NCBI GenBank assembly: GCA_903916245.1
Contig: CAIWVZ010000038.1
Span: forward strand, 1-53,038
From: an uncultured Planctomycetota bacterium
Lineage (GTDB): Bacteria > Planctomycetota > GCA-002687715 > CAIWVZ01
Length of the DNA: 53,038 nt
Direction: 5' to 3'
Positions within the stretch are counted from its first letter, which is position 1. The number at the start of each line of letters is the position of its first letter. A model generated the notes under the pieces. That model made no database searches. It worked only from the letters and a program-made list of their open reading frames with translations, and was not told the origin of the DNA. This document shows, piece by piece, positions 1 through 53,038 of this stretch. The translations under genes were made by a program, and so were the position numbers.

Positions 1-187
1 CGACGATCTTCACGCCGGCGATCTTGCCGAGCTCCGTGAGAATCGCGCGGCCTTGCCGCCCGACGCCGATCACCGCCACGTTGAGCGGCGCTTTCGCCGC
101 ATAAGGCAGCAATGATTCGAGGGACGGATTCAGCGCGAGCATCGCCGCGGAGGCACCGAGAAATTCACGACGCGATGGGGAACTCAT
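1..187 (-). CDS. Gfo/Idh/MocA oxidoreductase with Tat signal (N-terminal part, runs off window)
   Basis: Manual translation from ATG 187: MSSPSRREFLGASAAMLAL...PLNVAVIGVGRQGRAIL; twin-arginine motif plus Rossmann GxGxxG. Confidence 0.85.
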   Translation of the reverse strand, partial: MSSPSRREFLGASAAMLALNPSLESLLPYAAKAPLNVAVIGVGRQGRAILTELGKIAGVKIV

Positions 188-1025
188 GGGAAGAGATCTC
201 CGCCCCGGAACCCGGAGCGTGGGTGACGACATGACGGACGAAAGGAGACGACGGCGCCTCCCCCGTTCGGTGAATGGACAAGAACGCAGGGGTCGAGAGA
301 CCCGGGTCGACGAGGATCGCGGTCGACCAAATTTCGGCGATCGTGCCCGTCGGGGCGACGCCGGCGACGGCCCGGGAGCCGTCCAGCGGACACCCGTTGC
401 GCGGATCGACGACATGGGATCGACCCGCCGCATCGACTCGGCCGTCCGTGCGCGAGACCGACAAACTCGCGTCACGCAGGGCCACGGACACATCGCCCGG
501 GACGGCGATACCGAACCCGTCGGCGCCGGAAGGTGCGCCGATCGCGACGACGCTGCTCGTGCCTCCGTGGATCAACCCGCATACGACGCCCGCTTCGCGC
601 AAGAGCGTCGCGGCGCGATCGAGGGCCGCCCCCTTGGCGATCGCGCCGAAATCGAGACGCACACCGGACCGCGTGAACGCAACGCTGCGCGATCGCGCAT
701 CGAGAGCGACGTCACGCCACGTCACGCCCTCCGCGGACCCCGCGGTCGGATCGAACGCACCATCGGTGGCGGCTGCGCCCGAAAGCGCCGCGCCGAGTAT
801 TTCCACGAACTCCCACGAGACGGCGACGGGCGTCGTGCACGCGAGACGATTCACGCGCGAGATTTCGCTGTCGGCGCGAAAACGATTCCACGCGGCCTCG
901 CACGCTTCGATCTCGACGACGGCCTCTTCCCCCGCCGCGCGCAACGCGACGAGATCCGAGCCCCCGAGGACGAGTTCGAAGCGGGTCGCCATCGCGGCGA
1001 CGGCGAGGCGCACGTTCGGTGTCAC
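165..1025 (-). CDS. apbE: FAD:protein FMN transferase (ApbE family), no signal peptide
   Basis: Motifs AMATRF, DSEISRVN, GAFDPT, LDFGAIAKG, HVVDPRNG; GTG start at 1025 overlaps upstream stop (GTGA). Confidence 0.85.
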   Translation of the reverse strand: MTPNVRLAVAAMATRFELVLGGSDLVALRAAGEEAVVEIEACEAAWNRFRADSEISRVNRLACTTPVAVSWEFVEILGAALSGAAATDGAFDPTAGSAEGVTWRDVALDARSRSVAFTRSGVRLDFGAIAKGAALDRAATLLREAGVVCGLIHGGTSSVVAIGAPSGADGFGIAVPGDVSVALRDASLSVSRTDGRVDAAGRSHVVDPRNGCPLDGSRAVAGVAPTGTIAEIWSTAILVDPGLSTPAFLSIHRTGEAPSSPFVRHVVTHAPGSGAEISSHEFPIAS

Positions 1026-2335
1026 GCCTGTGCGGCCTTTCGCGTGGCGGGGTCGAACGTCCATGCGCCGCCGCCCCAGATGGAACGGGTAGCGAGGTCG
1101 ACGATCACCATGATCTTGGCACCGAGCTCGACTTGGCTCTGGTTCGGCTGGCGCGTGCGGATGCAACGCAACCAATCGAGACGCAGTTCGTCCTGCTCGT
1201 TCATGCCGGCGCACTGGATGGTCTTCTCTTCGACGTCGTCGGAGTAGACGCGCTCCGGACGCAGCACGCAGTTGTTGCCGCCGAGATAGATGTTCGCTTG
1301 GTGGCCGCGAATCATGACCTCGAGACCGGTCTCGTTGCACACCGATCCCATGACGATCATCGTGTGTCCGCCTTCGAACTCGACGGTCAACATGACCTGA
1401 TCCTGGTTCTCCATCTTGAGGTCGCAATAGCGACCGCCCGACGCGGTCACCCGCACGGGCCAACCCATCTTCGCAGCCCAGACGAGCGGCGTCATCTGGT
1501 GCACGAGGAGATCGCCGATGATGCCCGTCGACCAGCGACGGTAGCGGCGCCAGCGGTGGTAGACCTCGTGATCGAAAGGCGCCGAACCGTTCGGTCCGCA
1601 CCACGCGTCCCAGTCGAGCATTTCGCCGGGGACGATCTTCGGGTCGATTTCGTAGAGCCACTCGCCGTTCTTCGAATTGCGGCAGTAACTCGTCTGAAGA
1701 AGCGTGATGTGCCCGAGGACGCCCGATTCGACGAGTTTTCGCGCCTCGCGATAGCGGGGCAGCATCATGTACTGCGTTCCGACCTGCACGAGACGGTCCG
1801 ACTTCGCGACCGCATCGGAGATGCGGAAGGCGTCTTCCATCTTCAGGGTCATGGGCTTTTCGACGTAGACGTCCTTGCCCGCTCCGAGGGAGTCGATGAC
1901 GTTTTGGGCGTGCCAGTGTTCGGGGGTCGCGACGACCACGCCGTGCACGTCCTCCTTCTTGAGGAGCTCGCGGTAATCGCGGTAACCGCGCACCGCGATG
2001 CCTTGAGTCTTCGACGCACGGTCGACCCAACCGTCGAGGTGCGGTTTCGCGACGTCGGCGATCGCCGTCACCTGCACCTTCTCCTTGTTCTTCTTGGCGA
2101 AGCTCATGAAGGCTTCGACGTGGCCGCCGCCCATGTTGCCGACACCGACCACCGCGATGCGCAGCGGCTCGTCACCCTTGAGCGGCACCGGGGCACGCAC
2201 GACGGCGGGTCCGGTCACACCGGCCGCGTCGGCGGCGCAGCCTGCCAGCGAGACGGCGGCGAGTCCGGCGGTCGTGTTGCGAAGGAAATCACGACGGGAT
2301 GAGGAAGACGGAACGGCGTCGCGGGATGAAGACAT
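1022..2335 (-). CDS. Gfo/Idh/MocA oxidoreductase, Tat-exported (probable lipoprotein)
   Basis: SRRDFL, LAGC lipobox, VVGVGNMG, VATPEHWH, YVEKP; AGGAG RBS upstream. Confidence 0.92.
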   Translation of the reverse strand: MSSSRDAVPSSSSRRDFLRNTTAGLAAVSLAGCAADAAGVTGPAVVRAPVPLKGDEPLRIAVVGVGNMGGGHVEAFMSFAKKNKEKVQVTAIADVAKPHLDGWVDRASKTQGIAVRGYRDYRELLKKEDVHGVVVATPEHWHAQNVIDSLGAGKDVYVEKPMTLKMEDAFRISDAVAKSDRLVQVGTQYMMLPRYREARKLVESGVLGHITLLQTSYCRNSKNGEWLYEIDPKIVPGEMLDWDAWCGPNGSAPFDHEVYHRWRRYRRWSTGIIGDLLVHQMTPLVWAAKMGWPVRVTASGGRYCDLKMENQDQVMLTVEFEGGHTMIVMGSVCNETGLEVMIRGHQANIYLGGNNCVLRPERVYSDDVEEKTIQCAGMNEQDELRLDWLRCIRTRQPNQSQVELGAKIMVIVDLATRSIWGGGAWTFDPATRKAAQA

Positions 2336-2354
2336 GGGGGCTCCTGAATGAACC

Positions 2355-2399
2355 AACGCCTCGCCGGGAGAGCCTCTCCCGACGGGGCGTTGGATTCTA
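2355..2399 (-). promoter_or_regulatory. 17-bp imperfect hairpin (2355-2391) preceded by a TAGAAT -10-like box (2394-2399)
   Basis: Arms aacgcctcgccgggaga / tctcccgacggggcgtt (one wobble, one mismatch), no U-tract; upstream of the 2335 start. Confidence 0.45.
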
Positions 2400-2431
2400 G
2401 GGGATATCCCCCCGTTCGGTCGACCCCCGAA

Positions 2432-3733
2432 CTAGGACTTTCTCCCGGATGGGTAGGCGACGAGCAGCGCCGCGAGGCAGCCGAGGGCCATGTACATCGG
2501 GACGCTGAATAGTTTCGCGTGGTCCATCGCGCCGGACGCGGACGCCCACTTGCCGACGACGCCCGTGGCGAACCACGACCCGACGATGATGCCGATGCCG
2601 ACGATCACGAGGTTGAAGAGGTTTTGAGCGGTTGCACGAACCGTCGACGACGTGTTCTCGTCCACCACCATGAACGCCACGAAAATGAAGCAACCGAAGC
2701 ACAGCCCGTGGAGAGCCACTCCGAGCAAAACCGGGAAAAGCGACGGCGCGTAGGCGAACAACGCCATACGCCCCGCGTACGCGGCGAGACCGACCGCCAA
2801 AAGTTGCTTGCGAGAGAGGGATTTCGCCAACGCGGGGATGAAGCCGAGCACCGCGATTTCGGTCATTTGGCCGATGGTCATGAGCCCGCCGCCGCCGACT
2901 CCGAACACCTGATTCACGCCGCGCGAGAAAGCGTCCGCGGCACCGCTGCCCGCCGCGTTCTGAATCTTGGACACGAAGTCGCTCGTGAACACGAAATAGA
3001 ACTGGTGGATCATGCTCACCGGGACGGCGATGAGGAACAGCGTGAGCAACGGCTGCATCTTCACTTCGGCCAACGCGGCGCCGATCGGCGACGCGTCCTG
3101 CTTGCGGCCCGCGGGCGGCGTGTGCGGAAGCGTGAGGCAGAAGAAACCCATGACGACGCCGAGGACCGCGGAAATCGTGAAGGCCACGCCGCGACCGGCG
3201 TTCTGCGCCTTGGCGACGGCATCGGCATCGACTCCCTCCGGCGTATGCCAGCGCAGCAAAATCTGTCCGACCATGATGCCCGCGGCGATCCAGCCGATGG
3301 TGCCCCACAGACGCACCGGTCCGAAATCGCGATCACGATCCGGAAGGTGGGCGAAGGCCAACGAGTTGGTCAGCGCAAGCGTCGGGGCGTACACCAACCC
3401 GTAGATCGCGCTCAACGTCAACACGCCGGTGAAATCCGTCGTGGAGCCGAGTTTCCAGACGAGAATCGCGCCGACGAAGTGGCTGAAGGCGAGCAGTTTT
3501 TCCGTCGCGATGCTGCGATCCGCCAATTGTCCGGCGAGCACCGGTCCGAAGATCGCGCCGACCGCGCCCGCGGCGAGGCACCACCCCGTTTGATCGAGGG
3601 TGAAGCCGCGATGGCCGAGCAGGAACGGATACAGAATCGGAAGCCACGACCCCCAGATCGCATACTGGAGGAACATCATCAGAGAAAGCCGCGGCTTGAT
3701 GGAAGCGGCGCTCCCCGGGTTCGCATCGGTCAT
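2432..3733 (-). CDS. MFS transporter, nucleoside:H+ symporter (NupG/XapB-like)
   Basis: RLSLMMFLQYAIWGSW, RLWGTIGWI, LHGLCFGCF; multiple hydrophobic helices. Confidence 0.9.
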   Translation of the reverse strand: MTDANPGSAASIKPRLSLMMFLQYAIWGSWLPILYPFLLGHRGFTLDQTGWCLAAGAVGAIFGPVLAGQLADRSIATEKLLAFSHFVGAILVWKLGSTTDFTGVLTLSAIYGLVYAPTLALTNSLAFAHLPDRDRDFGPVRLWGTIGWIAAGIMVGQILLRWHTPEGVDADAVAKAQNAGRGVAFTISAVLGVVMGFFCLTLPHTPPAGRKQDASPIGAALAEVKMQPLLTLFLIAVPVSMIHQFYFVFTSDFVSKIQNAAGSGAADAFSRGVNQVFGVGGGGLMTIGQMTEIAVLGFIPALAKSLSRKQLLAVGLAAYAGRMALFAYAPSLFPVLLGVALHGLCFGCFIFVAFMVVDENTSSTVRATAQNLFNLVIVGIGIIVGSWFATGVVGKWASASGAMDHAKLFSVPMYMALGCLAALLVAYPSGRKS

Positions 3734-3743
3734 GGTTCGCCTT

Positions 3744-4793
3744 TCAGCGCTTGCCTTCGGCGAACGCGGCGTCGAACGCGCGCCCCGAAGTCGGGAAATC
3801 GAGGCGTCGCACGAAGGCGCATGCCTCCGCCGCACCGGCCTCGCGGTCCATCATCGGGTCCTCCCATTCGACGCTGAGAGGTCCTTTGTAATGCGCGTGA
3901 TTCAAAGCGCGCAGGATCGCTTCGAAATCGAGGCGTCCGCGACCCGGCGATCGGAAATCCCACTGACGGCCGCGCGCTCCGAATTCGGTGTGACCGCCGA
4001 AGACGCCCGCTTCGGTAGGAACGTCGGACCACCACGAATCCTTCACGTGGACGTGGCGAATCCGAGCGCCGAACTCCCGGATGATGCCGAGGTAGTCGAC
4101 GCCCTGATAGGCGAAGTGCGACGGATCGAAGTTGAACCCGAAGCGCGGGTGATGGCCGACCGCCTCGAGCGTGCGACGGGTCGATGCGATATCGAACGCG
4201 ATTTCCGTCGGATGGATTTCGAGCGCCCATTCGATGTTCTCGCGGTCGAACACCGTGAGAATGTCCTTCCACGTTTCGCCGACTTCGCGGAATCCGGCGT
4301 CGATCTGCCCCGGCACGCAGGGCGGGAACGCATAGAGCAGATGCCAAATCGGACTGCCCGTGAAACCGTTCACGGCGACGTAGCCCATTTTCGCATGCCG
4401 CTCCTTCACTTCGGGCGGCGCGGCGTCGAAGAACTTGCGCGCCGCGCGCGCGGTGTCCTTCATCTCTTCGATCGCACGACGCCGCACTCCGGCGGGGTCG
4501 CCGTCTCCCCACACGTGGGCGGGCAAGATCGACTTGTGCCGCACATCGATCACGTCGCAGGTCGCCTGCCCCGTGAGGTGGTTCGAAATCGCCCAGCAGA
4601 AAAGACCGTGCTTGCGAAGCAACGCCCAGTGCCGCTTCGCCCAACCGTCGTCGGCGAGGCACGCGCGCACGTCGAAATGATCGCCCCAACAGGCGAGTTC
4701 CACGCCGTCGTAACCGAAGGCCTTCACCTTCGCGAGGAGCGCATCGAGAGGGAGATCGGCCCATTGGCCGGTGAACATCGTGACGGGGCGCAT
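3744..4793 (-). CDS. Sugar phosphate isomerase/epimerase, xylose-isomerase-like TIM barrel
   Basis: [34 protein letters not shown] metal-ligand motifs. Confidence 0.9.
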
Positions 4794-4816
4794 AGTGGAC
4801 TCCGGTCGAACCGTGA

Positions 4817-5971
4817 TCAGGGAACGTCGTTCATCGCGACGGCGCAGCGATGCTTCGCCGACAATAGCGCGGCCTCGAGGACGCGACAGGTTTCGTAGGC
4901 ATCCGCGAAATCGGGAAGCGGAAGTTCGGGCTTCTTCCCTCCGAGAACGCGGAGGATGTCGGCCGCCATGTTGGTGAATCCGTGCTCGTAGCCGATGATG
5001 TGGCCGTCCGGCCACCACGCGGCCGCATACGGATGATTTCCCGCGGAAGTCGCGAGGATTTTCGTCCATCCGCGGAGACGCGGGGGCGCTTCGGCGTCGC
5101 ACCATTCGAGGACGTTCATGTCTTCGAGCGACCACCGCAACGAACCGCGCTCACCGTTGATTTCGACGGTGTTGTCGTTGAGATGACCTTCGGCCAACCG
5201 CGTGGCTTCGAAGGACGCCACGGCGCCGCCTTCGAACGTGGCCAAGAACAGCGCGGCGTCGTCGACGTCGCAGCGTTCACGGCGCTTCGTTCCGGGCACG
5301 ACACGCGAGGTGACGTAGGTCGGTGCAACCGCCCCGTGGACGTCGACGATGGCTTCGCCCATCAAAAACCGCGTCAGGTCGACGAGGTGCGCGTTCAAGT
5401 CTCCGTGGGCGCCCGAGCCCGCCGTCGCCGACGAGTATCGCCACGACATGGGCGTCGATTTCGCCCCCCACGACTGCAGATAGCGGGCCCGCACGTGGAA
5501 GATTTTCCCGAGGCGCCCTTCGCGCATCAGATTCCACGCGAGACCGATCGCGGGGGCGCGCCGATAGTTGTGCCACACGAAGGTTTTCACCTTTTTTCCG
5601 GCGGCCGCCGCGGCGTCACGCAACACGCGGGCTTCGGCCAACGTGCGGGCGAGCGGCTTCTCGCAGGCGACGTGCTTGCCCGCTTTCAGCATGCGGAGGG
5701 CCTGCTCGGCATGCAGATGATTCGGCGTACCGATGTCGACGAGATCCACGTCGGAATCGTCGGCGAGCGATTCCCACTTCGGCGTGGACTTCGCCCAACC
5801 GAACCGTTCGGCGAATGCCGCTAGCTCTTTCCGGTCCCGCGCGCTGACGACCGCAAGACGGGCGCCGACCGGGAGGTCGAAGAACTTCGCGGCCTGGGAC
5901 CACGCGTTCGAATGCGCGCGGCCCATGAACTTCTGCCCGATGAGGCCGATCCCGATCGACTTGGATGCCAT
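4817..5971 (-). CDS. Gfo/Idh/MocA oxidoreductase, cytoplasmic (levoglucosan-dehydrogenase-like N-terminus)
   Basis: [33 protein letters not shown]. Confidence 0.92.
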
Positions 5972-5985
5972 GATGGGCGCGGATT

Positions 5986-7005
5986 CTACAGGCGAACGAC
6001 GCTTCCGGTGCGGAGACTTTCACGTTCGGCGTCGAGGAGGCGAGCGGTCCGAAGGGCGTCGGCCATATCGGGCCCGACGTTGAACGCCCCTCGCGAGATC
6101 GCGGAGATCGCGTGCCGAATCTCGCCGTCGTAGCCTTTTTCGGGAGGAAGCGGGACGGCTTCGGCTTTTCCGTCGCGGCACAGAAGCAACTCCGGGCTCC
6201 GCCCGAACTCGAAATCGGCGGTCGCTCCCTCCATCACCACGACGAACCGCATCCGGAACGCGAATCCGGGTGTGTGATTCCAGCCGCCCTCGGCCACGAC
6301 ATGAGACGGTCCGGAGGCGCCGAAGCGGTACAGGGTCGTGACGTGGTCCACGTCGCCCGTGGATACGACCGATTCGGGCTCGCCGAGCAACGCCCGGACG
6401 AAATCCGCGTCGTGGATGTGGAGGTCGATCAACGCGCCGCCCGAGCGACTCGGATCGGCGTAGAAATCGCGCGACCACGCCGGCGGGGACGCCAGTCGCG
6501 AAAACACCGCGCTCTTCACGCGGCCATAGGTTCCATGGGCAACCACTTGGAGGAGCCACGACCACGCGGGCCAAAAGCGCATGCACATCGCGGGCATGCA
6601 GAGGCGTCCGGAGGCCGACGCCGCGGCGACCAACGGTGCGATCGCATCGGCCGAGAGTGCGACCGGTTTCTCGAGAAGAACGTGCTTTCCCTTGCGCAAC
6701 GCGGCCAGCGCGAGATCGACGTGGGTGTCGGTCCGTGTGCAGATGCTGACGAGATCGACGTCGTCGCGCGCGAACAGAGCTTCGGGATCGGTCGTGCCGA
6801 ATACCGTCGACGGGTCGAACAGGCGGTCGGCACCGCCGACGTCGATGTTGCCGACGGCGCCGGTCTTTCCCGCAAGACGTTCGGGGTTGCGATCGCAGAC
6901 GGCGGTCAATCGGCAGGAATATCCGGCACCCGCCGCACCCGCATACGCGAGAACGTGCGTCCGCCCCATCGCTCCGAGGCCGACGACACCGACACGAACG
7001 GTCAT
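5986..7005 (-). CDS. Gfo/Idh/MocA oxidoreductase, cytoplasmic
   Basis: VGVVGLGAMG, LEKP, GGALIDLHIHD; ATG 7005 overlaps upstream stop. Confidence 0.92.
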   Translation of the reverse strand: MTVRVGVVGLGAMGRTHVLAYAGAAGAGYSCRLTAVCDRNPERLAGKTGAVGNIDVGGADRLFDPSTVFGTTDPEALFARDDVDLVSICTRTDTHVDLALAALRKGKHVLLEKPVALSADAIAPLVAAASASGRLCMPAMCMRFWPAWSWLLQVVAHGTYGRVKSAVFSRLASPPAWSRDFYADPSRSGGALIDLHIHDADFVRALLGEPESVVSTGDVDHVTTLYRFGASGPSHVVAEGGWNHTPGFAFRMRFVVVMEGATADFEFGRSPELLLCRDGKAEAVPLPPEKGYDGEIRHAISAISRGAFNVGPDMADALRTARLLDAERESLRTGSVVRL

Positions 7006-7823
7006 ACGATTCCCCTTCGCAAGCTTGCCACCTTGGCACGCGCCGTCACGACGTCCGCCACTCGCGACGTTCCCGCCTCGCGTTCGATGACGCAGTCGAC
7101 CGGATGATCGTCGAGCAGCGCGAAGAACGCATTCCAGTCGACCACGCCCTCCCCGACCGGAACCTCGACACCCCACGTGCCTTCGACCTCGGTGGGTACG
7201 GCGTCTTTCACGTGCACCTGAAGAACGTGCGGCTTGAGGAGGCGCAACGCCGGAATCGGATTCCCCATTCCGTACAGGACGAGATTCGCAGGGTCGAAGT
7301 TGACCCCGATCCCCGTCCCGTCGAGGCGCGCGAGCAGGGCCGCGAGGTCGTGCGCGTGCTCCTGTCCCGTCTCGAGAGCGAGGCGCACCCCCGATGCGGC
7401 GAATATCCCCGCGAGTTCCCGCAAGCGGCCGGGCACCGGCGAGGCGTCGAGCGCGGAGTCCCCTTCGGGAATGAAGCCCGCGTGGAACGTCACGAGTCGC
7501 AAGCCGAGCGCGGCGGCGATCGTCGCCGCATCCGCCGCGGCACGGCGATTCGCCTCCCACGTCGCATCCGGCACGATGCCGCCGGTCTCACGGATGCTGG
7601 CCAAGGTCGAATAGTCCTCGCCCTCCGGCGCCCACATTCCCGACACCACGGTGGCGCCGACGCCCTCGAGAGCGCGGACGGTCGATCCCATTCCCCACGC
7701 GCCGGTGCGAATCGGATCGAGAGCGAGTTGGACGTGCTTCACGCCGCATGCGTCGACGCGCTCCGCCAACGTCTCGGGGTTCTCCGCCTGCAGCGACCAC
7801 GAGCACACGCCGAGTCTCGACAT
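7002..7823 (-). CDS. Sugar phosphate isomerase/epimerase TIM barrel
   Basis: VCSWSL, ALETGQE, NFDPAN, QVHVKDA, IERE. Confidence 0.88.
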   Translation of the reverse strand: MSRLGVCSWSLQAENPETLAERVDACGVKHVQLALDPIRTGAWGMGSTVRALEGVGATVVSGMWAPEGEDYSTLASIRETGGIVPDATWEANRRAAADAATIAAALGLRLVTFHAGFIPEGDSALDASPVPGRLRELAGIFAASGVRLALETGQEHAHDLAALLARLDGTGIGVNFDPANLVLYGMGNPIPALRLLKPHVLQVHVKDAVPTEVEGTWGVEVPVGEGVVDWNAFFALLDDHPVDCVIEREAGTSRVADVVTARAKVASLRRGIV

Positions 7824-9148
7824 CACAGCGTCCTCACGAAGATGTTGCGGAAGCGTAGCGTCTCCGACCGACCCGCATGGCCGGGAGAATGCCGCTGCAA
7901 GCCGATGAAGCCGCGTCGCGCGCGTTCGGCGAACGGCTTCGATCCGGAGCTTTCGACGGGCACGGCGTGCGTGTCGACGGCGTCGTGGATCTTGACGCCG
8001 TTCAACTCGACGTCGAGTCGATGTCCTTTGTAGACGACACGGTAGGTGTTCCACATACCCACGGGGGCGACCGCGCGACGATCCGACGGAGGCAGCGAGC
8101 CGTAGAGGCTTCCCGTGAACTGCCACGGCTTCAGCGTCGAACCGGTCTCTTTTTCCCAGTTGAAGTCGTCGAGAATTTGAAGTTCGCAGCCTGAGAAAGC
8201 GGGGTTGCCGCCTTTCGGATCGGCGCGCAGAAAAAGACCGCTGTTCGCCATCCGACCGATACGGAAGTCGACGACGCATTCGAAGTCGCCGAATTCTTCG
8301 ACCGTGCGAAGTTCTCCGTCGCCGTGGCCTTCCACGACGATCGCACCGTCCTTCACGACCACGGCGTCGCCGCCGCCTCCGGTCACCGTCCAACCTTCGA
8401 GCGAACGCCCGTCGAACAACGGTCGCCATCCGCGCGCGCGTCCGTCGGCAGTCGGAACGAGGAGCCCGCCGTCGTCCATCGTGAAGTCTTTCGTGTCGAA
8501 GACGGGAAGTTCGAGCAGGCGAAGATTCCGGAACCGGGCCCGCTTGCCGGGCGGGTCGTTGCGATTGCCGTGGACTTGGATGCCGATCAACCCGGTCGGC
8601 GCGAAACCGACGGCGTCGGCGGGCATCGTCCACGTGGACAACGGCGCACCGTTCAACCACGACTCGAGACGCATCGGCCACCCCGCACAGCGCACCTCGA
8701 CGCGATTCCAATCCCCGACTTTCCAACCCGCCTTGCCGTCGGGATGGTGCTTCAGCCATCCGTCGGAGTAGATCCCGCCGATCTCACCGCCGTCGACGGC
8801 GTCGAGCGTGACTTGGGCTCCCTTCGCCTTCGGTGTCATATGGACGAAGACTCCCGAATCGAACGGATCATCGAGGGCGACGTCGAGGGACAGGACGAAA
8901 CTCGCGTGGGACGTCGTCGTGTACAGAAGCCCCCCCGCATGGTTCGGGCCTTCACGGCCGACGATGACGCCGTCCTCGACCGTCCACACGGCACCACCGT
9001 CGTAACGACCGCCCTTCGTGGTCCACCCGTCGAGCGACGTGCCGTCGAACAACGGGCGCCATGTCGATGCGTCGAAGCGGGACGCGGGACGCGTGGTTTG
9101 CGCGTGCAGCGACAGAGCGAGACACAGGACGATCCACACGGGGGCCAT
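7823..9148 (-). CDS. Secreted tandem DUF1080 (3-keto-disaccharide hydrolase family) protein
   Basis: Signal peptide; two LFDGxSLxGW...WxVxDG...[DN]SG.F...G.IG[IL]Q.H...FRN repeats. Confidence 0.9.
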   Translation of the reverse strand: MAPVWIVLCLALSLHAQTTRPASRFDASTWRPLFDGTSLDGWTTKGGRYDGGAVWTVEDGVIVGREGPNHAGGLLYTTTSHASFVLSLDVALDDPFDSGVFVHMTPKAKGAQVTLDAVDGGEIGGIYSDGWLKHHPDGKAGWKVGDWNRVEVRCAGWPMRLESWLNGAPLSTWTMPADAVGFAPTGLIGIQVHGNRNDPPGKRARFRNLRLLELPVFDTKDFTMDDGGLLVPTADGRARGWRPLFDGRSLEGWTVTGGGGDAVVVKDGAIVVEGHGDGELRTVEEFGDFECVVDFRIGRMANSGLFLRADPKGGNPAFSGCELQILDDFNWEKETGSTLKPWQFTGSLYGSLPPSDRRAVAPVGMWNTYRVVYKGHRLDVELNGVKIHDAVDTHAVPVESSGSKPFAERARRGFIGLQRHSPGHAGRSETLRFRNIFVRTL

Positions 9149-9221
9149 CGGCAAACTCCTCGAGGCGGGGATTCTATCCATCCGGACGCCCCACGGACCT
9201 AAGATGCGGGAGGAGCTCCGC
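9149..9221. promoter_or_regulatory. Compact divergent promoter region
   Basis: TAGAAT on minus (9171-9176) with GAGGAG RBS; TAAGAT on plus (9200-9205) with GGAGG RBS. Confidence 0.45.
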
Positions 9222-10469
9222 ATGCTGCGCCCTCTCGTCGTTCCGCTTCTCCTTTGCCTCGCCGCGGTCGCCCAAGAGCGCCCGAAGGTTCTGTTCCTTT
9301 CCCACAGCGCCGGGTTCGTCCACCCGGTCGTCAAGCGCCCGACGTCGGAGACGCTCGCCCTCGCGGAGGAACGACTCCGCGATCTCGGCAAGGGCAAGTA
9401 CGCCGTCACGCCGTCGCAGGACGCCGCGTCGTTGACGCCGGACATGCTCGCCGACTACGGAGCCGTCGTTTTCATGACGACGGGGGAAGTCCCTTTGCCG
9501 CAAGCCACGCGCGACGCCCTGTTTCGACGACTCCGAGCCGGAGGCGGGCTCGTCGGCATCCACTGCGCGACGGACACCTACTACAAGGTTTCGACGTGGG
9601 CCGACATGATCGGTGGCGTTTTCGCGGGACATCCGTGGACGCAGCGCGTGCGGCTGCGCGTCGAGCAACCCGCCCATTCCATCGCCGCACCGTTCGCGAA
9701 AGACCCGGAGATCGACGAAGAGATCTATCAGTTCAAGAACTTCCGGAGGGCACCCCTCGACGTCGTCCTCTCACTCGATCTCGCATCGGTCGACGCGTCC
9801 AAAGGGCAAAGAACCGACGGCGACTACGCGCTCGCGTGGACGCGCGCGTGGGGAGCGGGACGCGTGTTCTACACGGCTCTCGGCCACGGCCCGTCCGCAT
9901 GGAACGATCCGCGCTTTCTCGCACATCTCGAAAACGGGATCGATTGGGCACTCGACCCGCGCGCAAAACCTCCTCGCGGCTTGCCGAGCGGCGCGGTGGC
10001 GGCCGTCCCCGGGAACGGCCCGCGTCGCACGTGGGAGTTGCGGTCCCTCCATTTCGACGCCGAGATTCATCTCGACTACGTGAAGCCCCCACCGAAAGCC
10101 GACGGAAAACCCCGTCGCTACGGACGTCTGCGCCTCGGGCCGAAGACCACCATCCTCCTCGCGGATGACGAAGACGGGCCGACGGGAAGCGGCTCGCATG
10201 CGGCGATCGACGGTGTCCGCGCTCCCGACGAAGCGGTGTCGATTCGCGGTCGAGCATCGGAGACCATCGACATCGCGTGGAACGCGCGGCGTGTCCGCGC
10301 GACGGGGATCGTCAAATCCCCCGCACGCATCTCGGTGTGGCACAACGGGATTCCCGTCCATCGCAACGTCGAAGTCGACGACGCTTCGACGACGCCGACT
10401 CTCGAACTCGACGATGACGTCCCCGCACCGCGAGCTTTTTGGGGAATCGGCCGCGCGTCGTCTCAGTGA
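9222..10469 (+). CDS. Secreted ThuA-like domain protein with degenerate DUF1080-like C-terminal part
   Basis: Signal peptide, FLSHSAGFVH, GIHCATDT, DEEIYQF, GRVFYTALGH; C-terminal ARISVWHNGIPVH. Confidence 0.88.
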   Translation: MLRPLVVPLLLCLAAVAQERPKVLFLSHSAGFVHPVVKRPTSETLALAEERLRDLGKGKYAVTPSQDAASLTPDMLADYGAVVFMTTGEVPLPQATRDALFRRLRAGGGLVGIHCATDTYYKVSTWADMIGGVFAGHPWTQRVRLRVEQPAHSIAAPFAKDPEIDEEIYQFKNFRRAPLDVVLSLDLASVDASKGQRTDGDYALAWTRAWGAGRVFYTALGHGPSAWNDPRFLAHLENGIDWALDPRAKPPRGLPSGAVAAVPGNGPRRTWELRSLHFDAEIHLDYVKPPPKADGKPRRYGRLRLGPKTTILLADDEDGPTGSGSHAAIDGVRAPDEAVSIRGRASETIDIAWNARRVRATGIVKSPARISVWHNGIPVHRNVEVDDASTTPTLELDDDVPAPRAFWGIGRASSQ

Positions 10470-10987
10470 TCGCGGAGCGCGGCGGGGAGACGTAGGCCGG
10501 GAGACTCCTCCGACCACGCGACGACGCAGAAACGCCAACCCTCGGCGGTTTTGATCAAGGTGAACGCGTTGACGCCCCGGGCGAACGGCTCGCCGTTTCG
10601 CGTACGTGACGACGCATACGACGACCACACGCTCGCGACGCCACCGAATACCTCGACGCGGGTGACCATCGGTCGCTCGTAGAACGACTCTTCCGCCGCG
10701 TTGCGCGACGCCCCCTCGACGAACGCATCGACCGAGAACGTCCGACTGCGCGGCTTGCCGTCGCGCCCCACGCCCGAGATGCAGAAGTAGCCTTCGGGAA
10801 CGAAGAGTTCCTTCAGGCGCTCCCAAGGACGTGCGACGCCCTTCTCTCCGGAAACCACCGCGTAGAGCGTATCGACCGCCGCGCGGACGGCGACGTCGTC
10901 GGGCTCGGGAGCGCTCGCGACGTCGCCGCGCGTCCCGGCGCAGGACGACGCGAATACGCACACGGCGAAGATCGCGACGCGGATCAC
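10463..10987 (-). CDS. Putative lipoprotein, NTF2/SnoaL-like fold
   Basis: GTG overlapping upstream stop; hydrophobic stretch ending ASSC; LYAVVSG...W...LF...FGGVASVWSSY...RGVN. Confidence 0.7.
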   Translation of the reverse strand: MIRVAIFAVCVFASSCAGTRGDVASAPEPDDVAVRAAVDTLYAVVSGEKGVARPWERLKELFVPEGYFCISGVGRDGKPRSRTFSVDAFVEGASRNAAEESFYERPMVTRVEVFGGVASVWSSYASSRTRNGEPFARGVNAFTLIKTAEGWRFCVVAWSEESPGLRLPAALRDH

Positions 10988-11832
10988 TTCACGGCTCCGG
11001 AGTCGCGTAGGATGGTGACTTTCGTCGGTATCGACGTACAGACGACTCGGAAACCGACCATCGGGGCGTCGGACAACCACCACGTGCTCTTCGGGATGTT
11101 GGGGTCGGTCGACTGCCATGATTTCAAGTACGGACGACGCTTGTCGACGGCGGTGTTCTTCGGATGGTCGGTGTAGTTGCCGCCCTTGGTGACGCCCTTC
11201 GTGTCGGGCGTGTCACACCACTCCTGCACGTTGCCGTGAAGGTCGAAAAGGCCCCATGCATTCGGTCGTTTCGTCGTACCGACGGGTTGCGGTACGCCCG
11301 CGGAGTTCAATCCCGTCCACGCGTAATCGCCGATCGACTCCATCGGGACGCAGAGCGAACCCTGTGCCCCCGCGAGAGCGAGCGTCTCGAATTCGCCCTC
11401 CGACGGGAGCCGGAAGGTGCCGCCCGTGCGCAGCGACAACCAAGCGGCGAACGCGCTCGCTCCGCGGTGGCTGACGGAGATGACCGGATACCCCGCGTGG
11501 CCGAGCCCACGATCCGGCGGGACGTAGGGCTTGCTCGGTCGGGTGACGCCGTCCAAGTCCTTCTCGCCTTCACCCACGTCGAGGAGGTAGACGAACGGGT
11601 CGTACGCGTCCCACGGGATTTCCGTGGACGCACACCAAAACTCCTTGCCGCCGAACGACGCCGCGGGCACGGCCACCATCTTCAGTTCCCACGTGGATCC
11701 GGGCACGACGAAGCGAAAGTCCTTCGCGACCGGCCGCGACGACGGCGCGCTTTCCGCGGTCGGACGGGACGTCTGTGCGACGACGCCCGCGGCGACGGCG
11801 AGTACGATCGGGAGCGTGATCAGAATCCTCAT
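10984..11832 (-). CDS. Secreted FGE-sulfatase/SUMF1-fold protein lacking the catalytic cysteines
   Basis: FRLPSEGEFE, PNAWGLFDLHGNVQEW, KGGNY, VGFRVV; signal peptide. Confidence 0.88.
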   Translation of the reverse strand: MRILITLPIVLAVAAGVVAQTSRPTAESAPSSRPVAKDFRFVVPGSTWELKMVAVPAASFGGKEFWCASTEIPWDAYDPFVYLLDVGEGEKDLDGVTRPSKPYVPPDRGLGHAGYPVISVSHRGASAFAAWLSLRTGGTFRLPSEGEFETLALAGAQGSLCVPMESIGDYAWTGLNSAGVPQPVGTTKRPNAWGLFDLHGNVQEWCDTPDTKGVTKGGNYTDHPKNTAVDKRRPYLKSWQSTDPNIPKSTWWLSDAPMVGFRVVCTSIPTKVTILRDSGAVK

Positions 11833-12817
11833 GGTCGTGGCGATGCTCGCGTGCGGATGCGCCACCGTGGAAACCCCGGTGGCCCCCGCGGGGCCTTTCC
11901 GGGGATCCTACCTCCGGGGAGCGATGGGAACCGTCGCCCGCATCGTGGTGTGGGCTCCGGACGAGGCCTCCGCCGTCGAAGCCGCGCGCAAGGGATTCGC
12001 CCTGATCGACACCATCGAAGCGTCCCTCACGGATTGGAAGCCGACATCCGAAACCGCCGCCGCGAGTCGTGCCGCGGGGGGGCCGCCCCTTCCGGTGGGC
12101 GCCCTGTTTCTCGATGCGGTCGCCGTCGCGAAAGCCGCGGCCCGTGCGACGGACGGTGCCTTCGACCCCACGATCGCTCCCGTGGTGGCGTTGTGGCGCA
12201 CGGCACGCAAGACGGGAACGCTTCCCGCGCCGGAGGCGCGCGACGCCGCCGTCGCCCTGCGCGGATGGCGCGAAATCGCCCTCGATCGCGTCCGCGGCAC
12301 AGTTCGCCTTCCCCGCCCCGGAATGGCGCTCGATTTCGGCGGCATCGGCAAGGGCTACGCCGCCGACCGCGTCGTGGCGCTCCTTCGGGCGTCGGGGTTC
12401 CCCGCGTGTCTCTGCGAAATCGGCGGCGACTTTGCCATGGGTGAACCACCGCCGGACGCCGCGGGTTGGCGCATCGGGACGCACTCGACGCCGCCCTTGG
12501 TGGTCGCGAATCGCGGGGTGGCGACCAGCGGCGACACGGAACAACACGTCGACATCGACGGCGTTCGTTGGTCGCACATCGTGGACCCCGACACGGGTCT
12601 CGGCGTCACCGAACGCCGATTGGTTACGGTCGTCGCCGACGATGGAGCCACGGCCGACGCGTGGGCGACCGCGCTCTCCGTCTTGGGGCCCGAACGCGGA
12701 TTCGCCCGTCTTCCGAAAAACGTCGAGGCCCGGATCGTCGTGCGTCCGGGCCTCGGAACCGCGTCCGAAAACGTCTACGAAACGCCGGGCTACCGGAAGC
12801 TGTCCGCCTCGCGATAA
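11816..12817 (+). CDS. apbE: FAD:protein FMN transferase (ApbE), lipoprotein
   Basis: MIRILMVVAMLACGC lipoprotein-type signal (start GTG 11816 or ATG 11831); AMGT, GAFDPT, LDFGGIGKGYAAD, VATSGD, HIVDPDTG, ADAWAT. Confidence 0.9.
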   Translation: MIRILMVVAMLACGCATVETPVAPAGPFRGSYLRGAMGTVARIVVWAPDEASAVEAARKGFALIDTIEASLTDWKPTSETAAASRAAGGPPLPVGALFLDAVAVAKAAARATDGAFDPTIAPVVALWRTARKTGTLPAPEARDAAVALRGWREIALDRVRGTVRLPRPGMALDFGGIGKGYAADRVVALLRASGFPACLCEIGGDFAMGEPPPDAAGWRIGTHSTPPLVVANRGVATSGDTEQHVDIDGVRWSHIVDPDTGLGVTERRLVTVVADDGATADAWATALSVLGPERGFARLPKNVEARIVVRPGLGTASENVYETPGYRKLSASR

Positions 12818-13707
12818 GCCTTCACGACCGCCGCTTCGCCTTCGACGCCGTCCATCGAATTGCCGTGCTCCATGCCGATGATGCCTTTGAAGCCCTTCGC
12901 ATGGATGTGCTTGAACACGTTCCGGTAGTTGATCTCGCCCGTCCCCGGCTCGTTGCGGCCCGGATTGTCGCCGGTTTGGAAGTAGGCGATCTCGTCCCAA
13001 GCCTTGTCGATGTTCGGGATCAGGTTCCCCTCGGTGATCTGCTGGTGATAGATGTCGAAGAGGATCTTGCAGGACGGCGACTTCACCGCACGACAGATGA
13101 GATAAGCCTGCGGGATCTTGGTGAGGAAAAGCCCGGGGTGGTCGCGGAAGGGATTCAACGGTTCGAGCACCATCACGAGACCGGCCTTCTCGCAGATCTC
13201 GGCGGCGTATCGCAGGTTCTCGATGACGTTCGCCGTCTGATAGTCCCACTCGAGGCGTTGGTCGTAACGCCCCGGAACGACGGTCGTCCACGTGGCGCCG
13301 ACGCGCTTCGCCACTTCGACGGACTGCGTCATCTCCTTCTTGATGAACTCGCGGAAACCCTTGTCGGACGAAGCGAAATTCACCTTGCTGAAATCGGCCA
13401 TGCTGACGAACACGCCCATGCGCATGCCGTGCCGATCGAGGCCCTTGCGGATGCGCTCCTGCTCTTCGACGGAACGTCCGCGCATCCCGTTGTCTTCGAT
13501 GGCGCGGAACCCGTTGTCCGCCATGAAGGCGAGTTCGCCGTCGATGTCGCCCTTGCCGCTCGCTCCGAACATCCCGAAGTGAGGGGCGTAGTCGAGATTG
13601 AACGGTGCCGACGACGACGCGGCGGCGCCGGCGATCGTGGGTGACACCGCGGATGCGGCGACGGCGGCCGACGCGGACAAAAGGAATGAACGACGATCGA
13701 GTGTCAT
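12790..13707 (-). CDS. Hydroxypyruvate-isomerase-family TIM barrel with Tat signal
   Basis: DRRSFL, YAPHFGMF, LEPLN, LFDIYHQQ, QTGDNPGRNEPGTGEINY, GMEH. Confidence 0.9.
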   Translation of the reverse strand: MTLDRRSFLLSASAAVAASAVSPTIAGAAASSSAPFNLDYAPHFGMFGASGKGDIDGELAFMADNGFRAIEDNGMRGRSVEEQERIRKGLDRHGMRMGVFVSMADFSKVNFASSDKGFREFIKKEMTQSVEVAKRVGATWTTVVPGRYDQRLEWDYQTANVIENLRYAAEICEKAGLVMVLEPLNPFRDHPGLFLTKIPQAYLICRAVKSPSCKILFDIYHQQITEGNLIPNIDKAWDEIAYFQTGDNPGRNEPGTGEINYRNVFKHIHAKGFKGIIGMEHGNSMDGVEGEAAVVKAYREADSFR

Positions 13708-13718
13708 GAGCGGCTCCT

Positions 13719-15026
13719 TCAGGCGAGGCGGGTACGGCCGGGGACGGCGACGGGAGGAACGTCGATTTTTCCGGACGCGAGATCTTTGGGGAACGTGTCG
13801 AGCATCGACTTGTTCAACGCGAAGTCGTACGAGACTTCCTGTCCCGTGTACGCGGCCATGCGTGCCATGATCGCCACGAGATTGGATTCGGCGATGCGCG
13901 TCGCTTCGTTCAGCGGCTTGCCGTCGCGGATCGACGCGATGAGGTCGATGTGCTCCTGCACGTAGGGGTCGGTGTAGTCGCCGCCTTCGTAGGTCCAAAC
14001 GGCGGTCTTGGACGCGCCCCATGCGTTGAGGCGATTCGGCGTCCATCCGTGCCCCTTCGTTCCCGCGACGTACTCGCCGACGCGTCCGGCGGAGCCGTCG
14101 ATTTGACGCGAGTACGACGCGGCATGTCGGCCGTCGGCCCATTCGAAGTCCACGGCGAAGTGGTCGAAGATGTGGCCGTACGCCGCGTCGGTGCGGACTT
14201 GGCGCCCCCCCAAAGAGGTGCACTTCGTGGGCGGTCCGCCCATGGCCCAGCACATCACGTCGAGATTGTGGACATGCTGTTCGACGATGTGATCACCCGA
14301 AAGCCATGTGAAGTAGAGCCAGTTGCGGGCCTGCCATTCGAGATCGGTCATCGTCGGGGTGCGATCCTTCTTCCAAAGGGCTCCCTGATTCCAGTAGACC
14401 GAGCACGTGACGACGTCTCCGATCACCCCGTCGGCGATCGCCTTCATCATCTCGACGTAGGGCTTTTGGTGGCGACGCTGCGTTCCGGTGACGAATCCCT
14501 TCTTCTTCGCATCGAGAATGCGGGACGCTTCGAGCACTTTGCGGATACCGACGGGATCGACCGCGACGGGCTTCTCCGCGAAGATGTGCTTGCCGGCGTT
14601 CGCGGCGGCGAGAATCTGATCGGGGCGGAAACCGGGCGGCGACGCGAGAATCACGAGATCGCAGTCCGTCGCGAGGACCTGTCGGTAGGACTCGTAACCC
14701 GTGAAGCAGCGCTCCGGCGGGAGATCCACGCGCCCGCCGTACTTGTCCTTCTCCTCGACGGCGATGCGGTTCAGATAGTCGCGGCAGCCGTCGACACGAT
14801 CCTGGAAGGCATCGGCGAGGGCGACGATCTTCACCGAGGGATGCGCGTCGAGGCAGTTTTGTGCGGCGCCCGTTCCGCGGCCGCCGCATCCGATGACGCC
14901 GACCTTCAGGACATCGCGTCCCTCGGCGAAGGCACCGAGCGGCACGGCGTGCGAGGCGGCGATGGCCGCGGCCCCGGCGGCGGACGAAGCGAGAAAACGG
15001 CGGCGAGAAGAATCGGGTCGGGTCAT
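13719..15026 (-). CDS. Gfo/Idh/MocA oxidoreductase, Tat-exported
   Basis: SRRRFL, IGCGGRGTGA, ASPPGFRP, AEKP, GDHIVEQHVHNLD. Confidence 0.93.
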   Translation of the reverse strand: MTRPDSSRRRFLASSAAGAAAIAASHAVPLGAFAEGRDVLKVGVIGCGGRGTGAAQNCLDAHPSVKIVALADAFQDRVDGCRDYLNRIAVEEKDKYGGRVDLPPERCFTGYESYRQVLATDCDLVILASPPGFRPDQILAAANAGKHIFAEKPVAVDPVGIRKVLEASRILDAKKKGFVTGTQRRHQKPYVEMMKAIADGVIGDVVTCSVYWNQGALWKKDRTPTMTDLEWQARNWLYFTWLSGDHIVEQHVHNLDVMCWAMGGPPTKCTSLGGRQVRTDAAYGHIFDHFAVDFEWADGRHAASYSRQIDGSAGRVGEYVAGTKGHGWTPNRLNAWGASKTAVWTYEGGDYTDPYVQEHIDLIASIRDGKPLNEATRIAESNLVAIMARMAAYTGQEVSYDFALNKSMLDTFPKDLASGKIDVPPVAVPGRTRLA

Positions 15027-15149
15027 GATGCGTACTCCTCGAAGGGTGATCGCATCATGGAGCGGCGGTCACGATCCGTGTACCCCGCCTGCCCCTCCGC
15101 TTTCCGCGAGCGGAAAGCGGAGGCACGGGACGTTCACCGATGCGGAGGG

Positions 15150-16466
15150 CTAATCGTCGAGCGAGACGCCCGTTCGATCCTTGAGCAGGAACCAACCGGC
15201 GACGAGCGAGACGGCCGTCACGATCATCGGGTACCAAAGTCCCGCATACATGTTTCCGGTGTTCGCGACCATCGCCGTGCCGATGTAGGGCACCAATCCG
15301 CCGAATAGTCCATTGCCCAAGTGATAGGGCAACGACATCGACGTGTAACGGATCCGCGTCGGAAACATCTCGACGAGGAACGCCGCCATCGGACCGTAGA
15401 CCAGTCCGACGATCGCCACCTGAGCGGCGACGAGAAGCATGAGGCCCGTCATATCCGGGTCGCCCGGGACGACGGCGGCCGCCGCCATCGCTCGATAGAT
15501 CGGGAACCATGCGGCGAGCGCCGCGACGAATCCCGCGAGGATCACCGGCTTGCGACCGATCCGGTCGGAGAGGGCTCCGGCGGCGACGATCGCGGGGGTG
15601 CCGAGGATGAGCCCTCCGGCGACGGCGATGTTCGCGTTGATGAAGTCGATCTTCAGCACCGTCTGAAGGAAATACAGCGCGTAGAACTGGCCCGTGTACC
15701 ACACGACCGCTTGCCCGGCGGTGGCACCGACGAGTGCGATCGCCACCGTTTTCAGATTCTCCGGACGCGTCAGAGTTTCCTTCAGCGGATTCGTCGACAG
15801 CCGTCCCGACGCCTTCATCTTGAGGAACGCGGGTGATTCGGAAATCCGGCGTCGGATGAACCACGAAAACAACACGAGTACGACGGAAAGCAGGAACGGG
15901 ATGCGCCATCCCCAGCGCTCGAACTCCGCCTGACCGAGTTCGGTGCGGCACCAAAGGATCACACCGAGCGACAGGAGAAAGCCGAGCGTGGCGGTCGTTT
16001 GGATGAACGACGTCCAAAAGCCGCGTCGATCGGCGGGTGCGTGTTCGGCCACGTACGTCGCCGCACCCCCGTATTCACCGCCCATCGCGAGCCCCTGCAG
16101 AAGACGCAGGATGACGAGCAGCGTCGGCGCGAGCACGCCCGCCTGCTCCCATGTGGGCAGGAGACCGATACCCGTCGTCGCGAATCCCATGACGAGCAGC
16201 GTGACCAAAAACGCGTGCTTGCGCCCGACCATGTCGCCGACGCGGCCGAAGACGAGCGCACCGAACGGACGCACCACGAATCCCGTTGCGAAGGTCGCCA
16301 ACGTCGACAAAAGTGCGGCCGTCGGATTGTCCTTCGGAAAGAAGGCGCCGCTCATCACGGTCGCCAACGACCCGAAGATGTAGAAGTCGTACCACTCGAT
16401 CAGCGTCCCCGCGGACGACGCCGCGAGGACGGTACGGATGCCGCCGTCGGTCCGTGTTTCGCTCAT
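15150..16466 (-). CDS. MFS transporter, metabolite:H+ symporter (MHS) family
   Basis: GTLIEWYDF, RPFGALVFGRVGDMVGRK, GGEYGGA, WGWRIPFL, EMFPTRIRY; ATGA overlap. Confidence 0.92.
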   Translation of the reverse strand: MSETRTDGGIRTVLAASSAGTLIEWYDFYIFGSLATVMSGAFFPKDNPTAALLSTLATFATGFVVRPFGALVFGRVGDMVGRKHAFLVTLLVMGFATTGIGLLPTWEQAGVLAPTLLVILRLLQGLAMGGEYGGAATYVAEHAPADRRGFWTSFIQTTATLGFLLSLGVILWCRTELGQAEFERWGWRIPFLLSVVLVLFSWFIRRRISESPAFLKMKASGRLSTNPLKETLTRPENLKTVAIALVGATAGQAVVWYTGQFYALYFLQTVLKIDFINANIAVAGGLILGTPAIVAAGALSDRIGRKPVILAGFVAALAAWFPIYRAMAAAAVVPGDPDMTGLMLLVAAQVAIVGLVYGPMAAFLVEMFPTRIRYTSMSLPYHLGNGLFGGLVPYIGTAMVANTGNMYAGLWYPMIVTAVSLVAGWFLLKDRTGVSLDD

Positions 16467-17719
16467 CGCTTCACGGGGACGATTTCGACGTCCTTGAAGT
16501 GGATTTCGACGCCTTCGGACTGCAGGCAGATCTTTCCGGCTCCGAGGTCGGCCTTCGTCCCCCGGTTGACGACCTTGCCGTTCACGCGCAGTTCGACGTC
16601 GCCGCCGTCGACTTCGATCTCGTAGCGATTCCATTCGCCGACGGGGTTTTCCGCGGCGACGAGTTTCGCGGTACGCACGCCCTTCGTGCGTGCGGGATCG
16701 GTGTCGATCGAGAACCCTCCGATGCGGAAGAAGTCGCCGGCGTTGCGCGACATGAGTTGCGCTTCGAGGCACCGCGGCCACACCTTGTCGGGGCCCGTCA
16801 TGCGGAAGAGCACTCCGGAGTTGCCTTCGGCCTTCGTCACCGGCGAAAAGCGCCACGAAAGCGAAAGGATGAAGTGTTCGAAGTCGGCCTCGGTCTTCAC
16901 GTAACCCGACGGAGATCCCTTGCAGACGAGCACGCCGTCTTCGACGGACCACGTTCCGGCGGGATCGGCGGCGGGTTCGAGATGCGCCTTCCAACCCGAG
17001 AGATCCTTGCCGTTGAACAGTCGACGCGACGCGCCGCCTTCGAACGTCCTGATGCGGATGTTGCGGTACCACACGTCGTCGCCGTGGTCCTGCAGAACGA
17101 TGCGTCCACGAGTCGTCGTACCGAAACGAGGCATGTCCTTGAATTTGCTCGCCTTGACTTTCGCCTTCCATTCTTCCGACGCCGTATCGAACGCGACGAC
17201 GCGGACGCCGTTCAACCAGTGCTCGACGCGCGTGCCGATCGCGACGATGCGGCCTTCGTTGAACTCGCCGACGGGTCGCAGCACCTTGCCGACGCCTTCA
17301 TAGAGCGCGTAGCAGCCCGCCGCCGACGTCTTCGGATCCTTGCCGTCGGCGTGCTTCGCATCGTCGAGAATCTGGTATTCGGGAGCCGTCATCCACGGAG
17401 CGTTTTCCGACTCGCTCGAGCGATACATCACGCCCGAGTTGGCGCCTTCGGCGACCTTCCATTCGAAGCGGAAGTCGAAGTCGCCGTACTCGTCGGCGGT
17501 CGCGATGTCACCGCCCCCACCCCCCGCGAGATGGCGCAGAGTCCCATTCTCGACGGCCCATCCCTTCGACGGAAACTCCTTGCCGCGGAACGAGCGCCAC
17601 CCGTCGGACGAAACTCCGTCGAAGAGAACCTTCCAAGGCGAAGCGGTGCGGTCTCCTTCCTGAGCGAACGACGAGGCGACGAGGACGCAAACGACTGCGA
17701 CGACACGAGTCAGGTTCAT
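16463..17719 (-). CDS. Secreted tandem DUF1080 protein
   Basis: Signal peptide; two LF[DN]G...GW...WxVExG...NSGV...G.I.LQ...[YF][RK][ND] domains. Confidence 0.9.
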   Translation of the reverse strand: MNLTRVVAVVCVLVASSFAQEGDRTASPWKVLFDGVSSDGWRSFRGKEFPSKGWAVENGTLRHLAGGGGGDIATADEYGDFDFRFEWKVAEGANSGVMYRSSESENAPWMTAPEYQILDDAKHADGKDPKTSAAGCYALYEGVGKVLRPVGEFNEGRIVAIGTRVEHWLNGVRVVAFDTASEEWKAKVKASKFKDMPRFGTTTRGRIVLQDHGDDVWYRNIRIRTFEGGASRRLFNGKDLSGWKAHLEPAADPAGTWSVEDGVLVCKGSPSGYVKTEADFEHFILSLSWRFSPVTKAEGNSGVLFRMTGPDKVWPRCLEAQLMSRNAGDFFRIGGFSIDTDPARTKGVRTAKLVAAENPVGEWNRYEIEVDGGDVELRVNGKVVNRGTKADLGAGKICLQSEGVEIHFKDVEIVPVKR

Positions 17720-17872
17720 GACCGAAATCTCCGGGTGCGAAGCGTACACGATCGGGACGTGACGACGACGTGCGGCTGCCCCGCGTTTCGCGAGGGAGCG
17801 TCGCGGGCGCTTCATTCGCGGGGCACCCCGGACATTCCACCGATCGCGGTTCCAATGATCGACGTGGGGGCC

Positions 17873-17884
17873 TAGACTTTCCCC
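17873..17884 (+). promoter_or_regulatory. -10-like box TAGACT 6 nt before ATG 17885 (possible leaderless transcript)
   Basis: Spacing consistent with TSS at the start codon; no SD present. Confidence 0.4.
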
Positions 17885-19741
17885 ATGCGATCCCTCTCTC
17901 GACACCTCGCGGGCCTGCTCGTCGCCACGGCCTCGCTGTCCGCCCAGTTCCCCGCTACGTCCGCGACGAACGCGCCCATCGCGAACGCGTCGGGCGACCA
18001 AGCCGTGCCGAAACTGGCGGTCACCGCCGACGGCGGCTCGTGGATCGCTTGGTTCGACGGGAGCGTCGGCGGGTATGCGGTCCGCATCCAACGGCTCGAT
18101 CGCAACGGCTACGAGCAGTTCCCCCACAACGGGCTCCTCGTGAGTTCGAACCCGCAGTCCACGTCGTTGGTGGACTGGGATCTCATCACGGACTCGTCGG
18201 GGAACGCGGTTCTCACGTTCACCGACACGCGTGCGGGAGGCGATCTCGACGTCTACGCCTACCGCATCTCGCCTTCGGGACAGTTCCTTTGGGGAGCCAA
18301 CGGCATCGCCCTGTCGAACGACGCGCATTACGAAGCGAATCCCGTCGTCGCTGAAATGACGGACGGGTCGTTCGTGTTCGCGTGGATGCGTTCGGTCACG
18401 GGCGCGGTGGCGCGCCTCGGTGTTCAGCGCCTCGATCCGTCGGGACTGCCGCAACTCGGGGCGAACGGCATGGAAATCTTCGGCGGAACCACCGACGACC
18501 CGGGTTTCGTGGGCATCGTTCCGTCGGTCAACGGGCACTTCATCCTCGCGTGGATTCGCGACATCACGCCGTTCTCCGCCCCGCGACATCTTTGGGCGCA
18601 ACGCTACGACTCCGCGGGGACCCCGCAGTGGGGTACGGCCCCCGTGCAGGTCTTCAATTCCTCGGCCCTCCCCATCGCCTACAAGCCCGACATGATTCCG
18701 GACGGGTCGGGCGGCGCGTGGCTCGCGTGGCACGTCAGCGTCGGATCGTTCTATCAGTCCCGCGTACAGAGACTCGATGTCGCGGGCGCCGAAGTGTTCG
18801 CGCACAACGGCGTCGAAATCTCTCTCGAACCGAACCGCTCCGATTTTAATCCGTCGATCGTTCCGCTCGCGGGGACGGGCGATGTGATCGTCTTCTACAA
18901 CAAGCGCGACGCGGGTCAGGCGCAGTGGGGCATCGGCGGTCAACGCGTGACCGCGACCGGTTCGCTGGCTTGGGGCACGAACGGGATCGAATACGTCCCC
19001 TTCGACTCGACGGTGGAAGAAGTGCCGCGCGCGGTGGCGACGTCGAACGGCGCCATGTGTTTCGTGGAGCAGGGCGTTCCGGGGCAAAACGCGGGAGTCA
19101 ACGGTCTCGTGGGTTTCCGCGTCGACGGCGCGGGCACTCCGCTGTGGACGCCGACGGTATTGACCGTCGCCGCGACCCCGAGCGGGAAAGACAAGTTGCG
19201 CGTCGCCCCGGTTCCGGGCGACGGCGCCGTCCTCGTTTGGAACGATTCACGTACGGACATCAACGACGTCTACGCTCAAAGCGTCCGAGGCGACGGTGGT
19301 CTCGGTCCGCTTCCGGCGTCGTTCACCGCCTACGGATGCGGCCTCAATCCGTCGAATTCGTTGACCCTCGTCGGCGGCGCACCGTCCATCGGCGGCGGAT
19401 TCAGCCTCGCCGTCGTCGATCCGACCGCGTCGTTCGCGCCGGGAGCCTCGACGTTCCTCGCTCTCGCCGCATTGCCGCCGGTCGGTTTCCCGTGCGGGAT
19501 CCCCCTCGGAAACACCGGCATGGCACCCGGAACCACGGGAGAACTTCTCGTCGATCTCGGCACGTTGCTCGTTCCGCTGATCGGAGGAAGTCCCTACGGG
19601 ACAACGCCTTCGACATTCGGATTGACGGTCCCCGCCCTCCCGTGGCTCGTCGGCATCGACGTGTTCTCGCAGGCCGCGGTGATCGACGCGGCGGGCCGCG
19701 TCGGTCTGACGCAAGGCGGCGTGATCCACATCGGCCCCTGA
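17885..19741 (+). CDS. Secreted repeat (probable beta-propeller) protein with conserved C-terminal beta-domain
   Basis: Signal peptide SLSA-Q; repeated QR[LY]DxxG..WG..G blades; C-terminal domain shared with other ORFs in window. Confidence 0.85.
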   Translation: MRSLSRHLAGLLVATASLSAQFPATSATNAPIANASGDQAVPKLAVTADGGSWIAWFDGSVGGYAVRIQRLDRNGYEQFPHNGLLVSSNPQSTSLVDWDLITDSSGNAVLTFTDTRAGGDLDVYAYRISPSGQFLWGANGIALSNDAHYEANPVVAEMTDGSFVFAWMRSVTGAVARLGVQRLDPSGLPQLGANGMEIFGGTTDDPGFVGIVPSVNGHFILAWIRDITPFSAPRHLWAQRYDSAGTPQWGTAPVQVFNSSALPIAYKPDMIPDGSGGAWLAWHVSVGSFYQSRVQRLDVAGAEVFAHNGVEISLEPNRSDFNPSIVPLAGTGDVIVFYNKRDAGQAQWGIGGQRVTATGSLAWGTNGIEYVPFDSTVEEVPRAVATSNGAMCFVEQGVPGQNAGVNGLVGFRVDGAGTPLWTPTVLTVAATPSGKDKLRVAPVPGDGAVLVWNDSRTDINDVYAQSVRGDGGLGPLPASFTAYGCGLNPSNSLTLVGGAPSIGGGFSLAVVDPTASFAPGASTFLALAALPPVGFPCGIPLGNTGMAPGTTGELLVDLGTLLVPLIGGSPYGTTPSTFGLTVPALPWLVGIDVFSQAAVIDAAGRVGLTQGGVIHIGP

Positions 19742-19819
19742 GGAACGCGGTCGACTTCCCACACGACGGCGGTGGATGAAGCTTCGGCGGATATCATGAC
19801 GGTCCATCGGAGTCCCACC

Positions 19820-20806
19820 ATGTCGACGCGCTTCCTCGCCGCCGCCCTGCTCGCCGCGGGCGCCATCGCCGCTCAAACGCCCTACGTCTTCCACCCGGAC
19901 GACAACACGACGGCGTACACGGCCCCCATCAACAACTTCCCGTGGTACACGACCACCACGGGATACCGCGCTCAGACGATCTTCCCCGCTTCGGCACTGT
20001 TGAACGTCGCGGGCGACATCACGTCGATCGCTCCGTTCCTCGGCGTCTCCACCCCGGCCGGGACGGCGACGGTTACGTACACGGTGATTCAAGTCACGAT
20101 CGGTCGTGCGGCGTCCCCCACGCTGACCACGACCTTCGCGAACAACATCGTTCCCGGGACGGGCGTGCAGGTGTTGAATCTCACGAACCTCACCGTCAAC
20201 TCGCCGGTCAACGGGTGGTACGACATTCCGCTTCAGATCCCCTTCACCTACACGGGCGGGGATCTCGTGCTCGACGTCACCACGCAGGTTCCTTCCGCGG
20301 TCTACTTCTCATCGTCCGTCGGCGGTTCGACCGCCCCCGTCCCCCGTCTGACGGCGTCGGGTCTCGCGCCGGTGACGGGCAGCGTCTCGACGTCCGGAGG
20401 AACGAAGTACCGCCTCGGCTACAACCCGATCAACCGACTGATCGCGTCGACCATGGGCAACGGCGCGGGCGATCTCACGCTCGCCGTGCAGAATCTCGTC
20501 CCCAATGCGACGGAGGGCTTCCTCCTCATCTCGACCGACGCGACCCATCCGCTCGGGACCGGCCCGATGTTGGGGCTGTGGCCGGACGCCCTCACTTGGC
20601 AGATCGTGATGGAACCGTTGGCGCTCGGCAGCCCGTTCCATTTCCCCTGCAACACCGGGTTCGGGCTTTTCCCCGACCAGCCCCTCTCCGTCCCTGCGGG
20701 ATCGCTTTCGTTCCTCGCGGGGCAGTCGTGGGACTTCGGGTTCGCCGTCTTCGCGCCGGGGTTCAACTACCTCGGCCGATCCCCGGTCAACCGCGTCGTG
20801 TGGTGA
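19820..20806 (+). CDS. Secreted protein with conserved C-terminal domain
   Basis: GGAG RBS, signal peptide AIAA-Q; paralogous to 20934..22208. Confidence 0.85.
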   Translation: MSTRFLAAALLAAGAIAAQTPYVFHPDDNTTAYTAPINNFPWYTTTTGYRAQTIFPASALLNVAGDITSIAPFLGVSTPAGTATVTYTVIQVTIGRAASPTLTTTFANNIVPGTGVQVLNLTNLTVNSPVNGWYDIPLQIPFTYTGGDLVLDVTTQVPSAVYFSSSVGGSTAPVPRLTASGLAPVTGSVSTSGGTKYRLGYNPINRLIASTMGNGAGDLTLAVQNLVPNATEGFLLISTDATHPLGTGPMLGLWPDALTWQIVMEPLALGSPFHFPCNTGFGLFPDQPLSVPAGSLSFLAGQSWDFGFAVFAPGFNYLGRSPVNRVVW

Positions 20807-20842
20807 TCGACGCCGATCGCCTCCCCATGAAGGGGAAACAAG

Positions 20843-20877
20843 GCCCCGTCGCCTCGCGGCAGCGGGGCTTTTCCTTT
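20843..20877 (+). terminator. Putative rho-independent terminator
   Basis: GC hairpin gccccgtcgc-ctc-gcggcagcggggc (bulged) followed by ttttccttt. Confidence 0.55.
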
Positions 20878-20933
20878 ACTCTCGCAAACAGGCCGCCCGA
20901 CGGCGTGACCGCCTTCCCGATGGAGATCGCCCC

Positions 20934-22208
20934 ATGAAGACCCTCGCAATCGCCGCGCTCGTCATCACCGCGGCCGCCCACGCGCAGTTCTCCCAATCGC
21001 TCCCGAACGGTCTCCTGACCGCGGAGGGAAGTTCGTCGTCCTCGTATCCGTTCGCGACGGCGAATCCGAACTTTTGGCATTGGAACTACGACACGTCGAA
21101 CTTCGTCTCCACGGGGCCGATCCTCATCCACACCGTGTCGTTCCGTGCGAACGGCGGCGCGACCGCCAACGGCGGCACCCTGCCGATCGAACTCACGATG
21201 TGCTCGTCCTTGGTCGATTGGTCGACGACCGGAAGCACGACGTCCTACGCCGCCGTGATGGATACCGACGCCACCCTCGTCTTCTCGGGCAACGTCACGT
21301 TCCCGGCGGGGACGAACACGACGCCCGCGGCATGGATCCCGGTCACGCTTCAGACCCCGTTTCTCTACGATCCGACGCTCGGGAAAGACTTCATCCTTCA
21401 AATCAAATCCGCCGGTCCGAACGCGGCGGTCATGTCCGCGATCGATCTCCACTCCGGCGGCAGCGCTCAGCGCTACGGCAGCCAAACCAGCGCCACGCTC
21501 GCCGCGGCGAACTTCGCGAACACCAACATCGTCGGCGTCTGCAAGATCGACTACACGCCGCCCGCGGGGCTCTTCACGTCGTTTACCGCGACGCCCCTCG
21601 TCGGACGCGCACCGCTGACCGTCCAGTTCACGAACACGACGTGGACGAGCGATCCGAGTGGTGTGACGAGTTTCGCCTGGGACTTCGACGGTGATTCGAT
21701 CGTCGATTCCACACTCCCGAACCCCATCCACACGTACCTGACCCCCGGCCCGCAAACGGTCACGCTGACGACGACGGACACGATCCACTCGCCGAACACG
21801 CTGACACGCCCCAACCTGATCAACGTCCAGCAGTATCTGTTCTCGGCGGTGACGTCGGGGGGTGGTCTCGGCGACCTTATTCTCACGGGAGTTCCGGGTC
21901 TCGGTGCCCCGACGTCGACGGAAGGCTACACGTTCATCTCGTTCGCCATCCCGGCCGCCGTCGGCACGGGCCCCTTCTTCGGGTTGAGTCCGGATGCGGC
22001 GACTTGGTCGAGCTTCTCCTACGCCGCCGCTCCGGGATTCCCGTTGCACTACATCCGTGTTCCCGGTGTCTATCCGGAAGCACCGCTCGTCGCACCTCCG
22101 GGAACGTTTTCCGGGTTCACCGGCATCACGATCGATTTCGTCCAAGTCGGCGTCACGCCCGCGTTCGGACTCGCATTCGTGAGTAACGTGTCACGCGCGA
22201 CCTTCTGA
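20934..22208 (+). CDS. Secreted PKD-domain protein with conserved C-terminal domain
   Basis: Signal peptide AAHA-Q; PKD motif APLTVQF...WDFDGD...NPIHTY..PG..TVTLT. Confidence 0.88.
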   Translation: MKTLAIAALVITAAAHAQFSQSLPNGLLTAEGSSSSSYPFATANPNFWHWNYDTSNFVSTGPILIHTVSFRANGGATANGGTLPIELTMCSSLVDWSTTGSTTSYAAVMDTDATLVFSGNVTFPAGTNTTPAAWIPVTLQTPFLYDPTLGKDFILQIKSAGPNAAVMSAIDLHSGGSAQRYGSQTSATLAAANFANTNIVGVCKIDYTPPAGLFTSFTATPLVGRAPLTVQFTNTTWTSDPSGVTSFAWDFDGDSIVDSTLPNPIHTYLTPGPQTVTLTTTDTIHSPNTLTRPNLINVQQYLFSAVTSGGGLGDLILTGVPGLGAPTSTEGYTFISFAIPAAVGTGPFFGLSPDAATWSSFSYAAAPGFPLHYIRVPGVYPEAPLVAPPGTFSGFTGITIDFVQVGVTPAFGLAFVSNVSRATF

Positions 22209-22260
22209 AATCGCGGGTGCACGCGGTTGCCGTCGGCGCGGCGATCTGCCACCGTGCATC

Positions 22261-23610
22261 ATGCGATTTACCGATCTCGGGCTGCACGCGGACATCGTTC
22301 GGGGCATCAAGGACCTCGGCTATCAACGGCCGACGCCGATCCAGGAGTCCGCGATGCCCGCGGCCCTCGAGGGGAAAGATCTTCTCGCGTGCGCGGCGAC
22401 CGGCAGCGGCAAGACCGCCGCTTTCGTCGTTCCGATTCTCCAACGGCTGATCGCGAAGCCCCGGGCGGGGACCCGCGCTCTGATCCTGACGCCGACGCGC
22501 GAACTCGCGGCGCAAATCGCCGAGTCGATTTCCGAACTGGCCGTCCACACCCCGCTGTCGGGTGCCGCCATCTACGGGGGCGTGAGCATGGGCCCGCAGG
22601 AACACGCGCTGCGCACCGGCGTCGACATCATCGTCGCCACGCCGGGTCGTCTGCTCGATCACCTGCGTTTTCCCTACTGCAATTTCGAGCGTCTCGAAGT
22701 TCTCGTTCTCGACGAGGCCGATCGGATGCTCGACATGGGATTCCTCCCCGATATTCGTCGCATCCTGAAGCGCCTTCCGACGCGCCGTCAGACGTTGTTC
22801 TTCTCGGCCACCATGCCGCCGCCCATCGCCGAACTCTCGCGCGAAATGTTGCACGCGCCGACCATGATCGATCACGCGCGCCGCGCCGAACCGCCCGCGC
22901 TCATCGACCAACGCGCTTTCGCCGTCGACGGCACACGCAAGTCGGAGTTGCTCTACGACCTCATCACGAAGGGCGAGATCAAGGACGCGATCGTCTTCAC
23001 GCGAACCAAGGCCCGCACCAATCGACTCGCGGAGTTCCTCGAGAAGCGCGGAGTCGCCTGCGGCCGCCTCCACGGAAACCGTTCGCAACGTCAACGTGAA
23101 ACCGCCCTCGATCAGTTCAAATCGGGGAAGACCCGCATCCTCGTCGCCACCGACATCGCGGCGCGCGGAATCGACGTGCAACAACTCGGGCACGTGGTCA
23201 ACTTCGACGTTCCCCACGTCCCCGAAGACTACATCCATCGCGTAGGACGTACGGGTCGCGCGGGATCCGCGGGCGAAGCCATCACCTTCGTGTCTCCCGA
23301 AGAAGAGAAGGACTTTCGGGCCATCGAGCGCGCCATCGACCGCGTCGTCGAACGCATCCGGCACCTCGACTACACCCGTCCCTCGGCCGACGCGACGAAG
23401 CGTCCGCCCGCACGCGGCCCTCAACAAGCACCGCAACGCGCCCCGGCACGCGGCCCGCAGAGCGCGGCGCCCCGAGCGCCTGCGCGAAAGCCCGCCGAAA
23501 GCCCGCGCCCGTTCTTCCACAAGGGAGTTTCGGAGCGTCCGACGGGTCGTGCCGTGACGCGAACCCATGGACGTTCGGGCGGCGGCCCGCGGCGTCGGCG
23601 TTCGCGCTGA
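22261..23610 (+). CDS. DEAD-box ATP-dependent RNA helicase (RhlE-like)
   Basis: Q motif, ATGSGKT, PTRELA, TPGRL, DEAD, SAT, ARGID, HRVGRTGR; basic tail. Confidence 0.96.
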   Translation: MRFTDLGLHADIVRGIKDLGYQRPTPIQESAMPAALEGKDLLACAATGSGKTAAFVVPILQRLIAKPRAGTRALILTPTRELAAQIAESISELAVHTPLSGAAIYGGVSMGPQEHALRTGVDIIVATPGRLLDHLRFPYCNFERLEVLVLDEADRMLDMGFLPDIRRILKRLPTRRQTLFFSATMPPPIAELSREMLHAPTMIDHARRAEPPALIDQRAFAVDGTRKSELLYDLITKGEIKDAIVFTRTKARTNRLAEFLEKRGVACGRLHGNRSQRQRETALDQFKSGKTRILVATDIAARGIDVQQLGHVVNFDVPHVPEDYIHRVGRTGRAGSAGEAITFVSPEEEKDFRAIERAIDRVVERIRHLDYTRPSADATKRPPARGPQQAPQRAPARGPQSAAPRAPARKPAESPRPFFHKGVSERPTGRAVTRTHGRSGGGPRRRRSR

Positions 23611-23620
23611 CGCCGAACGA

Positions 23621-24598
23621 TCAGTTCGCTCCGACCCGCTCCGTCGTCGTCGACACCGAAACGTCGTCGCGCGTCGGAGCGACCTTCATCGCCCGACCGG
23701 GTTCGGCCAGTAGATTGACGTAGTCGTCGCGCTGCGTGAAGCGTTTCATGAATGCGTCGACGTCCCCCAACGGCCGGGCTTCTCCCGTCGATTCGTCGAC
23801 GATCGACAATCCGTATCCCAGATGTTCGAAGAGTCGGAGCACGTCCTCCGGTACGTCCCCCGCGGCACGGATCCACGCGGGCATGAATTCGAGCAACACG
23901 GTCGGCTGGTCGTGGCGCAACGTTCCGAGCATCCCGCGCAACGCCTTCGCTTCCCAACCTTCGATATCGATCTTCACCAGCGTCACCCGACCGATGCCCG
24001 ACCGCTCGACGATGGCGTCGACGGGCAACACCGGGACCGTCTCGACACCCTCGGATCCCTTGAACCCGACGAGAGAGTGCTGGCCCTTGTTGTTCGGATC
24101 GAGGTGTAGGTCCGCGGATCCGACGGTTGCGCCGACGGCGGCCCGAACGACGGACACGTTGGCGAATCCGTTCATTTTGACCGACGCGTCCAACAACGTC
24201 GCGTTCTCGGTGTTGGGTTCAACGCTGACGACACGGCCGCGTGTCGCGCCGCCCGCCGCCACCACCGAGTAGAGCCCGATGTTCGCGCCGATATCGAGGA
24301 CGCGCGATTCGGGCCGCAGGAGGCGACGCCAGCACGCGAGTGACCCGGTTTCATAACTGTTCAGCGCGAGAGCCCCCGAGACCACGGGATCGTCTCGGTT
24401 CAGAATCAGCACCCCTTCGGGCAATGAAACGCTCGAAGGAATAATCCGCCGCAAGATGAAATGCGCGGCGGCACGCATGGGCCGCGGCTTGAGGATGGTC
24501 TTGTAGATGACCATGGGTGCGGTCGCGGGAAGCACCGAAAGCACGCGGGACACGATTCCCCGCAACACCGATCCGAACGTCGTCGTCGCACCCGCCAT
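23621..24598 (-). CDS. FkbM-family SAM methyltransferase
   Basis: LDIGANIGLYS, VEP, KIDIEGWE; start uncertain. Confidence 0.9.
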   Translation of the reverse strand: MAGATTTFGSVLRGIVSRVLSVLPATAPMVIYKTILKPRPMRAAAHFILRRIIPSSVSLPEGVLILNRDDPVVSGALALNSYETGSLACWRRLLRPESRVLDIGANIGLYSVVAAGGATRGRVVSVEPNTENATLLDASVKMNGFANVSVVRAAVGATVGSADLHLDPNNKGQHSLVGFKGSEGVETVPVLPVDAIVERSGIGRVTLVKIDIEGWEAKALRGMLGTLRHDQPTVLLEFMPAWIRAAGDVPEDVLRLFEHLGYGLSIVDESTGEARPLGDVDAFMKRFTQRDDYVNLLAEPGRAMKVAPTRDDVSVSTTTERVGAN

Positions 24599-24671
24599 AA
24601 CCACCGCCTTGCCGCACGCCGTGCGGCAAGGTTCTCATCGGTCGATTCGGCGAAGGGCGTTTAGGTTCCGA

Positions 24672-26294
24672 TCAAAGCACCGTAATCGTCAACGGCGGCG
24701 AAATGTTTCCCACACCGGTCGGATTGGAGGCGTCGACGACGACGAGAGCCGCGTGAAAGACGATCCCGGCGAGCGACGGCACCGCGGGAATCGCGATGAA
24801 CCCTTGCGCCAGTCCCGCGGAATCCAAGGTCCCGACGTTGCCGACGAAAACTCCGTTGCCGGGCGACAAAGAGAGTTGCAGGAGAAAGTCGTAGTTGAGC
24901 GGAATCACCCGAGCGTCGGCGAGCGGAATCCCGGGTTGTGTCCCCGCCGCGAAACCGACGACGAAAGGAAGGTTCGCGTCGGAGGGACTGGAGCAATTGA
25001 ACGTCGCCAACGACCCGACCGTCGCCGGCGTCGCCAACGCGACGTTCGCCCCGCCCGCGGCTCCGATGCGCTGGAACATGTAGGCGTAGGGACCGGGTGC
25101 GGCGCCGTCACGCCACGTGACGTCGATCATGCCGCCCGTCCGGTTCGAGACCGGATACAGGGTGCCCCGGATCGCGGGAAGGTAATAGGCGTGACTCGCC
25201 GTCGTCGCGGGGCGCAAATCCAACACCGGTGTGAAGGTCGCGTCGCCGAGGTTCTTCTCCGCAAGTCGCAACGGACCGCCCGCGGAGAGATCGCGGTAGA
25301 CGGTCGAGCATTTCCCCGTCGTTTCGTCGGCGGCGATCGAGAAGATGAAGTAGTTGGCGATGTTGGTGTACTGCGCGGACGTCGCGGAGAAGAGCGGGGT
25401 CGACGGCGACCAAACGCCGTTCGGGTCGCGACGCAGGTAATTGAATCCCCATGTCGAACCCGCGGCCGCGTCGACGACGACGATGGCATGGACGTATCCG
25501 AGGTCGTCGGCCGCGAGCATTCCGTAATAGTCGTTGGTGGGCGTCGTGTTCCCGAGGATGGTGGTCGTCGTCGCCCACCCCGATGCGGGGTTGTAGACGC
25601 GGTGTTCGATATTTCCGGAACCGACTCCTCGGTAGAAGGCGGCGTGGATCTGTCCGGCGGCGTCGACCGTGATGCGGGTGTTTTGCGCACTTCCCGACGG
25701 GCTGATCGCGCCGACGTCCGTGAACGTATTCCCGGCGGCCGATGGAGCGGTGCTCTTCAAGAGTTTCTCCACCCACGACGTGGCCCCGTGCGCAACCAAC
25801 CAAATCGTGTCCGACGCGTCCGCGATGACGTCGAGTGCCGCCGTGCGTGACGTGACCGCGGCCCCGGTCACGCTTCCCACGATAAGCGTTGGCGAGACGA
25901 CGTTGGTCGTCGGGTCGTAGTTCCGGTAGTACTGCTGGTAGTAGGACGGGTAGTAGTACCGTCCCCACGTCGCGTGAAGTTTTCCGGTTCCATCGACGCA
26001 CAGCGCGCAGACGTTGACGAGATTCGTTCCATTCAAACCCGAGGCCGCATCGTTGAAGACGACGGTGCTCGAAGTCCACGTCGCCCCGCCGTCGAGGCTC
26101 GATTGAAGAACGAGGGGCCGGTCGCCCCCCGCGACGTCGACCATCGAAAGCGTCCACAACCGCCCGGATCCATCCCGAACCAAGTTCCGGGCGTTGTATC
26201 CGGTTCCCGCCGTCGTCGATTGTTGAAGGATGGCCTGCGCCGCGACGGGCAGGGCCATGAATACGACGACCGCGACAACAGTGCGCAACGACAT
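24672..26294 (-). CDS. Secreted BNR/Asp-box-type propeller protein with conserved C-terminal domain
   Basis: Signal peptide PVAA-Q; SLDGGATW Asp-box; repeated D..G..H blades. Confidence 0.85.
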   Translation of the reverse strand: MSLRTVVAVVVFMALPVAAQAILQQSTTAGTGYNARNLVRDGSGRLWTLSMVDVAGGDRPLVLQSSLDGGATWTSSTVVFNDAASGLNGTNLVNVCALCVDGTGKLHATWGRYYYPSYYQQYYRNYDPTTNVVSPTLIVGSVTGAAVTSRTAALDVIADASDTIWLVAHGATSWVEKLLKSTAPSAAGNTFTDVGAISPSGSAQNTRITVDAAGQIHAAFYRGVGSGNIEHRVYNPASGWATTTTILGNTTPTNDYYGMLAADDLGYVHAIVVVDAAAGSTWGFNYLRRDPNGVWSPSTPLFSATSAQYTNIANYFIFSIAADETTGKCSTVYRDLSAGGPLRLAEKNLGDATFTPVLDLRPATTASHAYYLPAIRGTLYPVSNRTGGMIDVTWRDGAAPGPYAYMFQRIGAAGGANVALATPATVGSLATFNCSSPSDANLPFVVGFAAGTQPGIPLADARVIPLNYDFLLQLSLSPGNGVFVGNVGTLDSAGLAQGFIAIPAVPSLAGIVFHAALVVVDASNPTGVGNISPPLTITVL

Positions 26295-26432
26295 GGGGAA
26301 TCTCCTCGTCCGCGTTCCGATACTCGTTCCGACGCCGACGGCGCGAAACGGTGCGTCGACGATCCTAGTCCCGCACTCGCCCGACTGCCAACTCGCCCAC
26401 CGTGATTTCGGAGCGTCCCGTCCCGACCCGGT

Positions 26433-27377
26433 TCATTCGGAATCGAGGGCCCCGTCGACGGGCGCCGATCGGCGGACCACCGCGACGTCTTGCCACCCAC
26501 GCAATCCCCCGACCGCGTAGTCGACCACTTCCAAAGATGCGCGCCGGCATGCCTCTTCGAAACAATCCTTCGAAACGTAGGTCAGTCCATAATCGTCGCC
26601 GGCTCGTGCCGCGTCGAGTTCTTCCCTTCCATAAGGACGATAAACGAAGCGCCGATCGCCGAGTTCGTCCGCCAACGTGTTCGCCTCTTCGGATGAGAAC
26701 TTGAAGTAACGCTGCAGGACGGCGTTCGTGGCGACGTACCGGAGAGACCACTCACCGTGAAGCGTCACGATGCCGACTCCTCGCGACGCAAGCGCGCCCG
26801 CCACCTTCATCAACCAGGCATCGAAGCAGGACGACGAAAGGTGGGTGAACACCGAGACGGCGAGAACACACTCGTAGCCCCGACCGATGTCCGCCACCTC
26901 GGCATCGGACGGAATACGAAACGACCTCAATTCGGGAAGGTGTTCGCCGCACCACGCGACATGGTCGGGATTCGTATCCGCGAGCGCGACGCGTAGACTC
27001 GATGCGTTCATCAAGTGTCGGCTCACACGACCGCAGCCCCCTCCGAGATCGAGCAATCGACGAGGCTCGTCACGATGCACGAGTGGTACGTACCTTCCGA
27101 GGATCTCGATCACCATGCGTGCGTCGACGAGTCCGGTCCAAAGAAACATGGCCGGGTCCACGTCCGCCACGATGCTGCGCAGAGCGTCCGGAGGGATCGG
27201 CGGGATCGCGTCCGCCTCGCACGCCTCGGCAAGGGGGGCGACCGCACCCCACATCTCTTCGAGCCGACACCCCAAGATGAGTTTGGCGATCTTCCATCCG
27301 GGATCGGCACCGCACTTCGATTCCATGAGGCGCCGGGACGACTCCGACAAGAGACTCTCGATCGGTTGGGGTTCCAT
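26433..27377 (-). CDS. Class I SAM-dependent methyltransferase
   Basis: LLDLGGGCGRV, SVFTHL motifs. Confidence 0.85.
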   Translation of the reverse strand: MEPQPIESLLSESSRRLMESKCGADPGWKIAKLILGCRLEEMWGAVAPLAEACEADAIPPIPPDALRSIVADVDPAMFLWTGLVDARMVIEILGRYVPLVHRDEPRRLLDLGGGCGRVSRHLMNASSLRVALADTNPDHVAWCGEHLPELRSFRIPSDAEVADIGRGYECVLAVSVFTHLSSSCFDAWLMKVAGALASRGVGIVTLHGEWSLRYVATNAVLQRYFKFSSEEANTLADELGDRRFVYRPYGREELDAARAGDDYGLTYVSKDCFEEACRRASLEVVDYAVGGLRGWQDVAVVRRSAPVDGALDSE

Positions 27378-27535
27378 ACGCGCAAGTCTCGGGCGACGGG
27401 GTCGACGATCAACGTGTTTCGATCTTTTCGAACAAAGCGGGCGTGACTTATGGATCTCAAACCGTTCAAAAAGGCACGACGCCGACGGGCACGAACTTCG
27501 CCGGGATCCGCCCCCGCGCTCCGAATAGACGCACC

Positions 27536-27670
27536 CTGCACGACGGAGCGGAGCGGAACCACCAAAGCATCGACGACACCATCATCGCCCCGAATGGTGA
27601 GGTTGGTACGGCTGCACGAAAGCTGCGCTGCCGTCAGCGCCTCGGTGGGATGTTCAAGCACGACTCCGCG
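27536..27670 (+). pseudogene. C-terminal remnant of an integrase-core (rve-type) IS transposase
   Basis: ERNHQSIDDTII...EVG...LRCRQRLGGMFKH resembles the ERNHQG...CRERLGGLL tail of such transposases; rest absent. Confidence 0.6.
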
Positions 27671-28431
27671 TCGCGACCTGAGCAGCCACCAAGCCGTTCA
27701 TTGACAATCTGAGACACGTCGGACGAAGAGCCACGGCGAAGATCTGTCCCGTGTGGTGCAAAACCTCATCCGAGCCCCCACGTTCCTGCATATTTCACGT
27801 GGTTCTCGCTTCAGAGCGCCGGACGACGAGCCCGAGGCCAGCGAGGCTCTCAGTCTAGACCCGCGGTCGACGTCGGGACATTTCTGGTCGTGGTGTGGAG
27901 CGTCGGTCCTGTTCTGGCCGTGGCCGTGATGGTCGTCGCTTGACTTGCTGCAAACGTGCCGACGCCCCCCGATGACGGAGGACGTGCCGCCTGCCAGCCA
28001 TGGCGCGAAGGATGACACCATCTCGGCCTGATGCGATCCCAATGGGCCCCGCCGTCACACCCGATGGCGCGATCCAAGCGGGCGGCTCGCCAGATCGGCA
28101 AGGCCTCGCAAGTCTGGACCTTCTCGATCGATTCCAGCACCGAGCAGTCCGTAGCCCCCGGCCGGGGCATGGGCACCAGGGCCGCCAGAGTTCGGTAGGC
28201 ATCCGGAGGCTGGCGCCGGACCACCAAGGGCGCCGTTTGCCGTCGACATCCGTTACTCCGCAGCGGGGGGCTCTCTCGTGCTCGGCCTGCTAGCGCGTGA
28301 CGCCGCTACGCATGCCCCCGCCATGACGCCCACCCGGAGGCAGCGAGACTACCGATCTGGAATCGGAGACGACCACGTGGCCCATTCCACCCTTCAAGCC
28401 TGAACCTGCGGGCGCGGATGAGCGATCGCAC

Positions 28432-28605
28432 CACACGGGAGAGGCCGTGGTGACGTTCTTCGGACTGCCGCGCGTCAGTATTGGCGGAATTGACGGCGCA
28501 CTAAAGTCATCGTCCTCTTCTGACTTGATGGCGGGGGCACGACACCTCGTCTCAAAGAGAACCGTTTGGGTCGTTACCGCGGCGAACCGCAAACTCCGCG
28601 GTTAG
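28432..28605 (+). pseudogene. Recombinase C-terminal stub (distal copy)
   Basis: HTGEAVVTFFGLPRV...SSSSDLMAGARHLVSKRTVWV...RG*, homologous to the stubs at 33 kb and 39.2 kb. Confidence 0.75.
28511..28573 (+). repeat. att junction; contains cttgatggcgggggca (28524-28539), identical to the tRNA-fMet 3' end plus flank
   Basis: 58/63 identical to 33101-33163; 16/16 identical to 39300-39315. Confidence 0.9.
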
Positions 28606-28685
28606 AACTTGACTCTTCAATTCGAGCACACTTGAACGTTACGAACTGCACCGGACGGGATGGGCATTGTTCGGCACACGGAATC

Positions 28686-28982
28686 CTATGGCTCAATCAC
28701 CTCCCAAGCATCGAGGGGAACGAGGTAGAACTTCAACGCGTATGCCTTTGCCGAATCGACCGAGTCCATCCAGTAATCCGCGATCCGATGATTCATAGCC
28801 CACGGACTCGACCCAGAGTCAGCCCGGTAGTACCACAGGAGGCACCCACCCCCGTCCGTACTACTCTCGATCTGAAGGCCTGACGGCAGATGTGGGTCAC
28901 TCTCAGCGAAAGGGACTCTCGATAACACGGCGTTTACATTGACGCATGCCCGAAGCTTCATTGTGGCGGTCTCCAAACTCAC
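28686..28982 (-). CDS. Putative immunity protein for the RHS toxin
   Basis: 98 aa, GTGA-coupled to RHS stop; C-terminal DYW..S...A...A...Y.V....W pattern. Confidence 0.7.
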   Translation of the reverse strand: MSLETATMKLRACVNVNAVLSRVPFAESDPHLPSGLQIESSTDGGGCLLWYYRADSGSSPWAMNHRIADYWMDSVDSAKAYALKFYLVPLDAWEVIEP

Positions 28983-31900
28983 TTAATCTGCCGATGGAAG
29001 TTCGAGTTCGCTCTCCCAGGGTTTAGCTCCTCAAAATGCACGTGCGGCCCACAAGGCGAGTCGACGCCCAGGATGTCGTTATCCGTCATCCTGAATTGTC
29101 GCACGCCGTCGGCCGAGACAAATCGACCTCCGCCACAGTCTTTGTAACCTGGGCCTAGGAATGTCATTCCGTCTTCGAGCGCCTCCGACGGATCAATCGG
29201 ATAAGGTGTATTTGCAGATCGAGCGGGCACTCCCGGGATGCGGCATGCTTCTTGGGCGCATCGCTTGACTGCAGCACACCGAGGTCCAGCACCCATTGGA
29301 CCTGTCGTGCCTCCAGTTGCCGATCCACTCCCAGCTTCAGCCGGTGGCCCACGCGGAGTCGAGTCAAAGGTTTCACCGGGTTTCGTCTTGTCAACTATCG
29401 AGCCATCAGCAGGTCTCCTGAGACTCGGAGTCGTCCCTCTTTCAAGGGGCGGCTTGGGCCTCTCGGGCGATCCACCGCCTGCACCTGGAGTTGACCCTGG
29501 ACGAGCATCGCGTGCGGGCCGATTGGATTTGGGCTTCTTCCAACGCTTGGCAGCTTCCTCGGCTTCACGCGCACGGTTCAGATTCCGCATCCGCACTGTC
29601 TGACCCGTTACATTGATTCCAAGCTCGATGACCTCGCTTGCCAGCTCCGCATCTTCCGGGTCGGCACCGGCAGCCAGCATCGCGTGCTTTGTTCCCTCCC
29701 CTGCCGCTGCTGCCACCCCTGCAAGGATCATCTGTCCACCCAGCAGTTGCATCCCACCTGCGAGAACTGGCAACGCTGCGCCGCCCGTCGCAACGACGAC
29801 CGCTGCCGTCGCAAGAGTCACGAGGATCTCAACGGCACCTTGCTGGCACGCGGCAGTGATTCCACTGATGATCATTGAGCCGACGGCGTCCCAAAATCCA
29901 CAGCCGCTCGGATCCAGGAACCTCAGCGGATTCCCCCCGGCGTATTGGTACCGATTCATCCCGTCGACGAACCCTGCGGGGTCAAGCTGGAGGAACCTCC
30001 CAATCGCAGGCGAGTACGCCCTCGCTCGGTAGTGGTACAGGCCGATTTCACTGTCGTAGACATGGCCTGTGTACCCAAACGGGTTGCCTACGGTTGACGA
30101 GGTGACGGGCTGGCCCTGCCCGTTGTAGATCTGAGTTTCACCGTTCGGGCCGTAGAAGTACCGTTCAACGACCGCCCCTGATCCATCCGTGATGGCGGAC
30201 ACGGAGCCCAGCCGATCCAGATGGCAGTAGAACGTGGAGGTCGCGGTCTCGATGACGGCAGCCCTGTCGATCCCGTCGCCGTGGATGAAGTGGGCGACCC
30301 GGGTGCCCGAGCCGTCGTACTCCTCCATGAGCTGGACGCCGTCGTAGACGAACGTTGAAGTCTTCGCGTTCGTCCCGAACACTTGTTTCCGGACTCGGCG
30401 GCCGACCGCGTCATACTCAAACGACACAAGCAATGCTGTCGTCGACGCATCCCGCACCTCGATCAGGTGGTTCGCCCAGTCGTAGGCGTAGGTCTTCACC
30501 CCGTCTGACTTCAGGTTCCCGTTCTGGTCATAGGTAAACGACACTCCCCCAACTGCACTGTAGGAGGACTCCAGACCTCCGGTGTACGACGTCGTGGCGG
30601 GGGTGCCCGATCCCCATGCGGTCCATGACGTCTGGCTGCGGTTTCCCCGTCCGTCGAGCGTCGATCCGAGCGTTCCCAGTGCCGAGGTTGGGTTCGTCAG
30701 GGCATTCGCGGCGATCGTCGACGAGGTCACCCTGTCGAGGTCGTCAACCGTGTGGAGGTCGTAGACCGACTCCGGCTGATATGCGACCGATGTCACGTTG
30801 TTCGCAGCGTCGTACCCGTAGCCGCGTCCGAAGAACACGCCGCCTGAGTTCGTGTGTTGTTCGAGGGATGGCCTGAGGTAGGAGTCGTAGTTCCGGGTCC
30901 AACTGACGCCGTTACCGAAGGATCCCGCGGTTCTTCTTGAGGCTCCAGTCCAGGTCGATGTGAAGAGAGTCCCTGTCGTCGGCGCGGCTCCCGTCACGGA
31001 CGTCACCCGCTTGAGAGCGTCCCGGACATAGTTGATCCCGCGACCACTCGGAGCCGTACGCGAGACCCGTGCTCCGTCGATGTCGTATCCGTAACTGACC
31101 GTCCGGCCGTCTTGCGATTCCGTGAGGAGGCGACCCAAGGAGCTGTAGCTGAGCGTGTCCGCATGGCCGGAGCCTGCGTTGTTGCTCGCGGAGATTAGAC
31201 GGTCGGCAGCGTCGTAGGCAAAGGACTCGGAGGTAGCCCCCACGACACCGCTCGCAAGCGTCATGGTCCGACCGGTCATGCGCCCAAGAGCGTCAAATGC
31301 CTGCTGGACAACCGTGCCGTTGCGGTCCGTCCAACGGGTCAGGTTGCCACCCGCATCGTGGACGAAGGTCTCGACCTTCGAGCCGGGATAGGTTGCGGAG
31401 GTACGCCTGTTCAGGTGATCGTAGGCAAACGAGACCGTCTCCCCTGCGGAGTCCGTCCGCGAGACCATCCGCCCCCCTGCGTCATAGGCAAAGGAGTCAA
31501 CGAGGTTGGTTCCGCCATGTGGGCGAGTCCGCGACGTCACCCGTCCAAGCCCGTCATAGGCCAGTCGCGTTTCGTTGCCGCGTGGATCGATCGACGTCAA
31601 CACACGACCGTCGACGTCGAAGATCGCGGTGGTCGTGAGGTTTGACTGGTTCTGCGCTCCCCCGATCGGGAGGTGGGACACCGTCGACACGTTCCCATCA
31701 ATGTCGTAGGAGATGTTCGTCTGGGCGGTCAGGACATCGGCGTTGTTGATCCGGTCGTACGCTGTCTCGGCGACCACCCTCCCTCCTGAGATGACGCGTG
31801 AGGACTTGTTCCCCAGCGCATCACGGGTGGACGTCAGCCTCCCGCCGCCGTCGTATTCAAAGGTCGTGGCCTGTCCCCCAGGGGCGACCGACTGCGTGAT

Positions 31901-31992
31901 CAATGCCGATCGATCAAAGCTCAGCCTCGACTGTGCATAGGTCGTCCCCGACACGAGGACATCTGAGCCATAGGTCCGGCCTCGCTCATCAA
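28979..31992 (-). pseudogene. 5'-truncated RHS-repeat protein with intact core and C-terminal toxin domain
   Basis: YD..GR repeats; core YRARAYSPAIGRFLQLDP..DGMNRYQY..NPLRFLDPSG; repeats begin abruptly near 31990 with no plausible start. Confidence 0.88.
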
Positions 31993-32001
31993 TGAGAACG
32001 C

Positions 32002-32577
32002 GTGGACGCCACCGTAAAGCGCGTGCTCGAATCTGCGTTTTTGATTCCAGAGGCAAGAAGTCCAATCGTGAAGTTGCTCCAAAGTGAGACGATTGGCGAC
32101 CAGACACTCGACGCAACGGATATCGTCGCCTCGCTTCGCAGGGCCACGATTCGCGTCGAGTTTCCGCCAATGCCCGATACCGACGAGCCGGCAGACTTGA
32201 TCACAAATCGCTTGCCTCGGGCGTCCTCAGCAAAAGCATCGTTGTCGTCTCCACGAGGCGTTTTGCCAGTCGACGGCAGCCGACTCACGATCATTGAACT
32301 GATTCAGTCCAAGCGGCTAACAGCGAAGACCGGACTCATTCATAAGTCGCGCCGAGGTGATTTGCACGCCGCGATTGAATCCGACGGACGGGTGACGTTC
32401 GAGGGCAAACAATGGCCAACGCTTTCTAGTGCAGGTGCTGCGGCACGTCGATCCGAGGCTCCCGGCCGATGGAAGAGCGACAACGTTCCCGCGACGAACG
32501 GTTGGACGTACTGGTACATAAGGCATCCGAAGACGGGTGCGCTTATGACGATGGATGATTTTGCGCGACAGCCATGA
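32002..32577 (+). pseudogene. RAMA-domain protein, probably the 3' remnant of a restriction-associated gene
   Basis: A.I..DGRV.FEGK.W.TLSSAG...NGWTYW; in-frame stop at 31993 and no RBS. Confidence 0.7.
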
Positions 32578-32832
32578 CTCAGTCACTCTGAAGGCGAAGC
32601 CGACTCTTGCAGCATCTCGAACTTCGATGTCACACTGAGTCGATCTTAGAAACACCTGTGCGCTGCTTCGTGCGTTAGCCCATGGTTCAAGATCGTCCAT
32701 TACAAGCTTGTCGGGTTGGGCGTACGGTGCAGATGCTCAACGGTCTCGCGCTCACGTCATGGAGTCCTCGTACTTGACCACCGGGCTTTGAATTCGCGGC
32801 GCATGAGAGGTGCATGTCACACCGTGACTCTT

Positions 32833-33183
32833 GTCACGGTCAAGGCCTTGGACGACTTCCAACGCCTACGAGAATCACGACTCGACGTTGATGAGGTCAT
32901 GCGCGAGGTCAAGAAGTTGGTCAGCAGCCTTGCAAGCGTCGGCGATGTGATGGCATCGGGAACACTCAGCGAGCGACGGGACTTGTTGCAAGGATTGGTG
33001 CAGCGAATCGACTACGATCCGGCAACGGGCGCGGCGGATGTGACGTTCTTTGGGTTGCCTAGAGTCAATGTCGCCGGAGGATCTGACGGCGGAAGGAAAG
33101 CGTCCTCTTCTGCCTTGATGGCGGGCGCACGCAACCTCGTCTCAAAGAGAACGGTTTGGGTCGGGAGGAGGAGGGCTGGGTGA
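32833..33183 (+). pseudogene. Probable large serine recombinase C-terminal stub (middle copy)
   Basis: Helical stretch then ERRDLLQGLVQRIDYD...VTFFGLP; no catalytic domain; reads through att. Confidence 0.75.
33101..33163 (+). repeat. att junction (core 33114-33129, 15/16 match to tRNA end)
   Basis: Direct repeat of 28511-28573. Confidence 0.9.
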
Positions 33184-33488
33184 AGGGTGAAGTGTACCCA
33201 AAGGGGTGGGCAACAAGTGGCCGGACGGGGTTGGCCGATTGGATCCCGATGACCCGTCCGAGGCAAGAAAATCAAGGAGTTAAGGACCTGCATTTCTGGT
33301 CGATTTCAGGGATCTAAAGGCTATTTTCAATCCGGATTAGCGACTGCGACGCACAGAAATCTCACCCCAACACCGCCCCCCTTTCCAATTCCAGCCTCGA
33401 TCGGATACCGTCCACCCGTGTGGTGGGTCCCTTTCAGCCCAAAGGGGTAATCACCTTTCCGTACGCGAAAAAGTACATGGAGATAGTG

Positions 33489-35677
33489 ATGAAGGCTTTT
33501 CACGCAGTTTCCGCATTGTTCGCCATGGCGGCAGTCCTCTGCGCCCACGGCGATGAAGGTTTTACCCCCCCCCCCCCAGTAAATTAGGGACGACACGGCG
33601 ACCGCCCCCTGTGGTTGTCGGGCAACTCACCCCGTGCAGGGCGGTTCCTGTGTGGATTTCGGGTCAACAAGTGCTGAAATGCAGCGAGCACGTCGGAGCA
33701 CACATCAAAACTCGACCCGAGTCGACAGTGTACCAACTCAGGGATGGAAATATCCGGATCATCGAACCAATGTGCGACGGTCATCACAGCCACGCGAACA
33801 AGCCAGACGTACTCTGGTTCGTCTGCCAAGCGGGTCCTCGCGTTGCGCCGAATGTCAACCCGGGTGTCGACTCGCCCTACTCGGCCGTTGACTACCCACC
33901 CAACCCAAACAACGCTGCACAGCCCGGAACACCAGAAACCCACGAGTTGATCACAAGGCACTGGAAGTATCCGAGGACGATTACGTACACGGTTCACAAG
34001 CCGTTCCCGATTACACCTGCTCCAACCTCGTGCGCTTTTCCCAATGTCATTCTGTGCAACATGAATGCGTTTGCTTACTCGACACCGGGGTACTACACCT
34101 ACGTTGACTTCGAGACGGACATCAACTCAATCTTTAGTGCCATCCAACAGAACAGCTTCCTCGACTTGCAATTCACAGCGTCCTCAGGCACCACCGATTG
34201 GGAGGCGGGCCTCCCTGCCACACCGGCCTTGGTTTCAACGGACTCATTCGAGTGGCGGGTAGGCGGGACACCAGCAGGACCTACGGGGAACGGTGTCAAC
34301 GACATCATCTTCCTTAAGAACCACTACTTCGTGGCATCCGGTGGGGGTGTCAGCATGGACGTCGATCCCGACAACGGCGCCATTAACGAGTGCGACATCA
34401 TGTTCTCAGCCCTTGTGCCTCCAGGGGCTCCTCCTGCATGGCCTGTGGGCGGTTACGGCCCACGATTTACCACCGGACTCATCCATGAGATCGGCCACTT
34501 TCTTGGCCTTGATCATACGAATTTGGCTCCTGGATGCGGGTCAAACAACATTCCGAATGGTGGAAGTCCAACGTCCTACGCGATCAACTTTGCGTCGACG
34601 AGCCAGTTTCCCGCCATGGTCGGCGCTTTCACCTGGGCATTTACTGCAACAGGCGTACCTGCAAATTACGTAGCGCAATTCGTCACGCAGTTCCCCGCAC
34701 TGGGCACGACACTACCGACGGGTGCCAATTCTGACGACCTCGCCGGCTTAGCGAGGCTATATCCAATTGCCATGTGCGATTCCCCGACTCTCGGCAAACT
34801 TCCTTGGATCAACCGTTTTGGGACGATTCGAGGCAAGGCGATCTATGCGGGCGTTCCGCAGTTTGGTGCGAATGTACTGCTTTCCAGCCACGTGGTGTCT
34901 GGCACGCCGGTAACGGTGCCGGGGGTCCCGGTCGTTGGGACCGTCAGCGGGACTGCACGCCTTGCGCCTACGTCCATCGTAGGCGCCTTGGACCTTGGCA
35001 CCAGCGCTGCGACCACCGGTGACTATCGGCTCATCCTCGTACCTACCGGAAGCTGGGATATCGTTGGAGAACCCCTAACTTCGGCTGGAATTTATCTTGC
35101 CCCAAACGCACTTCCAAACGGTGGCACCGGACTCTTCCCCGTCACTTTCGGCGAATGGTGGTACCACACGGCTACGGCACCGAATGCGTCGATTAATCCT
35201 GGGTACAATCCTCTTTGGAACACAACGACCAGCCCGGGGCAGACCGCCATCATCTCAAGTGCTGGCTCAGGTTCTACCCTGGATTCACTGCAGGTTGTTC
35301 CAGGCTCCGTGATCGACGTTCAGACTCCCCTGGAACTTGCAGGATCACCGGCATTCGAGAACGTCTCGCGACCCCTGGTGGAGATCCTCCAACGTGGTCT
35401 CGTCGGCGGCCTCATTCCCACTAGCATCACAATCCGCGTGACGACGGCGACGGTGAGGCCTCCCCCGCTCGTGGTGACGGCAAACGGAGCACTCGTTTCT
35501 CCTACATATGTCTCGGGCCCTGTCGGTGGCGGGCCCTTTCAATGGACGTTCAATCTTCCATCCGCGGCCATACCTTCGGGATCGGTTCGCCCGCTAAACG
35601 TCACAGCCACCGCCAAGGAGGGAACCACGCCACCCTATGGAACCTCGGTGTATGGCATCAACACCGTGATCTACTAG
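33489..35677 (+). CDS. Secreted matrixin-like zinc metalloprotease, frameshifted at a C13 tract (main ORF 33611-35677)
   Basis: HEIGHFLGLDH plus PAM Met-turn; signal peptide from ATG 33489 (GGAG RBS) is in a different frame. Confidence 0.85.
33565..33577 (+). repeat. C13 homopolymer tract
   Basis: 13 consecutive C between signal-peptide frame and protease frame. Confidence 0.95.
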
Positions 35678-35686
35678 GACAGCACC

Positions 35687-37468
35687 ATGCCAACGTCGAC
35701 AAATGGGACTTCGATGGCTGCTCGTCTCGCGCGAGGTATCGCTGCCTGTGTGCTGGCCGCTGCGTTCGCGCGCGGCCAGCTCATGAGGGACCTTTCGCCG
35801 ACCGCGTATTTCGCAACGAGCGGAATGCCGGTTTATTCGGGCATTCCGTATTCGCAATTCTCGCGGCCTCGCGTTGCGGATTTGAACGGCAACGGCCGGC
35901 CAGACCTCGTCATGTACGACGGCACCGCGGTCTCAGTGATGCTTGACCCAACGCTCGGCGTATCTACCGCCGCAACTGGCTACGAAACAGCCGGGGCACT
36001 CGCCTCGGGCGGAAGCAACGATCGCGTCGCCCCCCCCGCGGTATGCGACTTCAATGGAGACGGCTATCTAGATATCGTCGCCGTCCGGTATCAGATGAAT
36101 GGAGCCACAGGGACACCAGCAGATGCCAACTCCCACCCGACGCCATTCGTTATCTACCTCAACCAAGGGGATGGGACGTTTCAGTTGTCCCAGACCATTG
36201 CGGCATCGAGCACACTTCTCTTTCGCCATGACGCATTCGACATTGACGGGAACGGCCTCGGCGATCTGATTGTCACGACATGGGTGCCAACTACAACGTT
36301 CGGAGGGTACCAAGCGAACGTAACGGTATTCCTGAACAATGGGTCGACGTTAGTTCCAACCGGCGCAACATTTCCAGGGCCCAATGAAGGACGTTACGCC
36401 GGACATGGTGACTTTAACGGAGATGGACGTAGCGATCTGCTCTTTGCTTCGTCGCAGACGAACGTTCAATTTAGCCCATACTATGTCATGTTCGGTCTCC
36501 CGAACAATGCGTTTTCAAGCCCCGTTGCCTTCAACCAGTCTTATGTTGCCACCTACTTCACCGAGTTCATTCCAAAGATCGCCGACCTTGACAGCGATGG
36601 TTATGACGACATCGTGATTAGCTACCCTAGTCCGTCGATTCTCGTCTTTTGGGGAGGCCCCAATGTCCATCTCAATGGGGCACCAGCGACACCGATTGGG
36701 CAATTCCCAGCATGGCAGGGGCATGAATTTGTTGGGTGTTTTGACGTAGATGGTGACGGCACTCTCGACGTTGTGGGCACCGATTGGTTGCCGGGCGCTT
36801 GGATCTATCCAACCTACCCCCCATTTACCACACTGGTTATGTTGAGGAATCGCGGCGCTCGTCAGTTTTCGCCCACAGCCGTGAGCCTCGGTTCTTCGTT
36901 CAATAGCTCATACCCTGGCACAACCTTCAGTGGGTACGGCTTCACTCAACTTGCCTTCGCGGCGGCCGACTTCGACGGCGATGGAGATGTCGATTTGGTA
37001 GGCCTGCCAGGATGGGTTAATGCTCCCCAGACGAATCACCGAGCCATCTACTGGGAGAACACGTCCAACCTTCGCGGTGGGTGTGGGGGCATTGTCGGGA
37101 CGCCTTCGCTAACGTACTCAGCTGCGTACTTGGGTAACGCTGGATTCTCGCTCGGCATCACGGGTGCGGGTGCGACGGCACCTGCTGCCTTCATCGTTTC
37201 ACAGAGTCGCCACATGCTGACAGGGTGCGGTATCGTCCCAAATCTTGCCGTTGGTCAGGTGATTCTTCCAACCCCGTCGCTCGGGCTTACCATGACCGAT
37301 GCGCTTGGCTCCGCTTCGCTCGCGATTCCGCTTCCCAATGTCCAGTCTCTCATTGGGGGCCTCTACTACATCCAAGCCGGCGTAGTTGATCCGCTAGGTG
37401 GTTACCAGGTGGCCCCAGGGCTCAACCTCGCCCTTTCCAACGCCCACACCGTCCTGATCGGACCTTAG
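35687..37468 (+). CDS. Secreted FG-GAP/VCBS-repeat protein with conserved C-terminal domain
   Basis: Seven D[LFIV][ND][GS][ND]G..D repeats; signal peptide; C-terminal ...QAGVVD...LSN...IGP. Confidence 0.9.
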   Translation: MPTSTNGTSMAARLARGIAACVLAAAFARGQLMRDLSPTAYFATSGMPVYSGIPYSQFSRPRVADLNGNGRPDLVMYDGTAVSVMLDPTLGVSTAATGYETAGALASGGSNDRVAPPAVCDFNGDGYLDIVAVRYQMNGATGTPADANSHPTPFVIYLNQGDGTFQLSQTIAASSTLLFRHDAFDIDGNGLGDLIVTTWVPTTTFGGYQANVTVFLNNGSTLVPTGATFPGPNEGRYAGHGDFNGDGRSDLLFASSQTNVQFSPYYVMFGLPNNAFSSPVAFNQSYVATYFTEFIPKIADLDSDGYDDIVISYPSPSILVFWGGPNVHLNGAPATPIGQFPAWQGHEFVGCFDVDGDGTLDVVGTDWLPGAWIYPTYPPFTTLVMLRNRGARQFSPTAVSLGSSFNSSYPGTTFSGYGFTQLAFAAADFDGDGDVDLVGLPGWVNAPQTNHRAIYWENTSNLRGGCGGIVGTPSLTYSAAYLGNAGFSLGITGAGATAPAAFIVSQSRHMLTGCGIVPNLAVGQVILPTPSLGLTMTDALGSASLAIPLPNVQSLIGGLYYIQAGVVDPLGGYQVAPGLNLALSNAHTVLIGP

Positions 37469-37814
37469 TCCGAATGCGTTCGGATCTCCGCGCCATGGAT
37501 GAGTCGTTGGGTGCAGATTTGGCGAACGACGGCCCCGTTCGCCTTTGGGCTGTGCCGTGTTGTCAACGGCGACTCCAACGTAAGCGTCGGGCCTAGAATC
37601 GTGATGTGTTGATGTGCTCCAGAACGGCGCCTGTGTACCCCGTGTGGTGGAAGAGCTCATCCGAGGCTGTCGTTTCTTGCTGAACACATGCCGTTCTGGC
37701 TCCGAAGCCTCTGGACGACGAGTTCGGGGTGCGGACGCCAGTTTACACCCGGTCCCCAGCCTTCTGCGCTATCCCCTTCCCATAGGAATCGTGGTCAAAC
37801 CCTTCCACGTCCTC

Positions 37815-37861
37815 GCGGTCTTCGGAACCGCAGGTCGCCCGTTCGAATCGGGCCGGGACCG
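37815..37861 (+). pseudogene. 3' part of tRNA-Arg(TCG), probable relic att site
   Basis: GCGGT-CT-TCG-GA-ACCGC anticodon arm, AGGTC, GCCCG-TTCGAAT-CGGGC T arm, CGGGACC-G; no D arm or correctly spaced 5' acceptor strand. Confidence 0.8.
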
Positions 37862-38341
37862 CTAGGAATTCGCTAAGTCTCGGCGTTTCGGCCCAAGCCA
37901 GTGCCAGAATGCTGCCAACTTCCCGCGGGCAATAAACCACCGATCGTCGGCTCAGGGAGGCCGTCCATCCCCGGGGTCAAGTCCCTTGCAGGTTCGGCGA
38001 GGCGCAGATTCCCAACCGCCCCACGAGGTCACAGTTCGACCGCCTCCATGGCTCCTCGGTCAGCGCTCTACCGAGATGTGCGGGTGCGCCGCAGCGGACC
38101 GCGAACCCACTCCTACCGCGACGCTGCATGAGATCGGTGCGTCTGACAACCTGAAAACTTAAGGCCGACTGTCCGGAATCGATGAGAGGAGCTCTGCCTC
38201 CATCGTACAGATCAGATGACTTCAGGACCTCCACGGCGCGCGAAAGGGACCGGAATCTATGCGCAGGACGGCGCCTTTCGCTCCGGATGAGCGTCTGCAC
38301 CACACGGGGTCGGCGTCCGTGACTTCACTTTCGAGGCTTGC

Positions 38342-39142
38342 TCAGGGTTCATTCGCATTATGGCCTGCCGGTTCGCAGAACTGACCTGACCCGCGGACAT
38401 TGGTCCGGGTCACAAGGTTGTCGTTCAGGTCGTAGACCATGACGGTGTCAAGATAGGTCGGCGACCCCCCGCCTGTCAAACGGCGACGGATTTTAGTGGT
38501 ACGCCCGAACTCGTCGTAGAGGGCGGCTACGACGTTCCCGTTAGGGTCTGTGGTCGTCCTGACGCGCCCAAAGCCGTCCACTGCGAAGGTGGTCGTGAGG
38601 GCGGTGTCGGAGCCCCCACCCCGTTGGCTCTCTGAGGTGAGGTAGCCGTCCCCATCGTAGGCGTACTCCACGACATAGGACTTGGTGGTCCCCCCTTCGG
38701 ACTCATCGGCAGTGGTCTTGGTGACACGGCCGGCTGCGTCAAGGTGCTTGGTGGTGGTGTTGCCGAGGGCGTCGGTCACCTTCGTCATGCGGCCGGCGGC
38801 ATCCATGGCGAAGGAGGTGGTGGTGGAGCCTCCCCCGCAGCCGCAGGAGTCGGTCTTTTGGGTGAGGCGGTCGGATTTGTCGTAGGCCATCGTCCCTTGG
38901 ATGGTCCCGCTGCCGATGTTGTCCGAGAGATTGGCCTTCTTGGCCCAGCGGGAGGTGGTGGTCACACGGTCGTTCTGGTCAAGCGCGTAGGTCGACTCCG
39001 TGAGCTTGGCGTTGGAGGAGTTGAACGCCTGAGAGGTGATGGCGTTCGAGTTCTTGTCGAGGGCCGTCACACGGTAGTGGGAGCCTGGGTCGATTGACTT
39101 GGTGGTGCGGTCGAAGGAATTCGAAGGCGAATTCAGACCCAA
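38342..39142 (-). pseudogene. Internal RHS/YD-repeat fragment
   Basis: D..GR...TDALGN, YAYDGDG, DGFGR..TTDPNGN repeats over ~38395-39115; no N-terminus, no core. Confidence 0.82.
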
Positions 39143-39147
39143 CTGTA

Positions 39148-39377
<230 letters not shown>

Positions 39378-39474
39378 GTGGATGGTCAGTTTAAAGCGGA
39401 TCGGGACGGTTTCAAGGTGGCAATCGGCCGGACCCGGAATAACTCGTCCCGTGCCGACCGGGGCGGTCTCTCAC

Positions 39475-42189
39475 CTACCACGGACGTTCGGTCCACCATT
39501 GGGCTACGGCTTGAATCTCTCGATTCCATACGTCCGCGTTCGCGTCGGCTGGAATCGGCGGGAAAGCCGCGGCGAACTCGGGGATTACGAGCCGAATCGA
39601 TTCGAGGCGACGGGCGACGACGACCGCCGCGTTTCGCCGATGCGCCTCGACGAGCCCTGCGAAGAGCCACGTTGCAACGGCCCGGCCTTCGCGCACGACC
39701 GCTCGACGCGCATCGTCTTCGTCGTTGAGCGGCGCGGCGTCGAGGGCTGCAACGACGGCTGCACGGCGTCGATCGTCCCCGGCCGCGCGGCGAAGTCCGT
39801 CGAGGTTCCCCGGGATCGCCGTCGCGGGAGCGGATTCGAGAACGTCCAAGATCCTCAGAAACTCCTCGCGATCCGTCGCGAGAGGGCTTTCAGCAAGAAC
39901 TTCCGCAAGGCGAAAACGGATCAAACCATCGTCGCCGGATCCGGGCGCACGCAAAGCGTTGCGGTACTTCGAAGCCGCCTCCTTGCGTCGACCCACGGCG
40001 GCTTCGACACGCCCCGCGGACGCCAGAAAATCACGGTCCGACGCAGGAGCCAATCGGTCGAGGAACGATTTTGCGGCGGCCGGATTGCCTCCGTCGACGA
40101 GTGCTTCGAGGCAGCGACGCTCCCAGGTTCGACGCTCGTCCCCGAGCGCTCCGCCCGCCGCCTCGATCGCCGCGATCCAATCGGCGGCGGCATCGGCCGG
40201 GCGACCGGAACGCTGAAGGATCTCGCCTCGAAGGAGTCGAAGCCGCCAGTCGTCCGGGCGTACCGAGACCAATACTTGGGCCTGTCTCACACCCTCTACG
40301 AGAGATTCGGCGCCTCCGTCGGCGAGAAGAGCTCGGCAAAACTCCTCCCGCAACGTCGCGACGGAATCGAGGGTCCCCGGCGCGGCACTCGGGGACGCGG
40401 CCGCATCGAGCGCGGCACGCAGGATCGTCGCGGCAGCGGCGTTGCGCCCGGCTTTTCGTAGTCGAACCCCTTCCCGGGTCAGCAACGCGACGTCGGACGG
40501 TGCGACGCGGGCCAACGCGGACGCGAGCTCTCGAACGGCGTCGGCGTCGGACTCGAGGCGCAGCCACCCGACCAAGACGTCCGCGAGTACGGCGCCTCCG
40601 GATCGCGGAAGCCCCGCGAGGAAGGTTGATCGTCGCTCCGATGTCGGCGCCAATGCCGGCAACACTTCGGAAAGGGTCGCGACCACCTTACCCGCGGACG
40701 CGACGCCGACGGCGTCCTTGCCCGCCGCGTCGAGAAGCGCGCGCGCCGCAAGCTCCGAAGCCGGTCCTTGACGCACGGCGACGGATGCGAGGCTGTTCAC
40801 CACGTCGTCCGGCCACGAACCGAGCTGTGCAAGTGCCCGCACGATCGCCACTTGGGTTTCGGGGCGCGTCTCGACGTCGAGCGCCTGCGCGAGCCGCGGA
40901 GCGGCGGCGACTTGACGGCCGTACGCGAGAATTCGAGCCGCGGTGCCGCGGACCTGCCAAGCGGGATCGCCGAGCGCGGCGATGATCGTTCCGAAACCCG
41001 CACCGAGCGAGTAAAGAGTCGTGATGCACTCTTCACGCGTTGCGAGACCGGATTCTCCGGAAGGGGTCGATCGATAAAGGTCTTCAACGAGGCGTGCGTC
41101 GTCGCGCCCCCCGGTTTGAGAAAGTGCGGACAACGCAGCCACCGCCAACGCGGGATCGGAGGCGCCGAGACGCGCACGGGCTTCGGGAGCGACGACGCCC
41201 CGCAACTTGTCGCGACCCTCGGCGAGCGAACCCGCCGCTCTCAACCTGAGCGCGACGGTTTCGGCATCGGATTCATCCGCGAGTCGAGCGACGAGGTCGT
41301 TCACGGCCTGCGCGACGACGTCGGGAGCGGCGTCGCGCAGCGCGGGAAAACGCGATGCCGCGTAGCGACGAATACTGGACTCAGGATATCGATTGCGGTC
41401 GAGCCAATCGACCGGGGGCTGCGATGCGGCGATGGCGCGCTCGACCCCGCGCTGCGCTTCACGGAAGAACCGACGGTCTTTCTCGCGTAGGGCCGACTGG
41501 AACAAGTCCACGTCGTCGAACCCCTGCGGATGCGACTTCCGGAATCCGTCGAGCCATTCGGCCCAGGCGTCGACCGATTTGAAGTCGTGGAAAGTCATGC
41601 GCTCGAGCGTCGCTTGGACTTCCGCCTCGTAGGCCGCGAGAGGCGAATCCTTCAACGCGCGGATGAGAATGTCCGCGGACGAAATGCGCTCTTCGGGCAG
41701 ATCGGAGACCTCGGCGAACAACCGCAAAGTGGCGGCCACGTCCGCCTTCGCGGTGGGATCATGCATCCGGGCGATGAGTTCATCTTCGATCGGGGCCGTA
41801 CGGTCGAACTCGCGCAATTGCTCTTCGATCCAACGATCGCGAGGGCCCGCGCCGCCGCGATAGTTCGCGTAGAACGACGGTAGAATCGTGCGATCGCCCG
41901 CGAACACGAACGAAGCTCCGATGCCGCGCCATGCGGCTTCGGGCAACGCGATCTCGTCGAGCAAGGTGCGAAGTCGTTCGGACCCGTTCGCCAGCCCACG
42001 GATGGCCGATGCCCGCAGGCTCGCTTGTTCGACGCCGCTCGAACGGCGCAACTCGGTCACGAGGCGGTCGAGCTCTCCCCCGCGGGTTGCGGGCCCGGAT
42101 TCCGCGACCGGACGCGTTTCCTGCGCCGCCGCGAAAGCGACGAGCAACAGGGGCGCAACGAGGCGCCGGACGGTGTCCCCCACGGTCAT
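39475..42189 (-). CDS. Secreted HEAT/TPR-like alpha-solenoid protein
   Basis: Signal peptide AAA-Q; L.D....VR..AA..L repeats, helical TPR-like C-terminal part. Confidence 0.82.
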   Translation of the reverse strand: MTVGDTVRRLVAPLLLVAFAAAQETRPVAESGPATRGGELDRLVTELRRSSGVEQASLRASAIRGLANGSERLRTLLDEIALPEAAWRGIGASFVFAGDRTILPSFYANYRGGAGPRDRWIEEQLREFDRTAPIEDELIARMHDPTAKADVAATLRLFAEVSDLPEERISSADILIRALKDSPLAAYEAEVQATLERMTFHDFKSVDAWAEWLDGFRKSHPQGFDDVDLFQSALREKDRRFFREAQRGVERAIAASQPPVDWLDRNRYPESSIRRYAASRFPALRDAAPDVVAQAVNDLVARLADESDAETVALRLRAAGSLAEGRDKLRGVVAPEARARLGASDPALAVAALSALSQTGGRDDARLVEDLYRSTPSGESGLATREECITTLYSLGAGFGTIIAALGDPAWQVRGTAARILAYGRQVAAAPRLAQALDVETRPETQVAIVRALAQLGSWPDDVVNSLASVAVRQGPASELAARALLDAAGKDAVGVASAGKVVATLSEVLPALAPTSERRSTFLAGLPRSGGAVLADVLVGWLRLESDADAVRELASALARVAPSDVALLTREGVRLRKAGRNAAAATILRAALDAAASPSAAPGTLDSVATLREEFCRALLADGGAESLVEGVRQAQVLVSVRPDDWRLRLLRGEILQRSGRPADAAADWIAAIEAAGGALGDERRTWERRCLEALVDGGNPAAAKSFLDRLAPASDRDFLASAGRVEAAVGRRKEAASKYRNALRAPGSGDDGLIRFRLAEVLAESPLATDREEFLRILDVLESAPATAIPGNLDGLRRAAGDDRRRAAVVAALDAAPLNDEDDARRAVVREGRAVATWLFAGLVEAHRRNAAVVVARRLESIRLVIPEFAAAFPPIPADANADVWNREIQAVAQWWTERPW

Positions 42190-42193
42190 GACG

Positions 42194-42706
42194 TCATGTT
42201 AACGCGACGACGGCGGCGGTTACGTGTTCGAGGTCCGACTCCGCATCGACGATCACGTGGCAGACGCCCCGATAAACGCCGTCGCGGTCGGCGAACATCG
42301 CGCGGGCCTCGTCGACCGGACCGAAGGCCGTCAGCGGGGGTCGAATCGCATCGGCGTTCGCGAGCCGTGAGGCCGCGACGTCCGCCCGTAGCCTCAGGTA
42401 GACGACCCGCCCCGCCGCCCGCATGCGAAGGCGGTTTTCCGGATCGAGGACCACACCGCCGCCGGTCGCGATGACGGAGGGCGGCTCCGACAGCAGTCGA
42501 TCGAGCACAACGGACTCGGCGCGCCTGAAGGCGCTCCAACCTTCGCGGCGAACGAACTCCGAGATCTCCACGCCCTGCTCCGCGGCGAAGCGAACATCCG
42601 CATCGACGAACCGCGCGCCGATCGTTTCCGCCACGCGGCGCCCGACGGTGGTCTTTCCGCTGCAGCGGAGGCCGACGAGAATCAGGTGGCTCGCGAGAAC
42701 GCCCAT
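42194..42706 (-). CDS. aroK: Shikimate kinase
   Basis: GLRCSGKTT, FVDAD, FRRAE, IATGGG, RPPL. Confidence 0.93.
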   Translation of the reverse strand: MGVLASHLILVGLRCSGKTTVGRRVAETIGARFVDADVRFAAEQGVEISEFVRREGWSAFRRAESVVLDRLLSEPPSVIATGGGVVLDPENRLRMRAAGRVVYLRLRADVAASRLANADAIRPPLTAFGPVDEARAMFADRDGVYRGVCHVIVDAESDLEHVTAAVVALT

Positions 42707-44190
42707 GAGACCGCCTCGTGCCAAAGTTCCGACGACGCGGGCGTCAGCCCGGCCCAGAAGTGATGGAGCTGCGCGAGCCCCTGCGCCTCGTACATCGCCT
42801 CACCCGGAATCACGTGCATGCCGGCGTTTCGGGCGGATGCCGTGAGACGCGTTTCGCGAGGCGCATAGTTCGTTTCGAATACGATCGCTCCGGGCCTCAA
42901 CCACGCGAGAGAGACGGCGTCCCCGTCGGGATCGCGCGTCGAGCCCGCGGGCGTCGCGTTCACGACGAGATCGAATCCCGCATCCGGAATCGCGCGCGGA
43001 CCGAGGCACGGGATCCCGAACGTCTCGGCGACGGGTGCCGCCTTCCAACCGTCACGCGCCGCGAGCGTCACGTCGATTCCGAGCGAGCGCAAACCGAACA
43101 CCGCGGCACGGCCCGCACCACCGGCCCCGACGACGAGCGCGCGCACGTCGCGAGGATCACGACCGATCGTCGCGAGCATCGCCCGCGTGGGTGCGGCGAT
43201 ACCGTCCGCATCGGTGTTGTAGGCGACCCACTTTCCGTGCTCGTGGACGAGCGTGTTGGCGGCCCCGATCATACGGGCGCGCGGCGACACCTCGTCGACG
43301 GCCTCGAGCGCGGCCGCCTTGAACGGCGTCGTCACGCTGAAGCCGCGGATGCCGAGCATCGACGCGGCTTCGCGCAGCCCGACGAGAGCGGGCGTCGTCA
43401 ACGACACGTAGGACGCGGGCACGCCGGCCGTACGGAAGAAGCGATTCCACGCGATCGGTCCGATGCTCTCGTACGCGGAAGATCCGACCACCGCGTACGT
43501 GGCCGACGGCGGCGTGTCGGGGCCCGGTGCGTAGAACCGCATGAGATCTTCGAGCGAGGGAATCCCGTCGAAGACGGACGTGCCGCCGACGGGTGCCTCC
43601 GAAGAACCCGCGGTCGCGTAGGTCCATGCGGATCCCAACTTCGACGCCAACACGCGCGTGACGAGACCGGTCGGTCCGGTGCCGACGAACGTCAACATGC
43701 CGCGGTGACGACGCAACGTCATCGCGACCGCGACGATGTCGGTCAGCGTTCGCAAGCGGGCGGCGATCTTGACCATCGCGACGCCCGGGCCCGCGCGCAG
43801 TCGCGTCGCGAGCGCATCGAGATCGGAGGGAACGATCTCGAAGTCGTGGTGGGAGGCGACGATTTTCGCGGCACCGAAAGAACCCGCCGATTCGATGACG
43901 TCCGACTCGACGTCGACGTAGGCGGCCCCGGCGGCGGCGGCCGCACGCAACATCTCGAAGCGAGCGGTTTCCGGACCGCGGAATTTCCCGCCGTCGCGCG
44001 GTCGTCGACACGTCGCGATGATCGGCAGTGGAGGATCCGCGAAGACGCCCGCGTCGAATGTCGATAAAAAGTCGAGTCGAACTTCCGCGAGAAGTCGACC
44101 CGGCGTCGCTTGCGACGTTTCGGCGAGACGAACGAGCGTTTCGCGGACGGACTCCGGGCGGGACTCCGCCACGACGGCGACACGAATCAT
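42682..44190 (-). CDS. aroE: Fused type I 3-dehydroquinate dehydratase / shikimate dehydrogenase
   Basis: EVRLD, IATCR, SHHDF, VKIA then SVTTPFK, ANT, NTD, GAGGAG, NATP. Confidence 0.92.
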   Translation of the reverse strand: MIRVAVVAESRPESVRETLVRLAETSQATPGRLLAEVRLDFLSTFDAGVFADPPLPIIATCRRPRDGGKFRGPETARFEMLRAAAAAGAAYVDVESDVIESAGSFGAAKIVASHHDFEIVPSDLDALATRLRAGPGVAMVKIAARLRTLTDIVAVAMTLRRHRGMLTFVGTGPTGLVTRVLASKLGSAWTYATAGSSEAPVGGTSVFDGIPSLEDLMRFYAPGPDTPPSATYAVVGSSAYESIGPIAWNRFFRTAGVPASYVSLTTPALVGLREAASMLGIRGFSVTTPFKAAALEAVDEVSPRARMIGAANTLVHEHGKWVAYNTDADGIAAPTRAMLATIGRDPRDVRALVVGAGGAGRAAVFGLRSLGIDVTLAARDGWKAAPVAETFGIPCLGPRAIPDAGFDLVVNATPAGSTRDPDGDAVSLAWLRPGAIVFETNYAPRETRLTASARNAGMHVIPGEAMYEAQGLAQLHHFWAGLTPASSELWHEAVSWAFSRAT

Positions 44191-45071
44191 GAATTCCCCG
44201 GTTCGTTGAGCACGCGGCGGACGGACGAAGCCTTGGCCCCGTCGGGACGCGCCGCGGCGACACGGACGAGCGCTTCGGAAAGAGCCGCGTAGAACGCGGC
44301 GTCGGCATCGCCGAGATCGCGACGCAACGCGCGTATGTGGGCGGCGACCGTTTCGGCGTCGCCGCGCACGACGGGCCCCGTCAACGCGGCCGACGGTCCG
44401 GTGCGTCCGGCGTTCGCGACGGCGCCCTCGGCGAGCGTGGCCAAGGCGCGGCGCGCGAGTTCTTCGGGGATGCCCGCCCGCATGAGCGCGCGCATCCCGA
44501 GATCGAACACGGCGAGGATGCCGTTGCCCGCGGCCGCCGCCCCCGCGTGATAGGTATCGCGACGACGACCGTCGAGGCTCGCGGGTCGTCCGTTGACGGC
44601 GCGCGCGAGGGATTCGAGACGCGGGAGGTCCGCGGGGTCCGATTCGATCGCCACCAACGCCCCGTCGAGGCCGGAGGGGCCGAGGTCACGCACCGGAAGA
44701 CTCCGCAACGGATGCCACGCGGCCGTGCGCGCCCCGCGCGCGGCCAACGGGTCGAGCACCGATCGCCCCTTGGCACCGCAAACGTGGAAGGCCAGCGTCG
44801 TGGGTGCCGCGGGAGTCCCTTCGGCGAGTGCCGTCGCGACGTCGACGAGTCGATCGTCCGGAACCGCGATGATCACGAGCGACGCCATGCCGAGGGCGGC
44901 CGCATGCGGCACGACGGGCACGTCACCGAGCGCGGCGGCGACCGCGCGACGATTCTCGGGCGAACCGCCGACGATGGCCGCGAGACGGTGCCCCGCGCGC
45001 GTCAGCCCGCGCGCCAAACTGCACCCCGCCCGGCCCGGCCCGACGAGGACGATGTTCTCGCGGGTGGTCAC
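44187..45071 (-). CDS. Rossmann-like + DUF2520 protein (PanG-like ketopantoate reductase candidate)
   Basis: VGPGRAG, AVPDD, WHPL, YHA, ALTGPVVRGD; GTGA overlap with ispE; near panC. Confidence 0.85.
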   Translation of the reverse strand: MTTRENIVLVGPGRAGCSLARGLTRAGHRLAAIVGGSPENRRAVAAALGDVPVVPHAAALGMASLVIIAVPDDRLVDVATALAEGTPAAPTTLAFHVCGAKGRSVLDPLAARGARTAAWHPLRSLPVRDLGPSGLDGALVAIESDPADLPRLESLARAVNGRPASLDGRRRDTYHAGAAAAGNGILAVFDLGMRALMRAGIPEELARRALATLAEGAVANAGRTGPSAALTGPVVRGDAETVAAHIRALRRDLGDADAAFYAALSEALVRVAAARPDGAKASSVRRVLNEPGNS

Positions 45072-45931
45072 CGTCGTCGGCCTCCGCGATACGTCGCGGT
45101 ACGGAACGTCCGACACTGCGGTTGCCCCGCGATGAGCCGCGCTTCGAGGTCCGCCGCTTCCTGTGCGTTGGCACAGGCGAACCACCACGTCGAACCGCTA
45201 CCCGACAGCGTCGGCGCACGTCCGGCGACGTCGGTCAGACGCGATCGGGTTTCCGCGAGCCATGGGAACGCCGACAAAGCGGCCGCCTCGAGGCGATTCG
45301 GAGATTCCGGGATCGGCTTGCCGGCGGCGAGCGCCTCCAGCAACGCATGGGGTTCTCGGGGCGGCGATCCGTCGAGTCGAAGGGCCGCGTAAACCTCCGC
45401 CGTGGGACACGGTTGGTCGGAGAGGGCGAGCACGTAGTAACGCGCACTGCGGGTCTCGCACGGCGCGACGATTTCTCCGCGCCCGGTGCATCGCGCGGTG
45501 CCCCCGGTCACGAAGAACGCGACGTCGCTCCCGACCTCGGCCGCGATCGCGCGGCGAACGTCGTCCGACGCGTCGACGCCGTGCAACGCGAGGACGAGAT
45601 CCAAGGTGGCCACCGCGTCGGACGAACCGGCGCCGAGGCCGGTACCGGGCGGCACCATCTTCGTCAGGAACACGCGGGCGGGCAGCGGACGCCCGAGCAC
45701 GCGTTCCGCCACCCGGACGATCTTGAAGCACGTGTTGCCTTCGTTCGAAGGCACGTCGTGTCGATTCGACTCGACCGTGAGTTCCGCGGCCTCCGACACG
45801 CCGACGAGATCGCCGACGGCGATGGTCTCCATCACGGTGTCGATTTCGTGGTACCCGTCCGAGCGCTTCCCGCGTATTTCGAGAAACAGGTTCAGTTTCG
45901 CGGGGGCGAACTTCGTCAGGGTGGATTCCAC
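45068..45931 (-). CDS. ispE: 4-diphosphocytidyl-2-C-methyl-D-erythritol kinase
   Basis: APAKLNLFL, DGYHEI, GLGAGSSDA, GSDVAFF, GRGE, LSGSGS. Confidence 0.95.
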   Translation of the reverse strand: MESTLTKFAPAKLNLFLEIRGKRSDGYHEIDTVMETIAVGDLVGVSEAAELTVESNRHDVPSNEGNTCFKIVRVAERVLGRPLPARVFLTKMVPPGTGLGAGSSDAVATLDLVLALHGVDASDDVRRAIAAEVGSDVAFFVTGGTARCTGRGEIVAPCETRSARYYVLALSDQPCPTAEVYAALRLDGSPPREPHALLEALAAGKPIPESPNRLEAAALSAFPWLAETRSRLTDVAGRAPTLSGSGSTWWFACANAQEAADLEARLIAGQPQCRTFRTATYRGGRRR

Positions 45932-46018
45932 GCCCCCATGAATAACCGTTGCCGCCGGGCACGTTAAGTCCCTCACGAACGGCACTTTGCCCGGCTTGCG
46001 TGGTAACCTCCCTTCGTC

Positions 46019-46702
46019 GTGAGCCTTCCGACCCGCATCATCGCCGTGATCCCGGCGTTCAGGGAGCCTCGCATGGTCGGGGACGTGGTCGCGTCCGTCC
46101 TGCCGCGAGTCACGGAGTGCGTCGTCGTCGACGACGGCTCCGGAGACGGCACCGGGGCCGCCGCACGGGCCGCCGGGGCGCTCGTGGTCACCCACGCGGT
46201 CAATCGCGGGCAAGGGGCGGCTCTCATGACGGGTATCCGATGCGCGCTCCGACGCGGCGCCGACATCGTCGTCACCCTCGACGCCGACGGTCAACACGAC
46301 CCCGCCGACATTCGGGCGCTGGTCGCCCCCATCCTCGCGGATCGGGCGGATGTGGTGCTCGGCTCGCGGTTTCTCGGCCACGCGCACCTGATCCCGCCGA
46401 TGCGACGACGCCTCCTGCGTGCGGCGGTCGTCTTCACGCGATGGTCGACGGGACTCGACCTCACGGATACGCACAACGGCTTCCGCGCACTCTCGCGGAG
46501 GGCGGCGTCCGCGATCGAACTTTCGCAGGACCGCATGGCCCACGCCTCCGAGATCCTCGAGCGGATCGCCGCGCTCGACCTTCGCCACGTCGAAGTTCCG
46601 GTCGCGATCCGCTACACCGACTATTCCACCGGCAAAGGACAGTCGGCTTGGGGAGCCTTCCGCATCCTCGTCGATCTCTGGGTCTCGAAGGTGCTGTCGT
46701 GA
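46019..46702 (+). CDS. Glycosyltransferase family 2 (polyprenyl-phosphate sugar synthase-like)
   Basis: VIPAF.E, VDDGSGD, NRGQGAA, DADGQH, GSRF, TDTHNGFR. Confidence 0.93.
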   Translation: MSLPTRIIAVIPAFREPRMVGDVVASVLPRVTECVVVDDGSGDGTGAAARAAGALVVTHAVNRGQGAALMTGIRCALRRGADIVVTLDADGQHDPADIRALVAPILADRADVVLGSRFLGHAHLIPPMRRRLLRAAVVFTRWSTGLDLTDTHNGFRALSRRAASAIELSQDRMAHASEILERIAALDLRHVEVPVAIRYTDYSTGKGQSAWGAFRILVDLWVSKVLS

Positions 46703-47076
46703 CCCCGATCCAGATCCTTCTGCTCGCGGGACTCGGATCCGGCGCCGCACTCACCGCCGCACGATGGAAACGCGGGGATCTCCGCACGGCGTCCGCCTGC
46801 GGATGGGGGGCGCTGTGGGCGTCGGGCATGGTTTTGGTCGCGGTCCCCGAATGGGCGAATACCGCGGCGCGCGCGGTGGGGGTCGGTCGAGGTGCGGACC
46901 TCGTCACGTACGTCCTTCTCGTCTTCCTGCTCGGCGCGGTCTTCAGACTGATGGTCGTGGTCGACCGCCAACGCCGCGAATTCACGGCGCTCGTCCGCGA
47001 ACTGGCGCTGAAGGACGTTCCGCCGCGCGAGGCGTCGCCGCCGACGCACGCCGAGGAATCACGCCCCCATGCGTAA
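46699..47076 (+). CDS. DUF2304-family membrane protein
   Basis: GTGA-coupled to GT2; GVGRGADLV.Y, T.LVRELAL. Confidence 0.85.
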   Translation: MTPIQILLLAGLGSGAALTAARWKRGDLRTASACGWGALWASGMVLVAVPEWANTAARAVGVGRGADLVTYVLLVFLLGAVFRLMVVVDRQRREFTALVRELALKDVPPREASPPTHAEESRPHA

Positions 47077-48589
47077 CGCGCTCGTTCTCGGCGCGATCCT
47101 CGTCGCGGCGCTCCTCGTGCGGTCGATCGGTTTCTCGTGGGGCGACGATTTCCCGGGGGGATTCCGTGGCCACCACGTCGACGAATGGACGCACGTCGTC
47201 ATCGCGGGCACGCTCATCAATCCGAAAGTGCCGCCGCGCTGGCACCCGCAGCCCTACCCCAAAGGACTCGCCGCCCACGTCGCCGTGCCGTTCCTCGTGT
47301 CGCGCGCCGCGACGGGACGCCTGTTCGACACGCGACTACCGTCCGACGAAGCACTGATCAAAACCGCCCGAGCGATCTCGATCGCCTACGGCGTTCTCGC
47401 GGTGGCGGTCCTTTGGTGGATCGCCCGAAGACTCTGCGACGACGTGCGTGCCGCGCATTTCACCGCGCTCTGCCTCGCATTGGCACCTCTCGCCGTCATG
47501 CAGAGCCATTTCGGCTTGGCGGACTCCCCCGCGCTCTTTTGGTCACTCGCCGCCGCCGCGCTCCTCTACGCGGACATCGAAGACCGCCGACGGGGCGCCC
47601 TCGGCGCGGCCGCCTTCGCCGTCGGCATGGCCGTCGGCTTCAAGTTGACGCCGTGGCTTTTGCCCTCGCTTTTCCTGGTGGCGGTTTCGCAGCCCTCGCG
47701 CATCGGACGCCTCGCCGCGACCATCGGCGGATGCGTCGCGGGATTCGCCGTGTGCACCTTCCTGTCGATGTCCCCGTTCGACGTGGTCAAATGCTTCGTC
47801 GGTGACTCGGTGACGCCGCCGGACCTTCTCGATCCTCGGGACTTCCCTCGGCTTTACGCGATCGAAGTGCTTCCGTCGTTCACGGTGCCCGCGCTCCTCT
47901 TGGCCGCCGCCGGCATCCCCGCGCTCTTCCGACCGTCGCGTCACGCGTGGTTCATCGGCGTCGCGATCGCGATTCCGGCGGTGCTCCACATCGCGTGCGC
48001 GCTCCCGAAGTTGGCGCCTTTCCCGCGACATCTTCTGCCGCTCTTGCCCGCGCTCGCCCTATTGTTCGGCGCGGCGGCGGTGCGGTCGAAGATCCATGGC
48101 ATCACCGCGATGATCGCCGTCGGGTATCTGGCGTTCGCCACGCTCGCGACCGAACGACGCTTCGACGACGACCCGCGCTCGCTCGTGCGCGCGCACCTTC
48201 GCGCATCGCTTCCGCAAGGCGCGACGGTCCACTGGCCCGCCTACGAAAAGGAACTCGCCGAAGACGGGTTCTCGCCGGCTGCGTTCCCCGCGGAGGAAGT
48301 CCCGGACGTGATCGTCGCGGAATCGTGGCGCACGAACCACTGGCTTTCGGGAACGGGGCCGCGCGATTCGCGGCCGAAGGACTACCGCCGCGTCTTCGAC
48401 GGCATGTCGGCCGCCCACCTCGAAGCGTGGCAGGCGCTTTACGACGACCCCGCGCGTTTTTCGAAGAAGGTCGGACGGCGCTTCGACGTCGATCGTCCGC
48501 TTCCGGAAGACCGCATGGCCGACGCGCTTCTCGGCGACCGCTCGCGCACCTACGTCGGCGATGTATTGATTTTCGTCAACGCGCGCTGA
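47069..48589 (+). CDS. GT-C fold membrane glycosyltransferase (ArnT/PMT-like)
   Basis: H.DE after first TM helix, SHF...D, multiple TM helices, RHLLPL. Confidence 0.82.
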   Translation: MRNALVLGAILVAALLVRSIGFSWGDDFPGGFRGHHVDEWTHVVIAGTLINPKVPPRWHPQPYPKGLAAHVAVPFLVSRAATGRLFDTRLPSDEALIKTARAISIAYGVLAVAVLWWIARRLCDDVRAAHFTALCLALAPLAVMQSHFGLADSPALFWSLAAAALLYADIEDRRRGALGAAAFAVGMAVGFKLTPWLLPSLFLVAVSQPSRIGRLAATIGGCVAGFAVCTFLSMSPFDVVKCFVGDSVTPPDLLDPRDFPRLYAIEVLPSFTVPALLLAAAGIPALFRPSRHAWFIGVAIAIPAVLHIACALPKLAPFPRHLLPLLPALALLFGAAAVRSKIHGITAMIAVGYLAFATLATERRFDDDPRSLVRAHLRASLPQGATVHWPAYEKELAEDGFSPAAFPAEEVPDVIVAESWRTNHWLSGTGPRDSRPKDYRRVFDGMSAAHLEAWQALYDDPARFSKKVGRRFDVDRPLPEDRMADALLGDRSRTYVGDVLIFVNAR

Positions 48590-49448
48590 GATCGACGTTG
48601 TCGATGAGCCGGGTCGCGCCGAGCATGGCGGCGACCGCGACGACGTCGGTCGCCTCGGGGGCGGTTCCGGTCGCGGCGCGCGGCACGCACGTCGCGGCGT
48701 CCACGACGGAGAGATATTGGATCTTGAAGACCCCCGCTCGTTCGACGAGGGAAACCCCCGCGGATTCTAGTTCCGCCGTGGTGCGGACGCCCGCGGCGAA
48801 GGCGGCCGAAACGGCGTCGAGCGCCCGCTTCAGCGTCGGTGCGGCCGCACGTTCGGCGGGACCGAGATAGGCGTTGCGGCTCGACATCGCGAGACCGTCG
48901 GATTCGCGAACCGTCGGGCATGCATGCACGCGGATGTCGAGATCGAGATCGAGGTCGCGCACCATGCGGGTCAGCACGACGACCTGCTGGAAGTCTTTCC
49001 TTCCGAGGAAGATGTCGTGGGGTGCCACCTGCATGAGCAGTTTCAGCACCACCGTGAGGACGCCGGTGAAATGTCCCGGGCGCCATGCACCGCAGAGATG
49101 TTCGGTGGCGAGGCGTTGCGAAACGACGGTGTCCGCATCCGTCGGGTACATCTCCGCCACGTCCGGAAGGAAGAGCGCATCGCAGCCGCGGGCCGCGAGA
49201 AGAGCGGTATCGCGTTCGACGGGACGCGGATAGCGGGTGAAGTCCTCGTTCGGTCCGAATTGAAGCGGATTGACGAAAATGCTGGCGACGACGCGATCGC
49301 AGGCGGCGCGCGCCGTGTCGATCAACGCGAGGTGCCCTTCGTGGAGCGCCCCCATCGTCGGCACGAAACCGACGCGCAGTCCTTGCGCTTTCCATGCGGC
49401 GACGAGTCGGTGCACGTCCCGACGACCTTTGACGACGTCCATGGTCAT
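48576..49448 (-). CDS. panC: Pantoate--beta-alanine ligase
   Basis: FVPTMGALHEGH, SIFVNPLQF, RPGHF, KDFQQ, DGLAMSSRN, RLIDN. Confidence 0.97.
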   Translation of the reverse strand: MTMDVVKGRRDVHRLVAAWKAQGLRVGFVPTMGALHEGHLALIDTARAACDRVVASIFVNPLQFGPNEDFTRYPRPVERDTALLAARGCDALFLPDVAEMYPTDADTVVSQRLATEHLCGAWRPGHFTGVLTVVLKLLMQVAPHDIFLGRKDFQQVVVLTRMVRDLDLDLDIRVHACPTVRESDGLAMSSRNAYLGPAERAAAPTLKRALDAVSAAFAAGVRTTAELESAGVSLVERAGVFKIQYLSVVDAATCVPRAATGTAPEATDVVAVAAMLGATRLIDNVDLSAR

Positions 49449-49449
49449 G

Positions 49450-49983
49450 TCAGAGCCAACGGCGCGGGGGCCCGACGAGACGCACCGACGGCGGATCGCC
49501 GAGCGGACGCCTCAATTCGGCGATGGTGCGACCGTCGCCGGGGACCGTCCAATCGGATGCGATTTCGTCGGCGGGGATCAGCACGAACGCGCGTTCTTCG
49601 AGACGCGGGTGCGGGAGCACCGGGTCGGGAGCGCCGCGGACGTGTTCCCCGACGAGGATGAGATCGATATCGAGCGTGCGCGGCCCGTTCGGGACGCTGC
49701 GGATCCGCCCGGCGGCGTGTTCGATCTGCAGGCAGGCCGCGAGGAGATCCGCGGGGTCGAGAGCGACGTCGAACGCCGCGACGGCGTTCAGGTAGTGGTC
49801 CTGAGGCGGGCCGCCGACGGGGTCGGTCTCGTAGAGCGACGAACCGGCACGCCACGTCACGCCGGGGAGCGACGCGACTTGTCGGACGCCGAAACGCAGC
49901 CACCCGGCGCGGTCACCGACGTTCGAACCGAAAGCGATCAGCGTCCGCTGCGGCGACCAGCGGCGGGTGTGGCGTTCCATCAT
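49450..49983 (-). CDS. folK: 6-hydroxymethyl-7,8-dihydropterin pyrophosphokinase
   Basis: FGSNVGDR, SSLYET, YLNAV, GPRTLDIDL, LPHPR..ERAFVL. Confidence 0.95.
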   Translation of the reverse strand: MMERHTRRWSPQRTLIAFGSNVGDRAGWLRFGVRQVASLPGVTWRAGSSLYETDPVGGPPQDHYLNAVAAFDVALDPADLLAACLQIEHAAGRIRSVPNGPRTLDIDLILVGEHVRGAPDPVLPHPRLEERAFVLIPADEIASDWTVPGDGRTIAELRRPLGDPPSVRLVGPPRRWL

Positions 49984-50807
49984 CAGATCACCTCGTCGTC
50001 GTCTTCCGCGGGAGCGGCCGCGGCGGGCGCCGCCGGGGCACGGCGCAGCTTGGCGCGCACCCACGCGAGGGGCCCGGAAGCCACGTAGGCGATCATCACC
50101 ACCGGGATGAGGATGTCGGCCCGCCACATCACCAAGGCACCGGCGAACAGCACGAGCACCAAGAATCCGAAGGTTTTGCGCTCGCCGAACAATGCGTTCG
50201 TGGCGTGGGCGTATTTGAAGCGGCTCACCATCAAAAAGCCGATGGCGGGCACGAGGAACGGCATGGCGTCGACCACCCACGAGTGCGCCGTGACGGGGTC
50301 GAGCGTGATGTTCAGGAACCCGAGCGCCAAGACGCACGCGGCCGCCGCGGGCGACGGGAGTCCTTTGAAGTGGCGATGGTGTTCTTCACCGACGTCGGTT
50401 TCGACGTTGAAGCGGGCGAGCCTGAGGGCCGCGCACGCGACGTAGACGACGGCGAGCACGAGGGCGGCCTTCGGCGTCACCACGCCCGAAGTTTCCGCCA
50501 TCACTTTGAACAGGAGGGCCGGCGCCGCTCCGAAGGAGATGACGTCTGACAGCGAGTCGATTTGGGCTCCGAAGTCGCTCGCCGCGCCGACCATGCGGGC
50601 GATTTTGCCGTCGACCGCGTCGAAGATCATCGCGAGGAGGATGCACCACATCGCCTTCTGATAGAGGCCGAGGCGCACCGGGTCGGTGTTGCCGAGGTGG
50701 TTCGAATCCGTCAGGTAGGCGATCGCGAGAAAGCCGCAGAAGAGATTCCCGAGCGTGATGAGCGTCGGAAGCATCTCCACGGGCTTCATCCTGCGGGTCG
50801 GGTTCAC
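49983..50807 (-). CDS. pssA: CDP-diacylglycerol--serine O-phosphatidyltransferase
   Basis: DAVDGKIAR...FGAQIDSLSD, LRLARFN, FKGLPSP. Confidence 0.95.
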   Translation of the reverse strand: MNPTRRMKPVEMLPTLITLGNLFCGFLAIAYLTDSNHLGNTDPVRLGLYQKAMWCILLAMIFDAVDGKIARMVGAASDFGAQIDSLSDVISFGAAPALLFKVMAETSGVVTPKAALVLAVVYVACAALRLARFNVETDVGEEHHRHFKGLPSPAAAACVLALGFLNITLDPVTAHSWVVDAMPFLVPAIGFLMVSRFKYAHATNALFGERKTFGFLVLVLFAGALVMWRADILIPVVMIAYVASGPLAWVRAKLRRAPAAPAAAAPAEDDDEVI

Positions 50808-51481
50808 CTCTGCGGGTCCTTCGACACGCGTCCGATGACGGTCATCCCACCCTTCACTTTGTCACCCACCTTCACGTTGATTTCCGCCCAACGGCCCGCC
50901 GGGAGGTAGACCTCCGTGCGCGATCCGAAGCGGATCATTCCGTAGCGTTCGCCCTTCTCGTAAACCCGACCCTTTTCGACCGGGCAGAGGATGCGGCGGG
51001 CGATGAGGCCAGCGATCTGGCGGATCATGACGCGTACGCGACCGCCTTCGGGGAGTTCGGCTTCCATTCCGAGGTCGACCGCTTCGTTTTCGTCGGCGCA
51101 GCGGAGGTCACGGGCGTCGAGGTAGGCGCCCGGGCGGTGTTCGCAGTGCTCCACCTTGCCGCGCAGCGGCACGCGGTTCACGTGGACGTCGAACACCGAG
51201 AGGAAGATGCCCACGCGCTCGGCGGGGCCGCCGATGTAGGGGCACTTCGCCACCTTGGTGATGTCCGTCACCGTGCCGTCGGCCGGGCTGACGACCACAT
51301 CGAGCCCTCCCGGGATGGTCCGGTCCGGGTCGCGGAAGAAGTTCAGGATGAACGCCAAGCCGCACAGCGGCAGCACCGTGAGTACCGGGAAGGACCACAG
51401 GCACAGGACGGCGGCGGCGATGAAGAACCCGCAGAAGAGCAGGATCTCGGGCACGGCGTAGCGGGTCAGCGGGATGCGCAT
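50804..51481 (-). CDS. psd: Phosphatidylserine decarboxylase proenzyme
   Basis: FFRDPDR, SPADG, DVHVNR, QIAGLIARRI, RFGSR autocleavage site. Confidence 0.95.
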   Translation of the reverse strand: MRIPLTRYAVPEILLFCGFFIAAAVLCLWSFPVLTVLPLCGLAFILNFFRDPDRTIPGGLDVVVSPADGTVTDITKVAKCPYIGGPAERVGIFLSVFDVHVNRVPLRGKVEHCEHRPGAYLDARDLRCADENEAVDLGMEAELPEGGRVRVMIRQIAGLIARRILCPVEKGRVYEKGERYGMIRFGSRTEVYLPAGRWAEINVKVGDKVKGGMTVIGRVSKDPQR

Positions 51482-51861
51482 GGAAGGGGCGGGGTCGCCT
51501 CGGCGCCCCCGAGGCGGGACGCTAACGGTTTCGCCCCCCGCCCGGCAAGCCTTCCCCCGCTTTCTCCGTGGGAAAACCCTCAGACGGCACCACAGGACGC
51601 GTGCATCCCGCCCGAATCGCCCGGCGGATGGATCATCGAAACACGCGGAGCACGGACGGCGACCGTCCACGACTGTCGGACACCCCCGCCTACCCCGACA
51701 CAAAGGGCTATGCTGCGCCATCCCGACGGCCCGATGACTGTCGTTTCCGAACGACGACACTACCGTCGCGGCAAGGGCGCCGACGGTTATCGACCCCCAT
51801 CACGGCGTCCGAATCGACGCATACTTCGACACCCACCCACCGCGCGAACAAAGCACACCCC

Positions 51862-53038
51862 ATGAACGAAGACATGAAGCCGACACGCGGCAAGGCGAAA
51901 GGCGAGACGAACGGTCAAGGACGCCGAGAGGTGATGATCCCGCGAACGCGTTCGGCCCATCTTGTCTGCGCGATGCTTCGCATGCTTTCCCGGAGCGACA
52001 CACCGGTGGAAAAAAGTGATCTGCGGCGCCGCCTCGCCGAATCGCTGGATTTGACTCCCGCGGAGAAAAGTACCGATGCAAGAGGTCGGGAACGATGGTG
52101 GTTGAATACCGGGTTCTATGCCATTGCTGCGGTGAAGGCCGGCTATCTGTCGCGAACCAAGGGCCAATGGAGCGTAACCCCCGAAGGCCGAACGGCACTT
52201 GCCACGATGAGTGACGCCGAACTGTTCGAGAGCATGCAAGATGCGTACACGACTTGGGCGGCCAATCGCCCGGATTCCAAGGATGACACGGATGGCGATA
52301 CGACGGATGCGCCCGGTCGCCGGATCTGGATCATCGGGACGGGGCCTCAGGGCGTGGACTGGGCCGACTTCCAGGACAACGGCTACATCGGGCTTGGATT
52401 CGACTACGACGGGAAAGAGGTCGGCAATGTCGCCGACCTGAGCGAGAGTCAACTTCGTGAACGCGTAAAGACCCTCAGCGGAAAGCCGAATCCGAAGAAC
52501 GACGTCCTCTGCCTGTGGAACTTCGGCCATGAAATGCGCGACGGCGACCTCGTCATTGCGCGGAGCGGCCGTCAGCGGATTCACGGACTCGGCATCGTCC
52601 AAAGCGATTACCGCTACGAAAAGGACCGCGACACGCTGCGGCACCGTCGTGACGTGAAGTGGATCGAAACGCATGAGCGCGAACTCCCCGAAGGCGAGTT
52701 CCACGCCACCAAGTCACTGACAGACGTCACCCCTTACCCGGCCTACGTCGACCTCATGATGGGCCGGAGGACCGCGGCCGCCATCAGCAAGTTGGAAGGT
52801 CTCAAGTTGTCCGCGAACGACATCGAGACCTTCTTCAATCAGGAGCCCTACCACGAACCGGGCGATCTCGACGGCGACGAATCGGATTGGCAGGACGACA
52901 ACGCGCCGACCCTCGAACGCATCGACTCGGAGAGCTTCCTCGACATCGGAGAACTGCGCGAAATCGTCGACGTGCTACGGACGAAACTCGCCATCGTCCT
53001 TCAAGGATCCCCGGGAACTGGGAAGAGCTTTCTGGCAG
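51862..53038 (+). CDS. McrB-like AAA+ protein with Mrr_N-type winged helix and PUA/EVE-like domain (runs off window)
   Basis: Manual translation, open to window end: AVKAGYLSRTKGQWSVTPEG; IWIIG...W.DF...GYIGLG...MRDGDLVIA...GIVQSDY...R.VKW; IVLQGSPGTGKS Walker A. Confidence 0.85.
   Translation, partial: MNEDMKPTRGKAKGETNGQGRREVMIPRTRSAHLVCAMLRMLSRSDTPVEKSDLRRRLAESLDLTPAEKSTDARGRERWWLNTGFYAIAAVKAGYLSRTKGQWSVTPEGRTALATMSDAELFESMQDAYTTWAANRPDSKDDTDGDTTDAPGRRIWIIGTGPQGVDWADFQDNGYIGLGFDYDGKEVGNVADLSESQLRERVKTLSGKPNPKNDVLCLWNFGHEMRDGDLVIARSGRQRIHGLGIVQSDYRYEKDRDTLRHRRDVKWIETHERELPEGEFHATKSLTDVTPYPAYVDLMMGRRTAAAISKLEGLKLSANDIETFFNQEPYHEPGDLDGDESDWQDDNAPTLERIDSESFLDIGELREIVDVLRTKLAIVLQGSPGTGKSFLA

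Follow-up and report, generated by a model that had tools for sequence, protein, structure and literature searches.

Five proteins encoded in the analysed window (the whole stretch of 53,038 nucleotides) carry a signal-peptide-like N-terminus and end in a domain that is assigned, by sequence comparison, to one of two families: type 1 in proteins A, D and E, and type 2 in proteins B and C. Together, the two types form a superfamily of beta-sandwich domains, Ig/FN3-like and not described before, and the domain is probably a modular cargo tag for sorting and export or for surface retention. The original prediction had described the five C-termini as related and the domain as uncharacterised. Both statements hold, as the similarity of the C-termini is far above chance, no match was obtained in Pfam and NCBIfam (copies searched) or among PDB sequences, and the fold matches are generic only. 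The domain is shorter than had been predicted (~105-120 aa instead of ~120-140 aa), and no result points specifically to the proposed S-layer binding.

For A-E and the other carriers of the same genome, signal peptides were called with a heuristic of our own and not with SignalP. All five ORFs are present at their predicted positions, and their N-termini consist of a basic part followed by a hydrophobic stretch ending in ..AQ or ..GQ. Protein A (17885-19741, + strand, 618 aa) comprises a signal-peptide-like N-terminus, a passenger and a divergent type-1 domain with a Cys pair (19376..19738, + strand; HMM envelope 501-614 of the 621-aa open frame; 104 columns in hhalign). Protein B (19820-20806, + strand, 328 aa from the ATG at 19820; the open frame begins at 19772) has a predicted signal peptide, a passenger without assigned family and a type-2 domain (20447..20803, + strand; HMM E 8.5e-44), in which ...NRVVW is followed directly by the stop codon with 0 residues between. 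Protein C (20934-22208, + strand, 424 aa) has a predicted signal peptide, a PKD domain (PKD_4 at residues 226-288, Pfam E 3e-8) and a type-2 domain (21849..22205, + strand; HMM E 1.9e-36), in which ...SRATF is again followed by the stop codon with 0 residues between. Protein D is encoded on the - strand (24672-26294, 540 aa) and combines a predicted signal peptide and a passenger with a type-1 domain (24690..25034, - strand; HMM E 3.5e-18; envelope 467-581 of the 586-aa open frame). Protein E (35687-37468, + strand, 593 aa) carries a predicted signal peptide, FG-GAP repeats (FG-GAP_3, Pfam E 2.4e-30) and a type-1 domain with a Cys pair and one inserted loop (37112..37465, + strand; HMM E 2.1e-16). 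Thus, PKD in C and FG-GAP in E agree with the passengers named in the original prediction, whereas the propeller in A and the BNR repeats in D had no Pfam match at E ≤ 0.1; for A, NCBIfam was negative as well. One carrier had also been placed in a mobile island. This is E, around which the G+C content is 0.57-0.62 (vs. 0.64-0.70) and which lies in a zone of poor GC3 at 27.4-38.3 kb with RHS-repeat genes on its flanks. These features bear out the island only in part; no integrase or transposase was seen in the low-G+C zone in a non-exhaustive search.

The division into two families corresponds to an earlier remark on a subtype, formed by B and C. Their termini align over 123 columns with 41% identity, and D and E fall into one HMM family at the E-values given above. 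Protein A matches the type-1 HMM weakly (0.025; 0.0029 with a broader type-1 HMM), and the profile of its four-member family was aligned to the type-1 profile by hhalign (95.7%, E 9.9e-9, 104 columns). Types 1 and 2 are remotely related. Their profiles give a collinear hhalign alignment (73.7% probability, E 2.9e-5), and a type-1 profile of 197 sequences matches type 2 with 69% and E 4.4e-5, compared to 0.4% for a reversed control. In a protein language model, both types lie beside identical unnamed clusters of ~117 aa, with scores of 0.97 and 0.95. In type 2, the loops GTGP.FGL.PD and G.PLH are strongly conserved, with Gly, Pro and Ser invariant or almost so, and a Phe or Trp stands at an invariant position at the C-terminus.

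The 3.17-Mb draft genome containing the window (G000, completeness 92.5%) encodes 44 type-1 and 18 type-2 carriers. Type 1 is located ≤ 17 aa from the ORF end in 42/44 ORFs and type 2 ≤ 3 aa from it in 18/18, while in 2/44 type-1 carriers the domain is N-terminal, immediately behind the signal peptide. Internal or tandem domains were found in none of these 62 carrier ORFs. A database search at E ≤ 1e-3 yielded 16,162 type-1 cluster representatives; among the best 150 of these, the domain is ≤ 20 aa from the end in 146, directly behind the signal peptide in 4, and internal or in tandem in none. For other genomes, 40 matches were checked on the DNA without relying on gene calls: 20/20 type-2 matches stop 0-3 aa before the stop codon, and 20/20 type-1 matches stop 0-14 aa before it, 19 of them within 5 aa. 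The strictly C-terminal position that had been predicted is therefore found in nearly all carriers, but not in the few with an N-terminal domain. The predicted co-occurrence with signal peptides was confirmed by the same heuristic in 36/37 type-1 and 13/13 type-2 ORFs, counting only those not touching a contig end. In many carriers, Gln directly follows the signal peptide, which is typical of Bacteroidota, too. Some proteins consist of the signal peptide and the domain only (L027, P0068, P0099, P0160 and P0168).

The passengers are very diverse and include proteases, an amidase, di-haem peroxidases, propellers, beta-helices, lectin-like and choice-of-anchor proteins. Pfam matches were obtained for 31/58 scanned carriers (CCP_MauG, TIG, FG-GAP, SBBP/DUF7948, Beta_helix, Kelch, GSDH, PD40, Peptidase_M14, Amidase_3, M10, S8, Trypsin, Laminin_G_3, PKD and LTD), and every best-matching stretch listed is outside the tag. 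Several passengers, namely di-haem cytochrome c peroxidase/MauG-like proteins, an AmiC-type amidase and TolB-like PD40 repeats, belong to kinds that are typically periplasmic in other bacteria; hence, the destination of these carriers could be the periplasm or the cell wall instead of the surface. The cut-off of the NCBIfam model for choice-of-anchor X was reached by 9/58 carriers and that for choice-of-anchor V by 1/58. In the naming passage of 10.1101/2023.03.06.531300, which deals with choice-of-anchor type A, the name refers to surface proteins with alternative C-terminal anchors (LPXTG, PEP-CTERM, T9SS), a meaning that presumably extends to X and V. In type-1-positive genomes, 13/14 complete choice-of-anchor-V ORFs continue into a tail of 121-175 aa, which the type-1 HMM matches in 9 of the 13. 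Of 12 such ORFs in a type-1-negative family, 10 end 5-21 aa past the passenger and none matches the HMM. Judged from these ORFs, the tag is a lineage-dependent addition to one same passenger.

Type 1 was detected in 28/150 genomes of the phylum, clustered by family and covering at least 14 families. Two other phyla contained it in 0/80 and 1/81 genomes, and five named genomes were negative. Type 2 was present in 21/21 other genomes of the order and in 0/18 genomes sampled elsewhere in the phylum. The number of type-1 copies is 37 in G001, at least 144 in G003, at least 150 in both G058 and G111, and at least 149 in G087; for the latter four genomes, 150 candidates each were scored out of 295-459 first-look candidates. 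The distribution of the tag is all-or-none, with expansion in particular lineages. Lineage specificity, as claimed originally, applies to type 2 within this sample but not to type 1: type 2 is most likely an order-specific offshoot, and type 1 occurs widely across part of a single phylum, which is most likely Planctomycetota.

Structures were modelled using AF2. The type-2 model (B) is all-beta (pLDDT 92.6, pTM 0.84) and the type-1 model (E) has eight predicted strands (pLDDT 83.1, pTM 0.71), with low confidence for the loop 40-55. Both models correspond to a generic Ig/FN3-like all-beta sandwich, superposable on complement MG, FN3 or intimin/invasin Big domains with Z 6.8-7.8, whereby the tool itself warns that Z < 8 may mean a mere common arrangement. 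The best matches are the MG domains of complement C3/C5 for type 1 (VIA Z 7.8, rmsd 3.1, 94-96 residues) and an FN3 domain of LAR for type 2 (Z 6.8, rmsd 2.9, 82 residues). With Foldseek, no structure was matched at E ≤ 1e-3. The CTD of PorU (6za2_B, residues 1061-1157) ranks 43rd against the type-1 model (Z 6.4, rmsd 2.9, 82 residues) and is outscored by the best unrelated Ig-like domains (Z 7.8). With a fold this generic, structure alone is silent on function.

No known system accounts for the tag, judged by the markers examined for T9SS, exosortase and sortase. Por_Secre_tail (PF18962/TIGR04183) and type-B CTD models matched neither A-E nor 58 other carriers, and T9SS CTD models did not match 60 isolated tags even at E ≤ 5. 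PF18962 gave 0 matches in G000, in a search whose control genomes were also negative. SprA_N and PorV were found in 0/3 tag-bearing genomes (G000, G003 and G058) and in 2/2 Bacteroidota controls. The PorU model matches the C25 peptidase core only (97.7 bits, cut-off 420). This C25 peptidase was considered as a PorU-like partner and rejected: it occurs in 85/150 genomes of the phylum and is missing from 9/27 other type-1-positive genomes, hence, it does not track the tag. Exosortase (PF09721) had 0 matches in G000, G003, G004 and G007 and is present in 61/150 genomes of the phylum, i.e., in 11/28 type-1-positive and 50/122 type-1-negative genomes; it neither tracks nor excludes the tag. Sortase (PF04203) had 0 matches in G000, whereas three Gram-positive controls were positive. 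PEP-CTERM models (NCBIfam, Pfam) did not match the carriers, and the Pfam models for dockerin, SLH and PPC matched neither carriers nor isolated tags. No non-carrier gene family recurs beside the carriers in G000. Of the sorting or anchoring tag originally proposed, the modular C-terminal pattern was thus recovered, but the partner machinery was not.

A C-terminal, single-copy domain which is coupled to signal peptides, joined to diverse passengers and restricted to certain lineages has the signature of tags like the T9SS CTD and PEP-CTERM. From this signature we infer a role in sorting or retention, localisation of the cargo and a dedicated partner. The proteins would cross the inner membrane via Sec, using the N-terminal signal peptide. 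A lineage-specific partner would then recognise the folded terminal domain and bring the passenger to the surface or hold it there; this partner may be a machine of the outer membrane that serves export or attachment, or else a polymer or scaffold of the cell surface. As a tentative extension, types 1 and 2 could be the cargo signals of an unrecognised sorting pathway of uncultured, probable Planctomycetota, type-IX-like but with unrelated machinery. This pathway would send as many as several hundred of a genome's proteins to the surface, and type 2 would be either another class of cargo or a variant of the pathway that arose by co-evolution.

It is rather doubtful that the domain serves retention only, as dockerin, SLH or CBM modules do, without any role in translocation. 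Export would follow a general route, and the domain would subsequently hold enzymes and adhesins on the cell by non-covalent binding to a lineage-specific surface polymer, wall component or scaffold. The N-terminal placement of type 1 in a few proteins is easier to reconcile with such a module for retention or binding than with a translocation signal confined to the C-terminus, which would not allow it. The stand-alone proteins, the Ig/FN3-like fold, which is typical of binding modules, and the strongly conserved type-2 loops are also in favour, and a dedicated machine was not found in the gene-neighbour (G000) and C25-peptidase searches. However, PKD, Big and many CBM domains are often internal or in tandem, which the tag never is (best 150 representatives, 62 ORFs), and no ligand or scaffold candidate was identified. 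Retention only and a cargo tag are overlapping readings, which differ only in whether export needs the tag.

An ordinary Ig-like spacer or adhesion domain, whose terminal position and abundance result from lineage-specific domain shuffling, is very unlikely. The purely generic fold matches would agree with it, but a single copy at the terminus (146 C-terminal, 4 N-terminal and 0 internal of the best 150; 40/40 at the stop), the coupling to signal peptides, at least 144-150 copies in single genomes with an all-or-none distribution, and the lineage-dependent addition to a shared passenger are unexpected of a mere spacer. Least credible of all is a folding or maturation domain in the manner of PPC or the P-domain, i.e., a C-terminal intramolecular helper cleaved after secretion and without address function: several carriers are indeed proteases (S8, M10, M14, trypsin-like) and position and beta-sandwich fold would suit, but most carriers are peroxidases, propellers, lectin-like proteins, beta-helices, amidase or choice-of-anchor proteins, PPC (PF04151) and P_proprotein did not match 60 tags even at E ≤ 5, and the choice-of-anchor-V passenger occurs without the domain in tag-negative genomes, hence, the domain is not needed for folding of this passenger.

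A domain present in > 16,000 protein clusters and in at least 144-150 proteins of single genomes has neither a Pfam or NCBIfam entry (copies searched) nor a solved relative. Thus, these uncultured bacteria have a secretome of which a large share lacks annotation at the most informative end. Should the domain be an address tag, the surface and extracellular proteome of these lineages, with its proteases, peroxidases, lectin-like proteins and adhesins, would be defined at once. The tag would also point to a novel export or anchoring machine in a phylum with a debated cell envelope, and the all-or-none pattern would give a clean handle for locating this machine by phylogenetic profiling.

Among known systems, the PPC domain is likewise a C-terminal beta-sandwich, found on secreted proteases; most carriers of the tag are non-proteases, and PF04151 does not match. 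Dockerin (with cohesin) and SLH are terminal modules which tether many different secreted enzymes in particular lineages, their partner being encoded elsewhere in the genome. The tag resembles them as a terminal module, usually C-terminal and sometimes N-terminal. Dockerin, however, has a helical calcium-binding fold, whereas the tag is a predicted all-beta sandwich, without Pfam dockerin or SLH match and without an identified cohesin-like scaffold. PEP-CTERM, LPXTG, MYXO-CTERM and GlyGly-CTERM signals consist of a short motif, a transmembrane helix and a basic tail, and are processed by a membrane transpeptidase. Unlike these, the tag is a folded domain of 105-120 aa which reaches the stop codon without a transmembrane-basic tail, and exosortase and sortase were not found in G000. 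It shares with them the C-terminal location on secreted proteins with varied passengers, the all-or-none expansion and the presence on choice-of-anchor passengers. The T9SS CTD differs in having no sequence match to the tag, in its SprA/PorV machinery, not found in G000, G003 and G058, and in the N-terminal location of the tag in few carriers; the type-1 fold matches the PorU CTD no better than dozens of unrelated Ig-like domains. Like the T9SS CTD, the tag is C-terminal, occurs once per protein on cargo that bears a Sec signal and has widely varied passengers, and marks tens to hundreds of proteins per genome in a restricted set of lineages; the two may also be alike in fold, an Ig-like beta-sandwich of roughly 80-120 aa.

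The five open frames occupy positions 17885-19741 (A, forward strand, 618 aa), 19820-20806 (B, forward, 328 aa from ATG), 20934-22208 (C, forward, 424 aa), 24672-26294 (D, reverse, 540 aa) and 35687-37468 (E, forward, 593 aa) of the window, exactly where the original prediction had placed them. The signal peptides claimed for all five were recovered as well, as judged by a heuristic: each N-terminus (beginning at 17885, 19820, 20934, 26294 on the reverse strand, and 35687) passes from a basic start into a hydrophobic stretch ending in ..AQ or ..GQ. For the passengers, i.e. the remainder of each protein, Pfam bore out two of the proposed assignments, PKD for C and FG-GAP for E, and gave no match in A or D. 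None of the five C-termini was matched by Pfam or NCBIfam.

The reverse strand at 16466-17791 encodes a secreted protein in which the 3-keto-disaccharide hydrolase domain (DUF1080) occurs twice (E 3.4e-88); its stop-to-stop frame extends spuriously across gene A on the opposite strand and misleads a GC3-based gene call. Carrier E lies between 27400 and 38300, in a zone where G+C is lower (0.57-0.62) and GC3 is poor, which is probably foreign or fast-evolving DNA. RHS-repeat genes mark its boundaries (28982-32170 and 38345-39142, both on the reverse strand), and inside it are a RAMA-domain ORF (32002-32574) and an ORF of 688 aa with an HExxH zinc-protease motif and weak Pfam matches (33611-35677). 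The mobile island in which one carrier had been placed is thus borne out only in part, and no integrase was seen in a non-exhaustive look at the zone.

All five proteins had been proposed to share one related C-terminal domain, here called the tag. Relatedness was borne out, but HMMs divide the ends into two families, A/D/E (type 1) and B/C (type 2). The termini of B and C are 41% identical over 123 columns. The three-way alignment of A, D and E is weak (22-29% identity), therefore profile comparison was used. All stop-to-stop translations of ≥ 80 aa (n = 20,389) from the draft genome to which the window belongs (G000; 3.17 Mb, 460 contigs, 92.5% complete) were searched with HMMs iterated from the C-termini. 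Genome-wide, the HMM seeded with D and E retrieved 44 frames (type 1, 107 positions) and the HMM seeded with B and C retrieved 18 (type 2, 118 positions), with zero overlap between the sets. A gave 0.025 against the type-1 HMM and 0.0029 against a broader HMM of 197 sequences; the profile of its own family (four sequences) aligned to the type-1 profile with 95.7% probability (E 9.9e-9, 104 columns) and to type 2 with 0.4%. On these profiles, we regard A as a divergent type-1 member.

A distant relationship between the two types is probable. Using hhalign, they were aligned over 100 collinear columns (73.7%, E 2.9e-5), and a larger type-1 profile gave 69% (E 4.4e-5) against type 2, compared with 0.4% (E 0.17) for a reversed control. 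In the ESM Atlas, both types adjoin the same unnamed clusters of ~117 aa (scores 0.97 and 0.95), for which the commonest phylum label is Planctomycetota. In a related genome, one protein (L186) is hit by both HMMs, with 3.8e-15 for type 1 and with 17.7 bits over HMM positions 11-118 for type 2. G000 further contains three PSD1 domains, which, like the Atlas labels, point to Planctomycetota.

The predicted C-terminal position was confirmed with rare exceptions. In G000, type 1 ends ≤ 17 aa from the frame end in 42 of 44 frames, and in all 18 type-2 frames the stop follows 0-3 aa after the domain. The remaining two type-1 frames, L021 (contig C141:3713-5290, reverse strand, with Kelch repeats following) and L028 (C173:421-1938, forward strand), carry the domain directly after the signal peptide. 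Searching 1.84 billion cluster representatives with the type-1 profile yielded 16,162 proteins at E ≤ 1e-3 (1,256 at E ≤ 1e-10); among the best 150 of these 16,162, the domain lies ≤ 20 aa from the end in 146 and just after the signal peptide in 4 (P0031, P0041, P0069 and P0127, 422-473 aa, laid out like L021 and L028), and it is never internal or present in two copies. The stop was additionally checked on DNA, independently of gene calls, by reading the best-listed matches of other genomes together with 60 nt downstream. In these top-scoring, not randomly drawn matches, the distance from domain end to stop is 0-3 aa in 20/20 for type 2 (15 genomes) and 0-14 aa in 20/20 for type 1 (13 genomes of other families; ≤ 5 aa in 19). 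The expected coupling to signal peptides was also found: according to our crude heuristics for signal peptides and gene calls, 36/37 type-1 and 13/13 type-2 frames of G000 clear of contig ends have a signal-peptide-like start. Some type-1 members, A and E among them, have a conserved Cys pair, and the 25 residues preceding the tag show no special linker composition. Of the 18 type-2 frames in G000, 15 have Phe or Trp as the last residue. Outer-membrane protein signals likewise have a C-terminal aromatic residue, a likeness that was given no weight.

AlphaFold2 models computed from paralogue alignments are all-beta sandwiches for both types (type 1, from E: pLDDT 83.1, pTM 0.71, one low-confidence loop; type 2, from B: pLDDT 92.6, pTM 0.84). 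Foldseek against the PDB returned no match at E ≤ 1e-3 for either model. With VIA-align (48,161 chains), the type-1 model was most similar to MG domains of complement C3/C5 (Z 7.8, rmsd 3.1, 94-96 aligned), then to Ig-like receptors and to Big domains of intimin/invasin, while the best hits of type 2 were FN3 domains (Z 6.8). The original prediction had suggested a comparison with T9SS CTD and Ig folds. Generic Ig/FN3-like similarity was found; the CTD of PorU, a T9SS protein (6za2_B 1061-1157; Z 6.4, rmsd 2.9, 82 aligned), ranked 43rd for type 1, below the best Z of 7.8, and by the calibration of VIA-align the Z values of both types may reflect a common arrangement only. Searching PDB sequences with profiles returned no meaningful match for either tag, and in a Pfam scan of 42 type-1 and 18 type-2 tag sequences at E ≤ 5 no family occurred in more than one member. 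Neither Pfam (2025 copy) nor NCBIfam (release 20) contains the tag domain, and it has no solved relative. Full-text searches of one literature collection, judged by listings and abstract openings, gave no description of it.

The passengers are as varied as had been claimed. Among the further 58 carriers of G000, 31 have Pfam matches, with no best stretch inside the tag. The families comprise TIG, FG-GAP/ASPIC, SBBP with DUF7948, Beta_helix/NosD, Kelch, GSDH and PD40; Peptidase_M14, Amidase_3 with Golvesin_C and fn3, matrixin M10, subtilase S8 and trypsin; Laminin_G_3, PKD and LTD; and three type-1-tagged di-haem proteins resembling cytochrome c peroxidase (CCP) or MauG/MbnH (L002, C13:5049-6704; L004, C141:1968-3599; L005, C64:44271-45977). 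Di-haem peroxidase/MauG-like enzymes are usually periplasmic, and it is odd to find them tagged for the surface, if that is what the tag does. Besides MauG/CCP-like proteins, the AmiC-type amidase and PD40 repeats are periplasmic in other bacteria; therefore, the cargo could end up at the surface, in the wall or on the periplasmic face.

Two NCBIfam choice-of-anchor models were also matched. Nine carriers (L001, L007-L012, L016) reach the cut-off for choice-of-anchor X, and several are tandem neighbours on a single contig. G000 contains a partly tandem expansion of ~640-aa paralogues consisting of a signal peptide, a passenger with a choice-of-anchor X motif and a type-1 tag, located at C284:2097-9980, C188:8196-12440, C423:11916-13964 and C64:48835-50898. 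Choice-of-anchor V was reached in L031 with 96.9 bits (cut-off 42). For type A, a preprint explains 'choice-of-anchor' as denoting surface proteins with alternative C-terminal anchors, namely LPXTG, PEP-CTERM or T9SS (10.1101/2023.03.06.531300); by analogy, the logic of type A might extend to X and V.

The claim of lineage specificity held for type 2 in the genomes sampled, but type 1 is spread over several families. Type 2 was found in 22 of 40 relatives including G000, with 4-42 matches each in 21/21 further genomes of its order, which span four families, compared with 0/18 genomes from other families of the phylum; five named genomes searched were also negative. A helicase comparison showed no close relative among named organisms, with 64% identity at best. 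A word-indexed search of limited sensitivity in 5.8 billion proteins returned only 18 type-2 proteins, none of them named. At E ≤ 1e-5, type 1 is present in 28/150 genomes of the phylum, and the positive genomes group by family (f63 4/4, f36 3/3 and f8 3/3 versus f7 0/6 and f15 0/6); these genome sets are samples in which related genomes are not independent. Copy numbers are 37 in G001 and at least 144, 150, 150 and 149 in G003, G058, G111 and G087, respectively; the latter four values are floors, since at most 150 candidates were scored per genome from 62 to 459 first-look candidates. Type 1 was absent from five named genomes and from 80 genomes in the phylum of G173 (one genome unscored), and a single match (7.4e-8) was found among 81 genomes in the phylum of G174.

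The choice-of-anchor V passenger, present in 16 of the 150 genomes, allows tagged and untagged proteins to be compared. Frames were read at 28 matches, 16 from type-1-positive genomes and 12 from f35, the sole type-1-negative family with this passenger. In the type-1-positive genomes, 14 of 16 frames have their stop inside the locus, and 13 of these 14 continue after the passenger with a tail of 121-175 aa, which matches the type-1 HMM in 9 cases and is alike by eye, though short of E 1e-3, in 4; one frame ends 8 aa after the passenger. In f35, 10 of 12 frames end 5-21 aa after the passenger, two have unrelated Lys-rich tails and none matches the type-1 or type-2 HMM. Thus, the tag is added to the shared passenger only in tag-using lineages, a pattern predicted for a lineage-specific address system and unlike that of an integral protein part. 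The choice-of-anchor X passenger of L009 was matched only in G000 and G003 among the 150 genomes with this query and is therefore uninformative on anchor swapping. None of the 11 matches to the L031 passenger has a known anchor.

The known sorting systems tested (T9SS, exosortase, sortase) are not behind the tag. SprA_N and PorV were absent from G000, G003 and G058 and were found in two Bacteroidota controls (E 1e-136 to 1e-191); Por_Secre_tail was not found in G000. The PorU model matched only a C25 peptidase core in G000 (97.7 bits, cut-off 420). The protein concerned, an 894-aa open frame (L139, C363:913-3594, forward strand), contains a full Peptidase_C25 domain of the gingipain/PorU type (E 1.3e-58); C25-matching frames of ~890-930 aa occur in three of four other genomes of the order searched (G005, G007, G008), and G003 has several that differ in length. 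Because the family is present in 85/150 genomes and missing from 9/27 other type-1-positive ones, C25 was rejected as a PorU-like partner. Sortase was not found in G000 (controls positive), nor exosortase in G000 or its family; as a complementary or co-varying system, exosortase showed no association (11/28 type-1-positive versus 50/122 type-1-negative genomes). Over the 150 genomes, neither C25 nor exosortase tracks type 1, and no partner emerged from these comparisons. Beside the carriers of G000, no recurring non-carrier family was seen using a crude GC3-based gene call (2,273 genes).

In G000, the signal peptide very often ends in a small residue with Gln next to it (..AQ, ..GQ). By a crude heuristic, [AGS]Q occurs in the cleavage zone of 22/24 signal-peptide-like carriers, 181/396 signal-peptide-like non-carriers and 126/1,843 random internal windows. 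This resembles the Bacteroidota 'Q-rule' for Gln after the signal peptide. A type-I glutaminyl cyclase (PF05096), considered as a link, was not found in G000 (controls positive).

We infer by analogy that types 1 and 2 would be cargo tags read by a lineage-specific partner, because of the diverse passengers including choice-of-anchor proteins, copy numbers in the hundreds, the all-or-none distribution over lineages and the lineage-dependent attachment to a shared passenger. The rare N-terminal placement of the domain, together with stand-alone proteins consisting of signal peptide and domain only, would fit a dockerin- or SLH-like retention module better than a signal for translocation. For the cargo-tag reading, it further counts that terminal position, single copy and signal-peptide coupling jointly match the signature of T9SS CTDs and PEP-CTERM, with which the tag also shares varied passengers. 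A C-terminal beta-sandwich cargo tag is already known from T9SS; the present family is unrelated to it in sequence and occurs without T9SS.
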